Source: Bacteroidales bacterium (lineage in GTDB: Bacteria; Bacteroidota; Bacteroidia; Bacteroidales; VadinHA17). Taken from it: DNA of 61,427 bases. The stretch covers positions 1 to 61,427 of the forward strand of contig WOYX01000005.1 in NCBI GenBank assembly GCA_011620595.1, given 5' to 3'. Shown here piece by piece: positions 1 to 61,427 of the stretch. The notes beneath the pieces were generated by a model. The model was not told where the DNA came from. It worked only from the letters and a program-made list of their open reading frames with translations, and ran no database searches. How positions within the stretch are numbered: the stretch's first letter is position 1; every line of letters begins with the position of its first letter. A program made the translations under genes and the position numbers.

Positions 1-87
1 TCCTGCCAGTTCTGCTAAGTGTACACGGCTCAGTTTAGCTGCCTTTCGGTGCATCTTTATTACTTCTGCTAATTCCTGCGATTGCAT
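1..87 (-). CDS. XRE/HipB-like helix-turn-helix regulator, 5' part (runs off window start)
   Basis: Reverse-strand ATG at 87 gives MQSQELAEVIKMHRKAAKLSRVHLAELAG, a typical XRE HTH N-terminus; not in the ORF track. Confidence 0.75.
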   Translation of the reverse strand, partial: MQSQELAEVIKMHRKAAKLSRVHLAELAG

Positions 88-93
88 TGTTTT

Positions 94-231
94 TACTTTT
101 ATAGCGGTAAAAGTAGGTATTCTATTTTAATATAGCAAGCAATTATCAATAATATACCGCCATGGCAGTAAAAAAGGCTTAAAAGTTCTTATGTTTGATG
201 AAAAAGCTCACCTGTTACTGCCAAGACGGTA
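94..231. promoter_or_regulatory. Three palindromic TAC-N10-GTA operators upstream of the XRE gene
   Basis: TACTTTTATAGCGGTA (94-109), TACCGCCATGGCAGTA (155-170), TACTGCCAAGACGGTA (216-231); starts are exactly 61 bp apart. Confidence 0.65.
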
Positions 232-462
232 GAAGTAATTTTTAACGATTCATTAATTAAGACTAATCTCCCTTGATTTCTTTATCAAGTCAGTCTGAGC
301 ATTTGTATCATCTTTAAGTTCCGACGCCAGGTAACTTTTGCAAAACACACACCCATCCTCAATTAATTTGATCCTTAATTATCAATCAAATATCGAAGTA
401 GTTTCATAAATTTGATATTGGATAAAAGGATTCGTCTGATTTCTTAAACAAAATCTCAGGTT

Positions 463-919
463 ATGAGAGATCACATCCGGTTTATAGTAATTATTATCGC
501 ACTATTGTTGAATGGTTGTTTAAACAATCCTGATAAGGGGAATGTAAAAGGCAGGAACCCGGACGACCAGTACTCTCAGCAAATAATCCGGTTGCCATCA
601 ACAGGGGGAGATAGTTTAAATGCCTCACTCTTTGCTGACACCGTTATTTACACTCCTCTTGAGACAACTGAAGAATCATTCATCCAAAGAATTGATCAAT
701 TATGGACAAAAACTTTCTTATGAAAGATTAACCTATTTCTACCCCATATATTCTGATGATTATCTGGTCACAATTAAAAAGCCCCTGGACGCCCTGAGAG
801 ACTTAGATCAGAATTATGGAAATGGAAAAGAGCTGCCATCACCCTCGTGGCTTGATCTGATGAAAACTGTTAGCGAAGACGATAATCCGATAATTGTGAA
901 GATCATCATTAAGCAATGA
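463..919 (+). pseudogene. Internally deleted 6-bladed beta-propeller lipoprotein
   Basis: Lipobox LNGC and YTPLETT N-terminal motif in one frame; the family C-terminal motif SEDDNPIIVKI in another frame; the middle is missing. Confidence 0.75.
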
Positions 920-1002
920 ATATACTGGCAGGGTATAATGACGAAGTATTTCAATTCTCCGCAGAGATTTTCAACAAACCCCTAACCATTTAAAAAACAG
1001 GC

Positions 1003-1965
1003 ATGAGAAGAGCAGAATTATTTTCAATTATCATTCTCTCAGCGGTTATTGCAGGATGCGGAGGAGGAAGCAGACATTCAACAACTGATTTCATCACAGT
1101 TGATGTTACAGCAGGTTATCCGCAGAAAGATCTTATTCTTCAGGATTTTATGGATGTTGAGTACATCCCGTTGGCGAGCGCTGAAGGATTTATTAATCAA
1201 GGTGTTGTAAAGGCAATTGGTGATGATATCTTATTGGTAACCAATCGAATTATGGATGGAGATATCTTTGTCTTTACACGAACGGGGAAAGGGGTAAGAA
1301 AGATAAACCGTCTTGGACGAAGTGGCGAAGAATATTCACAGATTACAGAGATAGTCCTGGATGAAGATAACAATGAGATGTTCATCATAGACTATCCCGC
1401 AAGAAAAGTAGTATATGACCTGTACGGTAACTTTAAAAGGAGTTTGCGGTTCACAGACACTGCTCGCTTTTACCTGACGCTTCCCTATGATGGTGACTGG
1501 GTACTAACGAGACCATCATCTGACACAGTCTATAGCTTTCACCCGGATGGTAAAATAACCTACCTTATTGTACGGACTCCTTCAATACACACTACAGATC
1601 CTGAAGTATTTCTTTTCCCGACTGTTATTACCGAACGTTATTATTTCATGCAAACTATTAAAAAAGAGTTTGACCTTGAAAAGATGAAAGGATTCCCGAC
1701 TACTGATCTGGTATACGACAAGCAGGAAGAGGCAATATTCAGATTTACTGTCTGCAATGATGATTTCTTGAGCAAGAAACAGGTTGCGTTCGGCACGAAA
1801 CCTGTAAGTCATGAAATTGCAAAATGTCAGTCTTTGGAAGCCTTAGACCTTGTTGATGCTTACGAAAAAGGGGAGCTAAAAGGCCCATTGAAAGATATTG
1901 CTGCTCGACTTGATAAAGAATCCAATCCGGTCATTATGCTGATAAAGCATAAGGAAACAAAGTAG
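1003..1965 (+). CDS. 6-bladed beta-propeller lipoprotein (DUF4934-like), possibly with an in-frame internal deletion
   Basis: Lipobox IAGC, VEYIPL, GRSGEEY, C-terminal ESNPVIML; 320 aa versus 406 aa for the related protein at 6522. Confidence 0.75.
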   Translation: MRRAELFSIIILSAVIAGCGGGSRHSTTDFITVDVTAGYPQKDLILQDFMDVEYIPLASAEGFINQGVVKAIGDDILLVTNRIMDGDIFVFTRTGKGVRKINRLGRSGEEYSQITEIVLDEDNNEMFIIDYPARKVVYDLYGNFKRSLRFTDTARFYLTLPYDGDWVLTRPSSDTVYSFHPDGKITYLIVRTPSIHTTDPEVFLFPTVITERYYFMQTIKKEFDLEKMKGFPTTDLVYDKQEEAIFRFTVCNDDFLSKKQVAFGTKPVSHEIAKCQSLEALDLVDAYEKGELKGPLKDIAARLDKESNPVIMLIKHKETK

Positions 1966-2119
1966 AGATTAAGTGCCTTATAGTACACATTATAGAGACA
2001 GAAAGCAACAGGGCCAGTCAAAAGAATTGCAGATACCTCAAAAATAACGATATAGATGAATTATCTTGGTATGATTTTCAGCTCTTTTTGGCCGATCAAT
2101 TAGTAAAACTTATATACAA

Positions 2120-3151
2120 ATGAAGAAGTTACTTGCGCTTTTTATGCTTTCGGTGATATGTTTTTCAGGGTGTCTGGTGGACAAATCGAATACCGAAATA
2201 ATACAAAAGGAAAGAGGCCGTATCGTAGATGTATCTGATAAGATAGTGGATGTTAAGACAGATATCATTTTTGGCAGTTCGATTTTATACATTATTGATG
2301 ATATATTAATTGTTGCTGATATGTCACATAAGGCTGATAAGTGCATTCATCTTTTCAACAAGAATACTTTTAAATACATAGCCAGCACCGGGATAATTGG
2401 AAGGGGTCCGGGGGAGATAACTAATCTGGGCAAAATTGGGATTGACGAGAAAAACAAGATTCTGTGGGTAGTCGACCATGGTAAAAAAGTGATGCACAAA
2501 TTCCCTTTGGACAGCATATTAGCAAATAATAACTTTAAACCAACCTCCTATCTGGATATGGATAATGAGCTGCTCCTTGTTGATTTTGGGTTCCTTAATG
2601 ACAGTATTATTCTGGGAAGAGCCATGCATCCATTGTCTCATTCCACATTTGACATGACTAATACTAAACTGAATGTCAATACTAATGAGATTGAACGGTT
2701 TGGTTATGAAAATGCTGAATGTTCAGGAAAGACGAAGATTGCATCCTTTAGCCTGTCAGTTGAGAACAATTTCTATGTGAACTGCTATGATGAGTGCGAC
2801 TTGATGACTATATGCGACCTCAACGGTAACCTGAAACACAACATATATGGCCCCGGGTGGAATGACAAAGACCAGGACAGAAAAGCATATTACTTCGGAT
2901 CCGATATATTTAACGGGAAAATCGTTGCAGCTTATATTGGTGATCTGGAATTTGTTTTTAAGGGAAACATAACCCGGGGAGCTGCGCCATCAACTCTTAT
3001 AATATTTGAGAAGGACGGCAGATATTTAAAAACGATCAATACAGGGTATGAATTTGAACGTTTTTGTATTGATGAAGAGAACAAGAGGATTATTGCATAT
3101 TTTATTGACAGGGAAGAACCGCTGGGTTATTTCAATATTCCGGTTGAATAG
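2120..3151 (+). CDS. BF3164-like/TolB-like 6-bladed beta-propeller lipoprotein (paralog A)
   Basis: Lipobox FSGC, GRGPGEI, LNDSI, C-terminal REEPLGYFNIPVE shared with paralogs. Confidence 0.85.
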   Translation: MKKLLALFMLSVICFSGCLVDKSNTEIIQKERGRIVDVSDKIVDVKTDIIFGSSILYIIDDILIVADMSHKADKCIHLFNKNTFKYIASTGIIGRGPGEITNLGKIGIDEKNKILWVVDHGKKVMHKFPLDSILANNNFKPTSYLDMDNELLLVDFGFLNDSIILGRAMHPLSHSTFDMTNTKLNVNTNEIERFGYENAECSGKTKIASFSLSVENNFYVNCYDECDLMTICDLNGNLKHNIYGPGWNDKDQDRKAYYFGSDIFNGKIVAAYIGDLEFVFKGNITRGAAPSTLIIFEKDGRYLKTINTGYEFERFCIDEENKRIIAYFIDREEPLGYFNIPVE

Positions 3152-3189
3152 TCAGGATTCTGAAGATGGAATGATAAAATTTCCTACTG

Positions 3190-3239
3190 GAAATTCCCGG
3201 AAATTCCCGAAAAAAACTTAAACATCTTATTTAATTTTA
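3190..3239 (+). promoter_or_regulatory. 2x GAAATTCCCG direct repeats plus -7-like box TAATTTTA
   Basis: Repeats 3190-3209, then 22 nt, then TAATTTTA 3232-3239; same geometry in five copies. Confidence 0.6.
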
Positions 3240-3295
3240 CATAGGTCAAGTTTGCCGTTTTACGAAATATTTGTTAAGGTATAAAAGTATAAATC

Positions 3296-3376
3296 AGAAA
3301 GAAAAGGGCAGAAAGCTTTGCCAGTATTGCCAAGTACTTTCTGCCCCGGCCTTTCACAAAAAATGAAAGGAGGTGA
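3296..3376 (-). ncRNA. Putative ~80-nt structured antisense sRNA, copy 1
   Basis: Minus-strand -7 box TATCTTTG (3387-3380); 5' hairpin CCTTTCA/TGAAAGG; 10-bp stem GGGCAGAAAG/CTTTCTGCCC followed on the minus strand by TTTTCTTTCT. Confidence 0.6.
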
Positions 3377-3483
3377 TCACAAAGATATCAAAACAGAGTA
3401 ATTAAAAAGCTAAATGAAGCATAATTAATGGCCTTGGCCACTGTGATTTCAAGATGATATTTTAGTAATTAATAATCGAAATT

Positions 3484-3735
3484 ATGAAAAGGAAAGCAAT
3501 TTTTGCAACAATCGCCAGCATAATTGTAGTGTTTACTATTCTTAGTGCAAATGTTGCCCAGGTACGCTCAGATGATAATGGTCTGCATAGTATTAAAATA
3601 ATGTCGCAGGCAAATGCGCAGGTGAATCCGGATTGCCCGAATGGTTGTCTTGATGGTGGAGCGGGTTGCACGTGTAATGGATATCATCCTCATTATCTGG
3701 ATTATGCGGAATATAAGAAAATGCAGCAGCAGTAA
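3484..3735 (+). CDS. Secreted Cys-rich peptide precursor 1 (NVEALA-like architecture)
   Basis: Basic N-terminus and hydrophobic signal, pro-region ending MSQANA-Q, core CPNGC-x6-CxCNG; three paralogs in the window. Confidence 0.85.
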   Translation: MKRKAIFATIASIIVVFTILSANVAQVRSDDNGLHSIKIMSQANAQVNPDCPNGCLDGGAGCTCNGYHPHYLDYAEYKKMQQQ

Positions 3736-3753
3736 TTATTTAACATTATTCTT

Positions 3754-3781
3754 GTATGGGCACAACCTGTGCCCATACTTT
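3754..3781 (+). terminator. Hairpin after peptide gene 1
   Basis: GTATGGGCACA-ACC-TGTGCCCATAC followed by TTT. Confidence 0.65.
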
Positions 3782-3804
3782 CATTTATTAAACCTTTTTA
3801 GCAT

Positions 3805-4839
3805 ATGAAAAAGTCATTTGCGCTTTTTATACTAGCGGTGATATGTTTTTCAGGGTGTCTGGTGGACAAATCGAAAACCGAGAAGATCCAGAAAAAAAGA
3901 GACAAAATAGTAAGCGTAAAGAATGATATTGTGGATATCAAAACTGAAGTACTATTTGGAAAATCTTTATTATATATTATTGACGACTACCTGGTTCTTC
4001 TTGAAGTCGCATCTAAAACCCCCAAGTGTATTCATCTATTTGATAAGAACACCTTTAGGCATATTGCCAGTACAGGTTTACTGGGAAGAGGCCCGGGAGA
4101 AATCACTGAGCCTGGCAATATTGGAGTAGACAGGCAGAATAAAATATTATGGGTGCCTGACTTTGGACAAAAAGTCATATGGAAATTCCCCCTGGACAGC
4201 GTGCTTAAGAATGAAGCCTTTATGCCTACAGAATATTTGAGGATAAACGATGACGTATTTATTGATAGATTCAATATCCTAAATGACAGTATATTTATAG
4301 GGAAAGCAGTGCGATATCTTGATGACAACTCTTACATAACGATTATGTCAAAACTAAATATTAGAAATAATGTGATTCAAGAATTTGGTTATGCAAATCC
4401 CCGGATTGAAGATGATAAGGCAATCTCTCTATTTGCGCTTTCAATAGCCGATAATATTTACGTCAATAGTTATTTTAAATATGACCTGATCACAATTTGC
4501 AATTTGGAGGGAAAACTTTTATATAATGTATATGGATCAGAGGGATTGAACAATGATGGGAACAAGAAATCATATTATTTTGGAATTGAAATAGCAGACG
4601 GGAAGATATTCGCATCATACATCAATGATTTAGCTGTTGTTAATGATGGGAACAGGCCGAAAGGGAATAGTCCTTCTAAACTCTTAATATTTAATACACG
4701 AGGAGACTATTTATTTACAATAGAAACCGGAGATAAGTTTTCTTATTTTTGCGTAGATGAGGATAATAACAGGATAATAGCATATTTTGATGGAAGAGAA
4801 GAAGCTCTGGGATATTTTAATATACCTGTTAATTATTGA
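3805..4839 (+). CDS. BF3164-like beta-propeller lipoprotein (paralog B)
   Basis: Lipobox FSGC, GRGPGEI, REEALGYFNIP. Confidence 0.85.
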   Translation: MKKSFALFILAVICFSGCLVDKSKTEKIQKKRDKIVSVKNDIVDIKTEVLFGKSLLYIIDDYLVLLEVASKTPKCIHLFDKNTFRHIASTGLLGRGPGEITEPGNIGVDRQNKILWVPDFGQKVIWKFPLDSVLKNEAFMPTEYLRINDDVFIDRFNILNDSIFIGKAVRYLDDNSYITIMSKLNIRNNVIQEFGYANPRIEDDKAISLFALSIADNIYVNSYFKYDLITICNLEGKLLYNVYGSEGLNNDGNKKSYYFGIEIADGKIFASYINDLAVVNDGNRPKGNSPSKLLIFNTRGDYLFTIETGDKFSYFCVDEDNNRIIAYFDGREEALGYFNIPVNY

Positions 4840-4914
4840 GGCATCCAAATGGGGAATCTAAAAAACATAAATGTAATTATTGAAGTGCACAACCGTAGAT
4901 TTTTTATAAAAGTC

Positions 4915-5952
4915 ATGAGATATTTGCAATCAATAGCGGCTCTCCTAATGCTGCTTGCTTCCGGCTGTGTTAATAATAATGAGAATAAAACTGAAATAAT
5001 ACAAAAAGATAGAGGTCGTATAGTAGATGTATCTGACAAGATAGTGAATATTAAAACAGATTATGTTATTGGGAAGGCTTTCTTATATATCATTGACGAT
5101 ATCCTGATTGCTGAAGAATTCTATCCCAAAGGAGAAAAAGTAGATCATCTGTTTGATCTTAACACATTCAGATATATTACAAGCACAGGTGTCATGGGCA
5201 GGGGGCCGGGAGAGATAACTATCCCAAGTGGTATATTGGTTGACAGGGAAAAAAGAGTCTTCTGGCAGCTTGATGTAGGGAAAAAAGTTCTGCATAAATT
5301 TCCTCTGGACAGTGTTCTGTCTGACAAAATGTATATGCCTGATGCTTCGGTAAAGCTGGTAGATACATTGCTTCTTGTGTATTATAGTTTCTTAAATGAC
5401 AGCATCGCTCTCGGCAAAGCAATAGAGCCTTTTACCGGTTCACCTTTTGTAACAATGGCCATGACGAAGTTTAATATTAATGCCGGTGAAATAAAAAGAT
5501 TCGGATACGAAAATCCGAAAGTAAAGGGCAAGTTTACTAACTCATATTTCGATCTGTCTGTAGAAAATGGGATATATATCAATTGCTACCTATTTAAAGA
5601 TTTAATGACCATCTGTGACTTAGACGGCAACCTGAAATATAATGTTTACGGACCCGGATGGGATGATCCCGAAAAGGATGATAATGGCTATTATTATGAT
5701 GTAGTGATATATAACAAGAATATCTTTGCTTCCTACCTTGGAAGTAAAGGTTCTGTTGTTGAAGACAACATGGAAAGAGGAGTATATCCCAATAGCATCA
5801 TAATATTCGACCTGGATGGCTCATATCAGAAAACTATTGAAACCGGGTCTGAAATATGCAGCTTTTGTATTGATGAAAAGCATAACAGGATTATTGCATA
5901 TTTTATTGACAGGGAAGAACCGCTGGGTTATTTCAATATTCCGGTTGAATAG
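4915..5952 (+). CDS. BF3164-like beta-propeller lipoprotein (paralog C1)
   Basis: Start moved to ATG 4915 (MRYLQ, as in paralogs C2 and C3); lipobox ASGC; REEPLGYFNIPVE. Confidence 0.85.
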   Translation: MRYLQSIAALLMLLASGCVNNNENKTEIIQKDRGRIVDVSDKIVNIKTDYVIGKAFLYIIDDILIAEEFYPKGEKVDHLFDLNTFRYITSTGVMGRGPGEITIPSGILVDREKRVFWQLDVGKKVLHKFPLDSVLSDKMYMPDASVKLVDTLLLVYYSFLNDSIALGKAIEPFTGSPFVTMAMTKFNINAGEIKRFGYENPKVKGKFTNSYFDLSVENGIYINCYLFKDLMTICDLDGNLKYNVYGPGWDDPEKDDNGYYYDVVIYNKNIFASYLGSKGSVVEDNMERGVYPNSIIIFDLDGSYQKTIETGSEICSFCIDEKHNRIIAYFIDREEPLGYFNIPVE

Positions 5953-5990
5953 TCGGGATTCGGAAGGTGGAATGATAAAATTTCCTACTG

Positions 5991-6060
5991 GAAATTCCCG
6001 GAGATTCCCGGAGATTCCCGGAAATTCCCGGAAAATCAATTTATTATGTTGGTATTTTTG
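5991..6060 (+). promoter_or_regulatory. 4x GARATTCCCG repeats plus canonical -7 box TATTTTTG
   Basis: Repeats 5991-6030, 22-nt spacer, TATTTTTG 6053-6060. Confidence 0.65.
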
Positions 6061-6095
6061 AGAGATCAATAATTAATAACCAATAATTTTATGCT

Positions 6096-6320
6096 ATGAA
6101 AAAACTGTGTCTTTGCGTGGGGATTTTAGCTTTTGCTATTTTCATTGGATCGACTCTATCCAATGTAAATGCTCAGAGTAACGAGGAACTGAGTAATGAA
6201 TACCCCGGTGGTGAGTCATATCTGGGTCCCGTATGTATGAATTCTTCCGGAACCTATTATTGTTGCAAGAATTCGTCAGGTGCTTGCGATAAGCCTGCTA
6301 CTTGTCCTTCCTGCCAATAG
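6096..6320 (+). CDS. Secreted Cys-rich peptide precursor 2 (different family, 6 Cys in the mature part)
   Basis: Signal peptide ending VNA-Q; mature region CMNSSGTYYCCKNSSGACDKPATCPSC. Confidence 0.8.
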   Translation: MKKLCLCVGILAFAIFIGSTLSNVNAQSNEELSNEYPGGESYLGPVCMNSSGTYYCCKNSSGACDKPATCPSCQ

Positions 6321-6341
6321 GGATAAATTTGGATTCTAATC

Positions 6342-6375
6342 ATGGGGGAAGCCTGAATATTAAAGGCTTCCTCAT
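6342..6375 (+). terminator. Hairpin after peptide gene 2
   Basis: GGGGAAGCCT ... AGGCTTCCTC stem. Confidence 0.5.
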
Positions 6376-6521
6376 CTTACAAACAGTAAAACAATACCAA
6401 GATGATTTACATTTTGGTTGACTTAATTGTCTAAGTTTAAAGTTCATGATCTGATTAAGAATCATATCATGGGGATACACAAAATATAGGATAGTAATAG
6501 AGTAAATTATTATTAAGAGCC

Positions 6522-7742
6522 TTGAAAAGAAAGTTCAAAGAGTTACTTACGGGTTTATTAGCAACTTCAGGATTGGCTGTCTTGTGCTTCTGCAACACTG
6601 CGTGTACAAAGCAAAATCAAGTTGATTTTACCAGGATTAGTATCGATCCTGAGAATGCCGGTACCTTGAAATATTCAGAAATATACAGTAAAATCGAAAT
6701 TCTACCGATTGAAACGGATACAGCGTTTCTAATTGATGAGGTTCAGAAGCTGATTGTTGAGAATGATAAATATTTCTTTCAATGCAATAACAAAATACTG
6801 GTTTTCAATAGTACTGGTCGTCCGCTGTATAAAATTGATAATGTTGGCAAGGGGCCTGGCGAATATATTGCAATAGGTGACATCATATTGGATGAAGGTA
6901 GGTTGGAATTATATGACAGCAAGCAACGAAAAATAATCCAGCATGATGAGAACGGTAGGTATCTGAACGAATGGAGATGCGGGATTGATGCTTATTCATT
7001 TGTAAAGTTAAACTCAGATCTGTATGCTTTTTATGTCGGTGCCGGAGGCTATTATAATAATACAAACAAAAAGCTGCTTGTCTTTTCAAGAAAGAAAGGA
7101 AAAGTAATTGACGGATTCATTGAAACACCCGAATATGAAATGGAATATATGCATTTTGCAGATTTAGTTAACTTTCAGCAATATAAAGAAGATATATATT
7201 TCCTTTACAGCTTTAATGATACCATCTATAACATTACCGGGAATGGAATATCCCCACGCTATTTCATCGATTTTGGTAAATACAGGTTGCCCCATAAATA
7301 TCTTGAAGGCAAATATAACGGAATTGAAGCCTTTTTCTCAGATTGTCTGAAATCGGGGAGCGCATTTAAGCTTATGGGATTCTTTGAATCTGACGAATAC
7401 ATAATATCATCTTTCTTTTATAATGGGCTTAATTATATACACTTCTATTATTCCAAAAGCAAGAGAGAGGCCAGAGTAGTGGATGCATACTTTGACGATA
7501 TGTTAGTAAAGGGCGTAGAGTTTAAAACATCATTCTATAATTTACCCTTTACTGTAAAAAATAACAAAACATACACTGTCACAAATGCTTATGAACTCAT
7601 GGCAAAAATAGACTCTTTAAGGAGTAAAGTGACAGTTCGTGATTGGGAGATTTTTTTGGAAAAGAATGCTGATATTATGGAATTATACAATAAAATATCA
7701 ATAGACAGTAACCCGGTCTTATTGATTGGATCCTTAGTATAA
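6522..7742 (+). CDS. 6-bladed beta-propeller protein (DUF4934/DUF5128-like), probable lipoprotein
   Basis: IEILPIET, GKGPGEY, PRYFIDFG, C-terminal DSNPVLL; TTG start. Confidence 0.8.
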   Translation: MKRKFKELLTGLLATSGLAVLCFCNTACTKQNQVDFTRISIDPENAGTLKYSEIYSKIEILPIETDTAFLIDEVQKLIVENDKYFFQCNNKILVFNSTGRPLYKIDNVGKGPGEYIAIGDIILDEGRLELYDSKQRKIIQHDENGRYLNEWRCGIDAYSFVKLNSDLYAFYVGAGGYYNNTNKKLLVFSRKKGKVIDGFIETPEYEMEYMHFADLVNFQQYKEDIYFLYSFNDTIYNITGNGISPRYFIDFGKYRLPHKYLEGKYNGIEAFFSDCLKSGSAFKLMGFFESDEYIISSFFYNGLNYIHFYYSKSKREARVVDAYFDDMLVKGVEFKTSFYNLPFTVKNNKTYTVTNAYELMAKIDSLRSKVTVRDWEIFLEKNADIMELYNKISIDSNPVLLIGSLV

Positions 7743-7826
7743 CTCCTCACTTAGTCCAGTATAAATATAATGCATTCATAATCAGCACTTGAAATGATTC
7801 GATATTTTGAAATTCAATCATAGTGA

Positions 7827-8456
7827 ATGAGAAAAGACTTGTTTTTTAATATCGTATTTACTATTATTTTTATTGGGTGTATAATCATGTCAGTGATTAA
7901 CCTGGCTGAAAGGAAGAATCTGTTAAAGCAGTTTCAGAACCTTGAGAGGGAGAAAGAACTGGGAATAGATATTGTTAGGGAAAAAGCCAGGCAAATGATT
8001 TTGCAGCACATGAGCGCCACGAATGAAAGAATAGATTCATCCCTGATTATTTACACCGCAAGAGGTGAAGAAGTGAAAATTGCCTCTTTATTGAAAGCAG
8101 GAGAAAAACTCATTCTTAGGATTCCATTAAATTCATGTGGATTATGTTATGATCAATCGCTTAAGGTTATGAATGAGATGGTCCATATTATTGGGAAGGA
8201 GGATTTAATTGTGTTGTTGCCTAAAAGTAGAGGCAGAGAGTTCACTACTTTCTTTAAGGAAAACAATTGTGTTGATCTTCAGTTCTTTTATACAGATGAT
8301 GATTTTAAGATATCAATTTTAGACAACAATGGAATCCCATTCTTTTTTACGACCTCTCCAGACCTAATCTGCCGCAACCATTTATTTCTAGAAAAGGATC
8401 CGGATGACTTTATATTTAAATATTTGATTTTCATAAAAGAAAATGTCATCCTTTAA
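7827..8456 (+). CDS. Membrane-anchored thioredoxin-like (CxxC) protein
   Basis: N-terminal TM helix; LILRIPLNSCGLCYD and a later IPFFF strand typical of the Trx fold. Confidence 0.6.
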   Translation: MRKDLFFNIVFTIIFIGCIIMSVINLAERKNLLKQFQNLEREKELGIDIVREKARQMILQHMSATNERIDSSLIIYTARGEEVKIASLLKAGEKLILRIPLNSCGLCYDQSLKVMNEMVHIIGKEDLIVLLPKSRGREFTTFFKENNCVDLQFFYTDDDFKISILDNNGIPFFFTTSPDLICRNHLFLEKDPDDFIFKYLIFIKENVIL

Positions 8457-8536
8457 ACTTAATTTTTAATTGGAGGCAACACGCATGCTTACCGGGAAAA
8501 GGTAGTGTTCCAATCAGTGTGTCCGGGGTAGAAGGC

Positions 8537-8620
8537 CTTTAAAAAGAATTATTATTTTGTTCTGGGTGATATTTTTTACAATTCCTTTGATTCAAGATTC
8601 TGGTGATTCGTGCCTGAAGA
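8537..8620 (+). pseudogene. Relic of a signal peptidase I gene (C-terminal fragment)
   Basis: 84 nt nearly identical to 15794-15877 (FKKNYYFVLGD..YNSFDSRFW..VPE), with a GGA>TGA stop. Confidence 0.85.
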
Positions 8621-9235
8621 AAACCAACTACCTGTCTGGAAATGGATGATGAGCTGCTCCTTGTTGATTTTGGGTTCCTTAATGACAGTATTGTTCTGGG
8701 AAGAGCTATACATTCATTGTCACATTCCACTTTTGACATGACAATGACAAAACTGAATGCCAATACTAATGAGATTGAACGGTTTGGTTATGAGAACCCC
8801 GAATGTCCAGGAAAGAAGAAGATTGCATCATTTAGCCTGTCAGTTGAGAACAATTTCTATGTGAACTGCTATGATGAGTGCGACTTGATGACTATATGCG
8901 ACCTCAACGGTAACCTGAAACACAACATATATGGCCCCGGGTGGAATGACAAAGACCAGGACAGAAAAGCATATTACTTCGGATCCGATATATTTAACGG
9001 GAAAATCGTTGCAGCTTATATTGGTGATCTGGAATTTGTTTTTAAGGGAAACATAACCCGGGGAGCTGCGCCATCAACTCTTATAATATTTGAGAAGGAC
9101 GGCAGATATTTAAAAACGATCAATACAGGGTATGAATTTGAACGTTTTTGTATTGATGAAGAGAATAAGAGGATTATCACATATTTTATTGACAGGGAAG
9201 AACCGCTGGGTTATTTCAATATTCCAGTTAAATAG
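8621..9235 (+). pseudogene. 5'-truncated copy of beta-propeller paralog A
   Basis: No signal peptide or lipobox; 8831-9165 matches 2747-3081 base for base by eye; fused directly to the SPase relic. Confidence 0.85.
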
Positions 9236-9274
9236 TCAGGTTTCAGAAAGGAGAAATTATAAAAATCATTACTG

Positions 9275-9334
9275 GAAAATCCCAGAAAATCCCAGAAAAT
9301 CCCAGAAAAATCTTAAACATCTTATTTAATTTTA
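9275..9334 (+). promoter_or_regulatory. 3x GAAAATCCCA variant repeats plus TAATTTTA box
   Basis: Repeats 9275-9304, 22-nt spacer, box 9327-9334. Confidence 0.6.
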
Positions 9335-9390
9335 CAGAAGTCAGGTTTGCTGTTTTGATAGAGATCATGAAAATAAAACAAGTATAAATC

Positions 9391-9475
9391 AGAAAGAAAA
9401 GGGCAGAGAGTTTTCAAGTTTGACGAAACATCTCTCTGCCCGGACCCTTTCCTTAATGAAAGAAAGGAGGTATAG
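9391..9475 (-). ncRNA. Putative antisense sRNA, diverged copy 2
   Basis: Stem GGGCAGAGAG/CTCTCTGCCC (compensatory change versus other copies), CCTTTC/GAAAGG hairpin, minus-strand TATCTTTG at 9486-9479. Confidence 0.6.
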
Positions 9476-9591
9476 TAACAAAGATAGTATTAAAGAAGGA
9501 ACATTCTTCCCGGTTGAAAAGGATGAAGCTTGCTTAACAGGCATAGCGGGTTGTACTTTAATTTGTTAAGGTTAATATAATTGAAACTATC

Positions 9592-9841
9592 ATGAAAAAA
9601 AAAGATCATTTTAACGGCTATAGGCAGTATTTTTGCTATATTTTCAATACTCAGCTTTAATCTGCCTATGAAAATCACAGGTGATATTACGGTCAAAAAC
9701 ATTAGAGTAATGGCTCAGGCAAAAGCGAGTGAGCTTTGCCCGAATGGATGCCTGCTTGATGGTGACGGTTGCATTTTCTATGGGTGGCATCCATACTATA
9801 AGGAATATAACTGGAATGATCAGACGAAATTGACACTTTAG
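9592..9841 (+). pseudogene. Frameshifted Cys-rich peptide precursor 3
   Basis: An A9 run follows the ATG; removing one A gives 82 aa MKKKIILTAIGSIFAIFSILSFNLPMKITGDITVKNIRVMAQAKASELCPNGCLLDGDGCIFYGWHPYYKEYNWNDQTKLTL. Confidence 0.85.
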
Positions 9842-9871
9842 ATCTTGCAACTGACCCTTAATTAGAACCAG

Positions 9872-9895
9872 GGGCGGTCACTCATTTGACCGCCC
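9872..9895 (+). terminator. Hairpin after peptide gene 3
   Basis: GGGCGGTCA-CTCATT-TGACCGCCC. Confidence 0.55.
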
Positions 9896-9922
9896 TAAAG
9901 ATTAAGAAAGCATTTGTGTGTT

Positions 9923-10957
9923 ATGAAAAATTTAAGTCTTATTGGTTTCCTCTTGCTGTTTTTAACCACAGGATGCAACAGCAAAATTGATAACAGGATC
10001 GAAATAACACAAAAACACCGCGAGAATATCGTTGATGTTTCTGGTAAGATAATCGATATCAAGCCGGATATTCTGATTGGCAAGTCATCGTTCTATATAA
10101 TTGACAGCATTTTAATCGTCGCTGAGTGGGAGCCGAAAGGAGAAATGGGTATCCATCTATTCAACAAGAATACATTTGAGTATATACGGAGTACGGGATA
10201 CATTGGCAGAGGACCCGGAGAGATTGGTGTCATGGGGCGGCTTGGAATCGACAGCAAAAACAGAATTATTTGGGCCCCTGATCATGGGAAACGTATAATG
10301 TACAAATTTCCCTTAGATAGTGTTTTGAATAATGAACAATTTAAACCTTCGATCAGGAAAGAGCTAAATACTGAATTATTCATTGAAAGGTTTGGATTCC
10401 TGAATGACAGCATTGTCCTTGGAAAAGCAGTTCATGCAATCTCTGCTTCTTCCTTTGATATGGCTATGGCCAAACTGAATATCAATACAAATGAGATTGA
10501 AAAGTTTGGCTATGAACACCCTCAGGCTATTGGGAAGAAATCAAATTCACTTTTTGCTCTTTCAGTTGATAATAACTTCTATGTAAACTGTTACTCTTAT
10601 CTTGATCTAATGACAATATGCGATCTTGAGGGAAACCTAAAGCATAACGTTTATGGCCCCGGGTGGTTCGAAAATGATCAGGATAAAAATGCTTATTTTT
10701 CTGATGTTGGAATAATCGGGGGTAAAATAATTGCATCATATATAGGAGGCAGGGGCATAATTGTCAAAGATGGCATAACAAAGGGTGCGACTCCTTCAAA
10801 GCTGATAGTTTTTAACAAGGAAGGTACCTATCTAAGAACTGTTGAAACCGGTAATGTTTTTACAAGTTTTTGTATTGATGAGAAGAATAGAAGGATTATA
10901 GCTTTTTTCTCTGACAGAGAAGAGCCGCTGGGTTATTTCAATATTCCGGTTGAATAG
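9923..10957 (+). CDS. BF3164-like beta-propeller lipoprotein (paralog D)
   Basis: ATG 9923 MKNLSL; lipobox TTGC; GRGPGEI; REEPLGYFNIPVE. Confidence 0.85.
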   Translation: MKNLSLIGFLLLFLTTGCNSKIDNRIEITQKHRENIVDVSGKIIDIKPDILIGKSSFYIIDSILIVAEWEPKGEMGIHLFNKNTFEYIRSTGYIGRGPGEIGVMGRLGIDSKNRIIWAPDHGKRIMYKFPLDSVLNNEQFKPSIRKELNTELFIERFGFLNDSIVLGKAVHAISASSFDMAMAKLNINTNEIEKFGYEHPQAIGKKSNSLFALSVDNNFYVNCYSYLDLMTICDLEGNLKHNVYGPGWFENDQDKNAYFSDVGIIGGKIIASYIGGRGIIVKDGITKGATPSKLIVFNKEGTYLRTVETGNVFTSFCIDEKNRRIIAFFSDREEPLGYFNIPVE

Positions 10958-10995
10958 TCGGGATTCGGAAGGTGGAATGATAAAATGTCCTACTG

Positions 10996-11055
10996 GAAAT
11001 TCCCGGAAATTCCCGGAAATTCCCGAAAAAAACTTAAACATCTAATATAATTTTA
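10996..11055 (+). promoter_or_regulatory. 3x GAAATTCCCG repeats plus TAATTTTA box
   Basis: Repeats 10996-11025, 22-nt spacer, box 11048-11055. Confidence 0.6.
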
Positions 11056-11109
11056 CATAGGACAAGTTTGCCGTTTTACGAATTTTTTTAAGGTATAAAA
11101 GTATAAATC

Positions 11110-11190
11110 AGAAAGAAAAGGGCAGAAAGCTTTGCCTGTATTGCCAAGTACTTTCTGCCCCGGCCTTTCATAAAAAATGAAAGGAGGTGA
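11110..11190 (-). ncRNA. Putative antisense sRNA, copy 3
   Basis: Same two hairpins and U-tract; minus-strand TTG-N18-TATCTTTG promoter with the box at 11201-11194. Confidence 0.6.
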
Positions 11191-11293
11191 CAACAAAGAT
11201 AGTAAAACAGAAAATTAAACAAGCTGCATCAGCTTGCTCAACGGTTACGGCCATTCTGAATTCGTAAAAATGTTTTGTTAAAAAACTGTCATC

Positions 11294-11539
11294 ATGAAAA
11301 AAAGACTTTTTCTTGCAACCATTGCCAGCATAATTGTAGTGTTTACAATTCTAAGTGCAAATGTTGCTCAGACAAGCTCAGATAATACTGATCAGAAAAA
11401 CATTAAAATAATGTCGCAGGCAAATGCACAAGTAAATCCGAATTGCCCTACGGGTTGCGTTCTACGTAAAGAATTCTGCTACTGCAATGGTATGTCGAGT
11501 CCCGACCGGGCCCCACCTTTAGGCCAAACCTTAGAATAA
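11294..11539 (+). CDS. Secreted Cys-rich peptide precursor 4
   Basis: MSQANA-QVNPNCPTGCVLRKEFCYCNGMSS. Confidence 0.85.
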   Translation: MKKRLFLATIASIIVVFTILSANVAQTSSDNTDQKNIKIMSQANAQVNPNCPTGCVLRKEFCYCNGMSSPDRAPPLGQTLE

Positions 11540-11565
11540 CCAAGCAGGAGATCTTCCAGATGCAA

Positions 11566-11598
11566 AAGGTGTGGCTGTTTTTCATACAGCCACATCTT
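11566..11598 (+). terminator. Hairpin after peptide gene 4
   Basis: AAGGTGTGGCTGT ... ACAGCCACATCTT, 13-bp stem with one G-U pair. Confidence 0.6.
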
Positions 11599-11661
11599 GA
11601 TATAAACATCTGATTCTAAGGGATTAAAACTATAGAAAGAGCAACAAAATATTCTGTATTT

Positions 11662-12693
11662 ATGAGATATTTACAATTAATAGCGGCTTCCCTTATATTG
11701 CTTTCTTCCAGCTGTGGCAATAATAACAAGACCGAAATAATACAAAAGGAAAGAGACCGAAAAGTAGATGTAGCTGACAAGATAGTGAATATTGAATGTG
11801 ATTATGTTTTTGGTAAATCCGATCTACATATCATTGATGATATCCTGATTGCTGAAGAGTCCTATCCAAAAGAAGAAAAAGTAGATCATCTGTTTGATCT
11901 TAATACATTCAGATACATTACAAGTACCGGAGTCCTGGGCAGAGGGCCGGGAGAGATAACTATCCCAAGTGGTATATTGGTTGACAGGGAAAAAAGAGTC
12001 TTCTGGCAGCTTGATGTAGGGAAAAAAGTTCTGCATAAATTTCCTCTGGACAGTGTTCTGTCTGACAAAATGTATATGCCTGATGCTTCGGTAAAGCTGG
12101 TAGATACATTGCTTCTTGTGTATTATAGTTTCTTAAATGACAGCATCGCTCTCGGCAAAGCAATAGAGCCTTTTACCGGTTCACCTTTTGTAACAATGGC
12201 TATGACTAAGTTTAATATTAATTCACAAGAAATCAGAAGATTCGGGTATGAAAATCCAGAAGTAACGGGCAGGTTTACTAACTCATATTTTGCTCTGTCT
12301 GTAGAAGATGGGATCTATGTCAATTGCTATCTGCATAAAGATTTAATGACTATCTGTGACTTAAACGGCAATCTGAAATATAATGTTTACGGACCCGGAT
12401 GGGATGATCCGGAAAAGGATGATAATGCATATTTTGGAGAGGTAATAATATATGACAAAAAGATTTTTTCAGCATATCAAGGCAGCTGTCGTATCATTGT
12501 TGAAGGCAACATGCAAAGAGGTGCATATCCTAAAAGTATAATAGTATTTGGCCTGGATGGCTCATATCAGAAAACCATAGAAACCGGTTCTGAGATTTTC
12601 AGTTTTTGTATTGATGAAAAGAATGACAGGATAATTGTATATTTTAATGACAGGGAAGAACCGCTGGGATATTTCAATATTCCGGTTGAATAG
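11662..12693 (+). CDS. BF3164-like beta-propeller lipoprotein (paralog C2)
   Basis: Lipobox SSSC; blocks identical to C1 and to C3. Confidence 0.85.
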   Translation: MRYLQLIAASLILLSSSCGNNNKTEIIQKERDRKVDVADKIVNIECDYVFGKSDLHIIDDILIAEESYPKEEKVDHLFDLNTFRYITSTGVLGRGPGEITIPSGILVDREKRVFWQLDVGKKVLHKFPLDSVLSDKMYMPDASVKLVDTLLLVYYSFLNDSIALGKAIEPFTGSPFVTMAMTKFNINSQEIRRFGYENPEVTGRFTNSYFALSVEDGIYVNCYLHKDLMTICDLNGNLKYNVYGPGWDDPEKDDNAYFGEVIIYDKKIFSAYQGSCRIIVEGNMQRGAYPKSIIVFGLDGSYQKTIETGSEIFSFCIDEKNDRIIVYFNDREEPLGYFNIPVE

Positions 12694-12731
12694 TCAGGAT
12701 TCTGAAGATGGAATGATAAAATTTCCTACTG

Positions 12732-12781
12732 GAAATTCCCGGAAATTCCCGAAAAAAACTTAAACATCTAATATAATTTTA
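12732..12781 (+). promoter_or_regulatory. 2x GAAATTCCCG repeats plus TAATTTTA box
   Basis: Repeats 12732-12751, 22-nt spacer, box 12774-12781. Confidence 0.6.
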
Positions 12782-12835
12782 CATAGGACAAGTTTGCCGT
12801 TTTACGAATTTTTTTAAGGTATAAAAGTATAAATC

Positions 12836-12916
12836 AGAAAGAAAAGGGCAGAAAGCTTTGCCTGTATTGCCAAGTACTTTCTGCCCCGGCCTTTCATAAA
12901 AAATGAAGGGAGGTGA
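12836..12916 (-). ncRNA. Putative antisense sRNA, copy 4
   Basis: Same architecture; minus-strand TATCTTTG at 12927-12920. Confidence 0.6.
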
Positions 12917-13022
12917 CGCCAAAGATAGTAAAACAGAAAAACAAACAAGCTGTATCAGCTTGCTCAACGGCTACGGCCATTGTGAATCCAGGAACATCTT
13001 TTAGTAATAAAAACTTATCATA

Positions 13023-13268
13023 ATGAAAAAGAAACTTTTTCTTGCAACTATCGCTGGTGTTTTTGTAATGTTTGCAATTCTTAGCGTAAATATTGCTCAA
13101 GTCCGCACAGATGATGCTAATTTGAAGGACATAATAATAATGTCTCAGGCGAATGCACAAGTAAATCCAAATTGCCCAACGGGATGTGTTGAAGGAGGAC
13201 CATGGTGCTACTGCAACGGTATGTCAAGTACTTGCTGGAATCTCCCTAAAGGTTCTACTTTGGATTAA
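13023..13268 (+). CDS. Secreted Cys-rich peptide precursor 5
   Basis: MSQANA-QVNPNCPTGCVEGGPWCYCNGMSSTCW. Confidence 0.85.
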   Translation: MKKKLFLATIAGVFVMFAILSVNIAQVRTDDANLKDIIIMSQANAQVNPNCPTGCVEGGPWCYCNGMSSTCWNLPKGSTLD

Positions 13269-13303
13269 TTGAATCAATATAACCTGAAGATTCCCGTTTA
13301 AAT

Positions 13304-13332
13304 AGTGTGGTTGTGAAAAACAGCCACACTTT
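13304..13332 (+). terminator. Hairpin after peptide gene 5
   Basis: AGTGTGGTTGT-GAAAA-ACAGCCACACT; the G-U pair favours the + strand. Confidence 0.6.
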
Positions 13333-13394
13333 ATAAATACATACGTTGTTTAGTGGGAAATGTAAATGAGAGAAAGTTAAATCACTATTACCAG

Positions 13395-14432
13395 ATGAGA
13401 TATTTACAAATACTGTTCACAATTATGCTTTTTATAATTGCAGGTTGTGGGAAAAGGAATGAGAAAAAAACAGAAATAGCACAAAGCGAAAGAGGTTGTA
13501 TCGTAGACGTATCTGATAAGATAGTGAGTATTGAAACGGATTATGTTATCGGGAAGGTTTTTTTATATATTATTGACGATATCCTGCTTACGGAAGAGTT
13601 CTATCCTAAAGGAGAAAAAGTAGATCATCTGTTTGATCTTAATACATTCAGATACATTACAAGTACCGGAGTCCTGGGCAGAGGGCCGGGAGAGATAACT
13701 ATCCCAAGTGGTATATTGGTTGACAGGGAAAAAAGAGTCTTCTGGCAGCTTGATGTAGGGAAAAAAGTTCTGCATAAGTTTTCTCTGGACAGTGTTCTGT
13801 CCGACGAAATGTATATGCCTGGTGCTTCGGTAAAGCTGGTAGATACATTACTTCTTGTGGGTTATGGTTTCTTAAATGACAGCATCGCTCTTGGCAAAGC
13901 AATAGAGCCTTTTACGGGTTCGCCTTTTGTGACAATGGCAATGACGAAGTTTAATATTAATACCGGTGAAATCACGCGATTCGGATATGAAAATCCTGGC
14001 GTAAAGGGCAGATATACAAATTCATATTTCGACATGTCTGTAAAAGATGGGATATATGTCAATAGTTATCCGTTTAAAGATTTAATGACCATCTGTGATT
14101 TAGACGGTAACTTGAAATGTAATGTTTACGGACCAGGATGGGATGATCCTGAAAAGGATGATAATAGTTATTTTTTTGATGCAGTAATACATAACAATAA
14201 AATCTTTGCTTCCTATCTCGGCAGCAGTCGTATCATTGTTAAAGGCAACATACAAAGAGGTGCATATCCTAAAAGCATAATAGTATTTGGCCTGGATGGC
14301 TCGTATAAGAAAACTATTGATACCGGGTCTGAAATATGCAGCTTTTGTATTGATGAAAAGCATAACAGGATAATCGCCTATTTCAATGACAGGGAAGAAC
14401 CGCTGGGATACTTCGATATCCCTGAATTATGA
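13395..14432 (+). CDS. BF3164-like beta-propeller lipoprotein (paralog C3)
   Basis: ATG 13395 MRYLQ; lipobox IAGC; REEPLGYFDIP. Confidence 0.85.
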   Translation: MRYLQILFTIMLFIIAGCGKRNEKKTEIAQSERGCIVDVSDKIVSIETDYVIGKVFLYIIDDILLTEEFYPKGEKVDHLFDLNTFRYITSTGVLGRGPGEITIPSGILVDREKRVFWQLDVGKKVLHKFSLDSVLSDEMYMPGASVKLVDTLLLVGYGFLNDSIALGKAIEPFTGSPFVTMAMTKFNINTGEITRFGYENPGVKGRYTNSYFDMSVKDGIYVNSYPFKDLMTICDLDGNLKCNVYGPGWDDPEKDDNSYFFDAVIHNNKIFASYLGSSRIIVKGNIQRGAYPKSIIVFGLDGSYKKTIDTGSEICSFCIDEKHNRIIAYFNDREEPLGYFDIPEL

Positions 14433-14537
14433 TTCTTTTAGGCCAATTATGACAGAGGTAGTTAATTCCAATCCCGCTTATACCAAGAAGTGTTGGATTA
14501 CCTGTTTGACAATCGTGAATTAAAGAACATTGTTGAT

Positions 14538-15068
14538 ATGAGACGTTGCCTGAGTTTGTTTCTCTGCCTGATCCCTTTAATCTCTTGTTCTAACCAGTCT
14601 GTTACCAGGGACCTGAAAAGCAATCTTAATAAAACAATCAGACTGGAAATGTTTGATAGCGTAAGATTTGGAGACAAATTACTGTCATATAAAGAGTTCA
14701 GACAGATGTATGACTATATTTCGGTGGTTTACCTTGAGGACGGATGCCAACCGTGTTATCCAAAGTTTATAGAATGGCAGAACATGATGGATAGTCTGAA
14801 TAAACGGAATGACTACACAATTCTTTTCATTATCCAGGGCTTCAGATATCATAATTTTATTAATAGAGTTAATGAAATCTCTGCATTTAACGATCATTAC
14901 TATTCCATCATGGATGACAGCCTTAATTATCTTCTGAATAACAATGACATACCACGATGGATAATTGACGGTTCTGTACTTATCGGTCCTGATAATAAGA
15001 TAAAAATGATTGGAGAACCCTGGGCTACTAATGAAATGACAGAGTTATTCTATAGTATTTGCCAATAA
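14538..15068 (+). CDS. Thioredoxin-like (CxxC) lipoprotein
   Basis: ATG 14538; lipobox LISC; VVYLEDGCQPC; C-terminal LIGPDNKIKMIGEP. Confidence 0.65.
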   Translation: MRRCLSLFLCLIPLISCSNQSVTRDLKSNLNKTIRLEMFDSVRFGDKLLSYKEFRQMYDYISVVYLEDGCQPCYPKFIEWQNMMDSLNKRNDYTILFIIQGFRYHNFINRVNEISAFNDHYYSIMDDSLNYLLNNNDIPRWIIDGSVLIGPDNKIKMIGEPWATNEMTELFYSICQ

Positions 15069-15161
15069 TATCATACCCTGCCATTAATTTACTCTAAAAC
15101 GGTAAATCGGGAAAAACCTTTTGGTTTAATCGACTAAACCTAAAGGCAGAATGTTATAAGA

Positions 15162-15986
15162 ATGATCAAATCAAATGACAAGTCTTTCAGAGGCTGGTGG
15201 TGGATAATTGTCGCAATAGTTCTTCTTGCTGTTGCGCTTAGAATTTTCGTTGTCTCACTTTATCAGGTTTCATCTGTTTCCATGGAGCCGGTTCTGTTGC
15301 CTGGCGATGTAATTATTGTCAGCAAGACAAGCTACGGACCAAGGCTGTTGAAATTAAGTAGTTATCTGAAAAACAAAAATGTTGAGTATTGCAGATTAAA
15401 GGGCCGAAGCCGTATAGAAGAAGGCGATATTGTTGTTTTTAACATGCCATTGCATAATACTTCATCTGAATTCGAAAGTCTCAATACTACTGGTTGTATT
15501 GCAAAACGAATTTTTGGCCTCCCTGGGGATACTGTGTTAATTGAAAATAATAAGGGCAGAAATGATGGGATTACACGTTTCCAGATTGAAAACCAATTAT
15601 TCCCTTATGATTCGTCTTTGCATTGGACACTTGAGAAGTACGGTCCACTTTATGTACCAGCGAAAGGAGATTCTATACATTTAACAGAAAAAAATGCCTG
15701 CTGTTATAAAGAAGTTATGCTCCATGAAAATCCGAAAGGACAAATTAAAGATAATACCCTGGTCTTAAATGGAGAGACTTTGACTGCTTATGTCTTTAAA
15801 AAAAATTACTATTTTGTTCTGGGTGATAATTTCTACAATTCCTTTGATTCAAGATTCTGGGGATTCGTGCCTGAAGATAATATTATCAGGAAAGTGACTA
15901 TGATCCTGTTTTCAATAAATCCTGATAAAGAAGGATTTAAAAAATTTCGGTTCAACCGGTTCCTTAGAACAGTCAATGCCCAATAA
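15162..15986 (+). CDS. Signal peptidase I (S26), locus-associated
   Basis: TM anchor, SVSMEP (catalytic Ser), IAKRIFGLPGD (catalytic Lys), GDNFYNSFDSRFWG. Confidence 0.93.
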   Translation: MIKSNDKSFRGWWWIIVAIVLLAVALRIFVVSLYQVSSVSMEPVLLPGDVIIVSKTSYGPRLLKLSSYLKNKNVEYCRLKGRSRIEEGDIVVFNMPLHNTSSEFESLNTTGCIAKRIFGLPGDTVLIENNKGRNDGITRFQIENQLFPYDSSLHWTLEKYGPLYVPAKGDSIHLTEKNACCYKEVMLHENPKGQIKDNTLVLNGETLTAYVFKKNYYFVLGDNFYNSFDSRFWGFVPEDNIIRKVTMILFSINPDKEGFKKFRFNRFLRTVNAQ

Positions 15987-16138
15987 TGAATACTGTTCAT
16001 TTTCTATGAGACTTAAATTTATCAGGCAGTATTAGCTGAACGCTTTTTTACTAATACTGACAAATCCTTTAAATGTTTTGGCAGATAGCATATTTCTGTT
16101 TACTTTTAAACCTGCTGTTTGATCAATACGAAGTTATT

Positions 16139-16342
16139 ATGGACAAGTATTTCTTTTCCAGACAAGAAATAGCTGCTGAACTGGGCATTGATCCAAAAAC
16201 TCTCAGACAAAAATTAAAAAAAGCAGGTATCATGTTGGAAAGTGGTATGATCCCGGCTGAGAAGGTCAGGGAAATAATGCACCTTCTGCAGGTGAAACAG
16301 GAAAATCACGATGGCACTGAGCAAATTGACCAGCCTGATTGA
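16139..16342 (+). CDS. Small HTH DNA-binding protein
   Basis: SRQEIAAELGIDPKTLRQKLKK HTH pattern; start moved to ATG 16139. Confidence 0.7.
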   Translation: MDKYFFSRQEIAAELGIDPKTLRQKLKKAGIMLESGMIPAEKVREIMHLLQVKQENHDGTEQIDQPD

Positions 16343-16404
16343 AATTTTAATAAATTTGATAGATCATTCCTTGATAGTCAACAGTGTAATAACCCCATTA
16401 CCAG

Positions 16405-17478
16405 ATGCAAAAGAGGGCATTCATTCCACGGCTTTTTGCAATAGCTCTTGGTTGTGCATTAATAATCCCAGGGTCATGCAAATCAAGACAGACAGACAAC
16501 ACGGAGGAACTGGCAAGAAGAACATCGCGGCCCGAGGCCGTGATGGTTAAAACAGTCAGACTCGAACCGTCAACATTCTATCACGAGATCATCAGCAACG
16601 GCAAGGCATTCTCCCTTAGCAAGGCTGTCGTCCCGTTCAAGGTAAACGGCATAATTGAAGAGCTGTATGTGAAAAACGGCCAGAGGGTGAAAGCCGGCCA
16701 GCTGCTGGCCGTCATAGAGGACTTCGAATACAAAACCAGCCTCACCAGCGCAAGACAGGCCCTGACCAAGGCCGACATAAACTTCAGGGATGACCTGCTC
16801 AGTAAGTACATGACGGCAGACACAAACAACCTTGACCCTGCAAAAATAAGAACCTCCAGGATCAGGAGCGGACTGGATGATGCACTTTTAGCCCTTGAAA
16901 AGGCTGAGTATAACTACAACAACACACGGATATACTCCCCGCTCGACGGGGTGATTGCCAACCTCGAGGCCACCCGCCTGAACCCCAGCCAGAACTATAA
17001 GAGCCTCTGCACGGTGATTGCCAACGATGTAATGTATATAGAGTTCCCCGTGATGGAGTCGGAATACGGGTTCATCACCACCGGAATGCCCGTAGGGATA
17101 ATCCCTTTTGTTGATGACAGCCTTCTCATACAGGGGAAGATAGTGGAGATCAATCCGCAGGTTGATGAGGGAGGCATGATACGCGTCAGGGCCGAGTTCA
17201 GGAACAACGGCCGCCTTATTGACGGCATGAATGTCAAGGTCCTTATCAGGAAGCCTGAATATAACAGGCTGGTCATCCCCAAAGAAGCCCTGGTGATCAG
17301 GCAGGGGAAAGATGTGGTCTTCATCAGGCAGGATTCCCTGGCTATATGGAAGTATGTCACCATTGAGTCTGAGAACAGTTCGATGGTCTCCGTGAGCGAG
17401 GGACTCACGCCCGGCGACCTGGTCATTGTAAGAGGCAACACCAACCTCGCACATGAAACAAAGGTGAAAGAGGAATGA
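16405..17478 (+). CDS. RND efflux periplasmic adaptor (MFP) lipoprotein
   Basis: Lipoyl halves VKNGQRVKAGQLL and IYSPLDGVI; LVIPKEAL; GLTPGDLVI. Confidence 0.92.
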   Translation: MQKRAFIPRLFAIALGCALIIPGSCKSRQTDNTEELARRTSRPEAVMVKTVRLEPSTFYHEIISNGKAFSLSKAVVPFKVNGIIEELYVKNGQRVKAGQLLAVIEDFEYKTSLTSARQALTKADINFRDDLLSKYMTADTNNLDPAKIRTSRIRSGLDDALLALEKAEYNYNNTRIYSPLDGVIANLEATRLNPSQNYKSLCTVIANDVMYIEFPVMESEYGFITTGMPVGIIPFVDDSLLIQGKIVEINPQVDEGGMIRVRAEFRNNGRLIDGMNVKVLIRKPEYNRLVIPKEALVIRQGKDVVFIRQDSLAIWKYVTIESENSSMVSVSEGLTPGDLVIVRGNTNLAHETKVKEE

Positions 17479-20400
17479 GTTCCCCGAGTGAACAGACACC
17501 ACGCTTTTCGCCTTTCAGCCTGAACATCTTCTTCGTGGTGCTCATCATCACCGGAGCAGCGATAATGCCTCTGCTGTCGCTGCAGTTGAACCCCACCCGC
17601 TATCTCCCCTCACTGACAGTAAGCTATACCTGGCCTGATGCCGCCGCCAGGGTGGTTGAGCAACAGGTCACCTCGGTCCTTGAGGGTGTGATAAGCACTC
17701 TCCCTGGGGTCAGTCGCATCTCTTCCACCACAAACAATGAGAGCGGAGAGATAACCGTGGAATTCGACAGGAATACGGATCTCCGCACCAAACGGTTTGA
17801 GGTGGCATCACTCATCCGCGATGCCCACTCGCGCCTGCCCGAAAGGGTTTCTTATCCGGTTATTCAGATGAATATGCCGTCGAATACCAGCGGATCGGTG
17901 ATATTGAGCTACCAGGTGACAGGAAATGAGGCTCCTTCCTATATCTTCAGTATTGCGGAGGAGCTGCTGAAGCCGGCGATAGCATCCGTTGACGGCGTCT
18001 ACAGCGTGGATATCTATGGCGCCACACCCCGTGCCTGGGAGCTGATATATGATCAGAAGGTCCTCTCTTCAACAGGGGTGACCCCCAGCCGGATACGTGA
18101 TGCAATAAGGGCATATCTTTCTGTCCGGGAGGCTGGCGGAGGAGTGGATAACCTGCTCTCTTCAGGAATGAAAAGGACATATCTGACTATGGTCGGCCAC
18201 AGGCCGGATACGGTCAGGTGGGAGGATATCCCTGTCACTGCCGGTAACGGCAGGGTGCTGATGCTCTCTGATCTTGTCACAGTGAAGCTCAGGGATGAGA
18301 GACCCCGCAGTTACTATCGCATTAACGGCCTCAACACCATTACCATGGTGATAAGCGCCGGAAGGAACGTCAATAATATCAGGGTTGCAGAGGAGGTGAA
18401 GGATGTGATTGAGAAAATGAAGAGCAAGATACCTCCCGGCCATGATGTGATACTTTCGCTTGACAATACAGGCTTTATCCGGGAGGAGATATCCCGGAAC
18501 CTTTTCAGGGCGGTGCTGTCGGTCATACTGCTCCTGGTCTTCGCTTTTCTTGTTAGCCGCGACCTTAAATACATGCTCATACTGCTCATCAGTATGGTGG
18601 CAACCATTTTTATAGCCTTCATCTTCTACTGGCTGTTCAGGCTTGAGATACACCTCTATTCCATGGCAGGGATTGCCGTGTCATTTGGTATGATCATCAG
18701 CAATATTATAGTGATGACTGATCACATCAAATACCATCATAACCGGAAGGTTGGCATCTCACTCATGGCAGCGACGCTTACCACCGTGGGAGCGCTGGTG
18801 GTGATCTTCTTCCTTGATGAGGCCTCGCGGGTCACGCTGGCCGACTTCGCGGCGGTGGTGATCATTAACCTGATGGTATCACTGCTGGTGGCATTGTTCT
18901 TCATCCCTTCACTGGCACAATCGATCGGCTTCACCGGGAAGAGAGCCGCGGTAAATTTTCAGGGTAAACGCTTCGCCGGGAAGAGAGCCGCGTCAAATAT
19001 CCGGCGTAAACGCTTCGCTGTGCGTCTGACAAGGTTTTATGAGAGAGCCATCAGGTCATTTATCAGGTACAGGAAGGTATATATCACTGCGGCGGTGCTG
19101 CTGTTCGGACTGCCTCTGTTCTGGCTGCCGGATTCACTGCCTGTTGAAAAGATCAGGACAACTGCCGCCCCTGAGCCTGAGCTGACCCGCTGGCAGCAGT
19201 TTTACAATAAAACCCTCGGCAGCATAAAGTATGTTTCAGACATTAAACCCATTGTAAACAAGCTTACCGGGGGTACACTCAGGCTCTTCAGTGACCGGGT
19301 AAAGAGCAGCAATTATTATTATTTCAGGGGTTCCGACGATGTTGAGCGGACACAGCTCAGTGTAAGCATCGGCCTCAGCGAGGAGGGGCTGACACTCGAA
19401 GATATGAATGAGGTATGCCTGGGTCTTGAGAATATGATTGCAGCCTACAGCGAGGTGGACCGGTTTACCACCAGGGTCAGTTCGCCCTCGTCGGCATCCC
19501 TGACCGTCACATTCAAGCCGGAGCATGACCGCACAATATTCCCGTTCATCCTGAAGATGAGGATAGAGGACTACATGATGGGCATCGGCAGTTATCATGT
19601 CCAGGTGTACGGGGTGGGTAAAGCCTTCAGCAACCAGGTCTACAGTGACTACCTGAGGGGCTCATATTCAATCGTTCTGAAGGGATACAATTTTGATATT
19701 CTCAGCGGCTACGCCGAAGACCTTAAAGAGCGGCTCATCTCAAGCGCTAAGGGAAGGATAAAGGAAGTGTATGTACTGGGAGGAGAAGACCGCTGGTCAG
19801 TAAAGAAACAGTACAGGAACATTGTCTCTGCGGACAGGGAGTCGGTTACCCTGGCCGGAAGCGATATGTACAGCCTGTATGAACACACACGGAGTCTCTC
19901 GCGGAACAACCAGGATGGCGGGCAGGTCTACATGGGAGGCTTCCTTGCCCCGATGACCCTGAGATCAGCTTATGCAGAGACATACGAGATGTGGGACATT
20001 TACAATGAGCCGATGATCACAGGATCGCAGAGTATGGTGAAGCTTAAGGACCTGCTGAGCATGACCAGGGAGATAACGGATAATTCAATCAGTCGTGAGG
20101 ACCAGCAATATATTTTAACGGTGACATATGATTTCATCGGGAACTATGAGCTGGCCAGGATTATCAGGGACCGTAACATTGAAGAGACTGCGGCTCTCCT
20201 GCCGCTGGGCTATTCGGTACGCTCCAGTTCCTACACTTATTCATGGTTCACGCAGAAGAACAACTACCCGTTACTGTTACTTGTCATAGCGATCATCTAC
20301 CTCGTCTGCTCCATCCTGCTCGAGTCGCTCCGTCAGCCGTTCATAGTGCTCGGGCTGATACCGTTCTCTTTCATCGGGGTCTTCATTACTTTTTCGCTGT

Positions 20401-20867
20401 TTAAGATACCGACAGATGAAGGGGTGTTTGCAGCGATGATCCTCCTGTGCGGGCTGGCTGTCAACTCGGCGCTTTACATCCTTGACGATTACAACAGGCT
20501 GAAGCGTTCCGGGAGGCGTCTTCCGGCGGTGAGGATGTATCTTAAGGCCTTCAACGGGAAGATCATCCCCGTCATTCTTACGATCTTGTCTACAATTGTA
20601 GGTCTTCTGCCGTTCCTCCTTACAGGCAGGGATGAGCGGTTCTGGTTCGCGCTGGCAGCGGGAGCCATCGGCGGGCTACTCTTCAGCATGGTAGGGCTGC
20701 TCGTGTTTCAGCCGATGATGCTGAGGAGGGAACAATTATTATTTCCGGAAACGGGAAGCCCCTCTGATTATACTGACCGTTCTGTTCCGGCAGGTATTTC
20801 GGGCAAACCGGGCAACACAGAACCTCAGAACCCTGATAAACCTGATAACACCGTTCACCATGGTTAG
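17475..20867 (+). CDS. RND efflux permease subunit 1 (AcrB family)
   Basis: 1130 aa, 12-TM RND topology, LLESLRQP, PVILTILSTIVGLLP. Confidence 0.9.
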   Translation: MSSPSEQTPRFSPFSLNIFFVVLIITGAAIMPLLSLQLNPTRYLPSLTVSYTWPDAAARVVEQQVTSVLEGVISTLPGVSRISSTTNNESGEITVEFDRNTDLRTKRFEVASLIRDAHSRLPERVSYPVIQMNMPSNTSGSVILSYQVTGNEAPSYIFSIAEELLKPAIASVDGVYSVDIYGATPRAWELIYDQKVLSSTGVTPSRIRDAIRAYLSVREAGGGVDNLLSSGMKRTYLTMVGHRPDTVRWEDIPVTAGNGRVLMLSDLVTVKLRDERPRSYYRINGLNTITMVISAGRNVNNIRVAEEVKDVIEKMKSKIPPGHDVILSLDNTGFIREEISRNLFRAVLSVILLLVFAFLVSRDLKYMLILLISMVATIFIAFIFYWLFRLEIHLYSMAGIAVSFGMIISNIIVMTDHIKYHHNRKVGISLMAATLTTVGALVVIFFLDEASRVTLADFAAVVIINLMVSLLVALFFIPSLAQSIGFTGKRAAVNFQGKRFAGKRAASNIRRKRFAVRLTRFYERAIRSFIRYRKVYITAAVLLFGLPLFWLPDSLPVEKIRTTAAPEPELTRWQQFYNKTLGSIKYVSDIKPIVNKLTGGTLRLFSDRVKSSNYYYFRGSDDVERTQLSVSIGLSEEGLTLEDMNEVCLGLENMIAAYSEVDRFTTRVSSPSSASLTVTFKPEHDRTIFPFILKMRIEDYMMGIGSYHVQVYGVGKAFSNQVYSDYLRGSYSIVLKGYNFDILSGYAEDLKERLISSAKGRIKEVYVLGGEDRWSVKKQYRNIVSADRESVTLAGSDMYSLYEHTRSLSRNNQDGGQVYMGGFLAPMTLRSAYAETYEMWDIYNEPMITGSQSMVKLKDLLSMTREITDNSISREDQQYILTVTYDFIGNYELARIIRDRNIEETAALLPLGYSVRSSSYTYSWFTQKNNYPLLLLVIAIIYLVCSILLESLRQPFIVLGLIPFSFIGVFITFSLFKIPTDEGVFAAMILLCGLAVNSALYILDDYNRLKRSGRRLPAVRMYLKAFNGKIIPVILTILSTIVGLLPFLLTGRDERFWFALAAGAIGGLLFSMVGLLVFQPMMLRREQLLFPETGSPSDYTDRSVPAGISGKPGNTEPQNPDKPDNTVHHG

Positions 20868-23800
20868 ATTCCTTGTACAGCGGCCTGTGGCAGTGATAAT
20901 GAGTTTCCTCGCGGTGATTGTCCTCGGCATCGCTGCTTCGGGGAGGCTTCCCGTATCACTGATGCCTGATATAGATATCCCCGAGATCACTGTGGCTGTC
21001 TCGCGTCCTGACATCAGCTCACGGGAGATAGAGAACAGCGTGGTGAGCGTCCTTCGCAGGAGCCTGATGCAGGTGGAGGGTGTTGATGACATCCGGTCGG
21101 AATCGCGCAACGGCAGCGCCATTATAAGGATGAAATTCGCCTTTGGAAATGACATCGACCTGGCATTCATGGAGGTCAATGAGAAGATCGATGCCGCCAT
21201 GAACCTTCTTCCCCGCGATCTTGATCGCCCGAGGGTGATAAAGGCAAGCGCCACTGACATCCCCGTCTTCATGCTCAACATAACCCTGGCAGACAGGGCC
21301 GCGGACCCGGCAGCCTTCGCCGACCTGAGCGACTTCGCAGGTAACATCATCCGCAAGCGTATTGAACAGCTGCCCGAGGTGGCCATGGCTGACATCACCG
21401 GTCAGGTCAGCAGGGAAATCTTTATCAGGCCCGATGAGCGTAAGATGCAAAGCCTCGGAATCACTCCCGAAGATATCATAACTGCCGTGAACATGAACAA
21501 TGTCAATGTCAGCAGCATCATGGTCAGGGATGGCAAGTATCTCTATAACCTTGAGTTTGATACAAACCTGAAGGGTGTGGATGATATCCGGAACATATGG
21601 CTGAAGAAGGAGGGGAAGTTGCTTAAGATAAAGGATATAGCTGTTGTTGACCTGAGGGTCCGGCGCGCCGGGGGCCTTTCATTCTCTGACAACAGGCAGG
21701 CGGTGGTGCTGGCAATAATAAAGGAAGCTTCTGCCAGGATGGAGAACCTGGAAGAGAAGATGGACGAGATGGTTAGCCAGTTCCGAAGCGATTATCCGCA
21801 GATGGAATTTGAGATCTCGCAGGACCAGACACGTCTCCTCGACTACTCACTCATGAACCTGAGGCAGAGCCTTATTTCAGGCGGCCTGCTGGCTTTCTTT
21901 ATCATGTTTTTCTTCCTCAGGGATGCCCGTTCACCACTGATAATCGGCGTCAGCATACCGACGACGCTTGTGATCAGCCTGCTCTTCTTCTACCTCGTGG
22001 GGCTCTCGATAAACGTCATCTCCCTTGCCGGCCTGATCCTTGGGATTGGCATGATGATCGATAACTCAATTGTGATAATAGAGAATATCACCCAGTGGAC
22101 CGACAGGGGCGAGAAGCTCATCAATGCATGTGTGAAGGGCACAACTGAGGTGATCACGCCTCTTATCTCGTCAGTGCTCACCACCTGTGCCGTGTTTGTG
22201 CCGCTGATCTTTCTGAGCGGCACTGCCGGAGCGCTGTTCTATGACCAGGCCATTGCCATCATCATCGGCCAGGGAGTCTCACTGCTGGTGGGGATCATGC
22301 TTCTGCCGACAGTATATCACCTTATCTATCGAAGCGGGAGGGAGGGTGCGCTGACCCGTTTCGTGAAACGGATCAGCCTTAAGAACCTCGAGGAAAAGTA
22401 TGAGGGGGGAATGAACTTTTTCTTCAGGCACCGGAGAGCGGTGATGGCTCTTTTCGGGGTGACAATCGCGGTAATGCTCCTCTTCTTCTTCAGCATGAGG
22501 AAGGAGGAGTTCCCGGCGATAGTTCAGGATGAGATGACAGTGATGATCGACTGGAATGAGAACATCGACCTGCAGGAGAATTCGGCACGGATACAGGCTC
22601 TTGTTGATCAGCTGGGAGAGAAGGCTGTGCAGACCAACAGCTTTGTGGGTGAGCAGCAGTTTATCTTCACACGCGAGTATGATCAGCCCTATTCATCGGC
22701 GAAAATATATATCAGGGCAGCGGGTTATGGAGCGGTGGATGAGATCAGGGAGTTGTTGATGGCATACCTGCCCTCGCGGTTCCCCGAGGCAGTGATGACC
22801 ATAAGGCCTCAGGAAAACATCTTTGAGAAGATTTTTGCGGCTTCAGAGACGCCACTGGTGGTTGAGGTGGCGCTGGCCGCTGAGAAGGCGGTGCCGCCGA
22901 TAGAGAGGATGATGCAGATCAACGGACTTCTTGCTGAGCGGTGGCCCGGGGCAGGGATCATGGCTCCGCAACTGGAGGAGAAGATAGAGATCAGGCTTGA
23001 CCCTGTGAGGATGCTGTTGTATGATATTGATCCCAACATAGTCTATCCGGCCATCAGGAGCGCGCTGAACCGCAATGAGATAGGTGAGCTGAGATCGTCA
23101 CATCAGATCCTTCCCGTTGTTATGGCAGGCAATGAGACACCTATAGGCGAGCATATGTCAAGCGGCTACGTGCTTAACAGGCATGGGGCGCGGGTTCCCG
23201 TCAATGAGATATGTGATGTCAGGCGGGTGCGTTACTACAAGGCCATAATGGGTAACATGGCGTCAGAGTATGTCCCTGTTGAGATGAATGTGTCGACGAA
23301 CCGCCCGGCACAGCTGACGGCTGAGATCGAAGAGGCTTTGTCGGCCGTGCCGGACCTCTCGCTCTCATTCAGCGGCACACTGATGACGGGCCAGCGGCTC
23401 TTCCGCGAGCTGGCGCTGGTGCTGCTTGTCTCACTGGTGCTTCTCTACTTCATTCTTGCCGCACAGTTTGAGTCGCTCACCCAGCCATTGATAGTGCTTC
23501 TTGAGATACCCATTGACATTGCAGGGGCGCTATTCCTGGTATGGTTATGGGGAGGGACAATCAACATAATGACGATGATAGGGATCATTGTGATGTCAGG
23601 TGTCATCATCAACGACTCGATACTAAAGGTAGATACTATCAACAATCTCAGGAAATCCGGGGTAGAGCTGAAGGAGGCGATATACACCGGCGGCTCGAGG
23701 AGGCTGAAGCCCATTATCATGGTTGCAATGGCGTCGTTGTTTTCGACTCTTCCGATGCTGTTCGGGTCAGGTTTGGGAAACCAGTTGCAGCGGCCGATGG

Positions 23801-23904
23801 CTCTGGCGCTGATAGGAGGCATGACCCTCGGCACCTTTGTCAGTCTCTACTTCATACCTCTGGCGTACTGGTATATCTACAGGAAACGGGAGAAGAAAGC
23901 ATAA
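20860..23904 (+). CDS. RND efflux permease subunit 2 (AcrB family)
   Basis: GMMIDNSIVIIENI, AQFESLTQP, RLKPIIM. Confidence 0.93.
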   Translation: MVRFLVQRPVAVIMSFLAVIVLGIAASGRLPVSLMPDIDIPEITVAVSRPDISSREIENSVVSVLRRSLMQVEGVDDIRSESRNGSAIIRMKFAFGNDIDLAFMEVNEKIDAAMNLLPRDLDRPRVIKASATDIPVFMLNITLADRAADPAAFADLSDFAGNIIRKRIEQLPEVAMADITGQVSREIFIRPDERKMQSLGITPEDIITAVNMNNVNVSSIMVRDGKYLYNLEFDTNLKGVDDIRNIWLKKEGKLLKIKDIAVVDLRVRRAGGLSFSDNRQAVVLAIIKEASARMENLEEKMDEMVSQFRSDYPQMEFEISQDQTRLLDYSLMNLRQSLISGGLLAFFIMFFFLRDARSPLIIGVSIPTTLVISLLFFYLVGLSINVISLAGLILGIGMMIDNSIVIIENITQWTDRGEKLINACVKGTTEVITPLISSVLTTCAVFVPLIFLSGTAGALFYDQAIAIIIGQGVSLLVGIMLLPTVYHLIYRSGREGALTRFVKRISLKNLEEKYEGGMNFFFRHRRAVMALFGVTIAVMLLFFFSMRKEEFPAIVQDEMTVMIDWNENIDLQENSARIQALVDQLGEKAVQTNSFVGEQQFIFTREYDQPYSSAKIYIRAAGYGAVDEIRELLMAYLPSRFPEAVMTIRPQENIFEKIFAASETPLVVEVALAAEKAVPPIERMMQINGLLAERWPGAGIMAPQLEEKIEIRLDPVRMLLYDIDPNIVYPAIRSALNRNEIGELRSSHQILPVVMAGNETPIGEHMSSGYVLNRHGARVPVNEICDVRRVRYYKAIMGNMASEYVPVEMNVSTNRPAQLTAEIEEALSAVPDLSLSFSGTLMTGQRLFRELALVLLVSLVLLYFILAAQFESLTQPLIVLLEIPIDIAGALFLVWLWGGTINIMTMIGIIVMSGVIINDSILKVDTINNLRKSGVELKEAIYTGGSRRLKPIIMVAMASLFSTLPMLFGSGLGNQLQRPMALALIGGMTLGTFVSLYFIPLAYWYIYRKREKKA

Positions 23905-23961
23905 TAGGGGGATAGGAATATCATCATTATCCTAACCCGGGTTATCAATTAATCGATAAAA

Positions 23962-24147
23962 TTGCAATGTTTGGATATCAAAACAAGAGGTTTTCTTGTG
24001 GACGGGAGGTACATCTTCGAGATAGAGCCTCGAGTTAGACTTAAGGAGCGGATAACCGGGATTAAGAATGCCTTTGTGGTATCGGACGATATTGAGTACG
24101 GCTCCGGTAACCGGATTCCACTATTGATGTCCGGATTGATGTACTGA
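23962..24147 (+). pseudogene. C-terminal remnant of an AAA/DUF4143-type ATPase
   Basis: GFLVDGRYIFEI...VVSDDIEYGSGNRIPL..GLMY resembles the C-terminus of 37111-38301. Confidence 0.75.
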
Positions 24148-24275
24148 CAGGCAGTGGGAATCTTTCGCAGGAGATTCTTACTGATTTCAATAAATTGCCT
24201 CATCTTTGTCTTTTGTCCGGCCACGCCGGGACTGTAGAGGCAGACATAGGAAAAAAATGATATACAGACAATCCG

Positions 24276-25358
24276 ATGAAGAATCCAATTCTGTTTGTGA
24301 TGGTTGTGCTAACTGCATTTCTTTCTTCGTGTAATATGGGGGAGAAGATGTTCATAGCATCCGGCTATTCCGGCGATGGCGCCGCCGATGTGCTGCTCTG
24401 CAGCCTGAGCGGCAACGGCAACATTGAGAAGATAGCAGAGGTCACCGTCGGGGATAATCCCTCATATTTTACATTCGGAAAGGGAGGACTGATTTACCTT
24501 GTCAATGAGGTCGACACCTTTGACATGAAAGCCGGAGGAGGAATCACCACCTTACGCTATGATAAGAAGAGCAACAGCCTCGAAAAAGTCAGTTCGATAA
24601 ACCAGGGAGGGGGAGGACCGTGCCACATTGAGGTTTCGGTTGATGGCAAATACCTGATCACAGCCAACTACGGCAGCGGCTCAGTCTCTGTGGTAAGACT
24701 GAACAGCGAGGGCATCCCCGAAAAGGTCACCGATGTTATCTTTTACGGTGAGAAGTCGCATCCCCACATGACCATTCATAACCCAAGGCTGCATACGTAT
24801 TATGTATCAGACCTTGGCCTCGACAGGGTGCATCAGCTTAAGCTCGATACCACCCTGGGACTGCTCATGAATGCAGACATTGCATACTTCAACTGTGAAC
24901 CCGGAAGTGGCCCCAGGCACATGGCAATAAACAAATCCTCTGCAAACCTCTATGTTATCAATGAGCTCAATTCCTCGGTGTCAGTATATAATATCCTCTC
25001 CGATACTGTGACTGCCAAACAGACTGTCAGCACTCTGCCTGAAGGTTACACTGAGAAAAGCTACAGTGCTGATTTACACCTCTCTCGCAGCGGGGAGAAT
25101 ATCTACGGATCAAACCGGGGTCATAACAGTATTGTGACCTTCAGGGTCGGGGCAGACGGTACACTGTCGGAGCCTTCTCACATCAGCTGCGGCGGCAACT
25201 GGCCGCGAAACTTTGCTGTGTCACCTTCTTGGAAATTCCTGTTAGTTGCAAACCAGAGGTCTGATCAAATATCAGTAGTATCTGCCGGCAGCAACTCTGA
25301 AGAAGCTGTCACAACGCTGCCGTTCAACGCCCCGGCCTGCGTGAAGTTTCTTAAATAG
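24276..25358 (+). CDS. Lactonase family protein (6-phosphogluconolactonase-like)
   Basis: ANYGSGSV, SHPH, DLGLD, GSGPRH, SNRGHNSI, WPRNF motifs. Confidence 0.9.
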   Translation: MKNPILFVMVVLTAFLSSCNMGEKMFIASGYSGDGAADVLLCSLSGNGNIEKIAEVTVGDNPSYFTFGKGGLIYLVNEVDTFDMKAGGGITTLRYDKKSNSLEKVSSINQGGGGPCHIEVSVDGKYLITANYGSGSVSVVRLNSEGIPEKVTDVIFYGEKSHPHMTIHNPRLHTYYVSDLGLDRVHQLKLDTTLGLLMNADIAYFNCEPGSGPRHMAINKSSANLYVINELNSSVSVYNILSDTVTAKQTVSTLPEGYTEKSYSADLHLSRSGENIYGSNRGHNSIVTFRVGADGTLSEPSHISCGGNWPRNFAVSPSWKFLLVANQRSDQISVVSAGSNSEEAVTTLPFNAPACVKFLK

Positions 25359-25476
25359 GTATTCAATACCGACAAATCGGGATCTCCGCATCGCTCCGAT
25401 ATTCGGTGCCACTAATTACTGAATACCGAATACATCCGGATAGGGCAAACAAATCAAGAATTATTTACAATAATCT

Positions 25477-25508
25477 TTTGAATTATGATCATATGTTCAT
25501 TATATTTG
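25477..25508 (+). promoter_or_regulatory. Bacteroidota promoter with a palindromic operator in the spacer
   Basis: TTTG-N20-TATATTTG; spacer contains ATGATCATATGTTCAT (25485-25500). Confidence 0.75.
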
Positions 25509-25529
25509 TAGCGAACAATTGATCAAAAA

Positions 25530-26114
25530 ATGTCACCGCGTCCAACACGATTAAGAAGAGTCAGCAACCCTCCGGTCATCTCGGGATTCCGGCCTTACGG
25601 CGGAGTGGCAAAGGAGGGACAGGCGCAGTCGGTCTTCCTGCACCTCGAGGAGTATGAAGTAATCAGGCTCTGCGATTATGAGAATTTCAACCATCATGAA
25701 GCTGCACGTGTGATGGATGTCTCGCGTCCCACGCTGACCCGCATATATGCAAAGGCGAGGGCGAAGATTGCTGATGCGCTGGTAACAGGCAAGCAGATCA
25801 TAATCGAAGGCGGCAAGGTTTACTTTGACAGCGAATGGTACAAATGCAACGGTTGCAATTGCTTGTTCAACCAACCTGAAAAGAGCGTCATGCCTGAAAA
25901 ATGTCCGTTATGCGGAAGCAGCGAGGTAGTCAATTATGTGCCTGTGGATGAGTCGACTCCGGTTACGCACCGTGCTCCTTCTGACATATGCTTTTGTCCT
26001 GCCTGCGGTTATGAGAAGGAGCATGAGCCGTCACAGCGATGCAAGGATGAGATATGCCCAGTGTGCAATAGCCGGCTCATGAGGAAGAACAACCTTCTTT
26101 TAAAAGATATTTAA
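25530..26114 (+). CDS. DUF134 HTH protein with Zn-ribbon C-terminal domains
   Basis: MSPRP...EEYEVIRLCD...MDVSRPT...IIIEGG; several CxxC motifs. Confidence 0.85.
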   Translation: MSPRPTRLRRVSNPPVISGFRPYGGVAKEGQAQSVFLHLEEYEVIRLCDYENFNHHEAARVMDVSRPTLTRIYAKARAKIADALVTGKQIIIEGGKVYFDSEWYKCNGCNCLFNQPEKSVMPEKCPLCGSSEVVNYVPVDESTPVTHRAPSDICFCPACGYEKEHEPSQRCKDEICPVCNSRLMRKNNLLLKDI

Positions 26115-26126
26115 ACATAAAAAGAT

Positions 26127-26444
26127 ATGAAAGTAGCAATAACAAGTACAGGGCAGAGTCTTGAGAGCACCCTCGACCAGCGGTTTGGCCGCAGTGCCTT
26201 TTTTGTCATCTACGATACGGAGACAGGCGGGGTGGAGATCCTGCCCAACCCGAACAAGGATGCCGAGGAAGGAGCCGGTCCGGCTTCAGTCCGTCTGGTG
26301 GCGTCAAAGGAAGTGAAGAAGATAATCTCCGGGGAATTCGGAGTGAAGATCAAGTCTCTTCTCGACAGCCTGCAAATCCAGATGGTTGTTTACAAGGAGC
26401 CGGAGAAAACGGTTCAGTCAGTAATTGATATGTTGAGCAAATAA
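26127..26444 (+). CDS. NifB/NifX family Fe-Mo cofactor-binding-like protein
   Basis: MKVAITS...RFGRSAFF. Confidence 0.85.
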   Translation: MKVAITSTGQSLESTLDQRFGRSAFFVIYDTETGGVEILPNPNKDAEEGAGPASVRLVASKEVKKIISGEFGVKIKSLLDSLQIQMVVYKEPEKTVQSVIDMLSK

Positions 26445-26462
26445 TTTTAAAAACGAAAAGTT

Positions 26463-26873
26463 ATGCCACGATCAGATCAGACAGGCCCTGAGGGCCAGGG
26501 CGCCATGACCGGCAGGAAAGCCGGACGATGCACCAACTTCGGCGCAGGAAAGGCAGGGAAGGGAAAAACTGATGGCAGCGAGAAGGATAAGAATGCCCTG
26601 GAACCCGAAACCGAAACCGGAGGAGCTGCAGGCCAGGGCCGCGGGCAGGGTCGCGGACAGGGCCGTGAACAAGGAGGCGGTCAGAGCAACGGACAGGGCG
26701 GAGGTCGTGGCCGGGGTCGGGGAGGTAGCCGGGGTCGTGGCCGGGGTCAGGGTACCGGCAGGAGCCAGGGAGGCGGACAAGACCGCGGTGCGGGCGGAGG
26801 CCAGGGCGGCAGAGGCGGAGCCGGATCAGGCGGAGGCAGAGGAAGAGGCGGCGGAAGAGGGGCCGGCAGATAG
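26463..26873 (+). CDS. DUF5320-like Gly/Arg-rich protein
   Basis: MPRSDQTGPEGQGAMTGRKAGRC N-terminus followed by GRG repeats. Confidence 0.75.
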   Translation: MPRSDQTGPEGQGAMTGRKAGRCTNFGAGKAGKGKTDGSEKDKNALEPETETGGAAGQGRGQGRGQGREQGGGQSNGQGGGRGRGRGGSRGRGRGQGTGRSQGGGQDRGAGGGQGGRGGAGSGGGRGRGGGRGAGR

Positions 26874-26970
26874 AACCGGCGGCAACAGGGAACAGACCCG
26901 GAACTAATCCGTGAATCCGGCAGCCATTGTTTTGTAATTCATTCAAACATTCTAATAAAAGCATTTAAAC

Positions 26971-27309
26971 ATGAAAAAGCGTATAGCAATTCCCCTCGAA
27001 GGAGGGATACTTTGTTCACATTTTGGCCACTGCGAACAGTTCGCAATAGTAGATGCCGATGACAGGTCTATCACAGACGAAACACTCGTCACTTCCCCTC
27101 CACATGAACCAGGGCTGCTTCCGGCATGGCTGGCAGAAAAAGGTGTCACTGACGTGATCGCCGGCGGCATGGGACAGAGAGCCATTAGCATTTTTAACCA
27201 GCATTCTATAAACGTATTCGTCGGTGCTCCTGTGAAGAGTCCTGATGAACTTGCATCAGACCTCCTGAATGAGAGGCTGCAGGCGGGAGCAAACTTTTGT
27301 GACCATTAG
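26971..27309 (+). CDS. NifB/NifX family protein
   Basis: HFGHCEQF, PPHEPG, IAGGMG, C-terminal CDH. Confidence 0.88.
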   Translation: MKKRIAIPLEGGILCSHFGHCEQFAIVDADDRSITDETLVTSPPHEPGLLPAWLAEKGVTDVIAGGMGQRAISIFNQHSINVFVGAPVKSPDELASDLLNERLQAGANFCDH

Positions 27310-27318
27310 ACTACCGCT

Positions 27319-27762
27319 ATGGAAAAGAAGAGGATTGGGATCATCATATGCGACAGGTATCATACCTGCGCCGGCGGCAAGTGCTTCAGGTCCGTACGCA
27401 ACCACGAGGGTGCTTTCGATAGGTATAAGGATCAGGATATAGAGGTGGCAGCCTTCACAACATGTGGAGGGTGCCCGGGAGGAAACGTTGAATATACCCC
27501 GGAGGAGATGATAAAAAACGGTGTGAGTGTAATTCACCTGGCAACAGGGCTGGTAGTGGGCTATCCGCCCTGCCCCAGGCTCGACTACTTCACCAGGTTC
27601 ATTCCTGAGAAGTATGGCATTGAGGTGGTTGTCGGAACGCATCCAATACCCCAGAAATATTACACTACACACATGAACCTCGGCACCTGGAAAGGGGCTG
27701 CCATGCAACGGTTCATCAAACCCACGCTGGCCGACGAGAAGACGAGGCTGGCCTACGATTAG
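27319..27762 (+). CDS. CGGC domain protein
   Basis: CAGGKC, TCGGCPG, VVGTH. Confidence 0.88.
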   Translation: MEKKRIGIIICDRYHTCAGGKCFRSVRNHEGAFDRYKDQDIEVAAFTTCGGCPGGNVEYTPEEMIKNGVSVIHLATGLVVGYPPCPRLDYFTRFIPEKYGIEVVVGTHPIPQKYYTTHMNLGTWKGAAMQRFIKPTLADEKTRLAYD

Positions 27763-27773
27763 TAACTGCACTC

Positions 27774-28874
27774 ATGAAGATAGCTGTTGCGAGCGGCAAA
27801 GGGGGAACAGGAAAAACCTTTGTCGCTACAAATCTTTTTAACGTATTGTCAGGCCGTGGTGAAAAAGTCACCCTGGTCGACTGTGATGCAGAGGCGCCTG
27901 ATGACCTGCTCTTTTTTGAAGCTACGAAAAAAAATGAGTTTGAGGTAACACACCAGGTCCCGGTCATCAACAAGGATGCCTGCACCTGGTGCGGACGTTG
28001 CAGCAGCTGGTGCAACTATAACGCGATTTTCTACGTGCCCACGGCTAAAGTAATCGAGGTGATAGAGAACCTATGCCACGGCTGCGGGGCATGCTGCTTC
28101 GCATGCAACACCGGTGCAATAACGGAAAAACCGGTGGTGCTGGGAATGGTAAGCTCCCACATGACTGACAGGGGCTATGCGCTGGTCGAATCGCGCCTGC
28201 GTGTCAATGAGATGTCTCCTGTCAGAGTTATCAAAGCCGCAATTAAGGAGGCCGGTGATGAGGGGGTTGTTTTACTTGATTCACCTCCGGGGACTTCATG
28301 TCCCTTCATACAGACAGTTGACAAGGCTGATTATGTTTTGCTCGTGACGGAACCTACTCCCTTCGGACTGAGCGATCTCAGGCAGAGTGTTGAGACCCTG
28401 AAGACCATGAACAAGAAGTGCGGTGTGATCATAAACCGCGCTGATATCGGAGACAACGGAGTGAGGGACTATCTTGGGGAGGAGCAGATACCGCTGCTGG
28501 CAGAAATTAATTATGACACTGCTATTGCGCGAAGCTATTCCGAGGGCAGACTTATAACAGAAAAGGACGACAAATTGGCCGGTTTCTTTGCCGGCCTTGC
28601 GGACCTGAAGAGAGTTCACGAGGTGGCCCGGAAATTCACATCCGAAGTAGGGGTGATAATCAACAAATATGATCTTAATGAAGGCATGGCAGACAGGATA
28701 GAGGGCTGGTGTGCAGCACAGGGAAGCACTTTGCTTGGCCGCCTGCCCTTTGACAGGAAGGTCACCGAAGCTATGGTGGCAAGCAGGAGCGTTGTCGAGA
28801 TGCACCCTGATATTGAGATCAGCAAAACGATAAAAGAAATCTGGAATAATTTAATGGTAAATGGAAAAGAGTAA
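27774..28874 (+). CDS. MinD-like P-loop ATPase with inserted 4Fe-4S ferredoxin (apparent fusion of two paralogs)
   Basis: SGKGGTGKT, CTWCGRC, CHGCGAC, DSPPGTSCP, TEPT; duplicated C-terminal segment. Confidence 0.85.
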   Translation: MKIAVASGKGGTGKTFVATNLFNVLSGRGEKVTLVDCDAEAPDDLLFFEATKKNEFEVTHQVPVINKDACTWCGRCSSWCNYNAIFYVPTAKVIEVIENLCHGCGACCFACNTGAITEKPVVLGMVSSHMTDRGYALVESRLRVNEMSPVRVIKAAIKEAGDEGVVLLDSPPGTSCPFIQTVDKADYVLLVTEPTPFGLSDLRQSVETLKTMNKKCGVIINRADIGDNGVRDYLGEEQIPLLAEINYDTAIARSYSEGRLITEKDDKLAGFFAGLADLKRVHEVARKFTSEVGVIINKYDLNEGMADRIEGWCAAQGSTLLGRLPFDRKVTEAMVASRSVVEMHPDIEISKTIKEIWNNLMVNGKE

Positions 28875-29682
28875 ACTTTTTGAGAAGATACCGATGGAAG
28901 GTGTCAAAAACATTATCGTGGTGGCTTCAGGAAAAGGGGGAGTAGGTAAGTCAACAATTGCCGCCAACCTTGCCATAGCCCTTGCACGCAACGGTATGAA
29001 CACGGCCCTGGTCGATGCCGATATCTTCGGGCCTTCGATACCGACCATGTTCGGGCTGGAAGATGCCCGTCCCGAAGTGAAATCCATTGACGGGAAAGAT
29101 TTAATCTTCCCGATAGACAAGTTCGGGATAAAAATCATATCCATTGGCTTTTTCATCGACCGCAGCCAGTCGCTTATCTGGCGCGGACCGATGGCATCAA
29201 ACGCCGTAAAGCAGCTCTTTGAGGATACCCAATGGGGAGAGGTAGACTATATGATAATCGATTTCCCTCCGGGGACCAGTGACATCCAGCTGACTACGGT
29301 ACAGAAGCTGAATCTTGCCGGCGCCATCATTGTGACGACTCCCCAGGAGATAGCATTGAATGACGCCCGCAAGGCATCCTCGATGTTTCTGAATCCTGAC
29401 CTGAAAGTTCCCATCCTGGGGGTTGTTGAGAATATGTCGTGGTTTAGCCCCGCTGCCCACCCTGAAGAGCATTACTACCTGTTCGGCAAGGGAGGAGGAA
29501 TAAAACTGGCCAAAGAGTTCAATACAAAACTGCTCTGCCAGATACCGCTGGTGATGGAAATGGGAGAAGCTGCCGATGCGGGCCGCAATGTCTTCCAGCA
29601 GACCAATAAAGCTGCGGTAGAGGCTTTTGAAGCCCTTGCCGGCCAGGTCATCCAGGCGACAGAGACGATTGTAAGCAGGTGA
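28861..29682 (+). CDS. Mrp/NBP35 (ApbC) Fe-S carrier ATPase
   Basis: SGKGGVGKS, WRGPM, DFPPGTSD, VENMS. Confidence 0.92.
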   Translation: MEKSKLFEKIPMEGVKNIIVVASGKGGVGKSTIAANLAIALARNGMNTALVDADIFGPSIPTMFGLEDARPEVKSIDGKDLIFPIDKFGIKIISIGFFIDRSQSLIWRGPMASNAVKQLFEDTQWGEVDYMIIDFPPGTSDIQLTTVQKLNLAGAIIVTTPQEIALNDARKASSMFLNPDLKVPILGVVENMSWFSPAAHPEEHYYLFGKGGGIKLAKEFNTKLLCQIPLVMEMGEAADAGRNVFQQTNKAAVEAFEALAGQVIQATETIVSR

Positions 29683-29799
29683 GGATGCCAAACGGGTTGC
29701 AATACCATATGCTATCCGAGTGATCTGATTGTATTTAAATCACTGGACTACAATACATTATGGCCTACGGCCAATTTCTCAATATTCCTCTCCTGCAGT

Positions 29800-29858
29800 C
29801 TGGCTGCTTCGCGCTAAAATGATCCACCGGGTCATTTTTTAACGCTCGCCCCTCTACT
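29800..29858. repeat. REP-like palindromic element, copy 1
   Basis: CTGGCT..TAAAATGATCCACCGGGTCATTTTTT.ACGCTCG.CCCTCTACT, similar to 43674-43729; both lie between convergent genes. Confidence 0.65.
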
Positions 29859-29867
29859 GCCTTATAA

Positions 29868-31928
29868 TCACTTCAAATAGGTATCCAGGAACTCGAAGAA
29901 CTCCTTCTGCCAGATGACGGCGTTCTGCGGTTTGGTGACCCAGTGGCCCTCATTCTCGAAGAAGAGCAGTCTGCTGGGCACACCGCGCAGTTGTGCCGAG
30001 TTAAAGGCCTCGAGACTCTGGCTGTAAGGTATCCGGAAATCGTTTGCCCCGGTGATGATCAGAATGGGGGTATCCCACTTGTCGACCATTGTATGCGGTG
30101 AGAACTTGTTGTATCCCGGAGGCTGTGGCTTGTCCCAGGGTGCTCCCTGGTAATCCTTGTTCGGGTACCAGTACTCCTCTGTCGAACCGTATTCGGCTAT
30201 TGTATTGTAAACACCACAATGTGACACGAATGCCTTGAACCGCTTGTTGTGAATCCCGGCAAGGTAGAACACAGAGTACCCTCCGTAGCTGGCTCCCACG
30301 GCACCGAGACGATCCGAGTCGACGAACGGCTCCTTCGCCATGGCGTCAATGGCGTCAAGGTAATCCTGAATGTTACGGCCGCCGTAATCACCCGAGATCT
30401 GTTCGCGCCAGTAACTTCCGAAGCCCGAGTTGCCACGCCGGTTGACGGCAACCACAATATAGCCGTTGGCTGCCATCATCTGGTAGTTCCAGCGGTAGCT
30501 CCAGCTCTGCCCGAGGGGTCCCTGCGGCCCGCCCTTGCAGTAAAGCAACGCCGGGTATTTCTTCGAAGGGTCAAAGTCGGGCGGATAGATGATCCAGTTC
30601 TGCAGGTCCTTACCGTCGCTGGTTCTGATGTACTTCTCCTCGGTCTTGCCCATCTTTATGCTCTCATAGATGTGGCCGTTGACATCGGTTATCATGTTGA
30701 ACTGCCCGGTTAACATATCAACGGCAGCCACTTCGGTGGGTCTCGACATTGACATCATGCCTGTGACAAGCACCCCATTATGCAGCTGCAGCGGCCCCAT
30801 GTCATAGTCTCCCTTCGTTACGCTGGTGATGCTGCCTGATGCGAGTGATATTTTGAATATCGGCTGTGTGCCGCGGTAGGGACTGGTGAACCAGATCTCA
30901 CCGGTGCTGTTCCACTGAATGTTGCCGACGTTGTAGTCCCAGCCCTCCGAGACCCATTTGCGCTCGCCGGAAGCAATATTGTAAACGAACATTCTTTCGA
31001 GGTCTGATTCATAACCGTCCTCCTCCATGCTCGAATAGGCTATCATGGCTCCGTCGGGTGAGAAGACCGGCGTCCTGTCGTAACCCATGTTTCCTTCAGT
31101 GATATTTTTCTCCTCACCGGTGGATACTTCGTAGAGGTAGATGTCAGTATTCGTGCTGAGCGTATAGGCCTTTCCCGTCAGCTTCTTGCAGGCATAAGCG
31201 ATATATTTCCCATCAGGACTCCACGCGATGTCAGCTTCGTCGAACCAGGGAGCATCGGGTGCATCAAAACGCTGTCCCTCCATTATGTCCTTCTCGTTGC
31301 TTATGGACGAACCGTCAAACGAGGCCGTGAAGATATGGCTGTAGGAGTAGTCATGCCAGTAGTCCCAGTGCCTGTACATCAGGTCATCAATGATCCTGAC
31401 CTTTGCTTTGGGGAGATCATATTTCTCATTTGCCGTCTGGTCGAGCTTCACGCGGCGGGTGAAGTATACCATATCGCCTGCCGGTGAGAATGAGAGTATC
31501 TCAAAATCCTGCAGGCCGGTTATCTCCTGTTTTGCTGTGCCGTCAGGCTTCATGGTCATGACTTTACCTCCTTCCAGATATGCTATTTTGGCTCCGTTGT
31601 CTATCCACTGCGGACCTGCCCCTCCAACGGTTGTCATCTGCACTGCACTCCCTCCGGCTGAGGGCACTGACCAGATGTTGGTCATTCGTGCTTCGGTGGC
31701 AAGATCATAGTGTGTAACTGTGTATAGTACCGTCGATCCGTCGGGAGAGAGTGCTATTGAACCCACGCGTCCGTACTTCCAGAGGATCTCGGGGGTGAGC
31801 ACACCGCCGGCCTTCTCGGCTTCGGTGAGTGACACATCGATAGTGCTCACGGCTGGTTTGTCTGTCTTCTTGCATGCAGCAGTGAAGAGCAGGACCAGGG
31901 CAATGAAAATGATGGATAATTTCTTCAT
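29868..31928 (-). CDS. S9 family peptidase (DPP5-like), lipoprotein
   Basis: GGPQ, GASYGG nucleophile motif, DFRI, ENEGHWV; propeller N-terminal domain. Confidence 0.93.
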   Translation of the reverse strand: MKKLSIIFIALVLLFTAACKKTDKPAVSTIDVSLTEAEKAGGVLTPEILWKYGRVGSIALSPDGSTVLYTVTHYDLATEARMTNIWSVPSAGGSAVQMTTVGGAGPQWIDNGAKIAYLEGGKVMTMKPDGTAKQEITGLQDFEILSFSPAGDMVYFTRRVKLDQTANEKYDLPKAKVRIIDDLMYRHWDYWHDYSYSHIFTASFDGSSISNEKDIMEGQRFDAPDAPWFDEADIAWSPDGKYIAYACKKLTGKAYTLSTNTDIYLYEVSTGEEKNITEGNMGYDRTPVFSPDGAMIAYSSMEEDGYESDLERMFVYNIASGERKWVSEGWDYNVGNIQWNSTGEIWFTSPYRGTQPIFKISLASGSITSVTKGDYDMGPLQLHNGVLVTGMMSMSRPTEVAAVDMLTGQFNMITDVNGHIYESIKMGKTEEKYIRTSDGKDLQNWIIYPPDFDPSKKYPALLYCKGGPQGPLGQSWSYRWNYQMMAANGYIVVAVNRRGNSGFGSYWREQISGDYGGRNIQDYLDAIDAMAKEPFVDSDRLGAVGASYGGYSVFYLAGIHNKRFKAFVSHCGVYNTIAEYGSTEEYWYPNKDYQGAPWDKPQPPGYNKFSPHTMVDKWDTPILIITGANDFRIPYSQSLEAFNSAQLRGVPSRLLFFENEGHWVTKPQNAVIWQKEFFEFLDTYLK

Positions 31929-32118
31929 GGTATCAGGTATCTTAACAGGTTTGTAATTGGCTCTTGTCCAAAAGTAGAAAATAATATGCAGCCATGAACC
32001 AATAGCACCGGCAAAATGTCATGCCTCCTGATGGCATATTTTTTGATTCTTCCGGACGGAAGATGTTTGTTGAAATCAGCTGTTATATGTTGGCTACGTA
32101 GCTTAAAATGTTGCAGTT

Positions 32119-35100
32119 ATGGTTTGGGACAGACGACATAATAACATCTTTGGAACTGCCAGGATAGCAATCCTGATGCTGGTTGCAGGCCTTGCAGCTG
32201 TCACTGATTCTCAGGCGCAGTATTTTGGCAGGAACAAGCCGGGGTACAGCTCCTTCAGGTTTGATGTACTTGAGACACCGGGGTTTGAGATATATCATTA
32301 CATTAAGAATGATACGCTTCTGAAAACTGTTTCGGAGTGGGCTGAGGAGTGGTTCAATATTCACCGGAATCTCTTCAGGGACACCTTTGAAACCAGGAAT
32401 CCACTGATATTTTATAATAATCATGCTGATTTTCAGCAGACCAATGCTGTCAGCAGTCTTGTCGGCACAGGCACGGGAGGGATAACCGAGGGCATGAAGA
32501 ACAGGGTCATTCTGCCCTTCGCCCTTACTCTTTCGCAGACGGACCACACCCTGGGGCATGAGCTGGTCCATGCATTCCAGTTTAATATGTTCACAAAATC
32601 AGACACCGCAAAAAGCTACTCACTGAATAACATCCCGCTTTGGATGATAGAAGGCATGGCTGAGTATTTCTCGCTGGGCAGTGTTGATCCCAACACCGCC
32701 ATGTGGATGAGAGATGCGTTGCTTAATAACGACTTCCCGACTCTTAAGCAGTTATCCTCAGATTCCAGGTACTTCCCTTACAGGTACGGACAGGCATTCT
32801 GGGCCATGGTTGGCAAGACATGGGGTGACACAGTCATTATCCCGCTGTTTGAGAAGACGGCTCAATATGGCTTCAGCAAGGCGGCTGACACAATCCTGGG
32901 TTATGATGAGAAAACCCTGTCAGGATTATGGTCGAGTGCCACCAGGCTGTTTTACAGTCAGTATCTGACGGCAGAGGCTGATGATATTGCAGGCAGAGAG
33001 CTGATAACAGGGAAGAACGGCGGAAGAATTAACATATCACCATCAATCAGTCCTGACGGTAAGTATATCGCTTTCTTCTCTGAAAAGAACGTCTTTACGC
33101 TTGATCTTTTCATTGCCGATGCTGTCACAGGCAAGGTTGTAAGCAGGGTGTCAGGGGCTGCTGCGCGGACCTATGACGATTTTAACTATGTCGAATCAGG
33201 TGGCAGTTGGTCGCCTGACGGCAGCAAGTACGTCTTCGTGCTATTCAGCGACGGGATCAACAAGCTTGCCTTCGTGGATGCAAAGAGAGGCCGGATTACC
33301 AGGGAGGTAGCCGTCAGGGGGGTGCCTGCACTGGAAAACCCCGCCTGGTCGCCTGACGGCAGAAAGATAGTTTTCACAGGGTCATCGGAAGGTATAAGTG
33401 ATCTCTACCTGTATGACATTATGTCGGATGAGACTAAAAAGCTTACAGATGACTTCGCCTCAAACATTCACCCTTCATGGTCTTCAGACGGCCGTAAGAT
33501 CATCTTCTCACAGGAGAAGATAAACAGCAGTGCCGGTCACCGTAAATTCAGCTTTGCCCTGGCAATCCTGGACATGAAAACAGGAAGTATCAGGGAGATC
33601 GATCTTTTTGACGGTGCTTACAATATGAACCCGTGGTTCTCGTCCGACGACAGCTCCGTCTATTTCCTCTCCGACGCTGACGGCTTCAGGAACATGTATA
33701 AATACGATATTGAATCCGGGCGCCTCTTCAGGCTCACATCCTACATGACCGGCATCAGCGGAATAACACCCTGGTCGCCGGCGATGAGCCGTTCACGCAG
33801 CGGCAACATAACAGTCTATAACTATTATATCAAAAACTCTTACCATATAGTGATTGCCGGTGACAATGATTTTGAGCCGGTGGAGGTTGACGGTTCGGTG
33901 GTCAATTTTGATGCCGGCACTCTCCCTCCGCTCCACCATGTATCGGCTAACCTGATAGACACAACGCTCTACAGCAGGAAGTCAAGCGAACCTTTGCCGG
34001 CAGATTCAGTGAAACATCTGCCTTACAAACCCAAATTCAAGCTCGATTACATCTCTAACAATGCCAGTATAGGGGTTTCGTCAGGTATCTACAGGAACAA
34101 TCTGGAAGGAAGTATCAATATGATATTCAGTGATATGATTGGTGACAACCAGCTATACTCCTCCCTCTCCCTCAACGGTGAGATATATGATTTTGCGGGA
34201 CAGGCAGCATATATCAGGCAGAAGGGCAGGATTAAATGGGGCACTGCCATCTCGCATATTCCATACCGTGCCGGGAGCATGTCATCCCGGGCCGATTCGG
34301 TCAGCCTGGAGGGTGAGATGGTGCCCGTTGAGGTGCTGCAGCTTGATTATATCAGGTTGTTTGAGGATAATCTTACCCTTTATGCTTCTTTGCCATTCTC
34401 CCAGACCAGGCGGGTTGAGGCAACTGCTTCATCATCATGGTATTATTACCGTATTGACCGGTATGATTATTACTACTTGCTGAACGGCTTAAATATCGGC
34501 GGCAGCAGGGAGAAGATACCTGCACCGGAGGGGAGCAGCTATCAGCAGTTATCTTTTGCATATGTCAAGGACAATTCACTGTTCGGCATGACGGCCCCGA
34601 TGCAGGGCAGCAGGGCAAGGTGCCAGGTAGACAAGTATTTCGGGGCGACGGATATCTTCACCGCACTCTTTGATTACAGGCACTATCTCTTCCTCAAACC
34701 GGTGAGCCTTGCATTTCGTCTTTACAGCTATGGCATGTACGGAAAAGGGTCAGGCTCCGGCGATGACCTCCTTCAGCCTCTCTACTTAGGCTATCCCTGG
34801 CTCATACGGGGATATGAGAACATCGGTTACGGCACAGAGAGCACTATAGAGCTGAACTCACTGAACATCTCCAGGTTGAGCGGCTCGCGTATGGCTGTGG
34901 CAAACGCCGAGTTGAGGTTCCCGTTCAGCGGTCCGGAGAGGCTTGCCCTGATCAAGTCAAAATGGTTCCTGACTGATGTAAATCTCTTTTTTGATGCAGG
35001 GCTGGCGTGGTATGGCGGTGACAGGATCATATTCAATGACGGCAGCTCGCAGGCGGCTGAAAACGAAAAATACCCGCTCTTCAGCACCGGCGCCTCGGTG

Positions 35101-35211
35101 CGCATTAACCTGCTTGGGTATCTGATCCTTGAGCCCTACTGTGCCTTCCCGCTGCAGAACGGAGGGTTTAAGAATCCTGTATTCGGGCTCAACTTCGTGC
35201 CGGGGTGGTAA
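32119..35211 (+). CDS. Zn-peptidase-like + TolB/PD40 propeller + Omp85-like barrel protein
   Basis: HELVH...EGMAEY, SPDG repeats, aromatic beta-strand C-terminus. Confidence 0.75.
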   Translation: MVWDRRHNNIFGTARIAILMLVAGLAAVTDSQAQYFGRNKPGYSSFRFDVLETPGFEIYHYIKNDTLLKTVSEWAEEWFNIHRNLFRDTFETRNPLIFYNNHADFQQTNAVSSLVGTGTGGITEGMKNRVILPFALTLSQTDHTLGHELVHAFQFNMFTKSDTAKSYSLNNIPLWMIEGMAEYFSLGSVDPNTAMWMRDALLNNDFPTLKQLSSDSRYFPYRYGQAFWAMVGKTWGDTVIIPLFEKTAQYGFSKAADTILGYDEKTLSGLWSSATRLFYSQYLTAEADDIAGRELITGKNGGRINISPSISPDGKYIAFFSEKNVFTLDLFIADAVTGKVVSRVSGAAARTYDDFNYVESGGSWSPDGSKYVFVLFSDGINKLAFVDAKRGRITREVAVRGVPALENPAWSPDGRKIVFTGSSEGISDLYLYDIMSDETKKLTDDFASNIHPSWSSDGRKIIFSQEKINSSAGHRKFSFALAILDMKTGSIREIDLFDGAYNMNPWFSSDDSSVYFLSDADGFRNMYKYDIESGRLFRLTSYMTGISGITPWSPAMSRSRSGNITVYNYYIKNSYHIVIAGDNDFEPVEVDGSVVNFDAGTLPPLHHVSANLIDTTLYSRKSSEPLPADSVKHLPYKPKFKLDYISNNASIGVSSGIYRNNLEGSINMIFSDMIGDNQLYSSLSLNGEIYDFAGQAAYIRQKGRIKWGTAISHIPYRAGSMSSRADSVSLEGEMVPVEVLQLDYIRLFEDNLTLYASLPFSQTRRVEATASSSWYYYRIDRYDYYYLLNGLNIGGSREKIPAPEGSSYQQLSFAYVKDNSLFGMTAPMQGSRARCQVDKYFGATDIFTALFDYRHYLFLKPVSLAFRLYSYGMYGKGSGSGDDLLQPLYLGYPWLIRGYENIGYGTESTIELNSLNISRLSGSRMAVANAELRFPFSGPERLALIKSKWFLTDVNLFFDAGLAWYGGDRIIFNDGSSQAAENEKYPLFSTGASVRINLLGYLILEPYCAFPLQNGGFKNPVFGLNFVPGW

Positions 35212-35493
35212 TGCCTGCAACAGGTGAGTTAGAACCCGGTCAGGTAAGCCGGCCTGGGAGCAAGAAGAACCGTATGCCGGCCACGGGTATATGTCACCGG
35301 TCATCTACACAATAGGCTTAGGTTCGTATTGCGAGTGGAGTGCAGACTCCACTTCTTGCACCTTAGACTGATACCTCACCGATTAAAGCAATAACCGGAA
35401 TTGTTTTTTTCAGTGATATAATTATTTTTGGATTGAATTCAGGCTTTCGCTGCGATTGTCTCCGGCGGAAAAATCCCTGATTCGAGACATGCC

Positions 35494-36948
35494 ATGCTGA
35501 TTACTGTCTTTATCGTTTATCTCTGTTTCCTCGTAGCCATTGTAGTGTATGCCTCAAGGCAGTCAAAGACGAATGCCGATTTTGTCCTGGGTGGCAGGAA
35601 GATCCCGGGGTTGTTCCTTGCCCTCTCCGAGAGGGCCACCGGCGAGTCGGCATGGCTGCTGCTGGGACTGACAGGCTTTGCTTATGCTGAAGGATGGAGC
35701 GCCATCTGGGTGGCCATAGGGTGCGTCTCCGGAATTCTCTTCCTATGGATCTTCATGGCTGAGCCCCTGAGAAGGGTAACCGAGAAAACCGGGGCACTGA
35801 CCGTGTCCGGATTATTTTTCCGGTCGTTCCCCGGCTCCGAAAGGAAAATCGGACTGCTGTCGTCGGTTATCATCATCATCTTCTTCGTCCTCTACCTCTC
35901 CGCACAGTTCAGCGGCGCCGGAAAGATATTCAATGACACCTTTCAGATCGAACCCTTCTGGGGCATGGTTATAGGTGCGGGCATCGTAACTCTTTATTCG
36001 ATGCTCGGGGGCTTCATCACCGTGGTGGCCGTCGACGCTTTTCAGGCTATCCTGATGATAATAACCTGCGTGGTACTGCCGATAGTTGCCCTCTTTATTG
36101 CTGCCGCGAACGGCATTGGCTTTGCCGAGGCCCTTATGCATTCTGATGTTGCGTTGCATGAAGCCTCTGCGACGCTGACAACCGGAGCCTGGGCCTTGCT
36201 GGTGGTCAACGGTCTGAGCTGGGCCTTCGGATATACGGGTCAGCCGCAGCTGCTCAACAGGATGATGGCCATGCGCAATCCAGCTGAGACTAAGAGGGCA
36301 AGGGTGGTAGCAATAGGATGGACCCTGCTGGCTTATACCGGAGCCTTTCTCATCGGTATCATCGGTTTTAAGATGGTACAGGAAGGACTGATGGGTGAAG
36401 GCGCTGCTGCTATCGCTGCCGATTCGGAAAAGGTAATGCCAATTATGGTTATGACCCTGCTGAACCCACTGCTGGCGGGTATCCTGCTCTCCGGAGCGGT
36501 ATCGGCCATGATGTCAACGGCATCCTCACAGCTGATAGTGGTCTCGTCATCAATAACCGAGGATATCTGGAGCAACCTGCAGCGAAAACCGATGCCTGAG
36601 AAGAGACTTCTCTTCCTGAACAAGTTCCTTACCCTGACGGTTGGCGTGGTTGCCTTCCTGCTGGTTCTGACGATGGAAGATACGGTTTATGGCCTGGTAT
36701 CTTATGCCTGGAGCGGCATCGGCGCCTCCTTCGGCCCGGCAATAGTGCTTCTGCTCTTCTGGAAGAAGTTTTCCAGGGCAGGAGTATATGCCTCCCTGAT
36801 AACCGGCACACTGTCAGCCATCATATGGAAGACATGGCTGGCTGACCCGACGGGTGTGTCGGAGCGTCTCGCAAGCTACCTTCTGGCATTCACCGCAGCC
36901 GTGCTTTTCAGCTTGCTCTTACCTGAAAGAAAGCACAAGTTCGACTAA
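35494..36948 (+). CDS. putP: Sodium/proline symporter (SSS family)
   Basis: FVLGGRK, SAWLLLGL, GYTGQPQ, SAMMSTASSQL, YAWSGIGASFGP. Confidence 0.8.
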   Translation: MLITVFIVYLCFLVAIVVYASRQSKTNADFVLGGRKIPGLFLALSERATGESAWLLLGLTGFAYAEGWSAIWVAIGCVSGILFLWIFMAEPLRRVTEKTGALTVSGLFFRSFPGSERKIGLLSSVIIIIFFVLYLSAQFSGAGKIFNDTFQIEPFWGMVIGAGIVTLYSMLGGFITVVAVDAFQAILMIITCVVLPIVALFIAAANGIGFAEALMHSDVALHEASATLTTGAWALLVVNGLSWAFGYTGQPQLLNRMMAMRNPAETKRARVVAIGWTLLAYTGAFLIGIIGFKMVQEGLMGEGAAAIAADSEKVMPIMVMTLLNPLLAGILLSGAVSAMMSTASSQLIVVSSSITEDIWSNLQRKPMPEKRLLFLNKFLTLTVGVVAFLLVLTMEDTVYGLVSYAWSGIGASFGPAIVLLLFWKKFSRAGVYASLITGTLSAIIWKTWLADPTGVSERLASYLLAFTAAVLFSLLLPERKHKFD

Positions 36949-37055
36949 AACATCATACCCTAGCCCTGATCCTCCGCTATGGAGGTATAGTATTTTATTC
37001 CAACCTGGGGCAAGCTGGGCTGGTTTGAAAAATTATGGATAGAATCTAGAAAATA

Positions 37056-37091
37056 TTTGTAGATTGACCGAAAATATATTATATTCGGTCA
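37056..37091 (+). promoter_or_regulatory. Promoter with an overlapping inverted repeat
   Basis: TTTG 37056-37059 and TATATTCG 37080-37087; TGACCGAA-N11-TTCGGTCA at 37065-37091. Confidence 0.5.
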
Positions 37092-37110
37092 GTAAACTGA
37101 TCGTAATATT

Positions 37111-38301
37111 ATGAGAACAATCTATGAAATATCGGCAAGATCTGTTGAACTTGTCTCCACCATACGGATCAGAAGCCAGATAAGATGGCTTGAAGAGCCT
37201 GAGCGGCTTATCTGCATAAAAGGCAGCAGGGGAGTCGGAAAGACCACACTTTTGCTTCAATATGCAAAGACAAGGCTGCAGGGCAGGGATTTGCTTTATG
37301 TGAGTCTTGACAACCTCTGGTTCACTGAAAACAGGCTGGTGGACCTTGCTGACGACTTCTCAAAAAACGGAGGAAAATTTCTTCTGATTGATGAAATACA
37401 TCATTATCCAGGCTGGTCAGTGGAATTGAAGAATATATATGACAGCCTGCCCGATCTGAAGGTAATCTATACCGGCTCATCATTGTTGCACCTTACCGGC
37501 GGCAGGGCCGATCTTTCCAGACGGTCAGTAGTGCATACGCTTCCAGGGCTCTCATTAAGAGAATATATTATGTTCTCCGATAATATTGAATTTCCGGCAT
37601 ACACTCTGGATGAAATAGTCAGGGATCATATTGAAATCTCAAAAACAATCTGGAGCCGTATCAAGCCTATAAAAAAGTATAATGAATATCTCGAGTTTGG
37701 TTATTTTCCTTTCTTTCTTGAAGGCAGAGATTATTACAAAAACAAGGTACTCGAGGTCGTTAACCTGGTATTGGAATCAGATCTGCCCTATGCTGCAAGA
37801 ATAAGTTACAGCAATATCAATAAGCTGAAACAGTTACTTTATATCATTTCGGAAAGTGCACCGTTCAAACCTAATATTGATAAATTAAGTGAAAGAACAG
37901 GTATGTCCAAGAATACTCTCAAGGATTACCTGCATTACATGAGCGATGCTCTGCTGCTTAATCTCCTGCACAGAGAGGGTAAAGGCATCAGCAGACTGAC
38001 CAAGCCGGAAAAGATATACCTGCATCATCCCAACTTGATGAATGCCATACCCGGGGGATCAATTGATACAGGAAATCTCAGGGAGACTTTTTTCCTGAAT
38101 CAGGTATCCTTTAATTATCCTGCCAGGTACACTGACAGAGGTGATTTTTTGGTTGACAACCGATATATCTTTGAAATAGGCGGGAAAAATAAAAAATCCG
38201 TCCAGATTTCAGGGCTTGACAACTCATATATGGTTCTTGACAATATTGAAACCGGTTCAGGAAGAGAGATCCCGCTGTGGCTTTTTGGGTTCCTGTATTA
38301 G
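37111..38301 (+). CDS. AAA family ATPase (AAA_14/DUF4143-like)
   Basis: GSRGVGKTT, LLIDEIH, YTGSS, KPEKIYL, C-terminal DFLVD..FEIGGK. Confidence 0.88.
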   Translation: MRTIYEISARSVELVSTIRIRSQIRWLEEPERLICIKGSRGVGKTTLLLQYAKTRLQGRDLLYVSLDNLWFTENRLVDLADDFSKNGGKFLLIDEIHHYPGWSVELKNIYDSLPDLKVIYTGSSLLHLTGGRADLSRRSVVHTLPGLSLREYIMFSDNIEFPAYTLDEIVRDHIEISKTIWSRIKPIKKYNEYLEFGYFPFFLEGRDYYKNKVLEVVNLVLESDLPYAARISYSNINKLKQLLYIISESAPFKPNIDKLSERTGMSKNTLKDYLHYMSDALLLNLLHREGKGISRLTKPEKIYLHHPNLMNAIPGGSIDTGNLRETFFLNQVSFNYPARYTDRGDFLVDNRYIFEIGGKNKKSVQISGLDNSYMVLDNIETGSGREIPLWLFGFLY

Positions 38302-38305
38302 TTTC

Positions 38306-39316
38306 TTATCTGGCCTTTTCCTTCAGCTGTTCGGTGATCTTTGCCCTGATCTCGTCGGCCAGCTCCGGATTATCCTCCATGATCTTCTTGACGGCATCGC
38401 GGCCCTGCCCCAGCTTGGTGTCACCGTATGAGAACCACGATCCGCTCTTTTTGATGATGTTGAAGTCGGTACCCAGGTCGACCAGTTCACCTGTACGGGA
38501 GATGCCCTCGCCAAACAGTATGTCAAAGTCAGCCTTCCTGAACGGCGGAGCCAGTTTGTTTTTAACCACCTTGACCCTGACACGGTTGCCGACGGCATCC
38601 TCGCCATCCTTGATCTGGTTCGATCGCCTTATGTCAAGCCTGACAGAGGCATAAAATTTCAGGGCGTTGCCGCCGGTGGTGGTCTCGGGATTACCGAACA
38701 TCACCCCTATCTTTTCCCTTAGCTGGTTGATGAAGATGCAGGTGGTGTTGGTCTTGTTGATGTTCGCCGTCAGCTTGCGCAGAGCCTGTGACATCAGCCT
38801 TGCCTGCAGTCCCATCTTCGAGTCGCCCATCTCGCCCTCTATCTCCGCTTTGGGTGTCAGAGCCGCCACCGAGTCGATCACGATGATGTCAATGGCCCCG
38901 GAACGGATCAGGTGATCTGCTATCTCCAGTGCCTGCTCGCCGTTGTCAGGCTGTGAGATAAGCAGGTTCTCGACATCGACGCCCAACTTTGAGGCATAGA
39001 ACCTGTCAAACGCATGCTCGGCATCGATCATGGCTGCTATGCCGCCCGCCTTCTGGGCTTCAGCTATGGCATGAATGGCCAGTGTGGTCTTGCCCGATGA
39101 CTCCGGACCATAGATCTCAACAACCCTTCCGCGCGGCAGCCCGCCTATGCCGAGAGCGGCATCGAGTCCTATCGACCCGGTTGAGATAACCTGTACATTC
39201 TCAATAGCATGATCGCCCAGCTTCATAATGGTGCCACGCCCAAAATCCTTTTCGATCTTGCCGAGCGTCACCTCGAGCGCCTTGAGCTTCTCTTTGTTTA
39301 CTTCTTTTCTTTCCAT
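38306..39316 (-). CDS. recA: Recombinase RecA
   Basis: [31 protein letters not shown]. Confidence 0.99.
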
Positions 39317-39335
39317 TTACTTATTCTAATAGCAG

Positions 39336-39806
39336 TTAGACATTCCCGTATAGCTTGAAAATCTGCGGCGCATGATCTTTCGTGTCGACCTTTTTGATCA
39401 CCTTCTCTATTATTCCCTTCTCGTCGATGATGAAGGTAGTGCGGATAACGCCTGTCACTTTCTTTCCGTACATCGTCTTTTCGCCATAGGCGCCGTATGC
39501 AGTCAGTATCTTCTTCTCCGGGTCGGCGATGAGCGGGAAGGGAAGCTCATACTTTGCGGCAAATTTTCCGTGTGAAGCCACGCTGTCAGGACTTACACCC
39601 AGGACCGCAAATCCCTGCTTCAACAGCTCTTCATAGTTGTCCCTGAGACTGCATGCCTCGGCTGTGCAGCCGGGGGTATTATCCTTCGGGTAAAAATAAA
39701 GCACTACTTTCTTTCCGAGGTAACTGCTTAGCTTTACGCTGTTACCGTTCTGGTCGGTACCCTCGAACTGCGGTGCGGGTGTACCGGGTATGGGCTGGGT
39801 CATCAC
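39336..39806 (-). CDS. bcp: Thioredoxin-dependent thiol peroxidase Bcp
   Basis: YFYPKDNTPGCTAEAC; adjacent to recA. Confidence 0.95.
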   Translation of the reverse strand: MMTQPIPGTPAPQFEGTDQNGNSVKLSSYLGKKVVLYFYPKDNTPGCTAEACSLRDNYEELLKQGFAVLGVSPDSVASHGKFAAKYELPFPLIADPEKKILTAYGAYGEKTMYGKKVTGVIRTTFIIDEKGIIEKVIKKVDTKDHAPQIFKLYGNV

Positions 39807-39838
39807 TTTTTTGTATTTTTGTTAAGACTGGTAAAGGT

Positions 39839-41779
39839 ATGAAGTTATCATCTATCGTAAAAAATTTATCTCTCTTAGTTATTAACAGAGAGGCCTCCGG
39901 ATGGTTCGCGGCACTGATCCTTTTGCTGCTGTTTTCGTCAAGTCCGCTGCACGGCCAGGAGAGGGTGATGCAACCTTCGAAGGTCGCCGCACAGGCTGCA
40001 TGGGACAGGGGTGACTACGAAGTTGCGTATACCCATTTCAATGGGCTGCTGTTGCTCTATTCGCGTGACCCGGTATATAAATATTACACAGGGGCCTGCC
40101 TGACGGAGCTACAGCGCGACATACCCCGTGCGGTGGAGCTGCTGGGCTCTGCCATCAACAGCTCCGTCAACATAAAGAGCGTGCCGGATGAGGTCTGGTT
40201 TTACTACGGGCGGGCGTTGCAGATGAGCGGTAACTTCCATGATGCTGCGGATGCCTATGACAGGTTTGCCAGGGTAGCAGGCAGGAGGCTGGCACAGAAG
40301 TATGACGTGCAGGGCTATATTGATCAGTGCGCGCGGGGGGAGGGTGCCATGGACGTTATTCGGGTAGCAGCCGGTTCAGTCCGTAAAGACAATAGCGGGG
40401 AGCCCACAAGGAGCAAAGCAACTCAGTCCACTGAAAGCGGGAGGACGGCGAACACAAGAGACACGGCACATGGCACAGAGCCCTCCTCCGCCATGGCTAC
40501 GGAGGGCGGGGTGAAAGTGTCGTCGCACTATACCCCGGAAGAGTATGACAGGGTGCTTGCCACTGCAGTTAAATTGCAGCATGAAGCTGACTCACTGGCG
40601 GCCATTGCTGACGCTGAGGCAAGGGAGCTGGATAAAATAGCTTCCGAGGCAGATGAGGCAATGCGAAGGAGAGCCGCTGAAAGCAGGGAGAAGGCTGATA
40701 CAAAGCAGGCGGAGGCCGACGCACTTTTTCTGAAGCTTGAGGGTGACACAGCCGGCCGGCCAAAACACACAGCAGAAGCTGTACCCACATCCCAGCAGTC
40801 TTCCGGACAGGCAGCAGCATCCTCAGCTGCCACAACCACGACATCGGGCCTGCCTCCCTCATCCATTCCCGGTCCGGAACAGTGGCGGACACCGGCCACC
40901 ACTGCAGATCCGACACAGTGGCGGACACCGGCCACCACTGCGGATCCGACACAGTCGCGGACACCGGCCACCACTGCGGATCCGACACAGTCGCGGACAC
41001 CGGCCACCACTGCGGATCCGACACAGTCGCGGACACCGGCGCATAACCCTGATCTGCAGCCACATCTCTTATCCCTGTTTGAAGTCAGGTCAGAGCTGGC
41101 ATACAGTGCTGCCAACCCTGTACCAATAGACATAAATCTTCCAGACGGATTGGTATATACCATTCAGATAGCTGCATTCAAAAACCCCCTCAATCCGTCA
41201 CTCTTTAAAGGGTTGTATCCCGTTTACGGCAAGCTTGCCAGAGAGACCGGAATCACATTTTACTATACCGGTTTCTTCCGCCGTCTTGAGGATGCCAGGC
41301 AGGCACTGCCCAAAGCCCGTGAGGCCGGCTTTCCCGATGCCTTTGTCATTGCCCTGATGAATGATACACGGGTGTCTTTGGAGAGAGCTGCACAGCTCGA
41401 AAAGGAGTGGGGAGCCAAACCTTTGCCTTTCGAAGGAGAGACCACCGCCACGGAAGAGAAAGCCGCCCCGGCAGAGACCAGTCCTGTCGGAACACTCTCA
41501 TTCAGAGCCGAAGTGTTGCGTACTGACACTCCCGAACCTGAAATGATTGAGAAACTTGAACTGCTGGCCGGGCAGAGAGGACTTGACATAATTAAAAACA
41601 ACGAGGGGGAATCGGTGTTTCTGATTGGTAATTTTATTACATTTGAGAGCGCCGAAGACTACGTCTCGCTACTGATACGAAACGGCTACAGCACTGCCAG
41701 GGTTGCAGCGTGGGTAGGCATGTACGAGATACCGGTTGAGGCTGCCAGAGAACTTCTTAAAAGACTGCCTGATGACTAA
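39839..41779 (+). CDS. TPR + SPOR-like domain protein with a low-complexity linker
   Basis: ATG 39839 with signal peptide; TPR helices; YTIQIAAF...GFPDAFVIA SPOR-like motif. Confidence 0.7.
   Translation: MKLSSIVKNLSLLVINREASGWFAALILLLLFSSSPLHGQERVMQPSKVAAQAAWDRGDYEVAYTHFNGLLLLYSRDPVYKYYTGACLTELQRDIPRAVELLGSAINSSVNIKSVPDEVWFYYGRALQMSGNFHDAADAYDRFARVAGRRLAQKYDVQGYIDQCARGEGAMDVIRVAAGSVRKDNSGEPTRSKATQSTESGRTANTRDTAHGTEPSSAMATEGGVKVSSHYTPEEYDRVLATAVKLQHEADSLAAIADAEARELDKIASEADEAMRRRAAESREKADTKQAEADALFLKLEGDTAGRPKHTAEAVPTSQQSSGQAAASSAATTTTSGLPPSSIPGPEQWRTPATTADPTQWRTPATTADPTQSRTPATTADPTQSRTPATTADPTQSRTPAHNPDLQPHLLSLFEVRSELAYSAANPVPIDINLPDGLVYTIQIAAFKNPLNPSLFKGLYPVYGKLARETGITFYYTGFFRRLEDARQALPKAREAGFPDAFVIALMNDTRVSLERAAQLEKEWGAKPLPFEGETTATEEKAAPAETSPVGTLSFRAEVLRTDTPEPEMIEKLELLAGQRGLDIIKNNEGESVFLIGNFITFESAEDYVSLLIRNGYSTARVAAWVGMYEIPVEAARELLKRLPDD
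40879..41040 (+). repeat. 36-bp coding tandem repeat, 4.5 copies
   Basis: Encodes Q(W/S)RTPATTADPT. Confidence 0.95.
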
Positions 41780-42041
41780 GAAAGCACCGCGGCCGGAGAG
41801 CAACAGAAAAGGAGAAGAGAATGAAAGGTCTCTGCTGCTCGTCAATGATGACGTTAACAGCTTTGAACACGTTATCTCCTCACTGGTAGATGTATGCGGT
41901 CATGATGTGATCCAGGCTGAGCAGTGTGCTGTGCTTACACATATCAAGGGAGGATGCGTGGTCAAGATAGGAGATGCCGCCACACTCGGTAAAATGAGCA
42001 TGAGACTGAAGGAGCTGAGCCTTGAAACAGTAGTAATTTAA
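41772..42041 (+). CDS. clpS: ATP-dependent Clp protease adaptor ClpS
   Basis: LLVNDDVNSFEHVI...QAEQCA..H..G. Confidence 0.85.
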   Translation: MTKKAPRPESNRKGEENERSLLLVNDDVNSFEHVISSLVDVCGHDVIQAEQCAVLTHIKGGCVVKIGDAATLGKMSMRLKELSLETVVI

Positions 42042-42054
42042 AGGGAAGAAAGAG

Positions 42055-42531
42055 ATGTCACTGGGACTCATAATTTTTCTGATCATACTGGGGTTGCTGC
42101 TCTTCGTTATTGAGTTCGTGCTTATTCCCGGTGTCACAATTGCTGGCATCGGCGGTGCCTTATGCCTGGTCACGGCCATCGTTTTTGCATTTACCACCTT
42201 TGGCACACAGGCAGGTCTTATTGTACTCGGATCAACACTGTTTCTCATGATAGTCATGACCGCACTTATGCTTAAGGCCGGTACGTGGAATAAGATGATG
42301 CTCAAGACTGCCATTGACAGCAAGGTAGATACCGTAGGCAGTCAGGAGGGCAGGGTAAAGCCCGGCGACAGGGGGGTGACAGTGACCCGTCTCGCTCCGG
42401 GAGGCAAGGTACTGGTTAATGGGGAGTACTTTGAAGCCAAGTCAATAGACATACTGATCGATCCCGGACAGGATATTGAGGTAATCAGGATTGACGACAA
42501 CAAACTGATTGTAAAACCAATAACTAAATAA
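42055..42531 (+). CDS. NfeD family protein
   Basis: EFVLIPG TM region and OB-fold TRLAPGGKV; precedes floA. Confidence 0.85.
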
Positions 42532-42533
42532 TT

Positions 42534-43520
42534 ATGAGTGGAATAGGCATTTATGTGATTATTATCGTCGGGGCAGTGATCCTGCTCTGGATACTCCTTT
42601 ACTTCATCCCTATCGGACTCTGGTTCCAGGCACTTGTATCGGGTGTCAGGACCAGTCTCCTGCAACTTATCTTCATGAGATGGAGGAAGGTGCCGCCTTC
42701 AGTAGTTGTGGGTGCCATGATCGAAGCAGACAAGGCAGGACTTAAGCTGAACCGGGATGAGCTGGAAGCGCATTATCTCGCGGGGGGGCATGTGGCCCAG
42801 GTGGTTCATGCGCTGGTATCCGCCAACAAGGCAAATATCGACCTCTCATTCAAGATGGCCACAGCCATCGACCTTGCAGGACGCGATGTATTCCAGGCAG
42901 TTCAGATGTCCGTTAACCCAAAGGTGATCGACACCCCTCCGGTGACGGCCGTTGCCCGCGACGGCATACAGCTGATTGCCAAGGCCAGGGTGACTGTCAG
43001 GGCAAATATCAAGCAGCTGGTCGGCGGTGCCGGTGAAGAGACCGTACTGGCACGCGTTGGTGAAGGGATTGTATCATCGATAGGTTCGGCACACAGTCAT
43101 AAGGAGGTACTGGAGAATCCTGACCGCATTAGCAAGACAGTGCTTGAAAAAGGACTTGATGCAGGAACCGCCTTCGAGATACTCTCCATTGATATTGCCG
43201 ATATCGATATTGGAAAGAACATCGGTGCCGTGCTGCAGATGGATCAGGCCAATGCCGACAAGAACATCGCCCAGGCCAAGGCAGAGGAACGCCGCGCCAT
43301 GGCTGTCGCCTATGAGCAGGAGATGAAGGCCAAGGCACAGGAGGCACGCGCCAAGGTCATTGAGGCAGAGGTGGAGATACCGCTGGCAATGGCCCACGCC
43401 TTCAAGACCGGCAACCTCGGCATCATGGACTACTACAGGATGAAGAATATCGAGGCTGACACGAACATGCGCGATTCAATAGCCAAACCACCGACCTCGG
43501 GAGGGGAGCAGAAGAAATAG
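42534..43520 (+). CDS. floA: Flotillin-like protein FloA
   Basis: [33 protein letters not shown]. Confidence 0.95.
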
Positions 43521-43554
43521 TCTTCTTCAGGCAGTAGGCAATGGGCAGTAGTGA

Positions 43555-43581
43555 AAAGGGATTCCGTCATGGAGTCCCTTT
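43555..43581 (+). terminator. Intrinsic terminator, possibly bidirectional
   Basis: AAAGGGATTCC-GTCAT-GGAGTCCCTTT. Confidence 0.6.
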
Positions 43582-43673
43582 GTCAATTCATTAGTATGTT
43601 TAGTGATGTACAAGTCCACAGGCGCGGTTCATCGCCAACACTATTGTCTATTGTCTATTGCCCTCCCTACCAG

Positions 43674-43729
43674 CTGGCTCCTTCTGTAAAATGACCCACA
43701 GGTCATTTTTTCACGCTCGGCCCTCTACT
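43674..43729. repeat. REP-like palindromic element, copy 2
   Basis: AAAATGACC-CACA-GGTCATTTT core with flanks shared with 29800-29858. Confidence 0.65.
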
Positions 43730-43734
43730 CCCGT

Positions 43735-45009
43735 TCATTTCAGATAGAAGAGTATCATCTCCTCAATAGCCCGCTGGCATACCTCGCAGAATGTCTCTGC
43801 CTGGTTGCTCTTCATGCGGCAGTCGTAAGAGGGACGGTAGATGCCTTTTGCGGAGTAACCGCCACCTTCGAAAAGTCCGGTGACACCAATGTACTTCTTG
43901 CTGTTGGGAGTGGGCACAGGAACGGATCTGGCTATCATATCTTTCCACTTGGCGTCGAAATTGACACGTGTGGTTATGTTCGGCTCCCATGGCTCAACGT
44001 CAAGCGGGTAAAACTCCTCATAAGCCACTTCAGATGAGTAATACTCGTCGGCCAGCCCGGCAAACCCGTGGCCGAACTCATGGATGAATACCTGCGGAGT
44101 GTTCTGGTGATCAGCAGTCACGGCGCTGTAATAGTTGTAGACGCCGCCGCCGCCATACCTGGGGCTGTTGATGAGTACCACTATCTGGTCGTGAGGTGCG
44201 GCAGCGGCATAATCGTTCACCTCACGGATGGCCTGTGTAGTCAGGTATCTGTCAACATCAAAGGTGTAGTAACTTGAGCTCAGAACGGTATTGACATATA
44301 TTCCCTCGCCGGGAACATCGGTGCCCGACTCCTGCGAGGGAGCCTCAATGGCCCATATGTTGATCCTCTCCCTGTATTTATCAAACGGCAGCTCCGTGAA
44401 CATGATGTCAGCCATCCTCTTGACGTCAGATCTGAACTTACCCATCTCCTCCCTGGTATATCCTTCGGCTACAAACGCAATATCAAGTGATGTATGCGGG
44501 TCGCCCGATCCGTAAATGCGCGATGCAAGCGCGGCTTCGGGCTTCTCCCTGATAATGAAATAGCTGTCCGGATCTATGGCTGTCTCATAGAGCCTCGTGA
44601 ATTTCCCGTCGCGGCCGCGGATGTCAAGCACAAATTTTACCTTGTTCTTAGGAAAGGGGAAGGTAGCCACCTCGTGGAAGCTCCGCTCCATCTCCCTTGC
44701 CTCTGCAGTCGTCTGCCACTCCTGGAAAAGGGTGCAGAAACCGCGGGAATAGAGAAGAGTCCCTGTTGAATCATCATAGACCTCATACCTGAAGTTGCCG
44801 TATCCAAACGGGTCGGTAAGGTTAGTGAGCGACCCACCCCAGAATGGTTCCTCCTTCAGGGATACCGGATAGACCTTTGTGGCGGTACTGTTACCCGCCA
44901 GCATAAAATCAAACCTGAGAGTGCGGTCAGTGAAATAGTCGTCGAATACCACCTGGGCCTGCATGGTTAAAGCCATCAGAGCCATCGCGAAAAAGGAGAA
45001 GATTCTCAT
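43735..45009 (-). CDS. M64 family metallopeptidase
   Basis: AEGYT, YGGGG, HEFGHGFAGLADEY, CRMK...FCEVC. Confidence 0.93.
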   Translation of the reverse strand: MRIFSFFAMALMALTMQAQVVFDDYFTDRTLRFDFMLAGNSTATKVYPVSLKEEPFWGGSLTNLTDPFGYGNFRYEVYDDSTGTLLYSRGFCTLFQEWQTTAEAREMERSFHEVATFPFPKNKVKFVLDIRGRDGKFTRLYETAIDPDSYFIIREKPEAALASRIYGSGDPHTSLDIAFVAEGYTREEMGKFRSDVKRMADIMFTELPFDKYRERINIWAIEAPSQESGTDVPGEGIYVNTVLSSSYYTFDVDRYLTTQAIREVNDYAAAAPHDQIVVLINSPRYGGGGVYNYYSAVTADHQNTPQVFIHEFGHGFAGLADEYYSSEVAYEEFYPLDVEPWEPNITTRVNFDAKWKDMIARSVPVPTPNSKKYIGVTGLFEGGGYSAKGIYRPSYDCRMKSNQAETFCEVCQRAIEEMILFYLK

Positions 45010-45101
45010 ATTTTAACAGTTTATTGTCGTAAAGGTACTAAACTGTCGGGCATGACAAAAGATAATTTGTAATTTCACGGCAATATCAAAAGTGCAGATG
45101 C

Positions 45102-46343
45102 ATGTTCCGTCAATTTGATCCGGTAATGAGTGTCAGGGAGTTCCTGACGAATCTCGGCTTGTCGACCGGGACAGTCTCATGGGTCAGCACGCTGCTGCTT
45201 ATGCTGGCGGTTGCCATCATCGCATGGCTCTCGATGATCTTCACACGCGCCATTATAGTCAGGGTCTTCTCCGCCATCGTGAAACGGACACGGTCGCCTT
45301 ATGACGACAAATTCCTTGCAACCAAAATGTTCCGCAATTTCGCGCTGATTGTTCCGGGGGTGGTGGTTTGGCAAATGGCTTCTCTCATGCTCAGTGAGAA
45401 TCCCGGGTGGCTCAGCTTTGTGCAGAAATCATCAGCATTATATATCGTTGTTTTTGTTACCCTCACCCTCAGTTCCTTCATCGAAGGGTGGCATCAGGTG
45501 TGGCTTTCACATCCGATATCGAGAGGGAGGTCGATTAAGCCGTATGTTCAGGTGGCAAAGGTGCTGATAGTGTTTACCGGCATACTGGCAGCCGTGTCGG
45601 TGCTTTTTAAGATGTCGCTGGTCAATGTGGTCACGGGCCTCGGTGTTGCCACTGCCGTTCTTGCCCTCATCTTTAAGGATACAATACTCGGTCTCGTGGC
45701 CAGCGTGCAGCTTTCAGGCAATAACATGGTCAGACTCGGTGACTGGATCACTATTCCCGGCAGAAACGTGGACGGAACGGTGATTGATATGACACTCTAC
45801 ACCGTCAAGGTTGAGAACTTCGACAAGACCATCCTCACGGTTCCTACCTATGCCCTTGTTTCAGAGTCGTTTCAGAACTGGAGGGGCATGGAGGATGCCG
45901 GCGTGAGAAGGATCAAGAGGGAGATAAGGATCGATGTAAGGTCAATATCCTTTTTGACTCCGGAACTCGTGAAGGAGATAGGCAGGCTGCCGCTGACAGC
46001 CGGATGGATAGAGGAAAACAGAGATGCAGTGGAGGCTGTCGAAAGAGGAGAAGCGGCATCCCTTACCAACCTGCACGCCTTCAGGGCATACATGGTTGAG
46101 TACCTCCGCAACCATAGAAATATTGACACCAGGATGCCGATAATGGTGCGTGATATGCCCTCGACAGAAGCAGGTTTGCCAGTGGAGATCTATTGCTTCA
46201 GCAAGATCCACTCGTGGGTACCGTTCGAGGGAGTACAGTCGGATGTTATAGATTATACCTATGCTGTTGTAGGCCGGTTCGGGCTGAGGCCCTACCAGAG
46301 CCCGGCAGGCAGTGACCTTGAAATTTTAAAACCTCACCGATAA
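45102..46343 (+). CDS. Mechanosensitive channel, MscS family (YbdG-like)
   Basis: FKDTILGLVAS, GDWI, NWRGM...RRIKR. Confidence 0.92.
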   Translation: MFRQFDPVMSVREFLTNLGLSTGTVSWVSTLLLMLAVAIIAWLSMIFTRAIIVRVFSAIVKRTRSPYDDKFLATKMFRNFALIVPGVVVWQMASLMLSENPGWLSFVQKSSALYIVVFVTLTLSSFIEGWHQVWLSHPISRGRSIKPYVQVAKVLIVFTGILAAVSVLFKMSLVNVVTGLGVATAVLALIFKDTILGLVASVQLSGNNMVRLGDWITIPGRNVDGTVIDMTLYTVKVENFDKTILTVPTYALVSESFQNWRGMEDAGVRRIKREIRIDVRSISFLTPELVKEIGRLPLTAGWIEENRDAVEAVERGEAASLTNLHAFRAYMVEYLRNHRNIDTRMPIMVRDMPSTEAGLPVEIYCFSKIHSWVPFEGVQSDVIDYTYAVVGRFGLRPYQSPAGSDLEILKPHR

Positions 46344-46355
46344 CCCTTACAGCTT

Positions 46356-47594
46356 ATGAATGAGACTTACAAAGAGAAGCTTGCAGCATTTATCACATCA
46401 GGTATTGACGATTCTCCCGTTCCTCCCAGGTATGATCCATTCTGGCAGGCCCTGCGCTCCACCGGTACGGAACTTTGGCTCGACACCGGAGACATGGAGG
46501 AGGCAGAGGCCAACTGGACTGCTGAGATGACTGCATTGACGACAAATAATACGCTAATTAACAATGAGATACAGAAGGGTATCTATGATGATTTTATCCC
46601 CAGGGCACTGGAGATTGTACAGGATATCCCTTCCGGTGAACAGGTAAAGGAGATTGCCTTTATCCTGAATGCACGTCACGGGTTGCGCCTGGCGAAGAAG
46701 TTCGGGGGGATGGTCAGCGTGGAGCTGCATACCGACACTGCGTATGACATCGAGGCGATCGTCTCTTACGGCCTCCGCTACAGGGAGCTCTGTCCTGAGC
46801 AGTTTATAGTGAAGGTTCCCTATACTCCCGAGGGTCTCATCGGTGCCCGCAGGCTTCGTGAGCAGGGTGTAAGGATAAACTTCACACTTGAATTCAGTGC
46901 CAGGCAGAATGCCCTGGTCACCCTGGTTGCAAGGCCTGACTACCTTAATGTTTTTCTTGGGAGGATAGGGGCATTCATTGCTGACAATGGCATAGGTGAC
47001 GGCACAGGTGCGGGTGAAAATGCGGTGCTGCACTCCCAGACGTGGGTCACCCGTCTCTCGGCGGAGAACAGATGGAGAACCAGGCAGATAGCTGCCAGCC
47101 TGAGAAATTACACACAGCTGGAGCTGCTTGCAGGCACTGATGTGTTCACAATGCCTCCAAAGGTGGCTGCTACAGGCAGGAAACAGCTCACCGGACTCTT
47201 CGACAGCAGGATCGGAAGACACTATGATGTTCCGCTGAGCAACGATGCGGCAGGGCTGGCTATAGAGAAGTTCTGGGAGGTGCCCAGGGAGGTCATCGAT
47301 TTCGGACGCTCACTCAACCGGCAGATGCCCTCCACGGGTGAGCAGCTGGTGGCCAGGGCGCATGAGGCAGGACTGGGCGACATGTTCCCGCGGATGAGCA
47401 GTGAGGATAATGAGCGTATAGCCGCCGAGAGCAAGATACCGGTGCTCTCATCGTGGAGGGAGCGCATCATATCAGGTGAGCTGGCACCGGACACTCTTCT
47501 GACACTTGCAGGAATAGCTTCATTTACAGCCGACCAACGGCAGCTGGATGACCGGATAAGGGGGATTATTAAGTCTGAAGGTCTGAAGGTCTGA
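46356..47594 (+). CDS. Transaldolase family protein (long, atypical)
   Basis: LWLDTGD, TTNN, SVELH, VKVP (Schiff-base Lys), INFTLEFS, FLGRI. Confidence 0.8.
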   Translation: MNETYKEKLAAFITSGIDDSPVPPRYDPFWQALRSTGTELWLDTGDMEEAEANWTAEMTALTTNNTLINNEIQKGIYDDFIPRALEIVQDIPSGEQVKEIAFILNARHGLRLAKKFGGMVSVELHTDTAYDIEAIVSYGLRYRELCPEQFIVKVPYTPEGLIGARRLREQGVRINFTLEFSARQNALVTLVARPDYLNVFLGRIGAFIADNGIGDGTGAGENAVLHSQTWVTRLSAENRWRTRQIAASLRNYTQLELLAGTDVFTMPPKVAATGRKQLTGLFDSRIGRHYDVPLSNDAAGLAIEKFWEVPREVIDFGRSLNRQMPSTGEQLVARAHEAGLGDMFPRMSSEDNERIAAESKIPVLSSWRERIISGELAPDTLLTLAGIASFTADQRQLDDRIRGIIKSEGLKV

Positions 47595-47630
47595 GGTCTG
47601 AAGGTCTGAAGGTCTGAGGTCTGAAGGTCT
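47573..47630. repeat. Short tandem repeat GTCTGA(A)G
   Basis: About 8 units of 7-8 bp overlapping the stop codon of the transaldolase-like gene. Confidence 0.85.
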
Positions 47631-47718
47631 CATCCTTCGCTAAAGCTTCGGATGACAGGGAAGGTCTGACGCACAGTTTAACCCGCCTTGCGATGCTCCC
47701 TCTTAAGGAGTGTCACTA

Positions 47719-47828
47719 TGCTCCATTCCACGGCCAATGATGCTCCATTCCACGGCCAATGATGCTCCATTCCACGGCCAATGACGCTCCATTCCACGGC
47801 CAATGACGCTCCATTCCACGGCCAATGA
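47719..47828. repeat. 22-bp tandem repeat x5
   Basis: (T/C)GCTCCATTCCACGGCCAATGA with no spacers. Confidence 0.95.
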
Positions 47829-47858
47829 CCTGTTAATCAAATTCTTAATTCTTAATTC

Positions 47859-48611
47859 TTAATTCCCGCCCCCCCTTCTCTGCCTGATAACCTCGTACAG
47901 AAGAATTCCGGCTGAGACGGAAACATTCAGTGACTCTATTACACCTGTTATGGGAATTGACACCTGCAGGTCAGACATCTCCGTCAGTTTGGGGCTGATG
48001 CCTTTCTCCTCCGAGCCGAGTATCACTACCGCCGGTCCGCCAAGATTGGCTGATGATGCCTTTGTCTGTGCCTTTTCGGTGGCAGACACGGCTTTCAATC
48101 CGGACTCCTTCAGGAAGGTAAGGCATCTGGTCAGGCTTTTGACACGGCATACGGGGAAGGTGCTGAGGGCGCCTGCCGAGGCCTTCACGGCGTCGGGCGA
48201 TATCCTTGCCGAGTTCTTTTCAGGGATGATGACGGCATCTGCTCCGAAGCAGGAGGCGGAACGCACTATGGCTCCGAAGTTGCGCACATCGGTCACACCG
48301 TCGAGCATCAGCAGCAGCGGATCCCTGCCCTCCTCAAAGATTCGTGGCAGGATGACTTCAATATCCTGAAACTCAACTGCCGACAGCCAGGCAATCACTC
48401 CCTGGTGGTTCTTCTGTGTTATGCTGTCTAGCTTCTCCGGCGGCACCACCTGCCAGGGCACCCCCATCTCCGTTACCACCTTCATCAGCTCGTGGTATGA
48501 CCCGCCATGCAAACCGCGCCGCACCAGGAGGCGGTCTATCTGCCTGCCGCCCCTGATCGCTTCCAGTACCGGGTGCATTCCAAAGATAAACTCCTTCTCA
48601 CTGTACATCAT
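47859..48611 (-). CDS. rlmB: 23S rRNA Gm2251 methyltransferase RlmB
   Basis: NHQGV, DVRNFGAIVRS, GSEEKG, SLNVSV. Confidence 0.93.
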   Translation of the reverse strand: MMYSEKEFIFGMHPVLEAIRGGRQIDRLLVRRGLHGGSYHELMKVVTEMGVPWQVVPPEKLDSITQKNHQGVIAWLSAVEFQDIEVILPRIFEEGRDPLLLMLDGVTDVRNFGAIVRSASCFGADAVIIPEKNSARISPDAVKASAGALSTFPVCRVKSLTRCLTFLKESGLKAVSATEKAQTKASSANLGGPAVVILGSEEKGISPKLTEMSDLQVSIPITGVIESLNVSVSAGILLYEVIRQRRGGGN

Positions 48612-49951
48612 TGAAGCTCCTCCGGGTTGTCAAGCCTGAAAACTTTTCCTTCACGCCAGCGCGCCACCGCTATATCCCAGTAGCTGATGGGCGTACCTGC
48701 CCGGTTAAGCACGAAGTGGTTGTCTGAAAAGAGATTCCTCTCCTTCCGGAAGTTGAACCAGAGATACTGATCCTCGAAAGTGTAACGCGATCCCCAGCGG
48801 CTCTTCACGGGAGGCTTCCTGTAGCCCCAGCTTTCGCCTTCGGCATTCTTGTACACCTTGTCAGGCGGACCGTAGATAATGTAGATCATCCCCCTGTCCG
48901 TCAGCCATCCGGCTTTGAATGAGCTGAAGTAGTAATTGGCGAAGAGTGTCCGGTTATAGTAAATCCTTATCAGCTCTTTTGATCTTTCAATGCTGCCGCC
49001 AGTGCGTGCAAGCCAGAAGTGGTCGAGCGCCAGCTTGGGCTTCGCGGAGGCAAGCAAGGTATCCAGTTCCTCCGGTGTGGCGAGATAGGCCAGAGGAGGT
49101 ATCATGGTCTCGGGGGCATTCATGGAGGGGTGATCAGGACCGAAATTGAAGAGAACCAGTCCTTCCCTAATGAGGCTGTCAGCCGAGAACATATAGATAC
49201 CCCGGGCAGGAAGCATCACCGGCAGTGTGTCAGAGATGGCCAGGGGCACTATTCTGTCCGGCTCCGGTGCCATGGTTACCTCAGGAAGTATTGTCGACGG
49301 GGCAGCAGGGATATTAGTGACCTCACCGTAATAGAAGAGCCACAGGGTGTCAGGCTGAAAAGATGGACTGAGGATATTGAAATACTGGTCCTGCCTGACA
49401 ACTCTATTGTATATCTCATTCTTGCTGAAGTGATCCCTGATCTTATAGTTCAGCTTGCTGTACCTGCCTGTCAGCTCAAAATCGACGAAGGTCTGCAGTG
49501 TTCGCTGCCGTATCAGGTCGATCACTTTTATCTCTGCCGTGTAGGCGTTGCCCTCAACGGTCTTGAGCGGTATGTGGAAGGCATATTCGCCACCGACATC
49601 CTCACGCGGTATCTCATACTTGTAACGGGCCGTGTCGGCCAGAACACCCCCAAGGGTATTGTTGAAGAGCCGGACGGATATAAGCATGGATGCCATCGGC
49701 ACTCCCTGTGGGTTGGCCTGGGAGAAGTAAAGTTCACCCCTGCGGATGGCTATCGTCAGCAGCGAGGTCTCCTCATCTTCGTTGAAGACGGAGATGTTGG
49801 GTGTGAATACATTGCGCGCCGGGTTGTAGATATATGACATATCCTTGGTGTCTGTCGCATTCTGTGTCACCGAGCATGACCAGGAGAGCGACGCGATTAT
49901 CACCGCGGTGAGGAGTAATGCTGTTCTATTATTATTCAGGGGTCTTGCCAT
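48608..49951 (-). CDS. GWxTD domain protein
   Basis: GWLTDRGMIYIIYGPP. Confidence 0.9.
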   Translation of the reverse strand: MARPLNNNRTALLLTAVIIASLSWSCSVTQNATDTKDMSYIYNPARNVFTPNISVFNEDEETSLLTIAIRRGELYFSQANPQGVPMASMLISVRLFNNTLGGVLADTARYKYEIPREDVGGEYAFHIPLKTVEGNAYTAEIKVIDLIRQRTLQTFVDFELTGRYSKLNYKIRDHFSKNEIYNRVVRQDQYFNILSPSFQPDTLWLFYYGEVTNIPAAPSTILPEVTMAPEPDRIVPLAISDTLPVMLPARGIYMFSADSLIREGLVLFNFGPDHPSMNAPETMIPPLAYLATPEELDTLLASAKPKLALDHFWLARTGGSIERSKELIRIYYNRTLFANYYFSSFKAGWLTDRGMIYIIYGPPDKVYKNAEGESWGYRKPPVKSRWGSRYTFEDQYLWFNFRKERNLFSDNHFVLNRAGTPISYWDIAVARWREGKVFRLDNPEELQ

Positions 49952-49972
49952 GGCATAAAGTTAGTAAAGATT

Positions 49973-50728
49973 TCAAAGCCTGTTCTCTTTCCAGCTAATC
50001 CTTAGCCGGCAGAGCTCCGTGCCGTCGCTCTCCCTCCTTACCGAGTGGATGAATGCTGTCTCTGTATCAGCAGTGGCACCGGTGAAAATGCTCACCATTT
50101 CTCCGAGGTGTCCCTCCTGGATATAATTCACTTCGATGGTGTCAGGAGTGTGGGTTCCCACAAAATCCGGTTCATAGCAGTTGATGGCCCAGGAGACATA
50201 GCGGGCGTTGTTAACGTGACTGTTGATGTCGATGTCGTCAAGCATCACCCTGAGAGTGGTGACCCGGTGATCGCCTGCGGGCAGTGGCGGAACCTTCCGG
50301 GAGTTGGTGCCTATTGCCTTTTTCTCCGGAAACATCATGTTCAGTTCTGCCAGGGCCCTGCCAGGCCTCTGGGCCTTACGGGTGTGGTAATCAACTATCA
50401 CCCATGATGAAGAGGCACCTGCCAGCCTGTTGCCGGCAGCATCATACATCTCCAGGTCGCGCAGTGCATAGATAAGGTCGGTACCGCGCGGCCAGGTGCA
50501 GAGTGTCACCTCTTCCAGCGCCAGGGGAAGACGGTCCACCTTCACTGTCATTCTTGACAGTACCCAGAAAGTACCGTCATTCATCAGGTTGTCGCGACCC
50601 CATCCCAGTTCATTGGCATGTCTTCCCGCAAGGTCCTCGAAGAAGCTGAACATGGCACCGGGACTGAGTCTGCCGGTGATGTCAGTATTGAAGATGTTGA
50701 CGGGGTAGTTTCTTTCAAATATTATCAT
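49973..50728 (-). CDS. Acyl-ACP thioesterase
   Basis: FWVLSRM, TWPRG, DIDINSHVNNARY. Confidence 0.9.
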   Translation of the reverse strand: MIIFERNYPVNIFNTDITGRLSPGAMFSFFEDLAGRHANELGWGRDNLMNDGTFWVLSRMTVKVDRLPLALEEVTLCTWPRGTDLIYALRDLEMYDAAGNRLAGASSSWVIVDYHTRKAQRPGRALAELNMMFPEKKAIGTNSRKVPPLPAGDHRVTTLRVMLDDIDINSHVNNARYVSWAINCYEPDFVGTHTPDTIEVNYIQEGHLGEMVSIFTGATADTETAFIHSVRRESDGTELCRLRISWKENRL

Positions 50729-53183
50729 TGTTGTTCATATATTCTGTCATGAAGTTTTCAAGCTCACCGTGAGCCTCTTCCCAGCTCTGCATGAGAGCCT
50801 CAAGCTTCTTTTTCCGCTCCTCGTAGAGGCTGAAGAATGCTGCGTCGTTCATTGCGCTGCTGTCTCCTGCCGCAATCCTGGCATCCATTTCCGCTATCTC
50901 CTTCTCAATGCCTGTTATCTCCGTCTCCCACTTTTGGGTCTCCCGCTGCAGCCTCCGGTATACTCTCTCGGTCTCCTTTTTCTCAAGGTAGAGCATCTTG
51001 CTGCTCTGCTGCGAGGTGTCTCTGCCGGTGGATGCTGTTGCCGGTGCAGCTTCATTCTCCTGTGATGATTCCGGCTTTGCCGCCCTGTTACCCCCGGTCC
51101 TGCTGCCCGCCGTGTTTCCATTCGGCAGGGGGGATGACTTCGTCTTTCTGTTGCCTGCCACACTTGCACCGCCGCCCGCAGTGCCTGGTTTGTCGCCCGT
51201 TGCAACGGCCTTGCTGTCTGGTGCTCCCCGTCTGCCTGCTGCGCTGGCTTTGCCGCCCGTCATGCCCGGATTGCTGCCTGGTGCGCCGGCCTTGCTGTCT
51301 GCTGCTCCCCGTCTGTTGCCTGCCGCACTTGCACTGCTGCCCGCTACGCCTGCTTTGCCTCCCGTCATGCCCTGGTTGCTGCCTGGTGCGCCGGCCTTGC
51401 TGTCTGCTGCTCCCCGTCTGCCACCTGCCGCACTTGCACTGCTGCCCGCTACGCCTGCTTTGCCTCCCGTCATGCCCTGGTTGCTGCCCGCTGCGCCTGC
51501 TTTGCCGCCAGCCCGGGCCGCCGCACCGCCCTTTTTTACGCCTGGAGCGGATCTCATCTCAAGCTCCCTCAGCGATTCTATCTTCCTCCACCTGAGAAAC
51601 TCATCGATTCCCCCGAGGTGGGTCCTGATCTTCCTGTGGCGGAACTCGTACACCTTGTTCACCAGCCCGTCGAGAAAATCCCTGTCGTGGGAGACCACAA
51701 TTAATGTGCCATCAAATTTGATCAGCGCCTGCTTCAGTATCTCCTTCGAGCGTATGTCGAGGTGGTTGGTAGGTTCGTCGAGGAGCAGCAGGTTATAGGG
51801 CTCAAGCAGCAACTGAACGATGGCCAGCCTTGAGCGTTCTCCGCCGGAGAGCACCTTAACCTTCTTGTCGATGTCGTCACCGTGAAAGAGGAAGGCACCG
51901 AGGATATCGCGCAGCCGTGTGCGGATGTCGCCGCGGGCTATCCTGTCGACCGTCTCAAAGACCGTTAGCTCATCATTGAGAAGCTCATCCTGGTTCTGTG
52001 CGAAGTACCCGATAGAAACATTATGTCCTCTCTTTACCGTTCCTTCATGGTCAATCTGCCCGAGGATCATACGTGCCAGGGTGGTCTTGCCTTCACCGTT
52101 GCGTCCCACGAACGCCACCTTCTCGCCCCTTTCTATTTTGAGTGAGATCCTGTCAAGCACCAGATGGTCGCCGTACCGTTTCGAGGCCTCATCGGCCTCC
52201 ACAACCACCGTTCCCGAGCGGGGGGCCGGGGAGAAGCGTATGTTCATAGCCGATGTATCCTCGTCTTCGATCTCAATTCGTTCAAGCTTCTTCAGCTGTT
52301 TTATCTTGCTCTGCACCTGCACCGCCTTGGTGGGCTTGTACCTGAACCGTTCAATGAACTTCTCGGTATCCTCTATCATCTTCTTCTGGTTGCGATAGGC
52401 AGCCGTCTGCTGCTCACGCCGTTCGCGCCGCAGCACCGTGTATTGCGTATAGGGCACCCGGTAGTCATATATCTTGCCCAGGCTTATCTCTATCGTGCGA
52501 CGGGTGACGTTGTCAAGGAAGGTGCGGTCATGGGATACGAGTATCACTGCACCGGGATATGTCTCCAGAAAACCCTCCAGCCAGATAATTGACTCAATGT
52601 CAAGATGGTTGGTCGGCTCATCGAGAAGTATCAGGTCAGGCTTGCGGAGCAGTATCTTTGCCAGCTCGACACGCATGCGCCAGCCGCCGCTGAGCTCACG
52701 GGTGGGACGATTGAACTCTTCGGGATTGAACCCAAGGCCCGCAAGGGTCTGTCGCGCCAGCGCCGTATAGTCGTTGCCGCCCAGCAGCTGGTGCCTCTCT
52801 CCGGCGCTGTGGAGCCTGTCGCACAGATTGTGATAACTATCGCTCTCGTAGTCGGTCCGTTCCGCTATCTCCCTCGTGACATCGGCGATCTCCTGTTCGA
52901 GGGCCCTGATCTCCGCAAAGGCAGTGAGGGTCTCCTCCATCACCGTGGTGGTGTCTGACACTGCCATCTGCTGTTCCAGGTAACCGACGGTGAGCTCACG
53001 GGGGCGCTCCACCGATCCGCTGGTGGGATCCTGCATCCCAGCGATGATCTTCATCAATGTCGATTTGCCGGCGCCGTTCCTTCCCGTAAGGCCGATACGC
53101 TCCTGGCGGGTAATGAGGAATGAAACCTCATCCAGCAGGATAAAGCTGCCAAAGAGAACCGAAACATTGTTGACCGAGACCAT
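50715..53183 (-). CDS. ABC-F family ATPase with a Gly/Ala-rich insertion
   Basis: Two ABC domains (GRNGAGKS, LSGGW; GRNGEGKT, LSGGE); start 53183 MVSVNNV supported by TATCTTTG box at 53213-53206. Confidence 0.92.
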   Translation of the reverse strand: MVSVNNVSVLFGSFILLDEVSFLITRQERIGLTGRNGAGKSTLMKIIAGMQDPTSGSVERPRELTVGYLEQQMAVSDTTTVMEETLTAFAEIRALEQEIADVTREIAERTDYESDSYHNLCDRLHSAGERHQLLGGNDYTALARQTLAGLGFNPEEFNRPTRELSGGWRMRVELAKILLRKPDLILLDEPTNHLDIESIIWLEGFLETYPGAVILVSHDRTFLDNVTRRTIEISLGKIYDYRVPYTQYTVLRRERREQQTAAYRNQKKMIEDTEKFIERFRYKPTKAVQVQSKIKQLKKLERIEIEDEDTSAMNIRFSPAPRSGTVVVEADEASKRYGDHLVLDRISLKIERGEKVAFVGRNGEGKTTLARMILGQIDHEGTVKRGHNVSIGYFAQNQDELLNDELTVFETVDRIARGDIRTRLRDILGAFLFHGDDIDKKVKVLSGGERSRLAIVQLLLEPYNLLLLDEPTNHLDIRSKEILKQALIKFDGTLIVVSHDRDFLDGLVNKVYEFRHRKIRTHLGGIDEFLRWRKIESLRELEMRSAPGVKKGGAAARAGGKAGAAGSNQGMTGGKAGVAGSSASAAGGRRGAADSKAGAPGSNQGMTGGKAGVAGSSASAAGNRRGAADSKAGAPGSNPGMTGGKASAAGRRGAPDSKAVATGDKPGTAGGGASVAGNRKTKSSPLPNGNTAGSRTGGNRAAKPESSQENEAAPATASTGRDTSQQSSKMLYLEKKETERVYRRLQRETQKWETEITGIEKEIAEMDARIAAGDSSAMNDAAFFSLYEERKKKLEALMQSWEEAHGELENFMTEYMNNNDNI
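51140..51520 (-). repeat. Nested 21-bp/105-bp coding repeats in ABC-F
   Basis: GSNQGMT/GGKAGVA/GSSASAA/GGRRGAA/DSKAGAP heptads repeated about 2.5-3 times; boundaries approximate. Confidence 0.85.
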
Positions 53184-53422
53184 CCGGAGGTGGATATTTG
53201 AGGGGCAAAGATAGGAAAAAACATCAAGAGGTCGAAAGGTCGGAAGGTCTGAAGTCGTAAGGTCTAAATATATGGATGTCAAATTTATAGTTTCTAATTC
53301 CTCACTATTGCCTGCCCTGGCTGCTGACTGCTGACTACTGACTTCTGGCTGCCAATTGCCTTCATCATATTCATACTCAACCTCCAAAAATTACGTTAAT
53401 ATTGTAACCTGATTTGAAAGTC

Positions 53423-54655
53423 ATGAAGAAGAACCTGAAACTACTTGCAATATTGTTCCTGCTGATACCGCTGCTCCTGATGCAGTCGTGCAGCAAAGAG
53501 GAGGGGCCTGATCCGTTTGAAGACAATACCTGGCTGGTCTCAGGCAAGCTGGAGAAGATGAGAAACAAAGAGAACATGATCACCCTGGCCAACTTTGGCG
53601 CACTTTTGTATCCTGAACTTGCCGGTATGATTGAAGAAATAGAGAGCGGAGTGAACGTTTACAGTATCACCTACAATACCACTTTCCGCGGAGAGAAGAA
53701 AATTGCCTCCGGACTGGTCATAATACCCTCGGTGCCGGGAGACTATCCCGTGCTCTCTTTTCAGAACGGGACGAACACTCTGCATTCCAATGCGCCCACG
53801 GCTGATCCGGACTACCAGCCCTACCAGTTGCTGCAATTCACCGCATCCACCGGGTATGTTGTGATCATATCTGATTACCTTGGTTTTGGTGCCAGCGATG
53901 ATATGGCACACCCTTACCTTCACAAGGAATCGACTGTTCAGACACTTGTCGACATGCTTTATGCTGTGGGCGAGTTCGACGAAGATGTGGCAAAGGATAT
54001 TAATCTTAACGGAGATCACTACCTGATGGGGTACTCGCAGGGAGGATGGGCAACACTTGCCCTGCTTGAGGCCATCGAGCGGGATTATTCCTCCGATTTC
54101 ACAGTGAGGGCTGCTGCCTGCGGGGCCGGACCGTACGATATGAGCTATTTCAACGATTATGTGCTGGGGCTGACGGAATATCCGATGCCTGTCTTTCTGT
54201 GCTATATTGCCAATGCTTACAGTGAGTATGGTATCTATTCCAGTTCCCTGTCAGACCTTTTCAATGATCCCTATGCGGGGCGCATTCCGGGACTGTATGA
54301 CGGGCTCCATTCTTCAGAGCAGATAAATGATCAGTTGACGGCTACCATTTCGGGGTTGTTCCGGGCTGAGTACATCTCCGGGCATGCCAGCGCACCGGAA
54401 TACCAGGATGTGCGCGAGGCCCTTGCTGCCAACAGCATCGAAGGGTGGGACAGTAATGTGCCGATCCTCTTCATGCACGGTACGGCTGACACCTACGTCA
54501 TACCGGCATTGTCGGAAAGGATGCATGATGCCATGACCGCCGCCGGCAGCGATCCTCTTACATGCACCTACCTGCCCATGGAGGGTTATGATCATTCAGG
54601 CGGCATCGTTCCTGCCGGAATTGCGGGACTGGAGTTTTTCAGCATAAACAGGTAA
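53423..54655 (+). CDS. Secretory lipase-like alpha/beta hydrolase lipoprotein
   Basis: Lipobox MQSC, SDYLGFG, GYSQGG, HGTAD. Confidence 0.85.
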   Translation: MKKNLKLLAILFLLIPLLLMQSCSKEEGPDPFEDNTWLVSGKLEKMRNKENMITLANFGALLYPELAGMIEEIESGVNVYSITYNTTFRGEKKIASGLVIIPSVPGDYPVLSFQNGTNTLHSNAPTADPDYQPYQLLQFTASTGYVVIISDYLGFGASDDMAHPYLHKESTVQTLVDMLYAVGEFDEDVAKDINLNGDHYLMGYSQGGWATLALLEAIERDYSSDFTVRAAACGAGPYDMSYFNDYVLGLTEYPMPVFLCYIANAYSEYGIYSSSLSDLFNDPYAGRIPGLYDGLHSSEQINDQLTATISGLFRAEYISGHASAPEYQDVREALAANSIEGWDSNVPILFMHGTADTYVIPALSERMHDAMTAAGSDPLTCTYLPMEGYDHSGGIVPAGIAGLEFFSINR

Positions 54656-54662
54656 AGACGGG

Positions 54663-56075
54663 GTGGGAAGGAAGAAGCAGCTGCCGATACTGAGAGGAGT
54701 AACGATCACTGATATCGGGTCTGAAGGCAACGCTATCGCGAAGGTCGATGAGATGGTGCTCTTCGTGCCGGGGATGATACCGGGAGATGTGGTTGACGTG
54801 CGCGTCACCAAAAAGAAAAAGAGGTATATGGAGGGTGTGGCTATGGCTGTGACCTCTCCGTCGCCCGACAGGATCACACCGCCCTGCTCTCACTTCGGAG
54901 TGTGCGGCGGATGCCGGTGGCAGCACCTGCCATATGACAGACAGCTTTACTATAAGGAGCAGCAGGTGAGGGACAATCTCACCCGTATAGGCCATACAGC
55001 CATCCCTGCGGTTGATGCCATAATCGGCTCGGAGAAGATCTATGACTACCGCAACAAGCTTGAATTCACCTTCTCGGAAAAGCGCTGGCTGACACGCGGG
55101 GAGGTTGCTACGGGAGCAGAGCTCTGCAAGCGGCCTGCACTGGGGTTTCACATTCCCGGTGTCTTTGACAAGGCTTTGGATATATATGAGTGCCTTCTGA
55201 TGGGCGGGCCGACTGATGCCATCAGGAACGAGGCCAGGAGGTATGCTGCTGAACGGAATCTGCCCTTCTACGATTTCAGGGAGCAGCGCGGCTTCCTCCG
55301 CAACCTGATTGTAAGACGGACGGCCGGAGGCGAGGTGATGGTGGTGCTGGTGACAACGGACAGCCACGGAGAGGAGAGGGAGAGTGTGCTGAGACACCTT
55401 GCGGAGCGCTTTCCTGAGATTACATCACTTTACTATATTATCAACACCAAGAAAAACGACAGTATCTCTGACCTAACTCCTGTACTTTTTGCCGGAAACG
55501 GTTACATTACCGAGGAGATGGAGGGACTCAAATTCAGGATAGGACCGAAGTCGTTCTACCAGACCAACAGCAGCCAGGCGAAAAAACTCTACTCAGTTGT
55601 CAGGGAGATGGCGCAGCTGACCGGCAGTGAGAATGTATACGATCTATATACAGGTACGGGCACGATAGCCTGTTACCTGGCATCGGGGGCCGGCAGGGTC
55701 ACGGGTATAGAGTACATCGAAGAGGCTGTCTCCGACGCGCGGGTCAATGCGCTGGAGAATAAGATCGGCAACGCACATTTCATTGCCGGTGACATCAGGA
55801 ATGTTTTCAACGACACTCTCTTCAGTGAGCGGGGCCGGCCCGATGTGATCATCACCGATCCTCCCCGCGCCGGGATGCACGGCGACGTCACCGCCGCGAT
55901 GCTTCGCTCGGGTGCGGAGAGGATTGTGTATGTTAGCTGCAACCCTGCCACGCAGGCCCGCGACATCGATATACTCTCACAGGGTTATGACGTTAAGCGT
56001 GTTGCCCCGGTAGACATGTTCCCTCATACCTTCCATGTAGAGAACGTGGTGCTGCTTGAGAAGAAGAAAAACTAA
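54663..56075 (+). CDS. rlmD: 23S rRNA m5U1939 methyltransferase RlmD
   Basis: TRAM domain, CxHFGVCGGC, SFYQTN, DPPRAG, YVSCNP, DMFPHT. Confidence 0.95.
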   Translation: MGRKKQLPILRGVTITDIGSEGNAIAKVDEMVLFVPGMIPGDVVDVRVTKKKKRYMEGVAMAVTSPSPDRITPPCSHFGVCGGCRWQHLPYDRQLYYKEQQVRDNLTRIGHTAIPAVDAIIGSEKIYDYRNKLEFTFSEKRWLTRGEVATGAELCKRPALGFHIPGVFDKALDIYECLLMGGPTDAIRNEARRYAAERNLPFYDFREQRGFLRNLIVRRTAGGEVMVVLVTTDSHGEERESVLRHLAERFPEITSLYYIINTKKNDSISDLTPVLFAGNGYITEEMEGLKFRIGPKSFYQTNSSQAKKLYSVVREMAQLTGSENVYDLYTGTGTIACYLASGAGRVTGIEYIEEAVSDARVNALENKIGNAHFIAGDIRNVFNDTLFSERGRPDVIITDPPRAGMHGDVTAAMLRSGAERIVYVSCNPATQARDIDILSQGYDVKRVAPVDMFPHTFHVENVVLLEKKKN

Positions 56076-56228
56076 TCTGCCGGACATCTGCAATTCTTAA
56101 TGGTCTACGGCCAACTGCTTGACATTGTCAACACTACTGCCTCCTGCTTTTAGCCACCGTAGCCTTCTTTGACATCCGACTCCGACGGACGAAGTCCGTA
56201 GTTTTAACGGAGGATGTGGCACAGGTGG

Positions 56229-56272
56229 CTGACTGAAGACTGTTGACTGAAGACTGTTGACTGAAGACTGAA
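56229..56272. repeat. Heptamer-based short tandem repeat (TGACTGAAGACTGT)
   Basis: About 3 copies between the convergent rlmD and porP genes. Confidence 0.75.
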
Positions 56273-56290
56273 GGCTGGAGACTGCGGACT

Positions 56291-57313
56291 CTAATACCGG
56301 TCAAGCCACCTGAATTTCTTGTTGCTGCTGCCAAGCTTGAGAGCAAGGACCAGCTCATGCGATCCGCTGGTTACGGTTTCGATCTCATTAAGAGAATAAT
56401 CATACGAATATCCGATATACACGTTACCACACCTGAGCCTGACATTCCCGATAAGTGCTCCCTTGCTTGAAGTGCCGTAGAAGCCTCCTGTGCGATATGC
56501 TGCTCCCAGCCAGAAAGTCTGGTCATAGATGAGGGTAATTCCCATATCAGCCTGCGGCAGGATCTGCTCCGACATTTTCAAGAGCACGGAGGGCTCTATC
56601 TCAAGATTCTTGGCGGTCAGGAAACTGTATGATCCGAAGAGATAGTAATGCCTTGACATCCTAAATCTGTCATATGCCTTCAAAGTGTCAACTACGCCGT
56701 CCCCTATCCTGGCTGCTGCTCCCAGCATCGATTCTGCAGAGAACCCGAGTGTATACCTGTCGTTCAGGAGGTACAATCCAAAATTGACATCAGGAACAAT
56801 TATCCCCTTTCTAAGATTGTCAGTCAGCCATGGTTCAGACGGATCCTTGAAGCTGTCATGATCCGCATTTATGATATAATGGTATCCTGTGGCTGAGAGT
56901 CCCATCGAAAGCTGTGTGTAATCCTGAACCCAGATATGATACGAATATGCTATGTGGAAGCCTGTCCTCTGAACGAGTCCGTTCTGGTCACTGAAGAGAC
57001 CGATTCCGAGTCCTGTCCTGCCCTCTGTCTTGGCTTGGTATCTGTTGTTGCCGAAAATATTCTTCTTAAGTGAATATTTTTTCTTCATGAACCTTGTCTG
57101 GTAGCTGAGTGAATAGGTCCTCGGGGCACCGGCATATCCAACCCATTGTTCCCTCGCAGTAACATTGAAACTTGTGTATCCCTCGCTTCCGGCTGCGGAA
57201 GGATTGATAAGGAACTTATTGTACATATACTGACTGTACAGTGGCATCTGTTGGGAGAATGAATATTGCACCCCGGCCACTGCAAAGAATAATATGATTA
57301 TCAGCCTTTTCAA
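56291..57313 (-). CDS. Type IX secretion PorP/SprF family membrane protein
   Basis: QQMPLYSQYMYNKFLINPSAAG, REQWVG, GYSYDY, GSHEL; TTG start at 57313 gives a signal peptide. Confidence 0.9.
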   Translation of the reverse strand: MKRLIIILFFAVAGVQYSFSQQMPLYSQYMYNKFLINPSAAGSEGYTSFNVTAREQWVGYAGAPRTYSLSYQTRFMKKKYSLKKNIFGNNRYQAKTEGRTGLGIGLFSDQNGLVQRTGFHIAYSYHIWVQDYTQLSMGLSATGYHYIINADHDSFKDPSEPWLTDNLRKGIIVPDVNFGLYLLNDRYTLGFSAESMLGAAARIGDGVVDTLKAYDRFRMSRHYYLFGSYSFLTAKNLEIEPSVLLKMSEQILPQADMGITLIYDQTFWLGAAYRTGGFYGTSSKGALIGNVRLRCGNVYIGYSYDYSLNEIETVTSGSHELVLALKLGSSNKKFRWLDRY

Positions 57314-57656
57314 GGTTTCTGATACGTCTATTGTTTTGCGACCTGTCAACCGTGTCATCAAATCTGATATGAATTTGACACAGCCGTGTTCTTGAATCAA
57401 ATATACTCCGGTTGCAATGCCCCTGCAAGTCATTTTTGATGCAGGTGTACAGTTTTGTGACAAATATGCCTTTTTGGAAGGTTATAATGAAACCCTTGCC
57501 GTAGGATTATTATGTTGGCAAGCAGGTTGCTCCGTTTTGCCTTGATCGGCCGGGCTCCCTTCCAGGCCTTTTCAATCTTTAGGACAAAGAATATTGAGAC
57601 CGGCGCAGATCTGCAAATGGTGGGAACGTCGGGCTATTTACCCTTTTGGGTTCCCT

Positions 57657-60600
57657 TTAATTATATACGATAGTAATGGTCCCGATCAGTAACCTTGATC
57701 CGTTGCCAAGATCAATAGTGTAGTGGTAAGAGTCGATCGGCAATTTGACTCCGTTGCTTCTGCCATTCCACGGTTCGGGATAACCAGGTTCAGATTCCCA
57801 AAGTTTCTGACCCCACCTGTTGAAGATCTTTATCTCAATATTGGGATAGAGCTCTTCAAGAGGCTTTTCATTGTAGTAGGAGATATCCCATGTGTCATTG
57901 ATGCCATCACCGTTGGGCGAGAATGCTTCCGGAATGATGAGGCAGATCTCGTTCTTCGGCCTGACCAGTACAGTTCCTGTAACCATACAACCGTTGTAGT
58001 CGGTCACTGTTACTGTATAGGCTCCTGGCAGGATATCTGATATATCCTGGGTAGTCTCGCCGTTGGACCACTGGTAGATATGACCGCCTGCCGGTGAGCC
58101 GCCTGTGACAGTGAGAAGTATTTCTCCGTCAGGCATATCCGGACAGTATGCATGGTTCACGTCGAATGCCACTTCAAGCTGCGGAGGATCAGTAAGGGTT
58201 ATGGCTGAATCTGCCCGGCAGTTATTGGCGTCAATGATTGTTATGCCATAGGTGCCGGCGCCAAGATTATTTCTCGGGTTGTCGAACGACCTTCCGTCTT
58301 GCCACAGGTAGGCGACAAAACCGACGCTGTTTACAGGTGTGACCTCAATGGATCCTGTCTCCGCATCGTGACAGTTGATGTTGAACATCATGTCATTGCT
58401 CATTGAAGGATCAAGTATCATGCTTAGTTTGCCGGGCTCAGTAAGGGTGATGGTATCTGAGACGTGACAACCGTACCTGTCTGTAACCGTCACGTAATAT
58501 GTGCCGGCGACGAGTCCTGATATGTATCCTGTGTTGTTTCTTGCCGTGAAGTCATCCGGACCGCTCCAGTCATATGTGAACGGTGCGAGGTCAACGGTGG
58601 GGGTGAGCCTTATGTGACCGTTGCTGTAGCGGAAGCAGCTGATGTTGTATCCGTTGTAATTTGATAATTCTGCGTCATAGGTTATCAGAGGATGGACGGT
58701 GAGGGTTATGGTCTCTGTCGGGCCCACGCAGTCCTCGCCACCGTCTGAAGGAACGATGCGCGGAGTGAAGCTGTATATCACCTGCCTGTCCTCATTGGCG
58801 GTATTGTACAGCGTTTCGGCCAGGTCGGTAGGAGTAGTATAGGTTCCGCCTGTGGTGTAACCGGTAACACCGGCTTCGGCAGTCACGGTCAGGTCATAGA
58901 CCCACTGACCCTCAACCTGCGGATTCATGTTCCTGACATTTATTATGGCGGCATCGCCGTAACAGAGTTCAATGTCATCGGAGCTTATCTCAATGTCAGG
59001 TATCGGGTTCACCCAAACTGTGGCCGTGATATGCTCAAGGTCACAGGCACCGTATACTCTCGGTGTTATGTTATAAATGAGCTGGTGCGCAATACTGGTT
59101 GAGTTGTACAGGGTCTGATTGATGGATGTGTTCAGCCCGCTGTTGTCGTCTGCGGCTCCCGAGATGCCGGAGGGTACATTGACATGCCAGGTCCAGGTAG
59201 TAACCGGTATCTGGCTCGTAAGCTCAAGGTTGATGGCTTCGCCGTTGCAAACGACATCGTTGTCAGGAGTGACTGTCGGATCCGGATCAACGGCATAGTG
59301 TACATTGACTGTTGCTGTGCATTCTGACCAGTTTCCAGCGCCGTCGGTAACTGTAAGTATCACTTCGTTTGCACCGAGGTCAGTGCAGTCGAAGTCTGTT
59401 CTGCTTGCCGTCATTGATGCAATGATGCAGTTATCGTAGCTTCCCCCGTCGATGTCTTCCGGAGTGATAGAGGCGAGACCGGTCTGCAGATCAAGGTATA
59501 CGTCAATGTCTCTGCAAATTGCTGTGGGTGGGGTGTTGTCCTCGACGGTGACGGTGAAGCTGCAGTTGTCTGAGAGGCCGAGCGCGTCAGTAACGGTGTA
59601 GGTCACCGTAGTTACACCCAGGTTGAAGATGAAGCTGGATATGTCATTGGTGTCGGTAGCCGGTGACCGGGCTGTGGTTGCTCCGGTCATCTCCCATGTA
59701 ACAGTGGCTATATTACTGTTAGGATCAGAGTAGGTAGCGGTCAGGCCTTCTGTTGTCAGGATGTCACAGCTGGTGTCACTGGTAGAGGTCAGGATTGGTG
59801 GCGGGCAGGTGATGGTTGGCGGCAGGTTGTTAAGACGCACGGTGACAGTATTGCTGGTGGTGTCAACAGAGGCCATTGTGGGAGAGAAGCCTGTTGTGGT
59901 GGCCGTATTGACGACTGTCCCTGCAAAGATATCACTCAAGGTGACGGTATGCTGTGCGATACATGTCTCGCTGGCACCCGGAACAAGCGTATAAGGTGCG
60001 CCGGTGCAGGTCACTGTAACAATCGGGTCGTCTACGGTGATGCCGGTGATAGTGACGTTACCGGTGTTGGTCACGGTAAGAGTGTAGTTTATCACATCTC
60101 CGGGAGCGGTGTACTCTTCACTGTCAGCAGCCTTGACAAGGGTGAGTTCGGGTCTCTGTATTCCTATGACCTCTGCTGTTGCATCGGTCGCAATGGTTCC
60201 GCTGGCAACAGTGGAGCCTGAAGCAGTGGCGTTGTTGGAATACAGGCCTGCATTAACATCTTCGAGTGTGACGATATGTGTTGCAGTGTAAGTCCATATT
60301 TCGTCCGGATCAAGCCTGTTGTCGTTGTCAGCGTCGCCGCCGGTACGGGTGATGCTTCCTGCGTCCGCACCCGGATCGGATACGGTGATATTGCCGATGG
60401 ATACGTTGCCATCGTTGGTTATGGTGATGGTGTAGTGCAGTATGTCACCTGTTTCGTCATAATTCTCTTCCGTTGCGACCTTAGTCATTGACCATGCTGC
60501 TGTCTGGCTTATGGTTGTAGTAGCGTCAGCCTGCTGCTGGTCAGTCTGGTCTGTATTGATGACAGCCACGTTGACCAGAGCGGTACCTGCGTCGATGTCG

Positions 60601-61427
60601 GCCTGTGTCACGGCATAAGTAGCGGAATATGTCCATGTTTCTCCGACATTCAGGATGTTGTTGCTGATGGTGTCGCCACTGATTAGAGTAGCGCCTCCGG
60701 CAAGCACATCTGTCAGTACCACTCCGGTCAGGCTGGTGTTGCCGCTGTTTTCGACAACAATTTCATAGTTCAGAGTTGTAGGTTCAGCCACCGCAGTTTG
60801 GTCAACTGTTTTACTGATGGTGAGGGTTGATACCTGGTTGATAGTTGTTATTGCGTTGTCGGTAACGGCGACAGGTATCTGGGTTGCTGTTATGGAAGCA
60901 GTGTTGATTAGCGGTGTACCGTAATCAATGTCTCCCTGAGTGGCATCGTAGGTAGCGGTGTAGATCCATGTCTCACCAACATCCAGGATATCGTCATTAT
61001 CGGTGTCACCGTAGGCAAGGGAAGCTGCTCCTGCAAGGTCATCGATGAGGACAACGTTGGTAAGGCTGACGTTGCCTTCGTTGGTTACGGTAATGGTATA
61101 AGTAAGTGTAGTCGGGGCGCTGATCTCAGCAATGTCAACTACCTTTTCAACTGTCATTGCGGCATTACGGGTAATTGTGGTTACTGCGTCATCAGTAACT
61201 GGAACAGGAATCTCAGCAGTCGTGACAGAGGCGGTGTTGACCAGGTCTGTTCCGGCATCGATGTCAGCTTGTGTCGCGTTGTAATCAGCTGTGTAAGTCC
61301 AGATCTCGTCTACATCGAGAACACCCGGATTGGTATCATCACCGCTAACGAGTGAAGCGCCTCCGGCGAACACATCAATCAGGGTTACATTGGTCAGGCT
61401 GACGTTTCCGGTATTGGTGACTACAAT
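57657..61427 (-). CDS. Large T9SS type-B CTD surface protein/adhesin (DUF11-like, HYR, PKD-like, SprB repeats); 5' end outside the window
   Basis: VTNTGNVSLT repeats, DNTPPTAIC, SprB-like repeats, C-terminal PEAFSPNGDGIND...IFNRWG...WNG; frame open to 61427. Confidence 0.92.
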   Translation of the reverse strand: MVVTNTGNVSLTNVTLIDVFAGGASLVSGDDTNPGVLDVDEIWTYTADYNATQADIDAGTDLVNTASVTTAEIPVPVTDDAVTTITRNAAMTVEKVVDIAEISAPTTLTYTITVTNEGNVSLTNVVLIDDLAGAASLAYGDTDNDDILDVGETWIYTATYDATQGDIDYGTPLINTASITATQIPVAVTDNAITTINQVSTLTISKTVDQTAVAEPTTLNYEIVVENSGNTSLTGVVLTDVLAGGATLISGDTISNNILNVGETWTYSATYAVTQADIDAGTALVNVAVINTDQTDQQQADATTTISQTAAWSMTKVATEENYDETGDILHYTITITNDGNVSIGNITVSDPGADAGSITRTGGDADNDNRLDPDEIWTYTATHIVTLEDVNAGLYSNNATASGSTVASGTIATDATAEVIGIQRPELTLVKAADSEEYTAPGDVINYTLTVTNTGNVTITGITVDDPIVTVTCTGAPYTLVPGASETCIAQHTVTLSDIFAGTVVNTATTTGFSPTMASVDTTSNTVTVRLNNLPPTITCPPPILTSTSDTSCDILTTEGLTATYSDPNSNIATVTWEMTGATTARSPATDTNDISSFIFNLGVTTVTYTVTDALGLSDNCSFTVTVEDNTPPTAICRDIDVYLDLQTGLASITPEDIDGGSYDNCIIASMTASRTDFDCTDLGANEVILTVTDGAGNWSECTATVNVHYAVDPDPTVTPDNDVVCNGEAINLELTSQIPVTTWTWHVNVPSGISGAADDNSGLNTSINQTLYNSTSIAHQLIYNITPRVYGACDLEHITATVWVNPIPDIEISSDDIELCYGDAAIINVRNMNPQVEGQWVYDLTVTAEAGVTGYTTGGTYTTPTDLAETLYNTANEDRQVIYSFTPRIVPSDGGEDCVGPTETITLTVHPLITYDAELSNYNGYNISCFRYSNGHIRLTPTVDLAPFTYDWSGPDDFTARNNTGYISGLVAGTYYVTVTDRYGCHVSDTITLTEPGKLSMILDPSMSNDMMFNINCHDAETGSIEVTPVNSVGFVAYLWQDGRSFDNPRNNLGAGTYGITIIDANNCRADSAITLTDPPQLEVAFDVNHAYCPDMPDGEILLTVTGGSPAGGHIYQWSNGETTQDISDILPGAYTVTVTDYNGCMVTGTVLVRPKNEICLIIPEAFSPNGDGINDTWDISYYNEKPLEELYPNIEIKIFNRWGQKLWESEPGYPEPWNGRSNGVKLPIDSYHYTIDLGNGSRLLIGTITIVYN

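Follow-up and report, generated by a model that had tools for sequence, protein, structure and literature searches.

The window, as we call the 61,427-nt stretch of DNA analysed here, opens with a low-GC array (1–16.4 kb; 36% GC vs 50.7% genome-wide) that contains five peptide genes, propeller genes, genes for two CxxC proteins, and a short signal peptidase I (SPase I) gene together with the scar of a second. Genes for an HTH protein, a membrane-fusion protein (MFP), and two RND permeases follow 3′ of the array in that order. Every gene listed in an earlier note on this DNA is present on the + strand, as are the window features described below. That note had placed the start of the array at 2120, which proved too late: a DUF5128 gene (1003–1965) and gene remnants (463–919) carry the left edge further upstream, where it reaches the contig end.

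Cassettes of peptide and propeller genes

The window peptides have in common a four-Cys core, CPxGC-x6-CxC, followed by a variable tail, and their precursors consist of a Sec-type hydrophobic N-terminal segment, a pro-region (...NIKIMS-QANA-Q), and this core and tail. P1 (3484–3735, 83 aa) combines a hydrophobic N-terminus with the pro-region IKIMSQANAQ and the core CPNGC-x6-CTC, and the precursors P4 (11294–11539) and P5 (13023–13268) are each 81 aa long. P2 (6096–6320, 74 aa), which gave no Pfam match, is from a different family, with an ordinary signal peptide ending in NVNA-Q and a Cys-rich tail. In P3 (9592–9841), a surplus A within an A9 run breaks the frame, which can be read through at 9596–9796; the frameshift site is identical in a contig of run X1, which may be the source sample. 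A stable hairpin lies 3′ of all five peptide genes (z −3.7 to −5.9, with 0 of 200 shuffles as stable; 3754–3778 for P1), and a propeller lipoprotein gene comes next in every case. The earlier description of five small peptide genes, each succeeded by a hairpin and a propeller gene, thus holds in 5/5 cases, one of them (9592) frameshifted.

The same note had described a conserved non-coding module before each peptide gene. In its full form, with decamer repeats and two hairpins, the module precedes four of the five: at 3152–3483 (decamers GGAAATTCCC, 2.5 copies, 3189–3213; hairpins at 3306–3346 and following), 9236–9591 (variant decamers 9275–9309; hairpin 9401–9441 with a compensatory change), 10958–11293 (3.5 decamer copies, 10995–11029; hairpin 11120–11160), and 12694–13022 (decamers 12731–12755; hairpin 12846–12886). 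Only the decamer part is found 5′ of the gene at 6096 (4.5 copies, 5990–6034). Pattern searches of the window returned four hairpin and seven decamer matches, compared with none in 100 shuffles each, and the modules are repeated far beyond chance. At 10995, a metagenome contig carries a 10-nt indel.

Propeller lipoproteins T2 (3805–4839), T5 (9914–10957), T6 (11662–12693), and T7 (13353–14432, likely start 13395) belong to the array, as does a 406-aa DUF5128 propeller lipoprotein paired with P2 (6522–7742; PF17170 E 1.5e-40; DUF4934). T2 sits after P1-type peptides in all related loci seen. Propeller genes without a peptide gene 5′ include those for the DUF5128-type six-bladed lipoprotein at 1003–1965 (PF17170 E 4.7e-26; lipoprotein signal) and T1 (2120–3151), a TolB_like/BF3164-type protein (TolB_like 30.4 bits, cut-off 29.2; DUF5128 30.2 bits) that is 53.5% identical to T6. 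T3 (4849–5952, likely start near 4915) lies directly 3′ of T2 and is 83% identical to T6, and T4′ (8642–9235) is truncated to its C-terminal half and is 92–98% identical to T1 DNA. The AF2 model of T6 (pLDDT 91.7) matched NHL domains (six-blade), BF0058, and DUF4221 in Foldseek, and its homologues carry the NCBI name 'BF3164 family lipoprotein'. Together with the Pfam matches to TolB_like and DUF5128, these results bear out the assignment of the lipoproteins as six-bladed, BF3164-like propellers. Across 67 propeller homologues, several Asp, Glu, Arg, Ser, and Tyr residues and one Cys are invariant.

Core identity tracks propeller identity across nine cassettes (Spearman 0.60 over 36 non-independent pairs), while leaders are decoupled from both; one comparison gave 84% identity for the leader, 38% for the core, and 44% for the propeller. 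Judged by these identities, peptide core and propeller are inherited as one unit. A core–propeller correlation would likewise result if the two were simply neighbours and recombination broke within the conserved leader. The array would have grown by fusion of whole loci and by tandem duplication of cassettes, an expansion that the note had proposed and that fits their tandem spacing of roughly 1.73 kb. An SPase I gene remnant (8537–8623) and the truncated T4′ also lie within it. Because the array is repetitive, is placed at a contig end, and has its cassettes joined in other orders on metagenome contigs, the cassette order may partly be an assembly choice.

The peptides had been described as NVEALA-type. 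The Pfam NVEALA model (PF14055) does not detect the window peptides, which fall below it. A profile search nevertheless returned 79 representative clusters at E<=1e-3 (one of which, P0080, is an obvious false positive), many of them combining N[VI]EALA leaders with the core of the window peptides, and PF14055 matches 29 of the 63 aligned members of the peptide family. NIKIMS in the window peptides is the counterpart of N-V-E-A-L-A, and the alignment columns immediately N-terminal to the Cys core hold mostly small residues. On profile evidence, the window peptides are remote, divergent members of the NVEALA superfamily.

Maturation genes and the adjoining RND operon

The short SPase I paralogue (15162–15986, 274 aa) is intact, matches Pfam S26 (E 9.7e-34), and scores 108.9 bits against TIGR02227 (cut-off 47), and the remnant at 8537–8623 is 93% identical to 15794–15880. 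CxxC protein 1 (7827–8456; CGLC) is Trx-like, aligns with the CxxC family with both Cys invariant, and has a relative in locus L029 (E 7e-15). CxxC lipoprotein 2 (14490–15068, likely start 14535) has a TlpA/ResA-like predicted structure for 14535–15068, modelled on an alignment that takes in 7827–8456. Neither CxxC protein has a Pfam match, and the CxxC motif is invariant in 35/35 aligned relatives. The signal peptidase and the two Trx-like proteins of the earlier account are therefore upheld.

No match to DsbA, DsbB, or VKOR was found in this genome (96.5% complete), and the locus would need private oxidoreductases. Coyne et al. 2019 (PMC6671954) report that general disulfide machinery is missing from Bacteroides and that bacteroidetocin loci bring their own thiol oxidoreductase. 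Given the apparently intact SPase I, the small residues N-terminal to the core, and the TlpA-like CxxC lipoproteins, we infer that the peptides are cleaved and disulfide-folded. The need for the CxxC proteins to be re-oxidized in an anaerobe counts against peptide export.

The genes beyond the array encode the small HTH protein (16073–16342), which two same-genus genomes also conserve 5′ of their orthologous MFP gene, the MFP (16405–17478), and RND permeases a (17475–20867, 1130 aa; ACR_tran E 4.6e-91) and b (20860–23904, 1014 aa; ACR_tran E 2.6e-169), all on one strand as previously stated. There is no outer-membrane channel gene in this operon. GC content is about 36% up to 16.4 kb and about 51% beyond it, the step falling precisely where the MFP gene starts, and homology to same-genus genome G002 spans 16345–23897. 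These limits mark the RND operon as native and the array as a variable, possibly mobile, insert. Their adjacency could reflect an insertion hot spot.

Recurrence in the same and related genomes

Contig C33 of this genome carries the whole architecture a second time, in a divergent form built from other families. It comprises three Cys-rich peptides, DUF4221 lipoproteins, CxxC lipoproteins, a LytTR protein, and a pair of SPase I paralogues, of which one is broken, and then RND-MFP-RND. The C33 MFP is the closest paralogue of the window MFP, and the permease pairs match pairwise at 36–44% identity (36% for a, 44.5% for b). RND permease homologues occupy four loci in this genome, and the a+b pair is found only beside the two arrays.

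Short full-length SPase I paralogues occur in nine of 300 other genomes of the order, at 13 places, and 12 of these loci were fetched. An MFP/RND gene lies 3′ of the short SPase I on the same strand at 5/12; a Trx-like relative, a propeller, and an N[VI]EA-type Cys-rich peptide are likewise each present at 5/12. L029 repeats the window's order of peptide, propeller, Trx-like protein, SPase, MFP, and RND. No MFP/RND was found in the fetched stretch at six of the 12, and at L024 the sole candidate is a weak match on the opposite strand at a distance of about 8 kb; some of these loci are on short contigs. None of 12 housekeeping lepB control loci carried an MFP/RND, propeller, or Trx-like label. 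The linkage claimed in the note is thus corroborated by the C33 copy and in other genomes of the order, and its absence elsewhere, which the note had named as evidence against its proposal, was not observed.

In the three same-genus genomes in which the region 5′ of the orthologous RND operon was read (G000, G002, and G010), propeller arrays of differing content lie there; the same region in G013 shows a single ORF, of 204 aa and unknown kind. G010 encodes double-glycine-leader Cys-rich peptides, each 5′ of a DUF5128 propeller, as well as a C39-VKOR-Trx fusion, a C39-ABC exporter, and an HlyD-like protein, followed by the orthologous HTH-MFP-RND. Published tables for B. thetaiotaomicron include BT0662 (O-antigen ligase family), BT0664 (6-bladed propeller), BT0667 (lepB), and BT0669 (RND adaptor) (PMC10434189), and PMC11402942 gives BF9343_2901 as RND adaptor and BF9343_2903 as lepB.

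Interpretation and comparison with known systems

We put the probability at about 0.5 that the locus serves to produce and export peptides with disulfide bonds, relying on Sec, a private SPase I and oxidoreductases, and an RND pump, with the propellers as cognate partners. Sec would export the precursor and leave it tethered in the inner membrane, and the short SPase I would then free the peptide at a small-residue (−3/−1) site ~20 residues beyond the membrane. The TlpA/ResA-like CxxC lipoproteins would make the disulfides, and the peptide would leave the periplasm through the adjoining adaptor and two-permease pump, under the small HTH regulator. Each propeller lipoprotein encoded 3′ of a peptide gene is most likely a specific partner of that peptide, acting as an immunity protein or as a binder/chaperone. 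Gene linkage, propeller family, remote NVEALA kinship, and cassette duplication all survive from the earlier interpretation. The frameshift in one peptide gene, the lack of an outer-membrane channel gene in the window operon, the GC step at the border of that operon, and the six of 12 short-SPase loci without MFP/RND count against export. No functional literature was found for the array, and no published function for the NVEALA, BF3164-family, DUF5128, TolB_like, or DUF4221 families.

An unlikely alternative is an arrangement like that of methylamine dehydrogenase, in which the small Cys-rich peptide is plugged into the propeller as one of the two subunits of a stable complex in the periplasm or at the surface and is not released, with the Trx-like proteins and SPase I maturing the small subunit and the RND pump serving another purpose. 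Such a complex would suit the strict one-to-one adjacency and the co-inheritance of core and propeller, and methylamine dehydrogenase heavy chains do appear weakly among the T6 Foldseek matches (TM 0.42–0.47, ranks 47–48). Some related loci (L022) also place a MauE-family protein beside the Trx-like gene, a pairing reminiscent of MauD/MauE in the mau cluster. However, propellers are twice as numerous as peptide genes, several having no peptide gene 5′, and the arrays repeatedly come with a two-permease RND pump of their own. The same propeller families also follow double-glycine-leader peptides served by a C39-ABC exporter, which is typical of released peptides. It is quite unlikely that the RND operon is unrelated and that the array is a low-GC mobile island that landed, perhaps repeatedly, beside an ordinary efflux operon: the architecture occurs twice in this genome with pump genes 36–44% identical, is seen at 5/12 loci elsewhere vs 0/12 controls, and has propeller arrays 5′ of the orthologous operon in three same-genus genomes. 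These observations have to be set against the GC step, the confinement of G002 homology to the operon, putative transposase-like ORFs in or beside related arrays (G002, L002), and the lack of an RND gene within reach at half of the short-SPase loci.

Two other roles appear improbable. The peptides could be signalling pheromones, with the propellers as receptors and the HTH protein (LytTR on C33) as output regulator. LytTR regulators often govern peptide-pheromone or bacteriocin loci, and a small DNA-binding protein lies between maturation genes and pump in both loci (HTH in the window, stand-alone LytTR on C33). Neither the window locus nor the scanned C33 proteins showed a sensor kinase or receiver domain, nothing links the lipoproteins to the regulators, and the many divergent peptide–partner cassettes and peptide-less partners resemble toxin–immunity arrays more. 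Equally improbable, the propellers could be enzymes that modify the peptide during maturation, and not proteins that bind it or confer immunity. The many invariant residues among the 67 homologues would suit a conserved active or binding site, and known enzymes share the six-bladed NHL-type fold, but if the enzyme were generic, there would be no need for every peptide variant to have its own co-varying copy. Neither a cofactor nor a catalytic motif was identified in the propellers, and the folds nearest to theirs are those of NHL domains that are not enzymes and of structural-genomics proteins without a known function.

Bacteroidetocin loci (class IIf bacteriocins) likewise encode small four-Cys Bacteroidota peptides whose N-terminal leader is cleaved off, together with a thiol oxidoreductase and an exporter of their own. 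In bacteroidetocins, however, the leader is of the double-glycine type, 15 residues long, and is removed by a C39-ABC transporter, and the loci include a five-TM protein; the words 'propeller' and 'RND' do not occur in the paper, and the four-gene regions that it describes are without SPase I (Coyne et al. 2019, PMC6671954). Identification of the array as a bacteroidetocin locus was rejected, since in the window the leaders are Sec-type, SPase I and RND are present, and the peptides are paired with propellers. Matano et al. 2021 (PMC8546649) is a further reference on bacteroidetocins. Double-glycine-leader C39-ABC loci (class II bacteriocins, microcins) represent the export type of G010 at the orthologous site; the G010 locus shares Cys-rich peptides and a propeller family with the window, which has Sec-type leaders and SPase I in place of the GG leader and C39.

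The mau cluster encodes a small Cys-rich subunit, a propeller heavy subunit, the Trx-like MauD, and the membrane protein MauE. It resembles the window in pairing a small Cys-rich polypeptide with a propeller and a Trx-like protein, and a MauE-family protein occurs in one related locus. The methylamine dehydrogenase propeller, however, has seven blades and a quinone cofactor made by MauG and does not occur in cassette arrays; MauG is absent from the window, and the fold similarity is weak. E. coli heat-stable enterotoxins follow a two-step secretion route of Sec, periplasmic DsbA oxidation, and a TolC-dependent pump. As would be the case in the window, a pre-pro-peptide yields a Cys-rich product from its C-terminus, disulfides form in the periplasm, and a tripartite pump carries the product across the outer membrane, although that route uses the ABC-type MacAB and general DsbA, whereas the window has RND, private TlpA-like lipoproteins, and a private SPase I; the likeness is an analogy of mechanism only. 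NVEALA (PF14055) peptides with BF3164-family, DUF5128, TolB_like, or DUF4221 lipoproteins, all annotated as of unknown function (structures 4raa, 3s9j), include classic arrays with SPase I (L019, L022, L025). Their precursor layout and propeller families are those of the window, and PF14055-matching relatives bear the same core, with NVEALA where the window peptides have NIKIMS.

Layout and composition of the array

The window is one whole contig, C12, of the source genome (3.08 Mb, 63 contigs, 96.5% complete, 50.7% GC), with all array and RND genes on the plus strand. GC content is 34–38% over 1–16.4 kb and 47–57% across the rest of the window, and the change comes between 16300 and 16700, where the gene for the RND adaptor (MFP) begins. 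The low-GC part includes a DUF5128 lipoprotein gene (1003–1965; Pfam DUF5128, 92.2 bits) and propeller T1 (2120–3151), which matches TolB_like at 30.4 bits (cut-off 29.2) and DUF5128 at 30.2 bits (22.9). Peptide gene P1 (3484–3735), of the four-Cys core family, is followed on its 3' side by propeller T2 (3805–4839), itself followed by T3 (4849–5952). A DUF5128 propeller (6522–7742; Pfam, 139.8 bits) lies 3' of peptide gene P2 (6096–6320). The first CxxC protein gene (7827–8456), an 87-nt remnant of a signal peptidase I (SPase I) gene (8537–8623, 93% identical to 15794–15880) and a truncated T1-like propeller without its N-terminal half (8642–9235) come next; this arrangement over 7827–9235 suggests to us the junction of two complete loci fused head to tail. 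Beyond it stand three tandem cassettes, P3/T5, P4/T6 and P5/T7 (9592–14432), spaced 1722–1739 nt from start to start. The second CxxC protein (14490–15068), an SPase I (15162–15986; TIGR02227, Pfam S26), a helix-turn-helix (HTH) protein (16073–16342), the MFP (16405–17478; HlyD_D23, 58.5 bits) and two RND permeases (17475–20867 and 20860–23904; ACR_tran, 306.5 and 565.5 bits) complete the series.

At the left end the contig begins, as judged by eye, within the apparent N-terminus of an XRE-like HTH protein (1–90, minus strand), which places the left border of the array at or beyond the contig end. Two overlapping short ORFs at 463–919, with a lipoprotein signal and a C-terminus that resembles DUF5128 proteins by eye, probably derive from a propeller gene that has broken down. 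Just 3' of the RND operon, a seven-bladed lactonase-family propeller gene of normal GC (24276–25358; Pfam E 1.7e-78) is probably unrelated to the array; homology to the same-genus genome G002 stops short of it.

The array was also compared with contigs from four metagenome or metatranscriptome runs (X1, X2, X4 and X20), with uncovered stretches taken as uninformative and runs contributing small shares not used to assign habitat. Contigs from X1 and X2 join the cassettes at 9300–13300 in other orders, for example from 12706 back to 9300, and cassette relatives 85–95% alike occur in several runs labelled as oil-field, hydrocarbon and sludge metagenomes. The RNA library X20, labelled as an anaerobic digester metatranscriptome, contains 85–95% similar pieces of related cassettes, which are not evidence that this locus is transcribed. 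Populations differ in how the cassettes are shuffled, and the order given by this assembly is not wholly certain.

Peptides, propellers and the elements between them

P1, P3, P4 and P5 share a hydrophobic N-terminus, a conserved ...NIKIMSQANAQ segment, a core of the form (V)NPxCPxGC-x6-CxC(NG) and a variable tail. P2 is of a different kind and combines an ordinary signal peptide with a Cys-rich tail; its NCBIfam match to the PhrK family stays below cut-off (22.1 bits against 35) and spans the signal peptide only. Against Pfam, the window peptides matched no family at E≤0.1, and the NVEALA model PF14055 found nothing at E≤1 over the whole source genome. A word-indexed search returned 20 peptide relatives, and a peptide profile run against 1.84 billion representatives returned 79 at E≤1e-3, one of them a clear false positive. 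Many of the profile-found relatives carry a classic N[VI]EALA leader before the same core, and 29 of the 63 aligned relatives match PF14055 (best E 3.8e-13). The description of these peptides as NVEALA-type in the earlier note thus holds as remote homology, although the Pfam model itself misses them: they fall short of its gathering score but share the family's features, namely a precursor of ~75 residues in which a hydrophobic N-terminus is followed by an N-V-E-A-L-A-type motif and then by a Cys-rich tail. In the alignment, NIKIMS is the counterpart of N-[IV]-E-[AV]-[LM]-[AS], which places small residues at −3 and −1 before the core (I-M-S and A-N-A in the window peptides, where the classic family has A-L-A), ~20 residues past the hydrophobic segment. 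Small residues at these two positions are the pattern behind which type I signal peptidases cleave.

A single surplus A in an A9 homopolymer (9592–9604) puts P3 out of frame; its in-frame relatives would have A8. An assembly error, decay to a pseudogene or phase variation could each account for the frameshift. The run is identical in an X1 contig, the sole contig across that site, and this support is not independent since X1 may be the source sample.

The propellers proved to be BF3164-like and six-bladed, as had been proposed. They match TolB_like (PF15869), DUF5128 (PF17170) or both above cut-off, and NCBI gives T6 homologues the names "BF3164 family lipoprotein" and "6-bladed beta-propeller", in agreement with precomputed Pfam names. 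An AF2 model of T6 (pLDDT 91.7) has the expected fold and is matched by Foldseek to NHL six-blade domains, B. fragilis BF0058 (4raa) and a DUF4221 protein (3s9j), at TM 0.53–0.6; a PDB sequence search with the propellers gave weak NHL matches only. The lipoprotein cysteine, Cys18, is invariant across 67 homologous sequences. Propellers outnumber peptide genes by ~2:1, a surplus that resembles the orphan immunity genes of toxin arrays. Across nine cassettes, compared as 36 non-independent pairs, core identity tracks propeller identity (Spearman 0.60), a correlation that adjacency alone could produce; the leaders are shuffled. Complex prediction for T6 residues 19–343 with P4 residues 27–81, using both alignments, scored 0.01–0.02 against a mark of 0.32, which gives no verdict and is not evidence either way.

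A strong hairpin lies 3' of each of the five peptide genes, in line with what had been claimed. The claim of a conserved upstream module stands in full for four of them, which are preceded by the same ~330-nt combination of decamers and two hairpins; P2 has the decamer part only. The tandem decamer GGAAATTCCC, one copy of which reads GAAAATCCCA, is present in 2.5–4.5 copies at 3189–3213, 5990–6034, 9275–9309, 10995–11029 and 12731–12755, ~40 nt past the stop codons of five propeller genes and at the head of each peptide cassette. One metagenome contig has a 10-nt deletion at 10995, indicating that decamer copy number varies; the decamers might bind a regulator or mark a point of recombination or slippage. 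The paired hairpins (3306–3400, 9401–9500, 11120–11215 and 12846–12940) lie ~90–180 nt 5' of four peptide start codons and recur in all five related loci, and each stem has one compensatory change in a divergent copy. They may act within a 5' leader or else terminate transcription of the gene before them. Rfam at gathering thresholds had no match in the window, these hairpins included, and the window contains no tRNA or tmRNA. A sigma-70 scan returned 77 sites (61.6 ± 6.4 expected) and is uninformative here, as Bacteroidota promoters lie outside its coverage.

Maturation and transport genes and their recurrence

The SPase I scores 108.9 bits against TIGR02227 (cut-off 47) and E 9.7e-34 against Pfam S26, and its sequence contains SMEP, KR and GDN..S.DSR, which we take to be the catalytic Ser/Lys regions. 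Its linkage to the array and the small residues at −3/−1 in the peptides make it a candidate dedicated leader peptidase. The modelled CxxC protein (pLDDT 90.2) adopts a thioredoxin fold with CxxC at a helix start, and Foldseek matches it to 4grf, TlpA (4txv, 1jfu) and ResA (1st9) at E ~1e-5 and TM 0.5–0.57, as well as to Bacteroides thiol-disulfide oxidoreductases. The motif is invariant in 35 sequences. Sequence searches of Pfam, NCBIfam and the PDB gave no match for the CxxC proteins, and NCBIfam gave no above-cut-off match for peptides or propellers either. DsbA, DsbB and VKOR had no match in the source genome, which holds one MauE-family gene elsewhere. The MFP and both ACR_tran permeases score above cut-off; the window operon includes no outer-membrane factor or channel gene.

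This linkage recurs elsewhere; its absence from other genomes, the result that the earlier note had named as refuting its proposal, was not borne out in five comparisons. Two close relatives of the array, L001 and L002 from two MAG records, have peptide/propeller cassettes followed by a CxxC gene, with SPase I next in L001. The source genome itself has a second, independent locus of the same architecture and other families on the minus strand of contig C33 (81–16154), with three Cys-rich peptide genes at 15897–16154, 13691–13951 and 10642–10923 that have similar leaders. Its lipoproteins are of the DUF4221 (Pfam E 4.8e-22) and CxxC kinds, and it also encodes a pair of SPase I paralogues, of which one is broken by a frameshift at ~8100–8870, and a stand-alone LytTR protein (7467–7811) followed by RND-MFP-RND; its array has ~35% GC versus 47–48% for the pump genes. 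RND permease homologues occur at four loci in the source genome, and the a+b pair only at the window and on C33, where the permeases are 36–44% identical pairwise to those of the window.

Across 300 other genomes of the order, full-length short SPase I paralogues, chosen by eye from matches starting by query residue 26, were present in nine genomes at 13 places; these make up 12 loci, all of which were fetched. MFP/RND genes lie downstream on the same strand in five (L020, L023, L025, L026 and L029) and are absent from the fetched stretch in six; the remaining locus, L024, has a weak RND match 8 kb off on the opposite strand. CxxC protein relatives, propellers detected by BLAST and N[VI]EA-type Cys-rich peptides were each found in 5/12 loci, with a sixth propeller just under the Pfam cut-off. 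The gene order of L029 is exactly that of the window; L018, L021 and L027 show little of the gene set, L027 spanning only 4 kb. In 12 control loci around the housekeeping lepB (16–20 kb, labelled in the same way), MFP/RND genes, propellers and CxxC relatives were found in none and a small Cys ORF, by regular expression only, in two. Several genes absent from the window recur at the SPase-paralogue loci (L020, L022 and L029, also L023, L024, L025 and L028): they encode Wzy_C (O-antigen-ligase-like) membrane proteins with TPR, lipoproteins of 590–640 residues that match no Pfam family, a protein of the MauE/DoxX type and a DUF1573 lipoprotein.

Within the genus, G002 is 85% identical to the window over 16345–23897 and has different propeller genes of low GC upstream, along with an ORF resembling a transposase, and G013 retains HTH-MFP-RND. 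The CxxC protein itself was not found in 30 relatives. Genome G010 (L017, G010:C10:125000-144700, positions 4729–19702) has three Cys-rich peptides with double-glycine (GG) leaders, each before a DUF5128 propeller, together with a C39-VKOR-Trx fusion, a C39-ABC exporter and an HlyD-like protein, then HTH-MFP-RND. The presence of a GG-leader/C39-ABC version at the orthologous site argues that the peptides are exported products and hints that passage of the inner membrane comes before the action of the RND pump.

A candidate export pathway and its place among known systems

The best-supported reading, in which we infer all four steps, is Sec export, SPase cleavage, disulfide formation and RND exit. 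The precursor would be exported by Sec and held at the membrane by its leader, and the private SPase I would cut it as a leader peptidase ~20 residues outside the membrane. Private TlpA-like lipoproteins would form the disulfides in the peptide, in a genome with no DsbA, DsbB or VKOR match; Coyne et al., 2019 (PMC6671954) reason likewise about the thiol oxidoreductase that bacteroidetocin loci carry. The dedicated two-permease RND system would then carry the peptide out of the periplasm. The propeller role is the weakest point of this reading. Cassette structure, extra propellers without peptides and co-inheritance of core and propeller point, indirectly, to a toxin-immunity (bacteriocin) candidate.

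Several observations weigh against this reading. The sharp GC step indicates that the array is a variable insert adjoining a native RND operon, half of the fetched short-SPase loci lack RND genes in the stretch covered while the match in L024 is weak and distant, and a channel gene for the outer membrane is missing from the operon. The array is also repetitive and sits at a contig end, with other cassette orders in metagenome contigs. The GC break could be taken to mean that the RND genes are unrelated to the array; we dropped this as the main reading given the C33 locus, the lepB control and the a+b permease pairs. A broader proposal is tentative, at a probability of roughly 0.3: a widespread, undescribed Bacteroidota peptide pathway with tethered NVEALA-type precursors, private SPase I and TlpA-like proteins, RND exit and, for every peptide variant, a separate NHL-propeller lipoprotein that acts as its specific immunity protein or receptor, in which Sec/SPase I and GG/C39-ABC versions are interchangeable at the same chromosomal site.

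NVEALA peptides and BF3164, DUF5128 and DUF4221 propeller lipoproteins recur across Bacteroidales with function unassigned, and like genes adjoin in the model gut species B. thetaiotaomicron, according to a published transcriptome table. If the proposal is true, these families would gain a role, the peptides as a large and diversifying set of exported, disulfide-bonded products that each have a cognate partner; a signal peptidase I would work as a dedicated leader peptidase, and an RND pump would export ribosomal peptides. This would be relevant to how bacteria compete in gut and anaerobic-digester communities, and the claims are testable in cultivable Bacteroides.

Every protein family here is annotated and none has a demonstrated function. 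Literature searches found no paper on NVEALA or on this type of locus, nothing relevant for DUF4934, DUF5128 or BF3164, and, among the matches listed, no paper on DUF4221 and related families. For Bacteroides signal peptidases with propellers and RND genes, article texts (without supplements) yielded two omics tables only, both uncommented in the parts available. One lists B. thetaiotaomicron BT0662 (O-antigen ligase family), BT0664 (propeller), BT0667 (lepB) and BT0669 (RND adaptor) (PMC10434189) and was the only article text, supplement aside, returned for the locus tags BT0664–BT0669; the other lists B. fragilis BF9343_2901 (RND adaptor) and BF9343_2903 (lepB) (PMC11402942). A Bacteroidales RiPP-mining paper (PMC10352776) does not mention propeller, signal peptidase, NHL, TolB, RND or cysteine-rich. 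The window locus may belong to an undescribed pathway class. Among characterised systems the bacteroidetocin locus comes closest, and the window lacks its defining GG leader and C39-ABC transporter: no C39 or ABC gene is among the array ORFs listed or scanned, and a C39-ABC exporter was found only in the same-genus G010. Bacteroidetocin (class IIf) loci pair a GG leader with a C39-peptidase ABC transporter, whereas the window peptides have Sec-type N-termini.

Follow-up and report, generated by a model that had tools for sequence, protein, structure and literature searches.

Four elements in the window, i.e., the whole stretch of 61,427 nucleotides of Bacteroidales DNA analyzed here, lend themselves, with moderate confidence, to an interpretation as genes of a new small-RNA family that would be counter-transcribed to sense transcripts entering peptide genes. 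Related bacteria carry the unit as well, so that a role as a hitherto undescribed regulator of bacteriocin-like peptides is probable. Comparison of its copies reveals a promoter box, a 5' seed, an RNA structure, the strand to which this structure belongs, and a linkage to peptide genes.

Anatomy of the Four Elements

The elements are located at positions 3296-3387, 9391-9486, 11110-11201 and 12836-12927, exactly where the earlier note had placed them, and the genome has only these four. Each is delimited by the A-rich complement of a U-tract at one end and by CAAAGATA, the complement of TATCTTTG, at the other. The minus-strand order that had been described for them is found in every copy: TATCTTTG, a spacer of 5-7 nt, ACCTCC(T/C)TTC, a 10-bp stem, and the tail TTTTCTTTCT. 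In the window copies, ACCTCC(T/C)TTC lies partly within a 7-bp hairpin (P2; CCTTTCA...TGAAAGG on the minus strand), and the arms of the 10-bp stem (P1) are GGGCAGAAAG/CTTTCTGCCC.

Copy 1 is a candidate small RNA gene whose covariance-model match, promoter and tail included, covers 3290..3395 on the minus strand (105.4 bits), with the -7 box TATCTTTG at 3387-3380, the 5' seed CACCTCCTTTC at 3375-3365, P2 formed by 3370-3364 with 3356-3350, P1 by 3346-3337 with 3315-3306, and the U-rich tail at 3305-3296. The putative RNA would start at about 3379-3376 and end at about 3296, and would thus be roughly 80-85 nt long. Copy 2 (9385..9494, minus strand, 93.6 bits) is diverged; its -7 box lies at 9486-9479, its seed TACCTCCTTTC at 9472-9462, and its tail at 9400-9391, and its P1 arms (9441-9432 and 9410-9401) read GGGCAGAGAG/CTCTCTGCCC, which is the compensatory change, accompanied by a different loop, that had been noticed before. 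Copy 3 (11104..11209, minus strand, 107.9 bits) carries the -7 box at 11201-11194, the seed at 11189-11179, the P1 arms at 11160-11151 and 11129-11120, and the tail at 11119-11110. The corresponding positions in copy 4 (12830..12935, minus strand, 101.4 bits) are 12927-12920 for the -7 box, 12915-12905 for the seed CACCTCCCTTC, 12886-12877 and 12855-12846 for the P1 arms, and 12845-12836 for the tail. In this last copy, CCCTTC stands opposite GAAAGG: one C within the seed disrupts a P2 pair on the minus strand (C-A), where the plus strand has G-U, the variant to which the earlier note had drawn attention.

The minus-strand folds of the four copies have z-scores of -3.9, -4.6, -4.2 and -2.4, and their plus-strand folds also beat shuffled sequences (z-scores of -2.6 to -3.4). 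Because the window copies are tandem duplicates of a 1.7-kb peptide-plus-lipoprotein unit, their similarity to each other is by itself no proof, and it is the homologs found elsewhere that carry weight.

Distribution and Covariation of the Element

The covariance model built from the element (R1) yielded 86 matches, 74 of them distinct, across all loci fetched. It hit 16 of the 150 other family members searched, with up to five copies per genome, and 4 of 150 genomes from elsewhere in the order; within the family, 6 of 20 genera have matches when the genus of the window is counted. Every named carrier is an uncultured, metagenome-assembled genome. The comparison with Rfam that had been suggested revealed no family in Rfam 15 matching the element.

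The proposal that an RNA structure is under selection is supported by these homologs. Across the 74 copies, 12 of the 18 pairs in the two hairpins have changed on both sides while 96.2% of the cells remain paired; none of 500 shuffles reached any of the observed measures, and all slid controls were far lower. The P1 sequence can be wholly replaced in other families with pairing retained (e.g., GGAAGGGGAAGC/GCUUCCCCUUC). The seed-side arm of P2 hardly varies, and the opposite arm drifts via G-U pairs; one copy pairs CCUUUCU with AGGGGGG. Cells with a G-U pair valid only in the minus sense number 92, those with A-C, i.e., a plus-sense G-U, 21, and other mismatches 27, counts that are biased toward the minus sense, given that a model of this sense guided the alignments. 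Minus-sense G-U pairs are present in 60 of the 74 sequences, and an A-C cell in 19. The minus sense also gives the more stable fold in 63 of 74 copies (means of -35.4 versus -32.0 kcal/mol).

Promoter Box and Tail

The Bacteroidota -7 box TAnnTTTG is found in 58 of the 74 distinct copies (the exact TATCTTTG in 54), and ACCTCC in 61 (ACCTCCTTTC in 53); of the 54 copies having both, 42 show a 7-nt spacer from TTTG to ACCTCC. According to PMC7366714, TAnnTTTG at -7 is the sigma-ABfr consensus, and in B. thetaiotaomicron it lies upstream of 81% of primary start sites and of 76% of intergenic sRNAs. In the genome studied here, rpsU is preceded by TAATTTTG, which agrees with this consensus. The box and the CCUCC core of the seed occur together in 54 copies, the box alone in four, the seed alone in seven, and neither in nine (n=74; Fisher p = 5e-5, uncorrected for relatedness). 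Most of these nine copies form one related group with TATCTTCGCATAGGCAAAACCC. All nine retain the two hairpins and the tail but have neither a canonical -7 box nor CCUCC; there may therefore be another reason for the hairpins to persist.

The nine bases that follow P1 on the minus strand are 67% U and 27% C in the 74 copies, with C interrupting the pyrimidine tail, for instance in UUCUCUUUC. On the plus strand, no U run follows the P1 stem.

The 5' Seed Resembles the 16S rRNA Tail

Copy 1 reads GATCACCTCCTTTC. The 16S rRNA genes of four genomes from the same genus end in ...GGAACACCTCCTTTCT, so that the shared stretch is the 11-nt CACCTCCTTTC; this substantiates the likeness to a 16S rRNA 3' tail suspected earlier, with the exception of the preceding GAT, which the 16S tail does not have in common with copy 1. 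A search of the window's own assembly found no 16S rRNA gene. The plus strand correspondingly carries the strong Shine-Dalgarno (SD) sequence AAGGAGGT, and, as had been pointed out, no well-spaced start codon: neither ATG, GTG nor TTG is present 3-12 nt after it in any of the four window copies. The window contains AAGGAGGT six times against 2.0 expected, and three of these six lie within the elements. The identity of the 5' sequence to the 16S tail across families is not explained by a fully complementary antisense partner alone.

Linkage to Peptide Genes

An ORF of 47-151 amino acids just downstream on the opposite strand, starting at most 260 nt away and encoding a small cysteine-rich peptide, accompanies 63 of the 74 copies; in 49 of these 63, its start is 59-99 nt from the element. 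The peptides belong to unrelated types, 45 of them with GG leaders and others of the NVEALA family or with CPNGC, and it is consequently the upstream region, not the peptide, that forms the shared unit. The constant distance could stem from promoter architecture and not from the function of the RNA. The GG-type export leaders resemble TIGR04149 (12.7-23.9 bits, below the cut-off of 25), and the signal-like N-terminus of the NVEALA kind matches PF14055 in two relatives (42.5 and 39.8 bits).

All four linked genes of the window lie on the plus strand. Peptide gene 1 (3484..3735, 83 amino acids) starts 89 nt past the element, encodes a hydrophobic N-terminus followed by ...MSQANAQVNPDCPNGC..., and is without a match in Pfam and NCBIfam; behind it, at 3754-3778, lies a hairpin that resembles a plus-strand terminator. 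Peptide gene 2 (9592..9841) encodes ...ELCPNGC...; a surplus A in a stretch of nine (9595-9603) interrupts its frame from the ATG at 9592, leaving an open frame of 57 amino acids from 9668. In the relative L016, the stretch comprises eight A and the frame is intact. Peptide genes 3 (11294..11539) and 4 (13023..13268) each encode 81 amino acids with ...NPNCPTGC.... A fifth peptide gene of the island (6096-6320) is without the element. In every case, a co-directional gene ends upstream of the element, and the peptide gene follows it. Neighbors of the peptide genes are thioredoxin-like proteins, beta-propeller lipoproteins and a signal peptidase, a composition shared with loci for secreted bacteriocin-like products, e.g., those of the bacteroidetocins as presented in PMC6671954.

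Proposed Mode of Action and Alternative Explanations

We infer expression of the RNA, a sense transcript passing over the element, and an effect of pairing between the two. Read from the strand opposite the peptide genes, the RNA would start at a canonical Bacteroidota primary-sigma promoter with the -7 box TATCTTTG and end at an intrinsic terminator composed of P1 and the U/C tail; its predicted length is about 80-90 nt in the window, and longer terminator loops bring it to as much as about 170 nt elsewhere. Its first 11 nt or so, (C/U)ACCUCCUUUC, are identical to the 16S rRNA 3' tail, with ACCUCC single-stranded and CCUUUC(U/A) serving as the 5' arm of P2. In the window, a leader of about 225 nt would act as the sense partner, and in relatives, read-through from the upstream gene. 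Pairing may begin where the unpaired G/C-rich 5' end of the RNA meets the unpaired GGAGGU of the leader and then extend over about 85 bp, and the resulting duplex would determine how much peptide mRNA survives or is made. Of the antisense-sRNA interpretation advanced earlier, the minus-strand promoter-to-terminator unit with its conserved 5' ACCUCCUUUC is supported by the 74 copies; its likeness to a type I system is not. An antitoxin repressing a toxic peptide of its own cell would fit the layout of a small peptide gene with a nearby small RNA on the opposite strand, and is nevertheless highly improbable, given that the peptides are of 47-151 amino acids, cysteine-rich and equipped with GG-type export leaders or an NVEALA-kind signal-like N-terminus, that their neighbors are those of secreted bacteriocin-like loci (PMC6671954), and that the RNA overlaps neither the coding region nor the start codon.

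The C-rich sRNAs of Firmicutes pair with SD-like GGAGG stretches of mRNAs, and the RNA considered here might likewise use its copy of the 16S tail to pair with the GGAGG of other mRNAs, or mimic the 16S tail to its binders. Such an action in trans or as a decoy would make sense of a seed that stays invariant across families while the rest drifts, for which a pure cis-antisense RNA would have no need, and that equals the last 11-12 nt of the 16S rRNA of the same genus. Also in its favor, strong SD-like sequences stand at some gene starts of this genome (e.g., AAAGGAGGTGAAGCATG before a 197-amino-acid ORF on contig C41), and the Gly-Gly site is encoded as GGAGG in 24 of the 45 GG-leader peptides, with matches to the seed over up to 9-10 nt in some of them (e.g., AAAGGAGGTG). 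The rpsU gene is led by an SD sequence in Flavobacterium; that of this genome has no SD upstream, which speaks against this explanation. Complementarity at the gene starts of the island is not above background, ranking 865 to 4458 among 4625 crude ORF starts (-6.7 to -9.3 kcal/mol for the peptide genes versus a genome mean of -8.7), GGA as first Gly codon in 24 of 45 is compatible with AT-rich codon usage, and the window peptides have no GGAGG Gly-Gly site, apart from a single GGAGG late in gene 4. On the favorable side, bS21, bS18 and bS6 sequester the ribosomal anti-SD in Bacteroidia, whose ribosomes therefore ignore SD sequences (PMC7797042, PMC9976891 and PMC13000453). The strict positional tie to peptide genes is left unaccounted for by this explanation, which we consider unlikely. 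Two further ones strike us as less probable still, and about equally so. The plus-strand RNA might itself be functional as a structured 5' leader, its very strong and partly sequestered SD-like site acting as a landing site for ribosomes or a protein or belonging to a tiny upstream ORF, with the minus-strand features incidental. Such a leader, also raised in the earlier note, is disfavored for the two hairpins by the G-U cells and the stabler minus-sense folds; the adjacent downstream hairpins between element and start codon, however, fold better in the plus sense at 20 of 27 loci. The fixed position and orientation relative to the peptide gene, the plus-strand z-scores, and the copy 4 variant would also suit it; NTG follows GGAGG by 4-7 nt in many copies, one related group reading ATG CGA AGA TAA, but it is not conserved (ACG, CCG, AAG, GCG and ATC occupy the same place), there is no common frame or stop, the window copies lack a start codon there, the start codon of the peptide gene is about 100 nt away, and neither the perfect TATCTTTG nor the pyrimidine tail would have a role. 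Alternatively, the module might act as DNA: a strong, constitutively active promoter directed away from the peptide gene would form, together with a terminator, an insulator whose RNA product is irrelevant; promoter competition or collision with read-through from the upstream gene would be its means, and P1 might double as the terminator of that gene. The invariable location behind a co-directional gene, the hairpins without seed in 9 of 74 copies, and a scan of 2500-14500 that found no plus-strand terminator for the upstream lipoprotein genes are consistent with this. Yet no other part of the unit is as conserved as the transcribed 5' sequence, which is kept across families while P1 changes freely if paired, P2 is kept through G-U pairs that matter in RNA only, and P1 has no U run behind it on the plus strand.

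A Putative Sense Transcript

The counter-transcribed small RNA that we favor would be truly antisense to the peptide-gene leader only if the sense promoter lies upstream of the element. A candidate sense -7 box, CAAGTTTG, is located at 3247-3254 on the plus strand (a 7-of-8 match to TAnnTTTG); it is retained in the four copies as CA(A/G)GTTTG about 50 nt upstream of the small-RNA terminator and aligns, within about 5 nt, with TATTTTTG (6053-6060), a perfect box in the unit that has no element. If used, it would start a peptide mRNA whose leader, about 225 nt long, runs antisense through the small RNA gene. Outside the clade of the window, no perfect plus-strand box is present within 120 nt upstream of the element; between element and start codon, only one (L022) of 43 loci has a perfect plus-strand TAnnTTTG. 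A sense transcript across the element is plausible. In one of the hairpins between element and start codon, the stem clearly covaries and the enclosed loop is conserved. Two tandem copies of the 10-nt repeat GGAAATTCCC (3189..3208, plus strand), which lie upstream of the candidate sense promoter, may represent a binding site for a regulator; the same repeat occurs in 2-4 copies in other intergenic regions of the island.

Anatomy of the element

The four elements are real. Copies 1 to 4 lie at 3296-3387, 9391-9486, 11110-11201 and 12836-12927, in base-exact agreement with the earlier note, and they precede four of the five peptide genes of the low-G+C island at the start of the window, those on the plus strand at 3484-3735, 9592-9841, 11294-11539 and 13023-13268. 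The rest of the genome contains no further copy, and the total is consequently four. On the minus strand, every copy reads TATCTTTG, a short spacer, (C/T)ACCTCC(T/C)TTC, the small hairpin P2, three bases, the terminator stem P1, and then TTTTCTTTCT. The -7 box TATCTTTG is present in all four copies; P2 is a 7-bp hairpin with the 5' arm CCTTTCA, and P1 is a G+C-rich stem of 10 bp that encloses a loop of about 21 nt. A simple terminator scanner with a loop limit of 8 nt left out the P1 sites because their loops are longer. Copy 2 has its compensatory change and copy 4 its variant, a C-A mismatch on the minus strand, just as first described, yet the four copies were made by duplication of the whole unit and cannot alone show selection.

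The sole minus-strand open reading frames that span the elements, 44-62 aa in length, traverse the P1 loop, which varies so much in length and sequence among the relatives that no reading frame is conserved. From promoter to terminator, the element thus combines a -7 box for the primary sigma factor with an intrinsic terminator (a G+C-rich stem plus a U run) and lacks a conserved reading frame. The predicted minus-strand RNA would be about 80-90 nt long, with its 5' end 4-8 nt past TATCTTTG and its 3' end within the UUUUCUUUCU tail.

Relatives and strand of the conserved structure

A BLAST-type search with a 116-nt query detected copies in 13 of the 200 other family genomes searched, spread over three genera including that of the window. 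The covariance model R1, built from 17 aligned copies and their consensus fold, hit 16 of the 150 other genomes searched within the family, distributed over 6 of 20 genera (again including the window's own), with at most five copies per genome; it also matched 4 of 150 genomes standing for other families of the order (E-values from 4e-7 to 6e-4). Over all fetched loci, R1 recovered 86 copies, of which 74 are distinct. An exact-pattern scan of species-representative genomes yielded 31 stretches, all from uncultured environmental MAGs, and these are mostly labeled Bacteroidales, Bacteroidetes, Bacteroidia, Rikenellaceae or Lentimicrobiaceae. Typical copies also occur on three contigs in bins outside the Bacteroidota (loci L068 and L077, labeled Methanomethylovorans, and L090, labeled Bacillota); binning errors are the most likely cause of these odd labels. 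In some relatives, the terminator loop has grown to 60-100 nt, for example at L023:1477-1652 and L052:1501-1622, and these expanded loops consist of imperfect 7-nt repeats of the GGGCACA/GAGCTCA type.

The families of Rfam 15 gave no match in the whole window at their gathering thresholds. When E-values up to 10 were admitted for 2500-14500, only four chance-level matches (14-22 bits) appeared, none of them on an element. Likewise, no element was matched at E-values up to 1 in 20 related loci, where the sole hit was a chance-level one to Flavo-1 (24 bits versus a threshold of 42) away from the element.

Among the 74 distinct copies, both helices are paired in 96.2% of the alignment cells. The covariation proposed as a check in the earlier note is indeed found: 12 of the 18 pairs show two-sided changes, none of 500 column shuffles reached any of the observed pairing measures, and all of these measures collapse when the partners are slid by one to three columns. 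The P1 stem (10-11 bp) covaries, and in other families it is spelled with different letters while its pairing is retained. In alignments that were fitted to a minus-sense model, the cells departing from Watson-Crick pairing comprise 92 G-U on the minus sense, 21 A-C (equivalent to G-U on the plus sense) and 27 other mismatches. The P2 arm that continues ACCUCC is almost invariant, and the opposite arm drifts via G-U pairs; at one extreme, CCUUUCU is paired with AGGGGGG, by which the DNA palindrome is lost and the RNA hairpin is kept on the minus sense only. The minus-sense fold is the stabler one in 63 of the 74 copies, and the nine bases past P1 (67% U, 27% C) are pyrimidine-rich on the minus strand only.

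The flanking signals point in the same direction. TAnnTTTG, the -7 box consensus described for the primary sigma factor of the Bacteroidota (PMC7366714), is present in 58 of the 74 copies and ACCTCC in 61, with a spacer of 7 nt between them in 42 of the 54 copies having both. Counted by class, 54 copies carry the box and the CCUCC core, four the box only, seven the core only and nine neither, the last being mostly one related group, so that a test of coupling overstates independence; these nine copies retain the hairpins without box or seed. In combination, and as far as sequence can tell, these features are the anatomy of a small RNA gene that would be read leftwards, away from the peptide gene. 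We consider it likely that the minus-strand RNA exists; the element very probably represents a new small RNA gene family, which in Bacteroidales is linked to genes for exported peptides.

Linkage to genes for exported peptides

An open reading frame of 47-151 aa starts on the opposite strand within 260 nt of 63 of the 74 distinct copies, and for four of the 11 copies without one, the sequence available on that side is shorter than 500 nt. In 49 of the 63 loci, the start codon lies 59-99 nt beyond the element. The element stays clear of the coding region, and the encoded peptides have export leaders and many cysteines; the analogy with type I toxin-antitoxin systems drawn in the earlier note does not hold for such an arrangement.

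The peptides themselves are of several kinds. Leaders ending in (K/R)GG were found in 45 of them, and all five GG-leader peptides that were compared with TIGR04149 scored 12.7-23.9 bits, below the NCBIfam cut-off of 25 bits; the resemblance of the relatives' peptides to this family is limited to the leader only. Two peptides encoded downstream of elements in another family match PF14055 (NVEALA) with 42.5 and 39.8 bits at a gathering score of 27 bits. Three window peptides and a close relative from locus L016 gave no match to PF14055 even at E-values up to 10. The window peptides show a signal-like N-terminus followed by ...ANAQVNP(D/N)CP(N/T)GC..., matched no family, and have only the layout in common with the NVEALA proteins, a family for which a full-text literature search found no paper. 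As the peptides are of unrelated kinds, the shared part of these loci is the upstream region and not the peptide.

The upstream neighbors in relatives end in thioredoxin-like motifs, as read by eye, and a signal peptidase I is encoded in the island; both traits resemble the loci of secreted disulfide-bonded bacteriocins such as the bacteroidetocins (PMC6671954). Collectively, the family has a defined structure and a strict tie to one kind of gene, that for small exported cysteine-rich peptides, among them NVEALA proteins and GG-leader peptides of the bacteroidetocin/RiPP kind. If confirmed, it would provide a handle on the control of such peptide loci and a marker for finding them in metagenomes.

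Peptide gene 2 (9592-9841) is out of frame owing to a run of nine A at 9595-9603, versus eight in the relative at L016. It could be a pseudogene, a case of slipped-strand switching or an assembly error.

A possible sense transcript and the case for counter-transcription

Whether the small RNA would be antisense to the peptide-gene leader or merely divergent from it depends on where the sense transcript starts. A perfect plus-strand TAnnTTTG is absent, except in one locus, from the 80-nt spacer between element and start codon; the same holds, again with the exception of one locus, for the stretch up to 120 nt upstream of the element, and no motif of an alternative sigma factor was recognized by eye. 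Between the element and the peptide start codon, two additional hairpins are present. One of them carries a conserved loop, (U)GAAAUGAUA(A/U)A, on freely covarying stems (30 loci with the motif). Both hairpins are absent from Rfam, and in 20 of 27 loci the plus-sense fold of the pair is the better one, a preference suggesting that a sense RNA starts at or before them, either inside the small RNA gene or upstream of it.

The fifth unit, whose small cysteine-rich peptide gene (6096-6320, 74 aa) lacks the element, provides a natural comparison with the four element-bearing ones. A perfect -7 box, TATTTTTG, lies here at 6053-6060, 36 nt before the start codon and just after the GGA(A/G)ATTCCC repeats. 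At the homologous place (within about 5 nt), the element-bearing units hold CA(A/G)GTTTG, a candidate sense box that matches in 7 of 8 positions and stands upstream of the element, which is thereby located between box and start codon. These box positions fit a sense-strand leader some 225 nt long, which would cross the small RNA gene, and this fit favors a counter-transcribed RNA over a divergent one. The free 5' ACCUCC of the small RNA would then meet a free GGAGGU of the leader, and pairing would extend from this contact. Such an antisense mechanism is our best-supported guess, and we lean slightly towards accepting the full statement that the element is a small RNA gene counter-transcribed to the leader of the peptide gene.

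Written as DNA, the conserved loop of the downstream hairpin is (T)GAAATGATA(A/T)A, and the hairpin is placed 45-50 nt before the start codon of the peptide gene; examples are found in the related loci L102, L103 and L060 (in the last, about 20-40 nt past the element), and a weaker one in the window at 9510-9530. It is often preceded by a hairpin of the form CCGYGAC...GTTGCGG with G-U pairs on the plus sense. The 10-nt repeats GGA(A/G)ATTCCC occur in tandem two to four times at 3189-3208, 9276-9305 and 5994-6033 and at matching places before copies 3 and 4, the version before copy 2 being GGAAAATCCCA. Such repeats come after each lipoprotein gene, ahead of the candidate sense promoter, and may be the binding site of a regulator.

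The 16S-like 5' end and candidate targets in trans

The assembly of the window's own genome contains no 16S rRNA gene, and genomes of the same genus were consequently used for the comparison of the tail. The 16S rRNA genes of four such genomes end in ...GGAACACCTCCTTTCT. Hence, the first bases of the predicted small RNA repeat the last 11-12 nt of 16S rRNA, anti-Shine-Dalgarno (SD) core included, which bears out the likeness perceived from the sequence of the window. In Bacteroidia, this tail is described as buried by the proteins bS21, bS18 and bS6, with ribosomes that ignore SD sequences (PMC7797042; PMC9976891; PMC13000453). The element, if confirmed, would accordingly be a test case for a free anti-SD in cells whose ribosomes hide their own.

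None of the candidates examined could be established as a target in trans. The gene rpsU lacks an SD in this genome, unlike its SD-led counterpart in Flavobacterium, and at the gene starts of the island the seed pairs no more strongly than across the genome at large, as judged by a scan on crudely called ORFs of which many are spurious. Sites of the AAAGGAGGTG type were found at the start codons of a handful of genes elsewhere. The loop of the downstream hairpin is too weak a partner, being complementary over 8 nt (UGAAAGGA) in a minority of loci and over only 5 nt in the form UGAAAUGA, and a conserved mini-ORF after the SD-like site was dismissed given that start codon, frame and stop are not shared. 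The Gly-Gly site is spelled GGAGG in 24 of 45 GG-leader peptides of the relatives; this is a weak lead which codon usage may explain and which does not apply to the window peptides. The small RNA might also act as a stand-in for the 16S 3' tail, a free and abundant copy that soaks up SD-like stretches of mRNAs or the proteins holding the tail (the bS21, bS18, bS6 pocket). We regard this as very improbable; if true, it would link the synthesis of secreted bacteriocin-like peptides with a switch of the ribosomes' message choice. The copy of the anti-SD is, in any case, the most interesting feature of the element.

Relation to known RNAs

Counter-transcribed RNAs and type I antitoxins are small structured RNAs encoded opposite to the 5' part of a neighbor's transcript, and a free G/C-rich stretch may start their pairing. 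The counter-transcribed RNAs offer a functional analogy to the predicted RNA. Unlike in these systems, the neighbor of the element encodes an exported peptide and not an intracellular membrane toxin or a replication protein. The C-rich sRNAs of the RsaE/RoxS type from Firmicutes possess a pyrimidine-rich seed complementary to the SD, with UCCC motifs in loops, and their hosts' ribosomes use SD sequences. The element has a C-containing pyrimidine-rich seed complementary to the SD as well, which makes for a functional analogy; in contrast to RsaE/RoxS, its motif copies the 16S tail literally, is placed at the 5' end, and occurs in a class reported to hide the ribosomal anti-SD (PMC13000453).

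Few small RNAs of the Bacteroidota have a known function, and how they act without SD sequences has been called an open question (PMC7366714). The nearest described ones are GibS and the FopS RNAs of Bacteroides thetaiotaomicron, in which a conserved single-stranded 5' seed pairs with the 5' regions of mRNAs; the FopS RNAs are 65-70 nt long and multi-copy, their genes have the canonical sigma-ABfr promoter, and one member, FopS-13, is noted as having a predicted terminator hairpin (PMC11697453). Short length, canonical promoter, multiple copies and 5' seed are thus common to both groups. GibS/FopS differ in that they belong to gut Bacteroidaceae and repress the mRNAs of SusC-type transporters, whereas the carriers of the element are uncultured environmental Bacteroidales MAGs; the excerpted text of PMC11697453 makes no tie to peptide genes or to an anti-SD, and the element is set apart from these RNAs by description, not by sequence. 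The Rfam families from Bacteroidota (Bacteroides-1, Bacteroidales-1, Bacteroid-trp, Flavo-1 and others) are also conserved intergenic structured RNAs, and none of them matches the element. We found no published description of the element in the literature on Bacteroides sRNAs and anti-SD sequences, on NVEALA or on bacteroidetocin promoters, and the excerpted texts of PMC6671954 and PMC10352776 do not mention it; supplementary lists of B. thetaiotaomicron sRNAs might show an earlier sighting of a relative.

The low-G+C island

The first 16,000 nt of the window have a G+C content of 35-38%, compared with about 51% in its remainder and 50.7% over the genome. This island contains a tandem array of units that combine a small peptide gene with one for a lipoprotein of about 345 aa related to the six-bladed beta-propeller family DUF5128. 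It holds the whole peptide/lipoprotein/small-RNA array, two ORFs of thioredoxin-like size and the signal peptidase I gene, runs off the start of the contig and is not bordered by a tRNA gene on the right; horizontal acquisition is possible. An ORF of 197 aa at 8642-9235 corresponds to only the C-terminal part of its lipoprotein paralogues of about 345 aa. Similarity at the DNA level to the lipoprotein gene at 2120-3151 begins near 8576 (75% over 32 nt) and amounts to 92% from 8621 onward, by which this ORF looks like a 5'-truncated lipoprotein copy.
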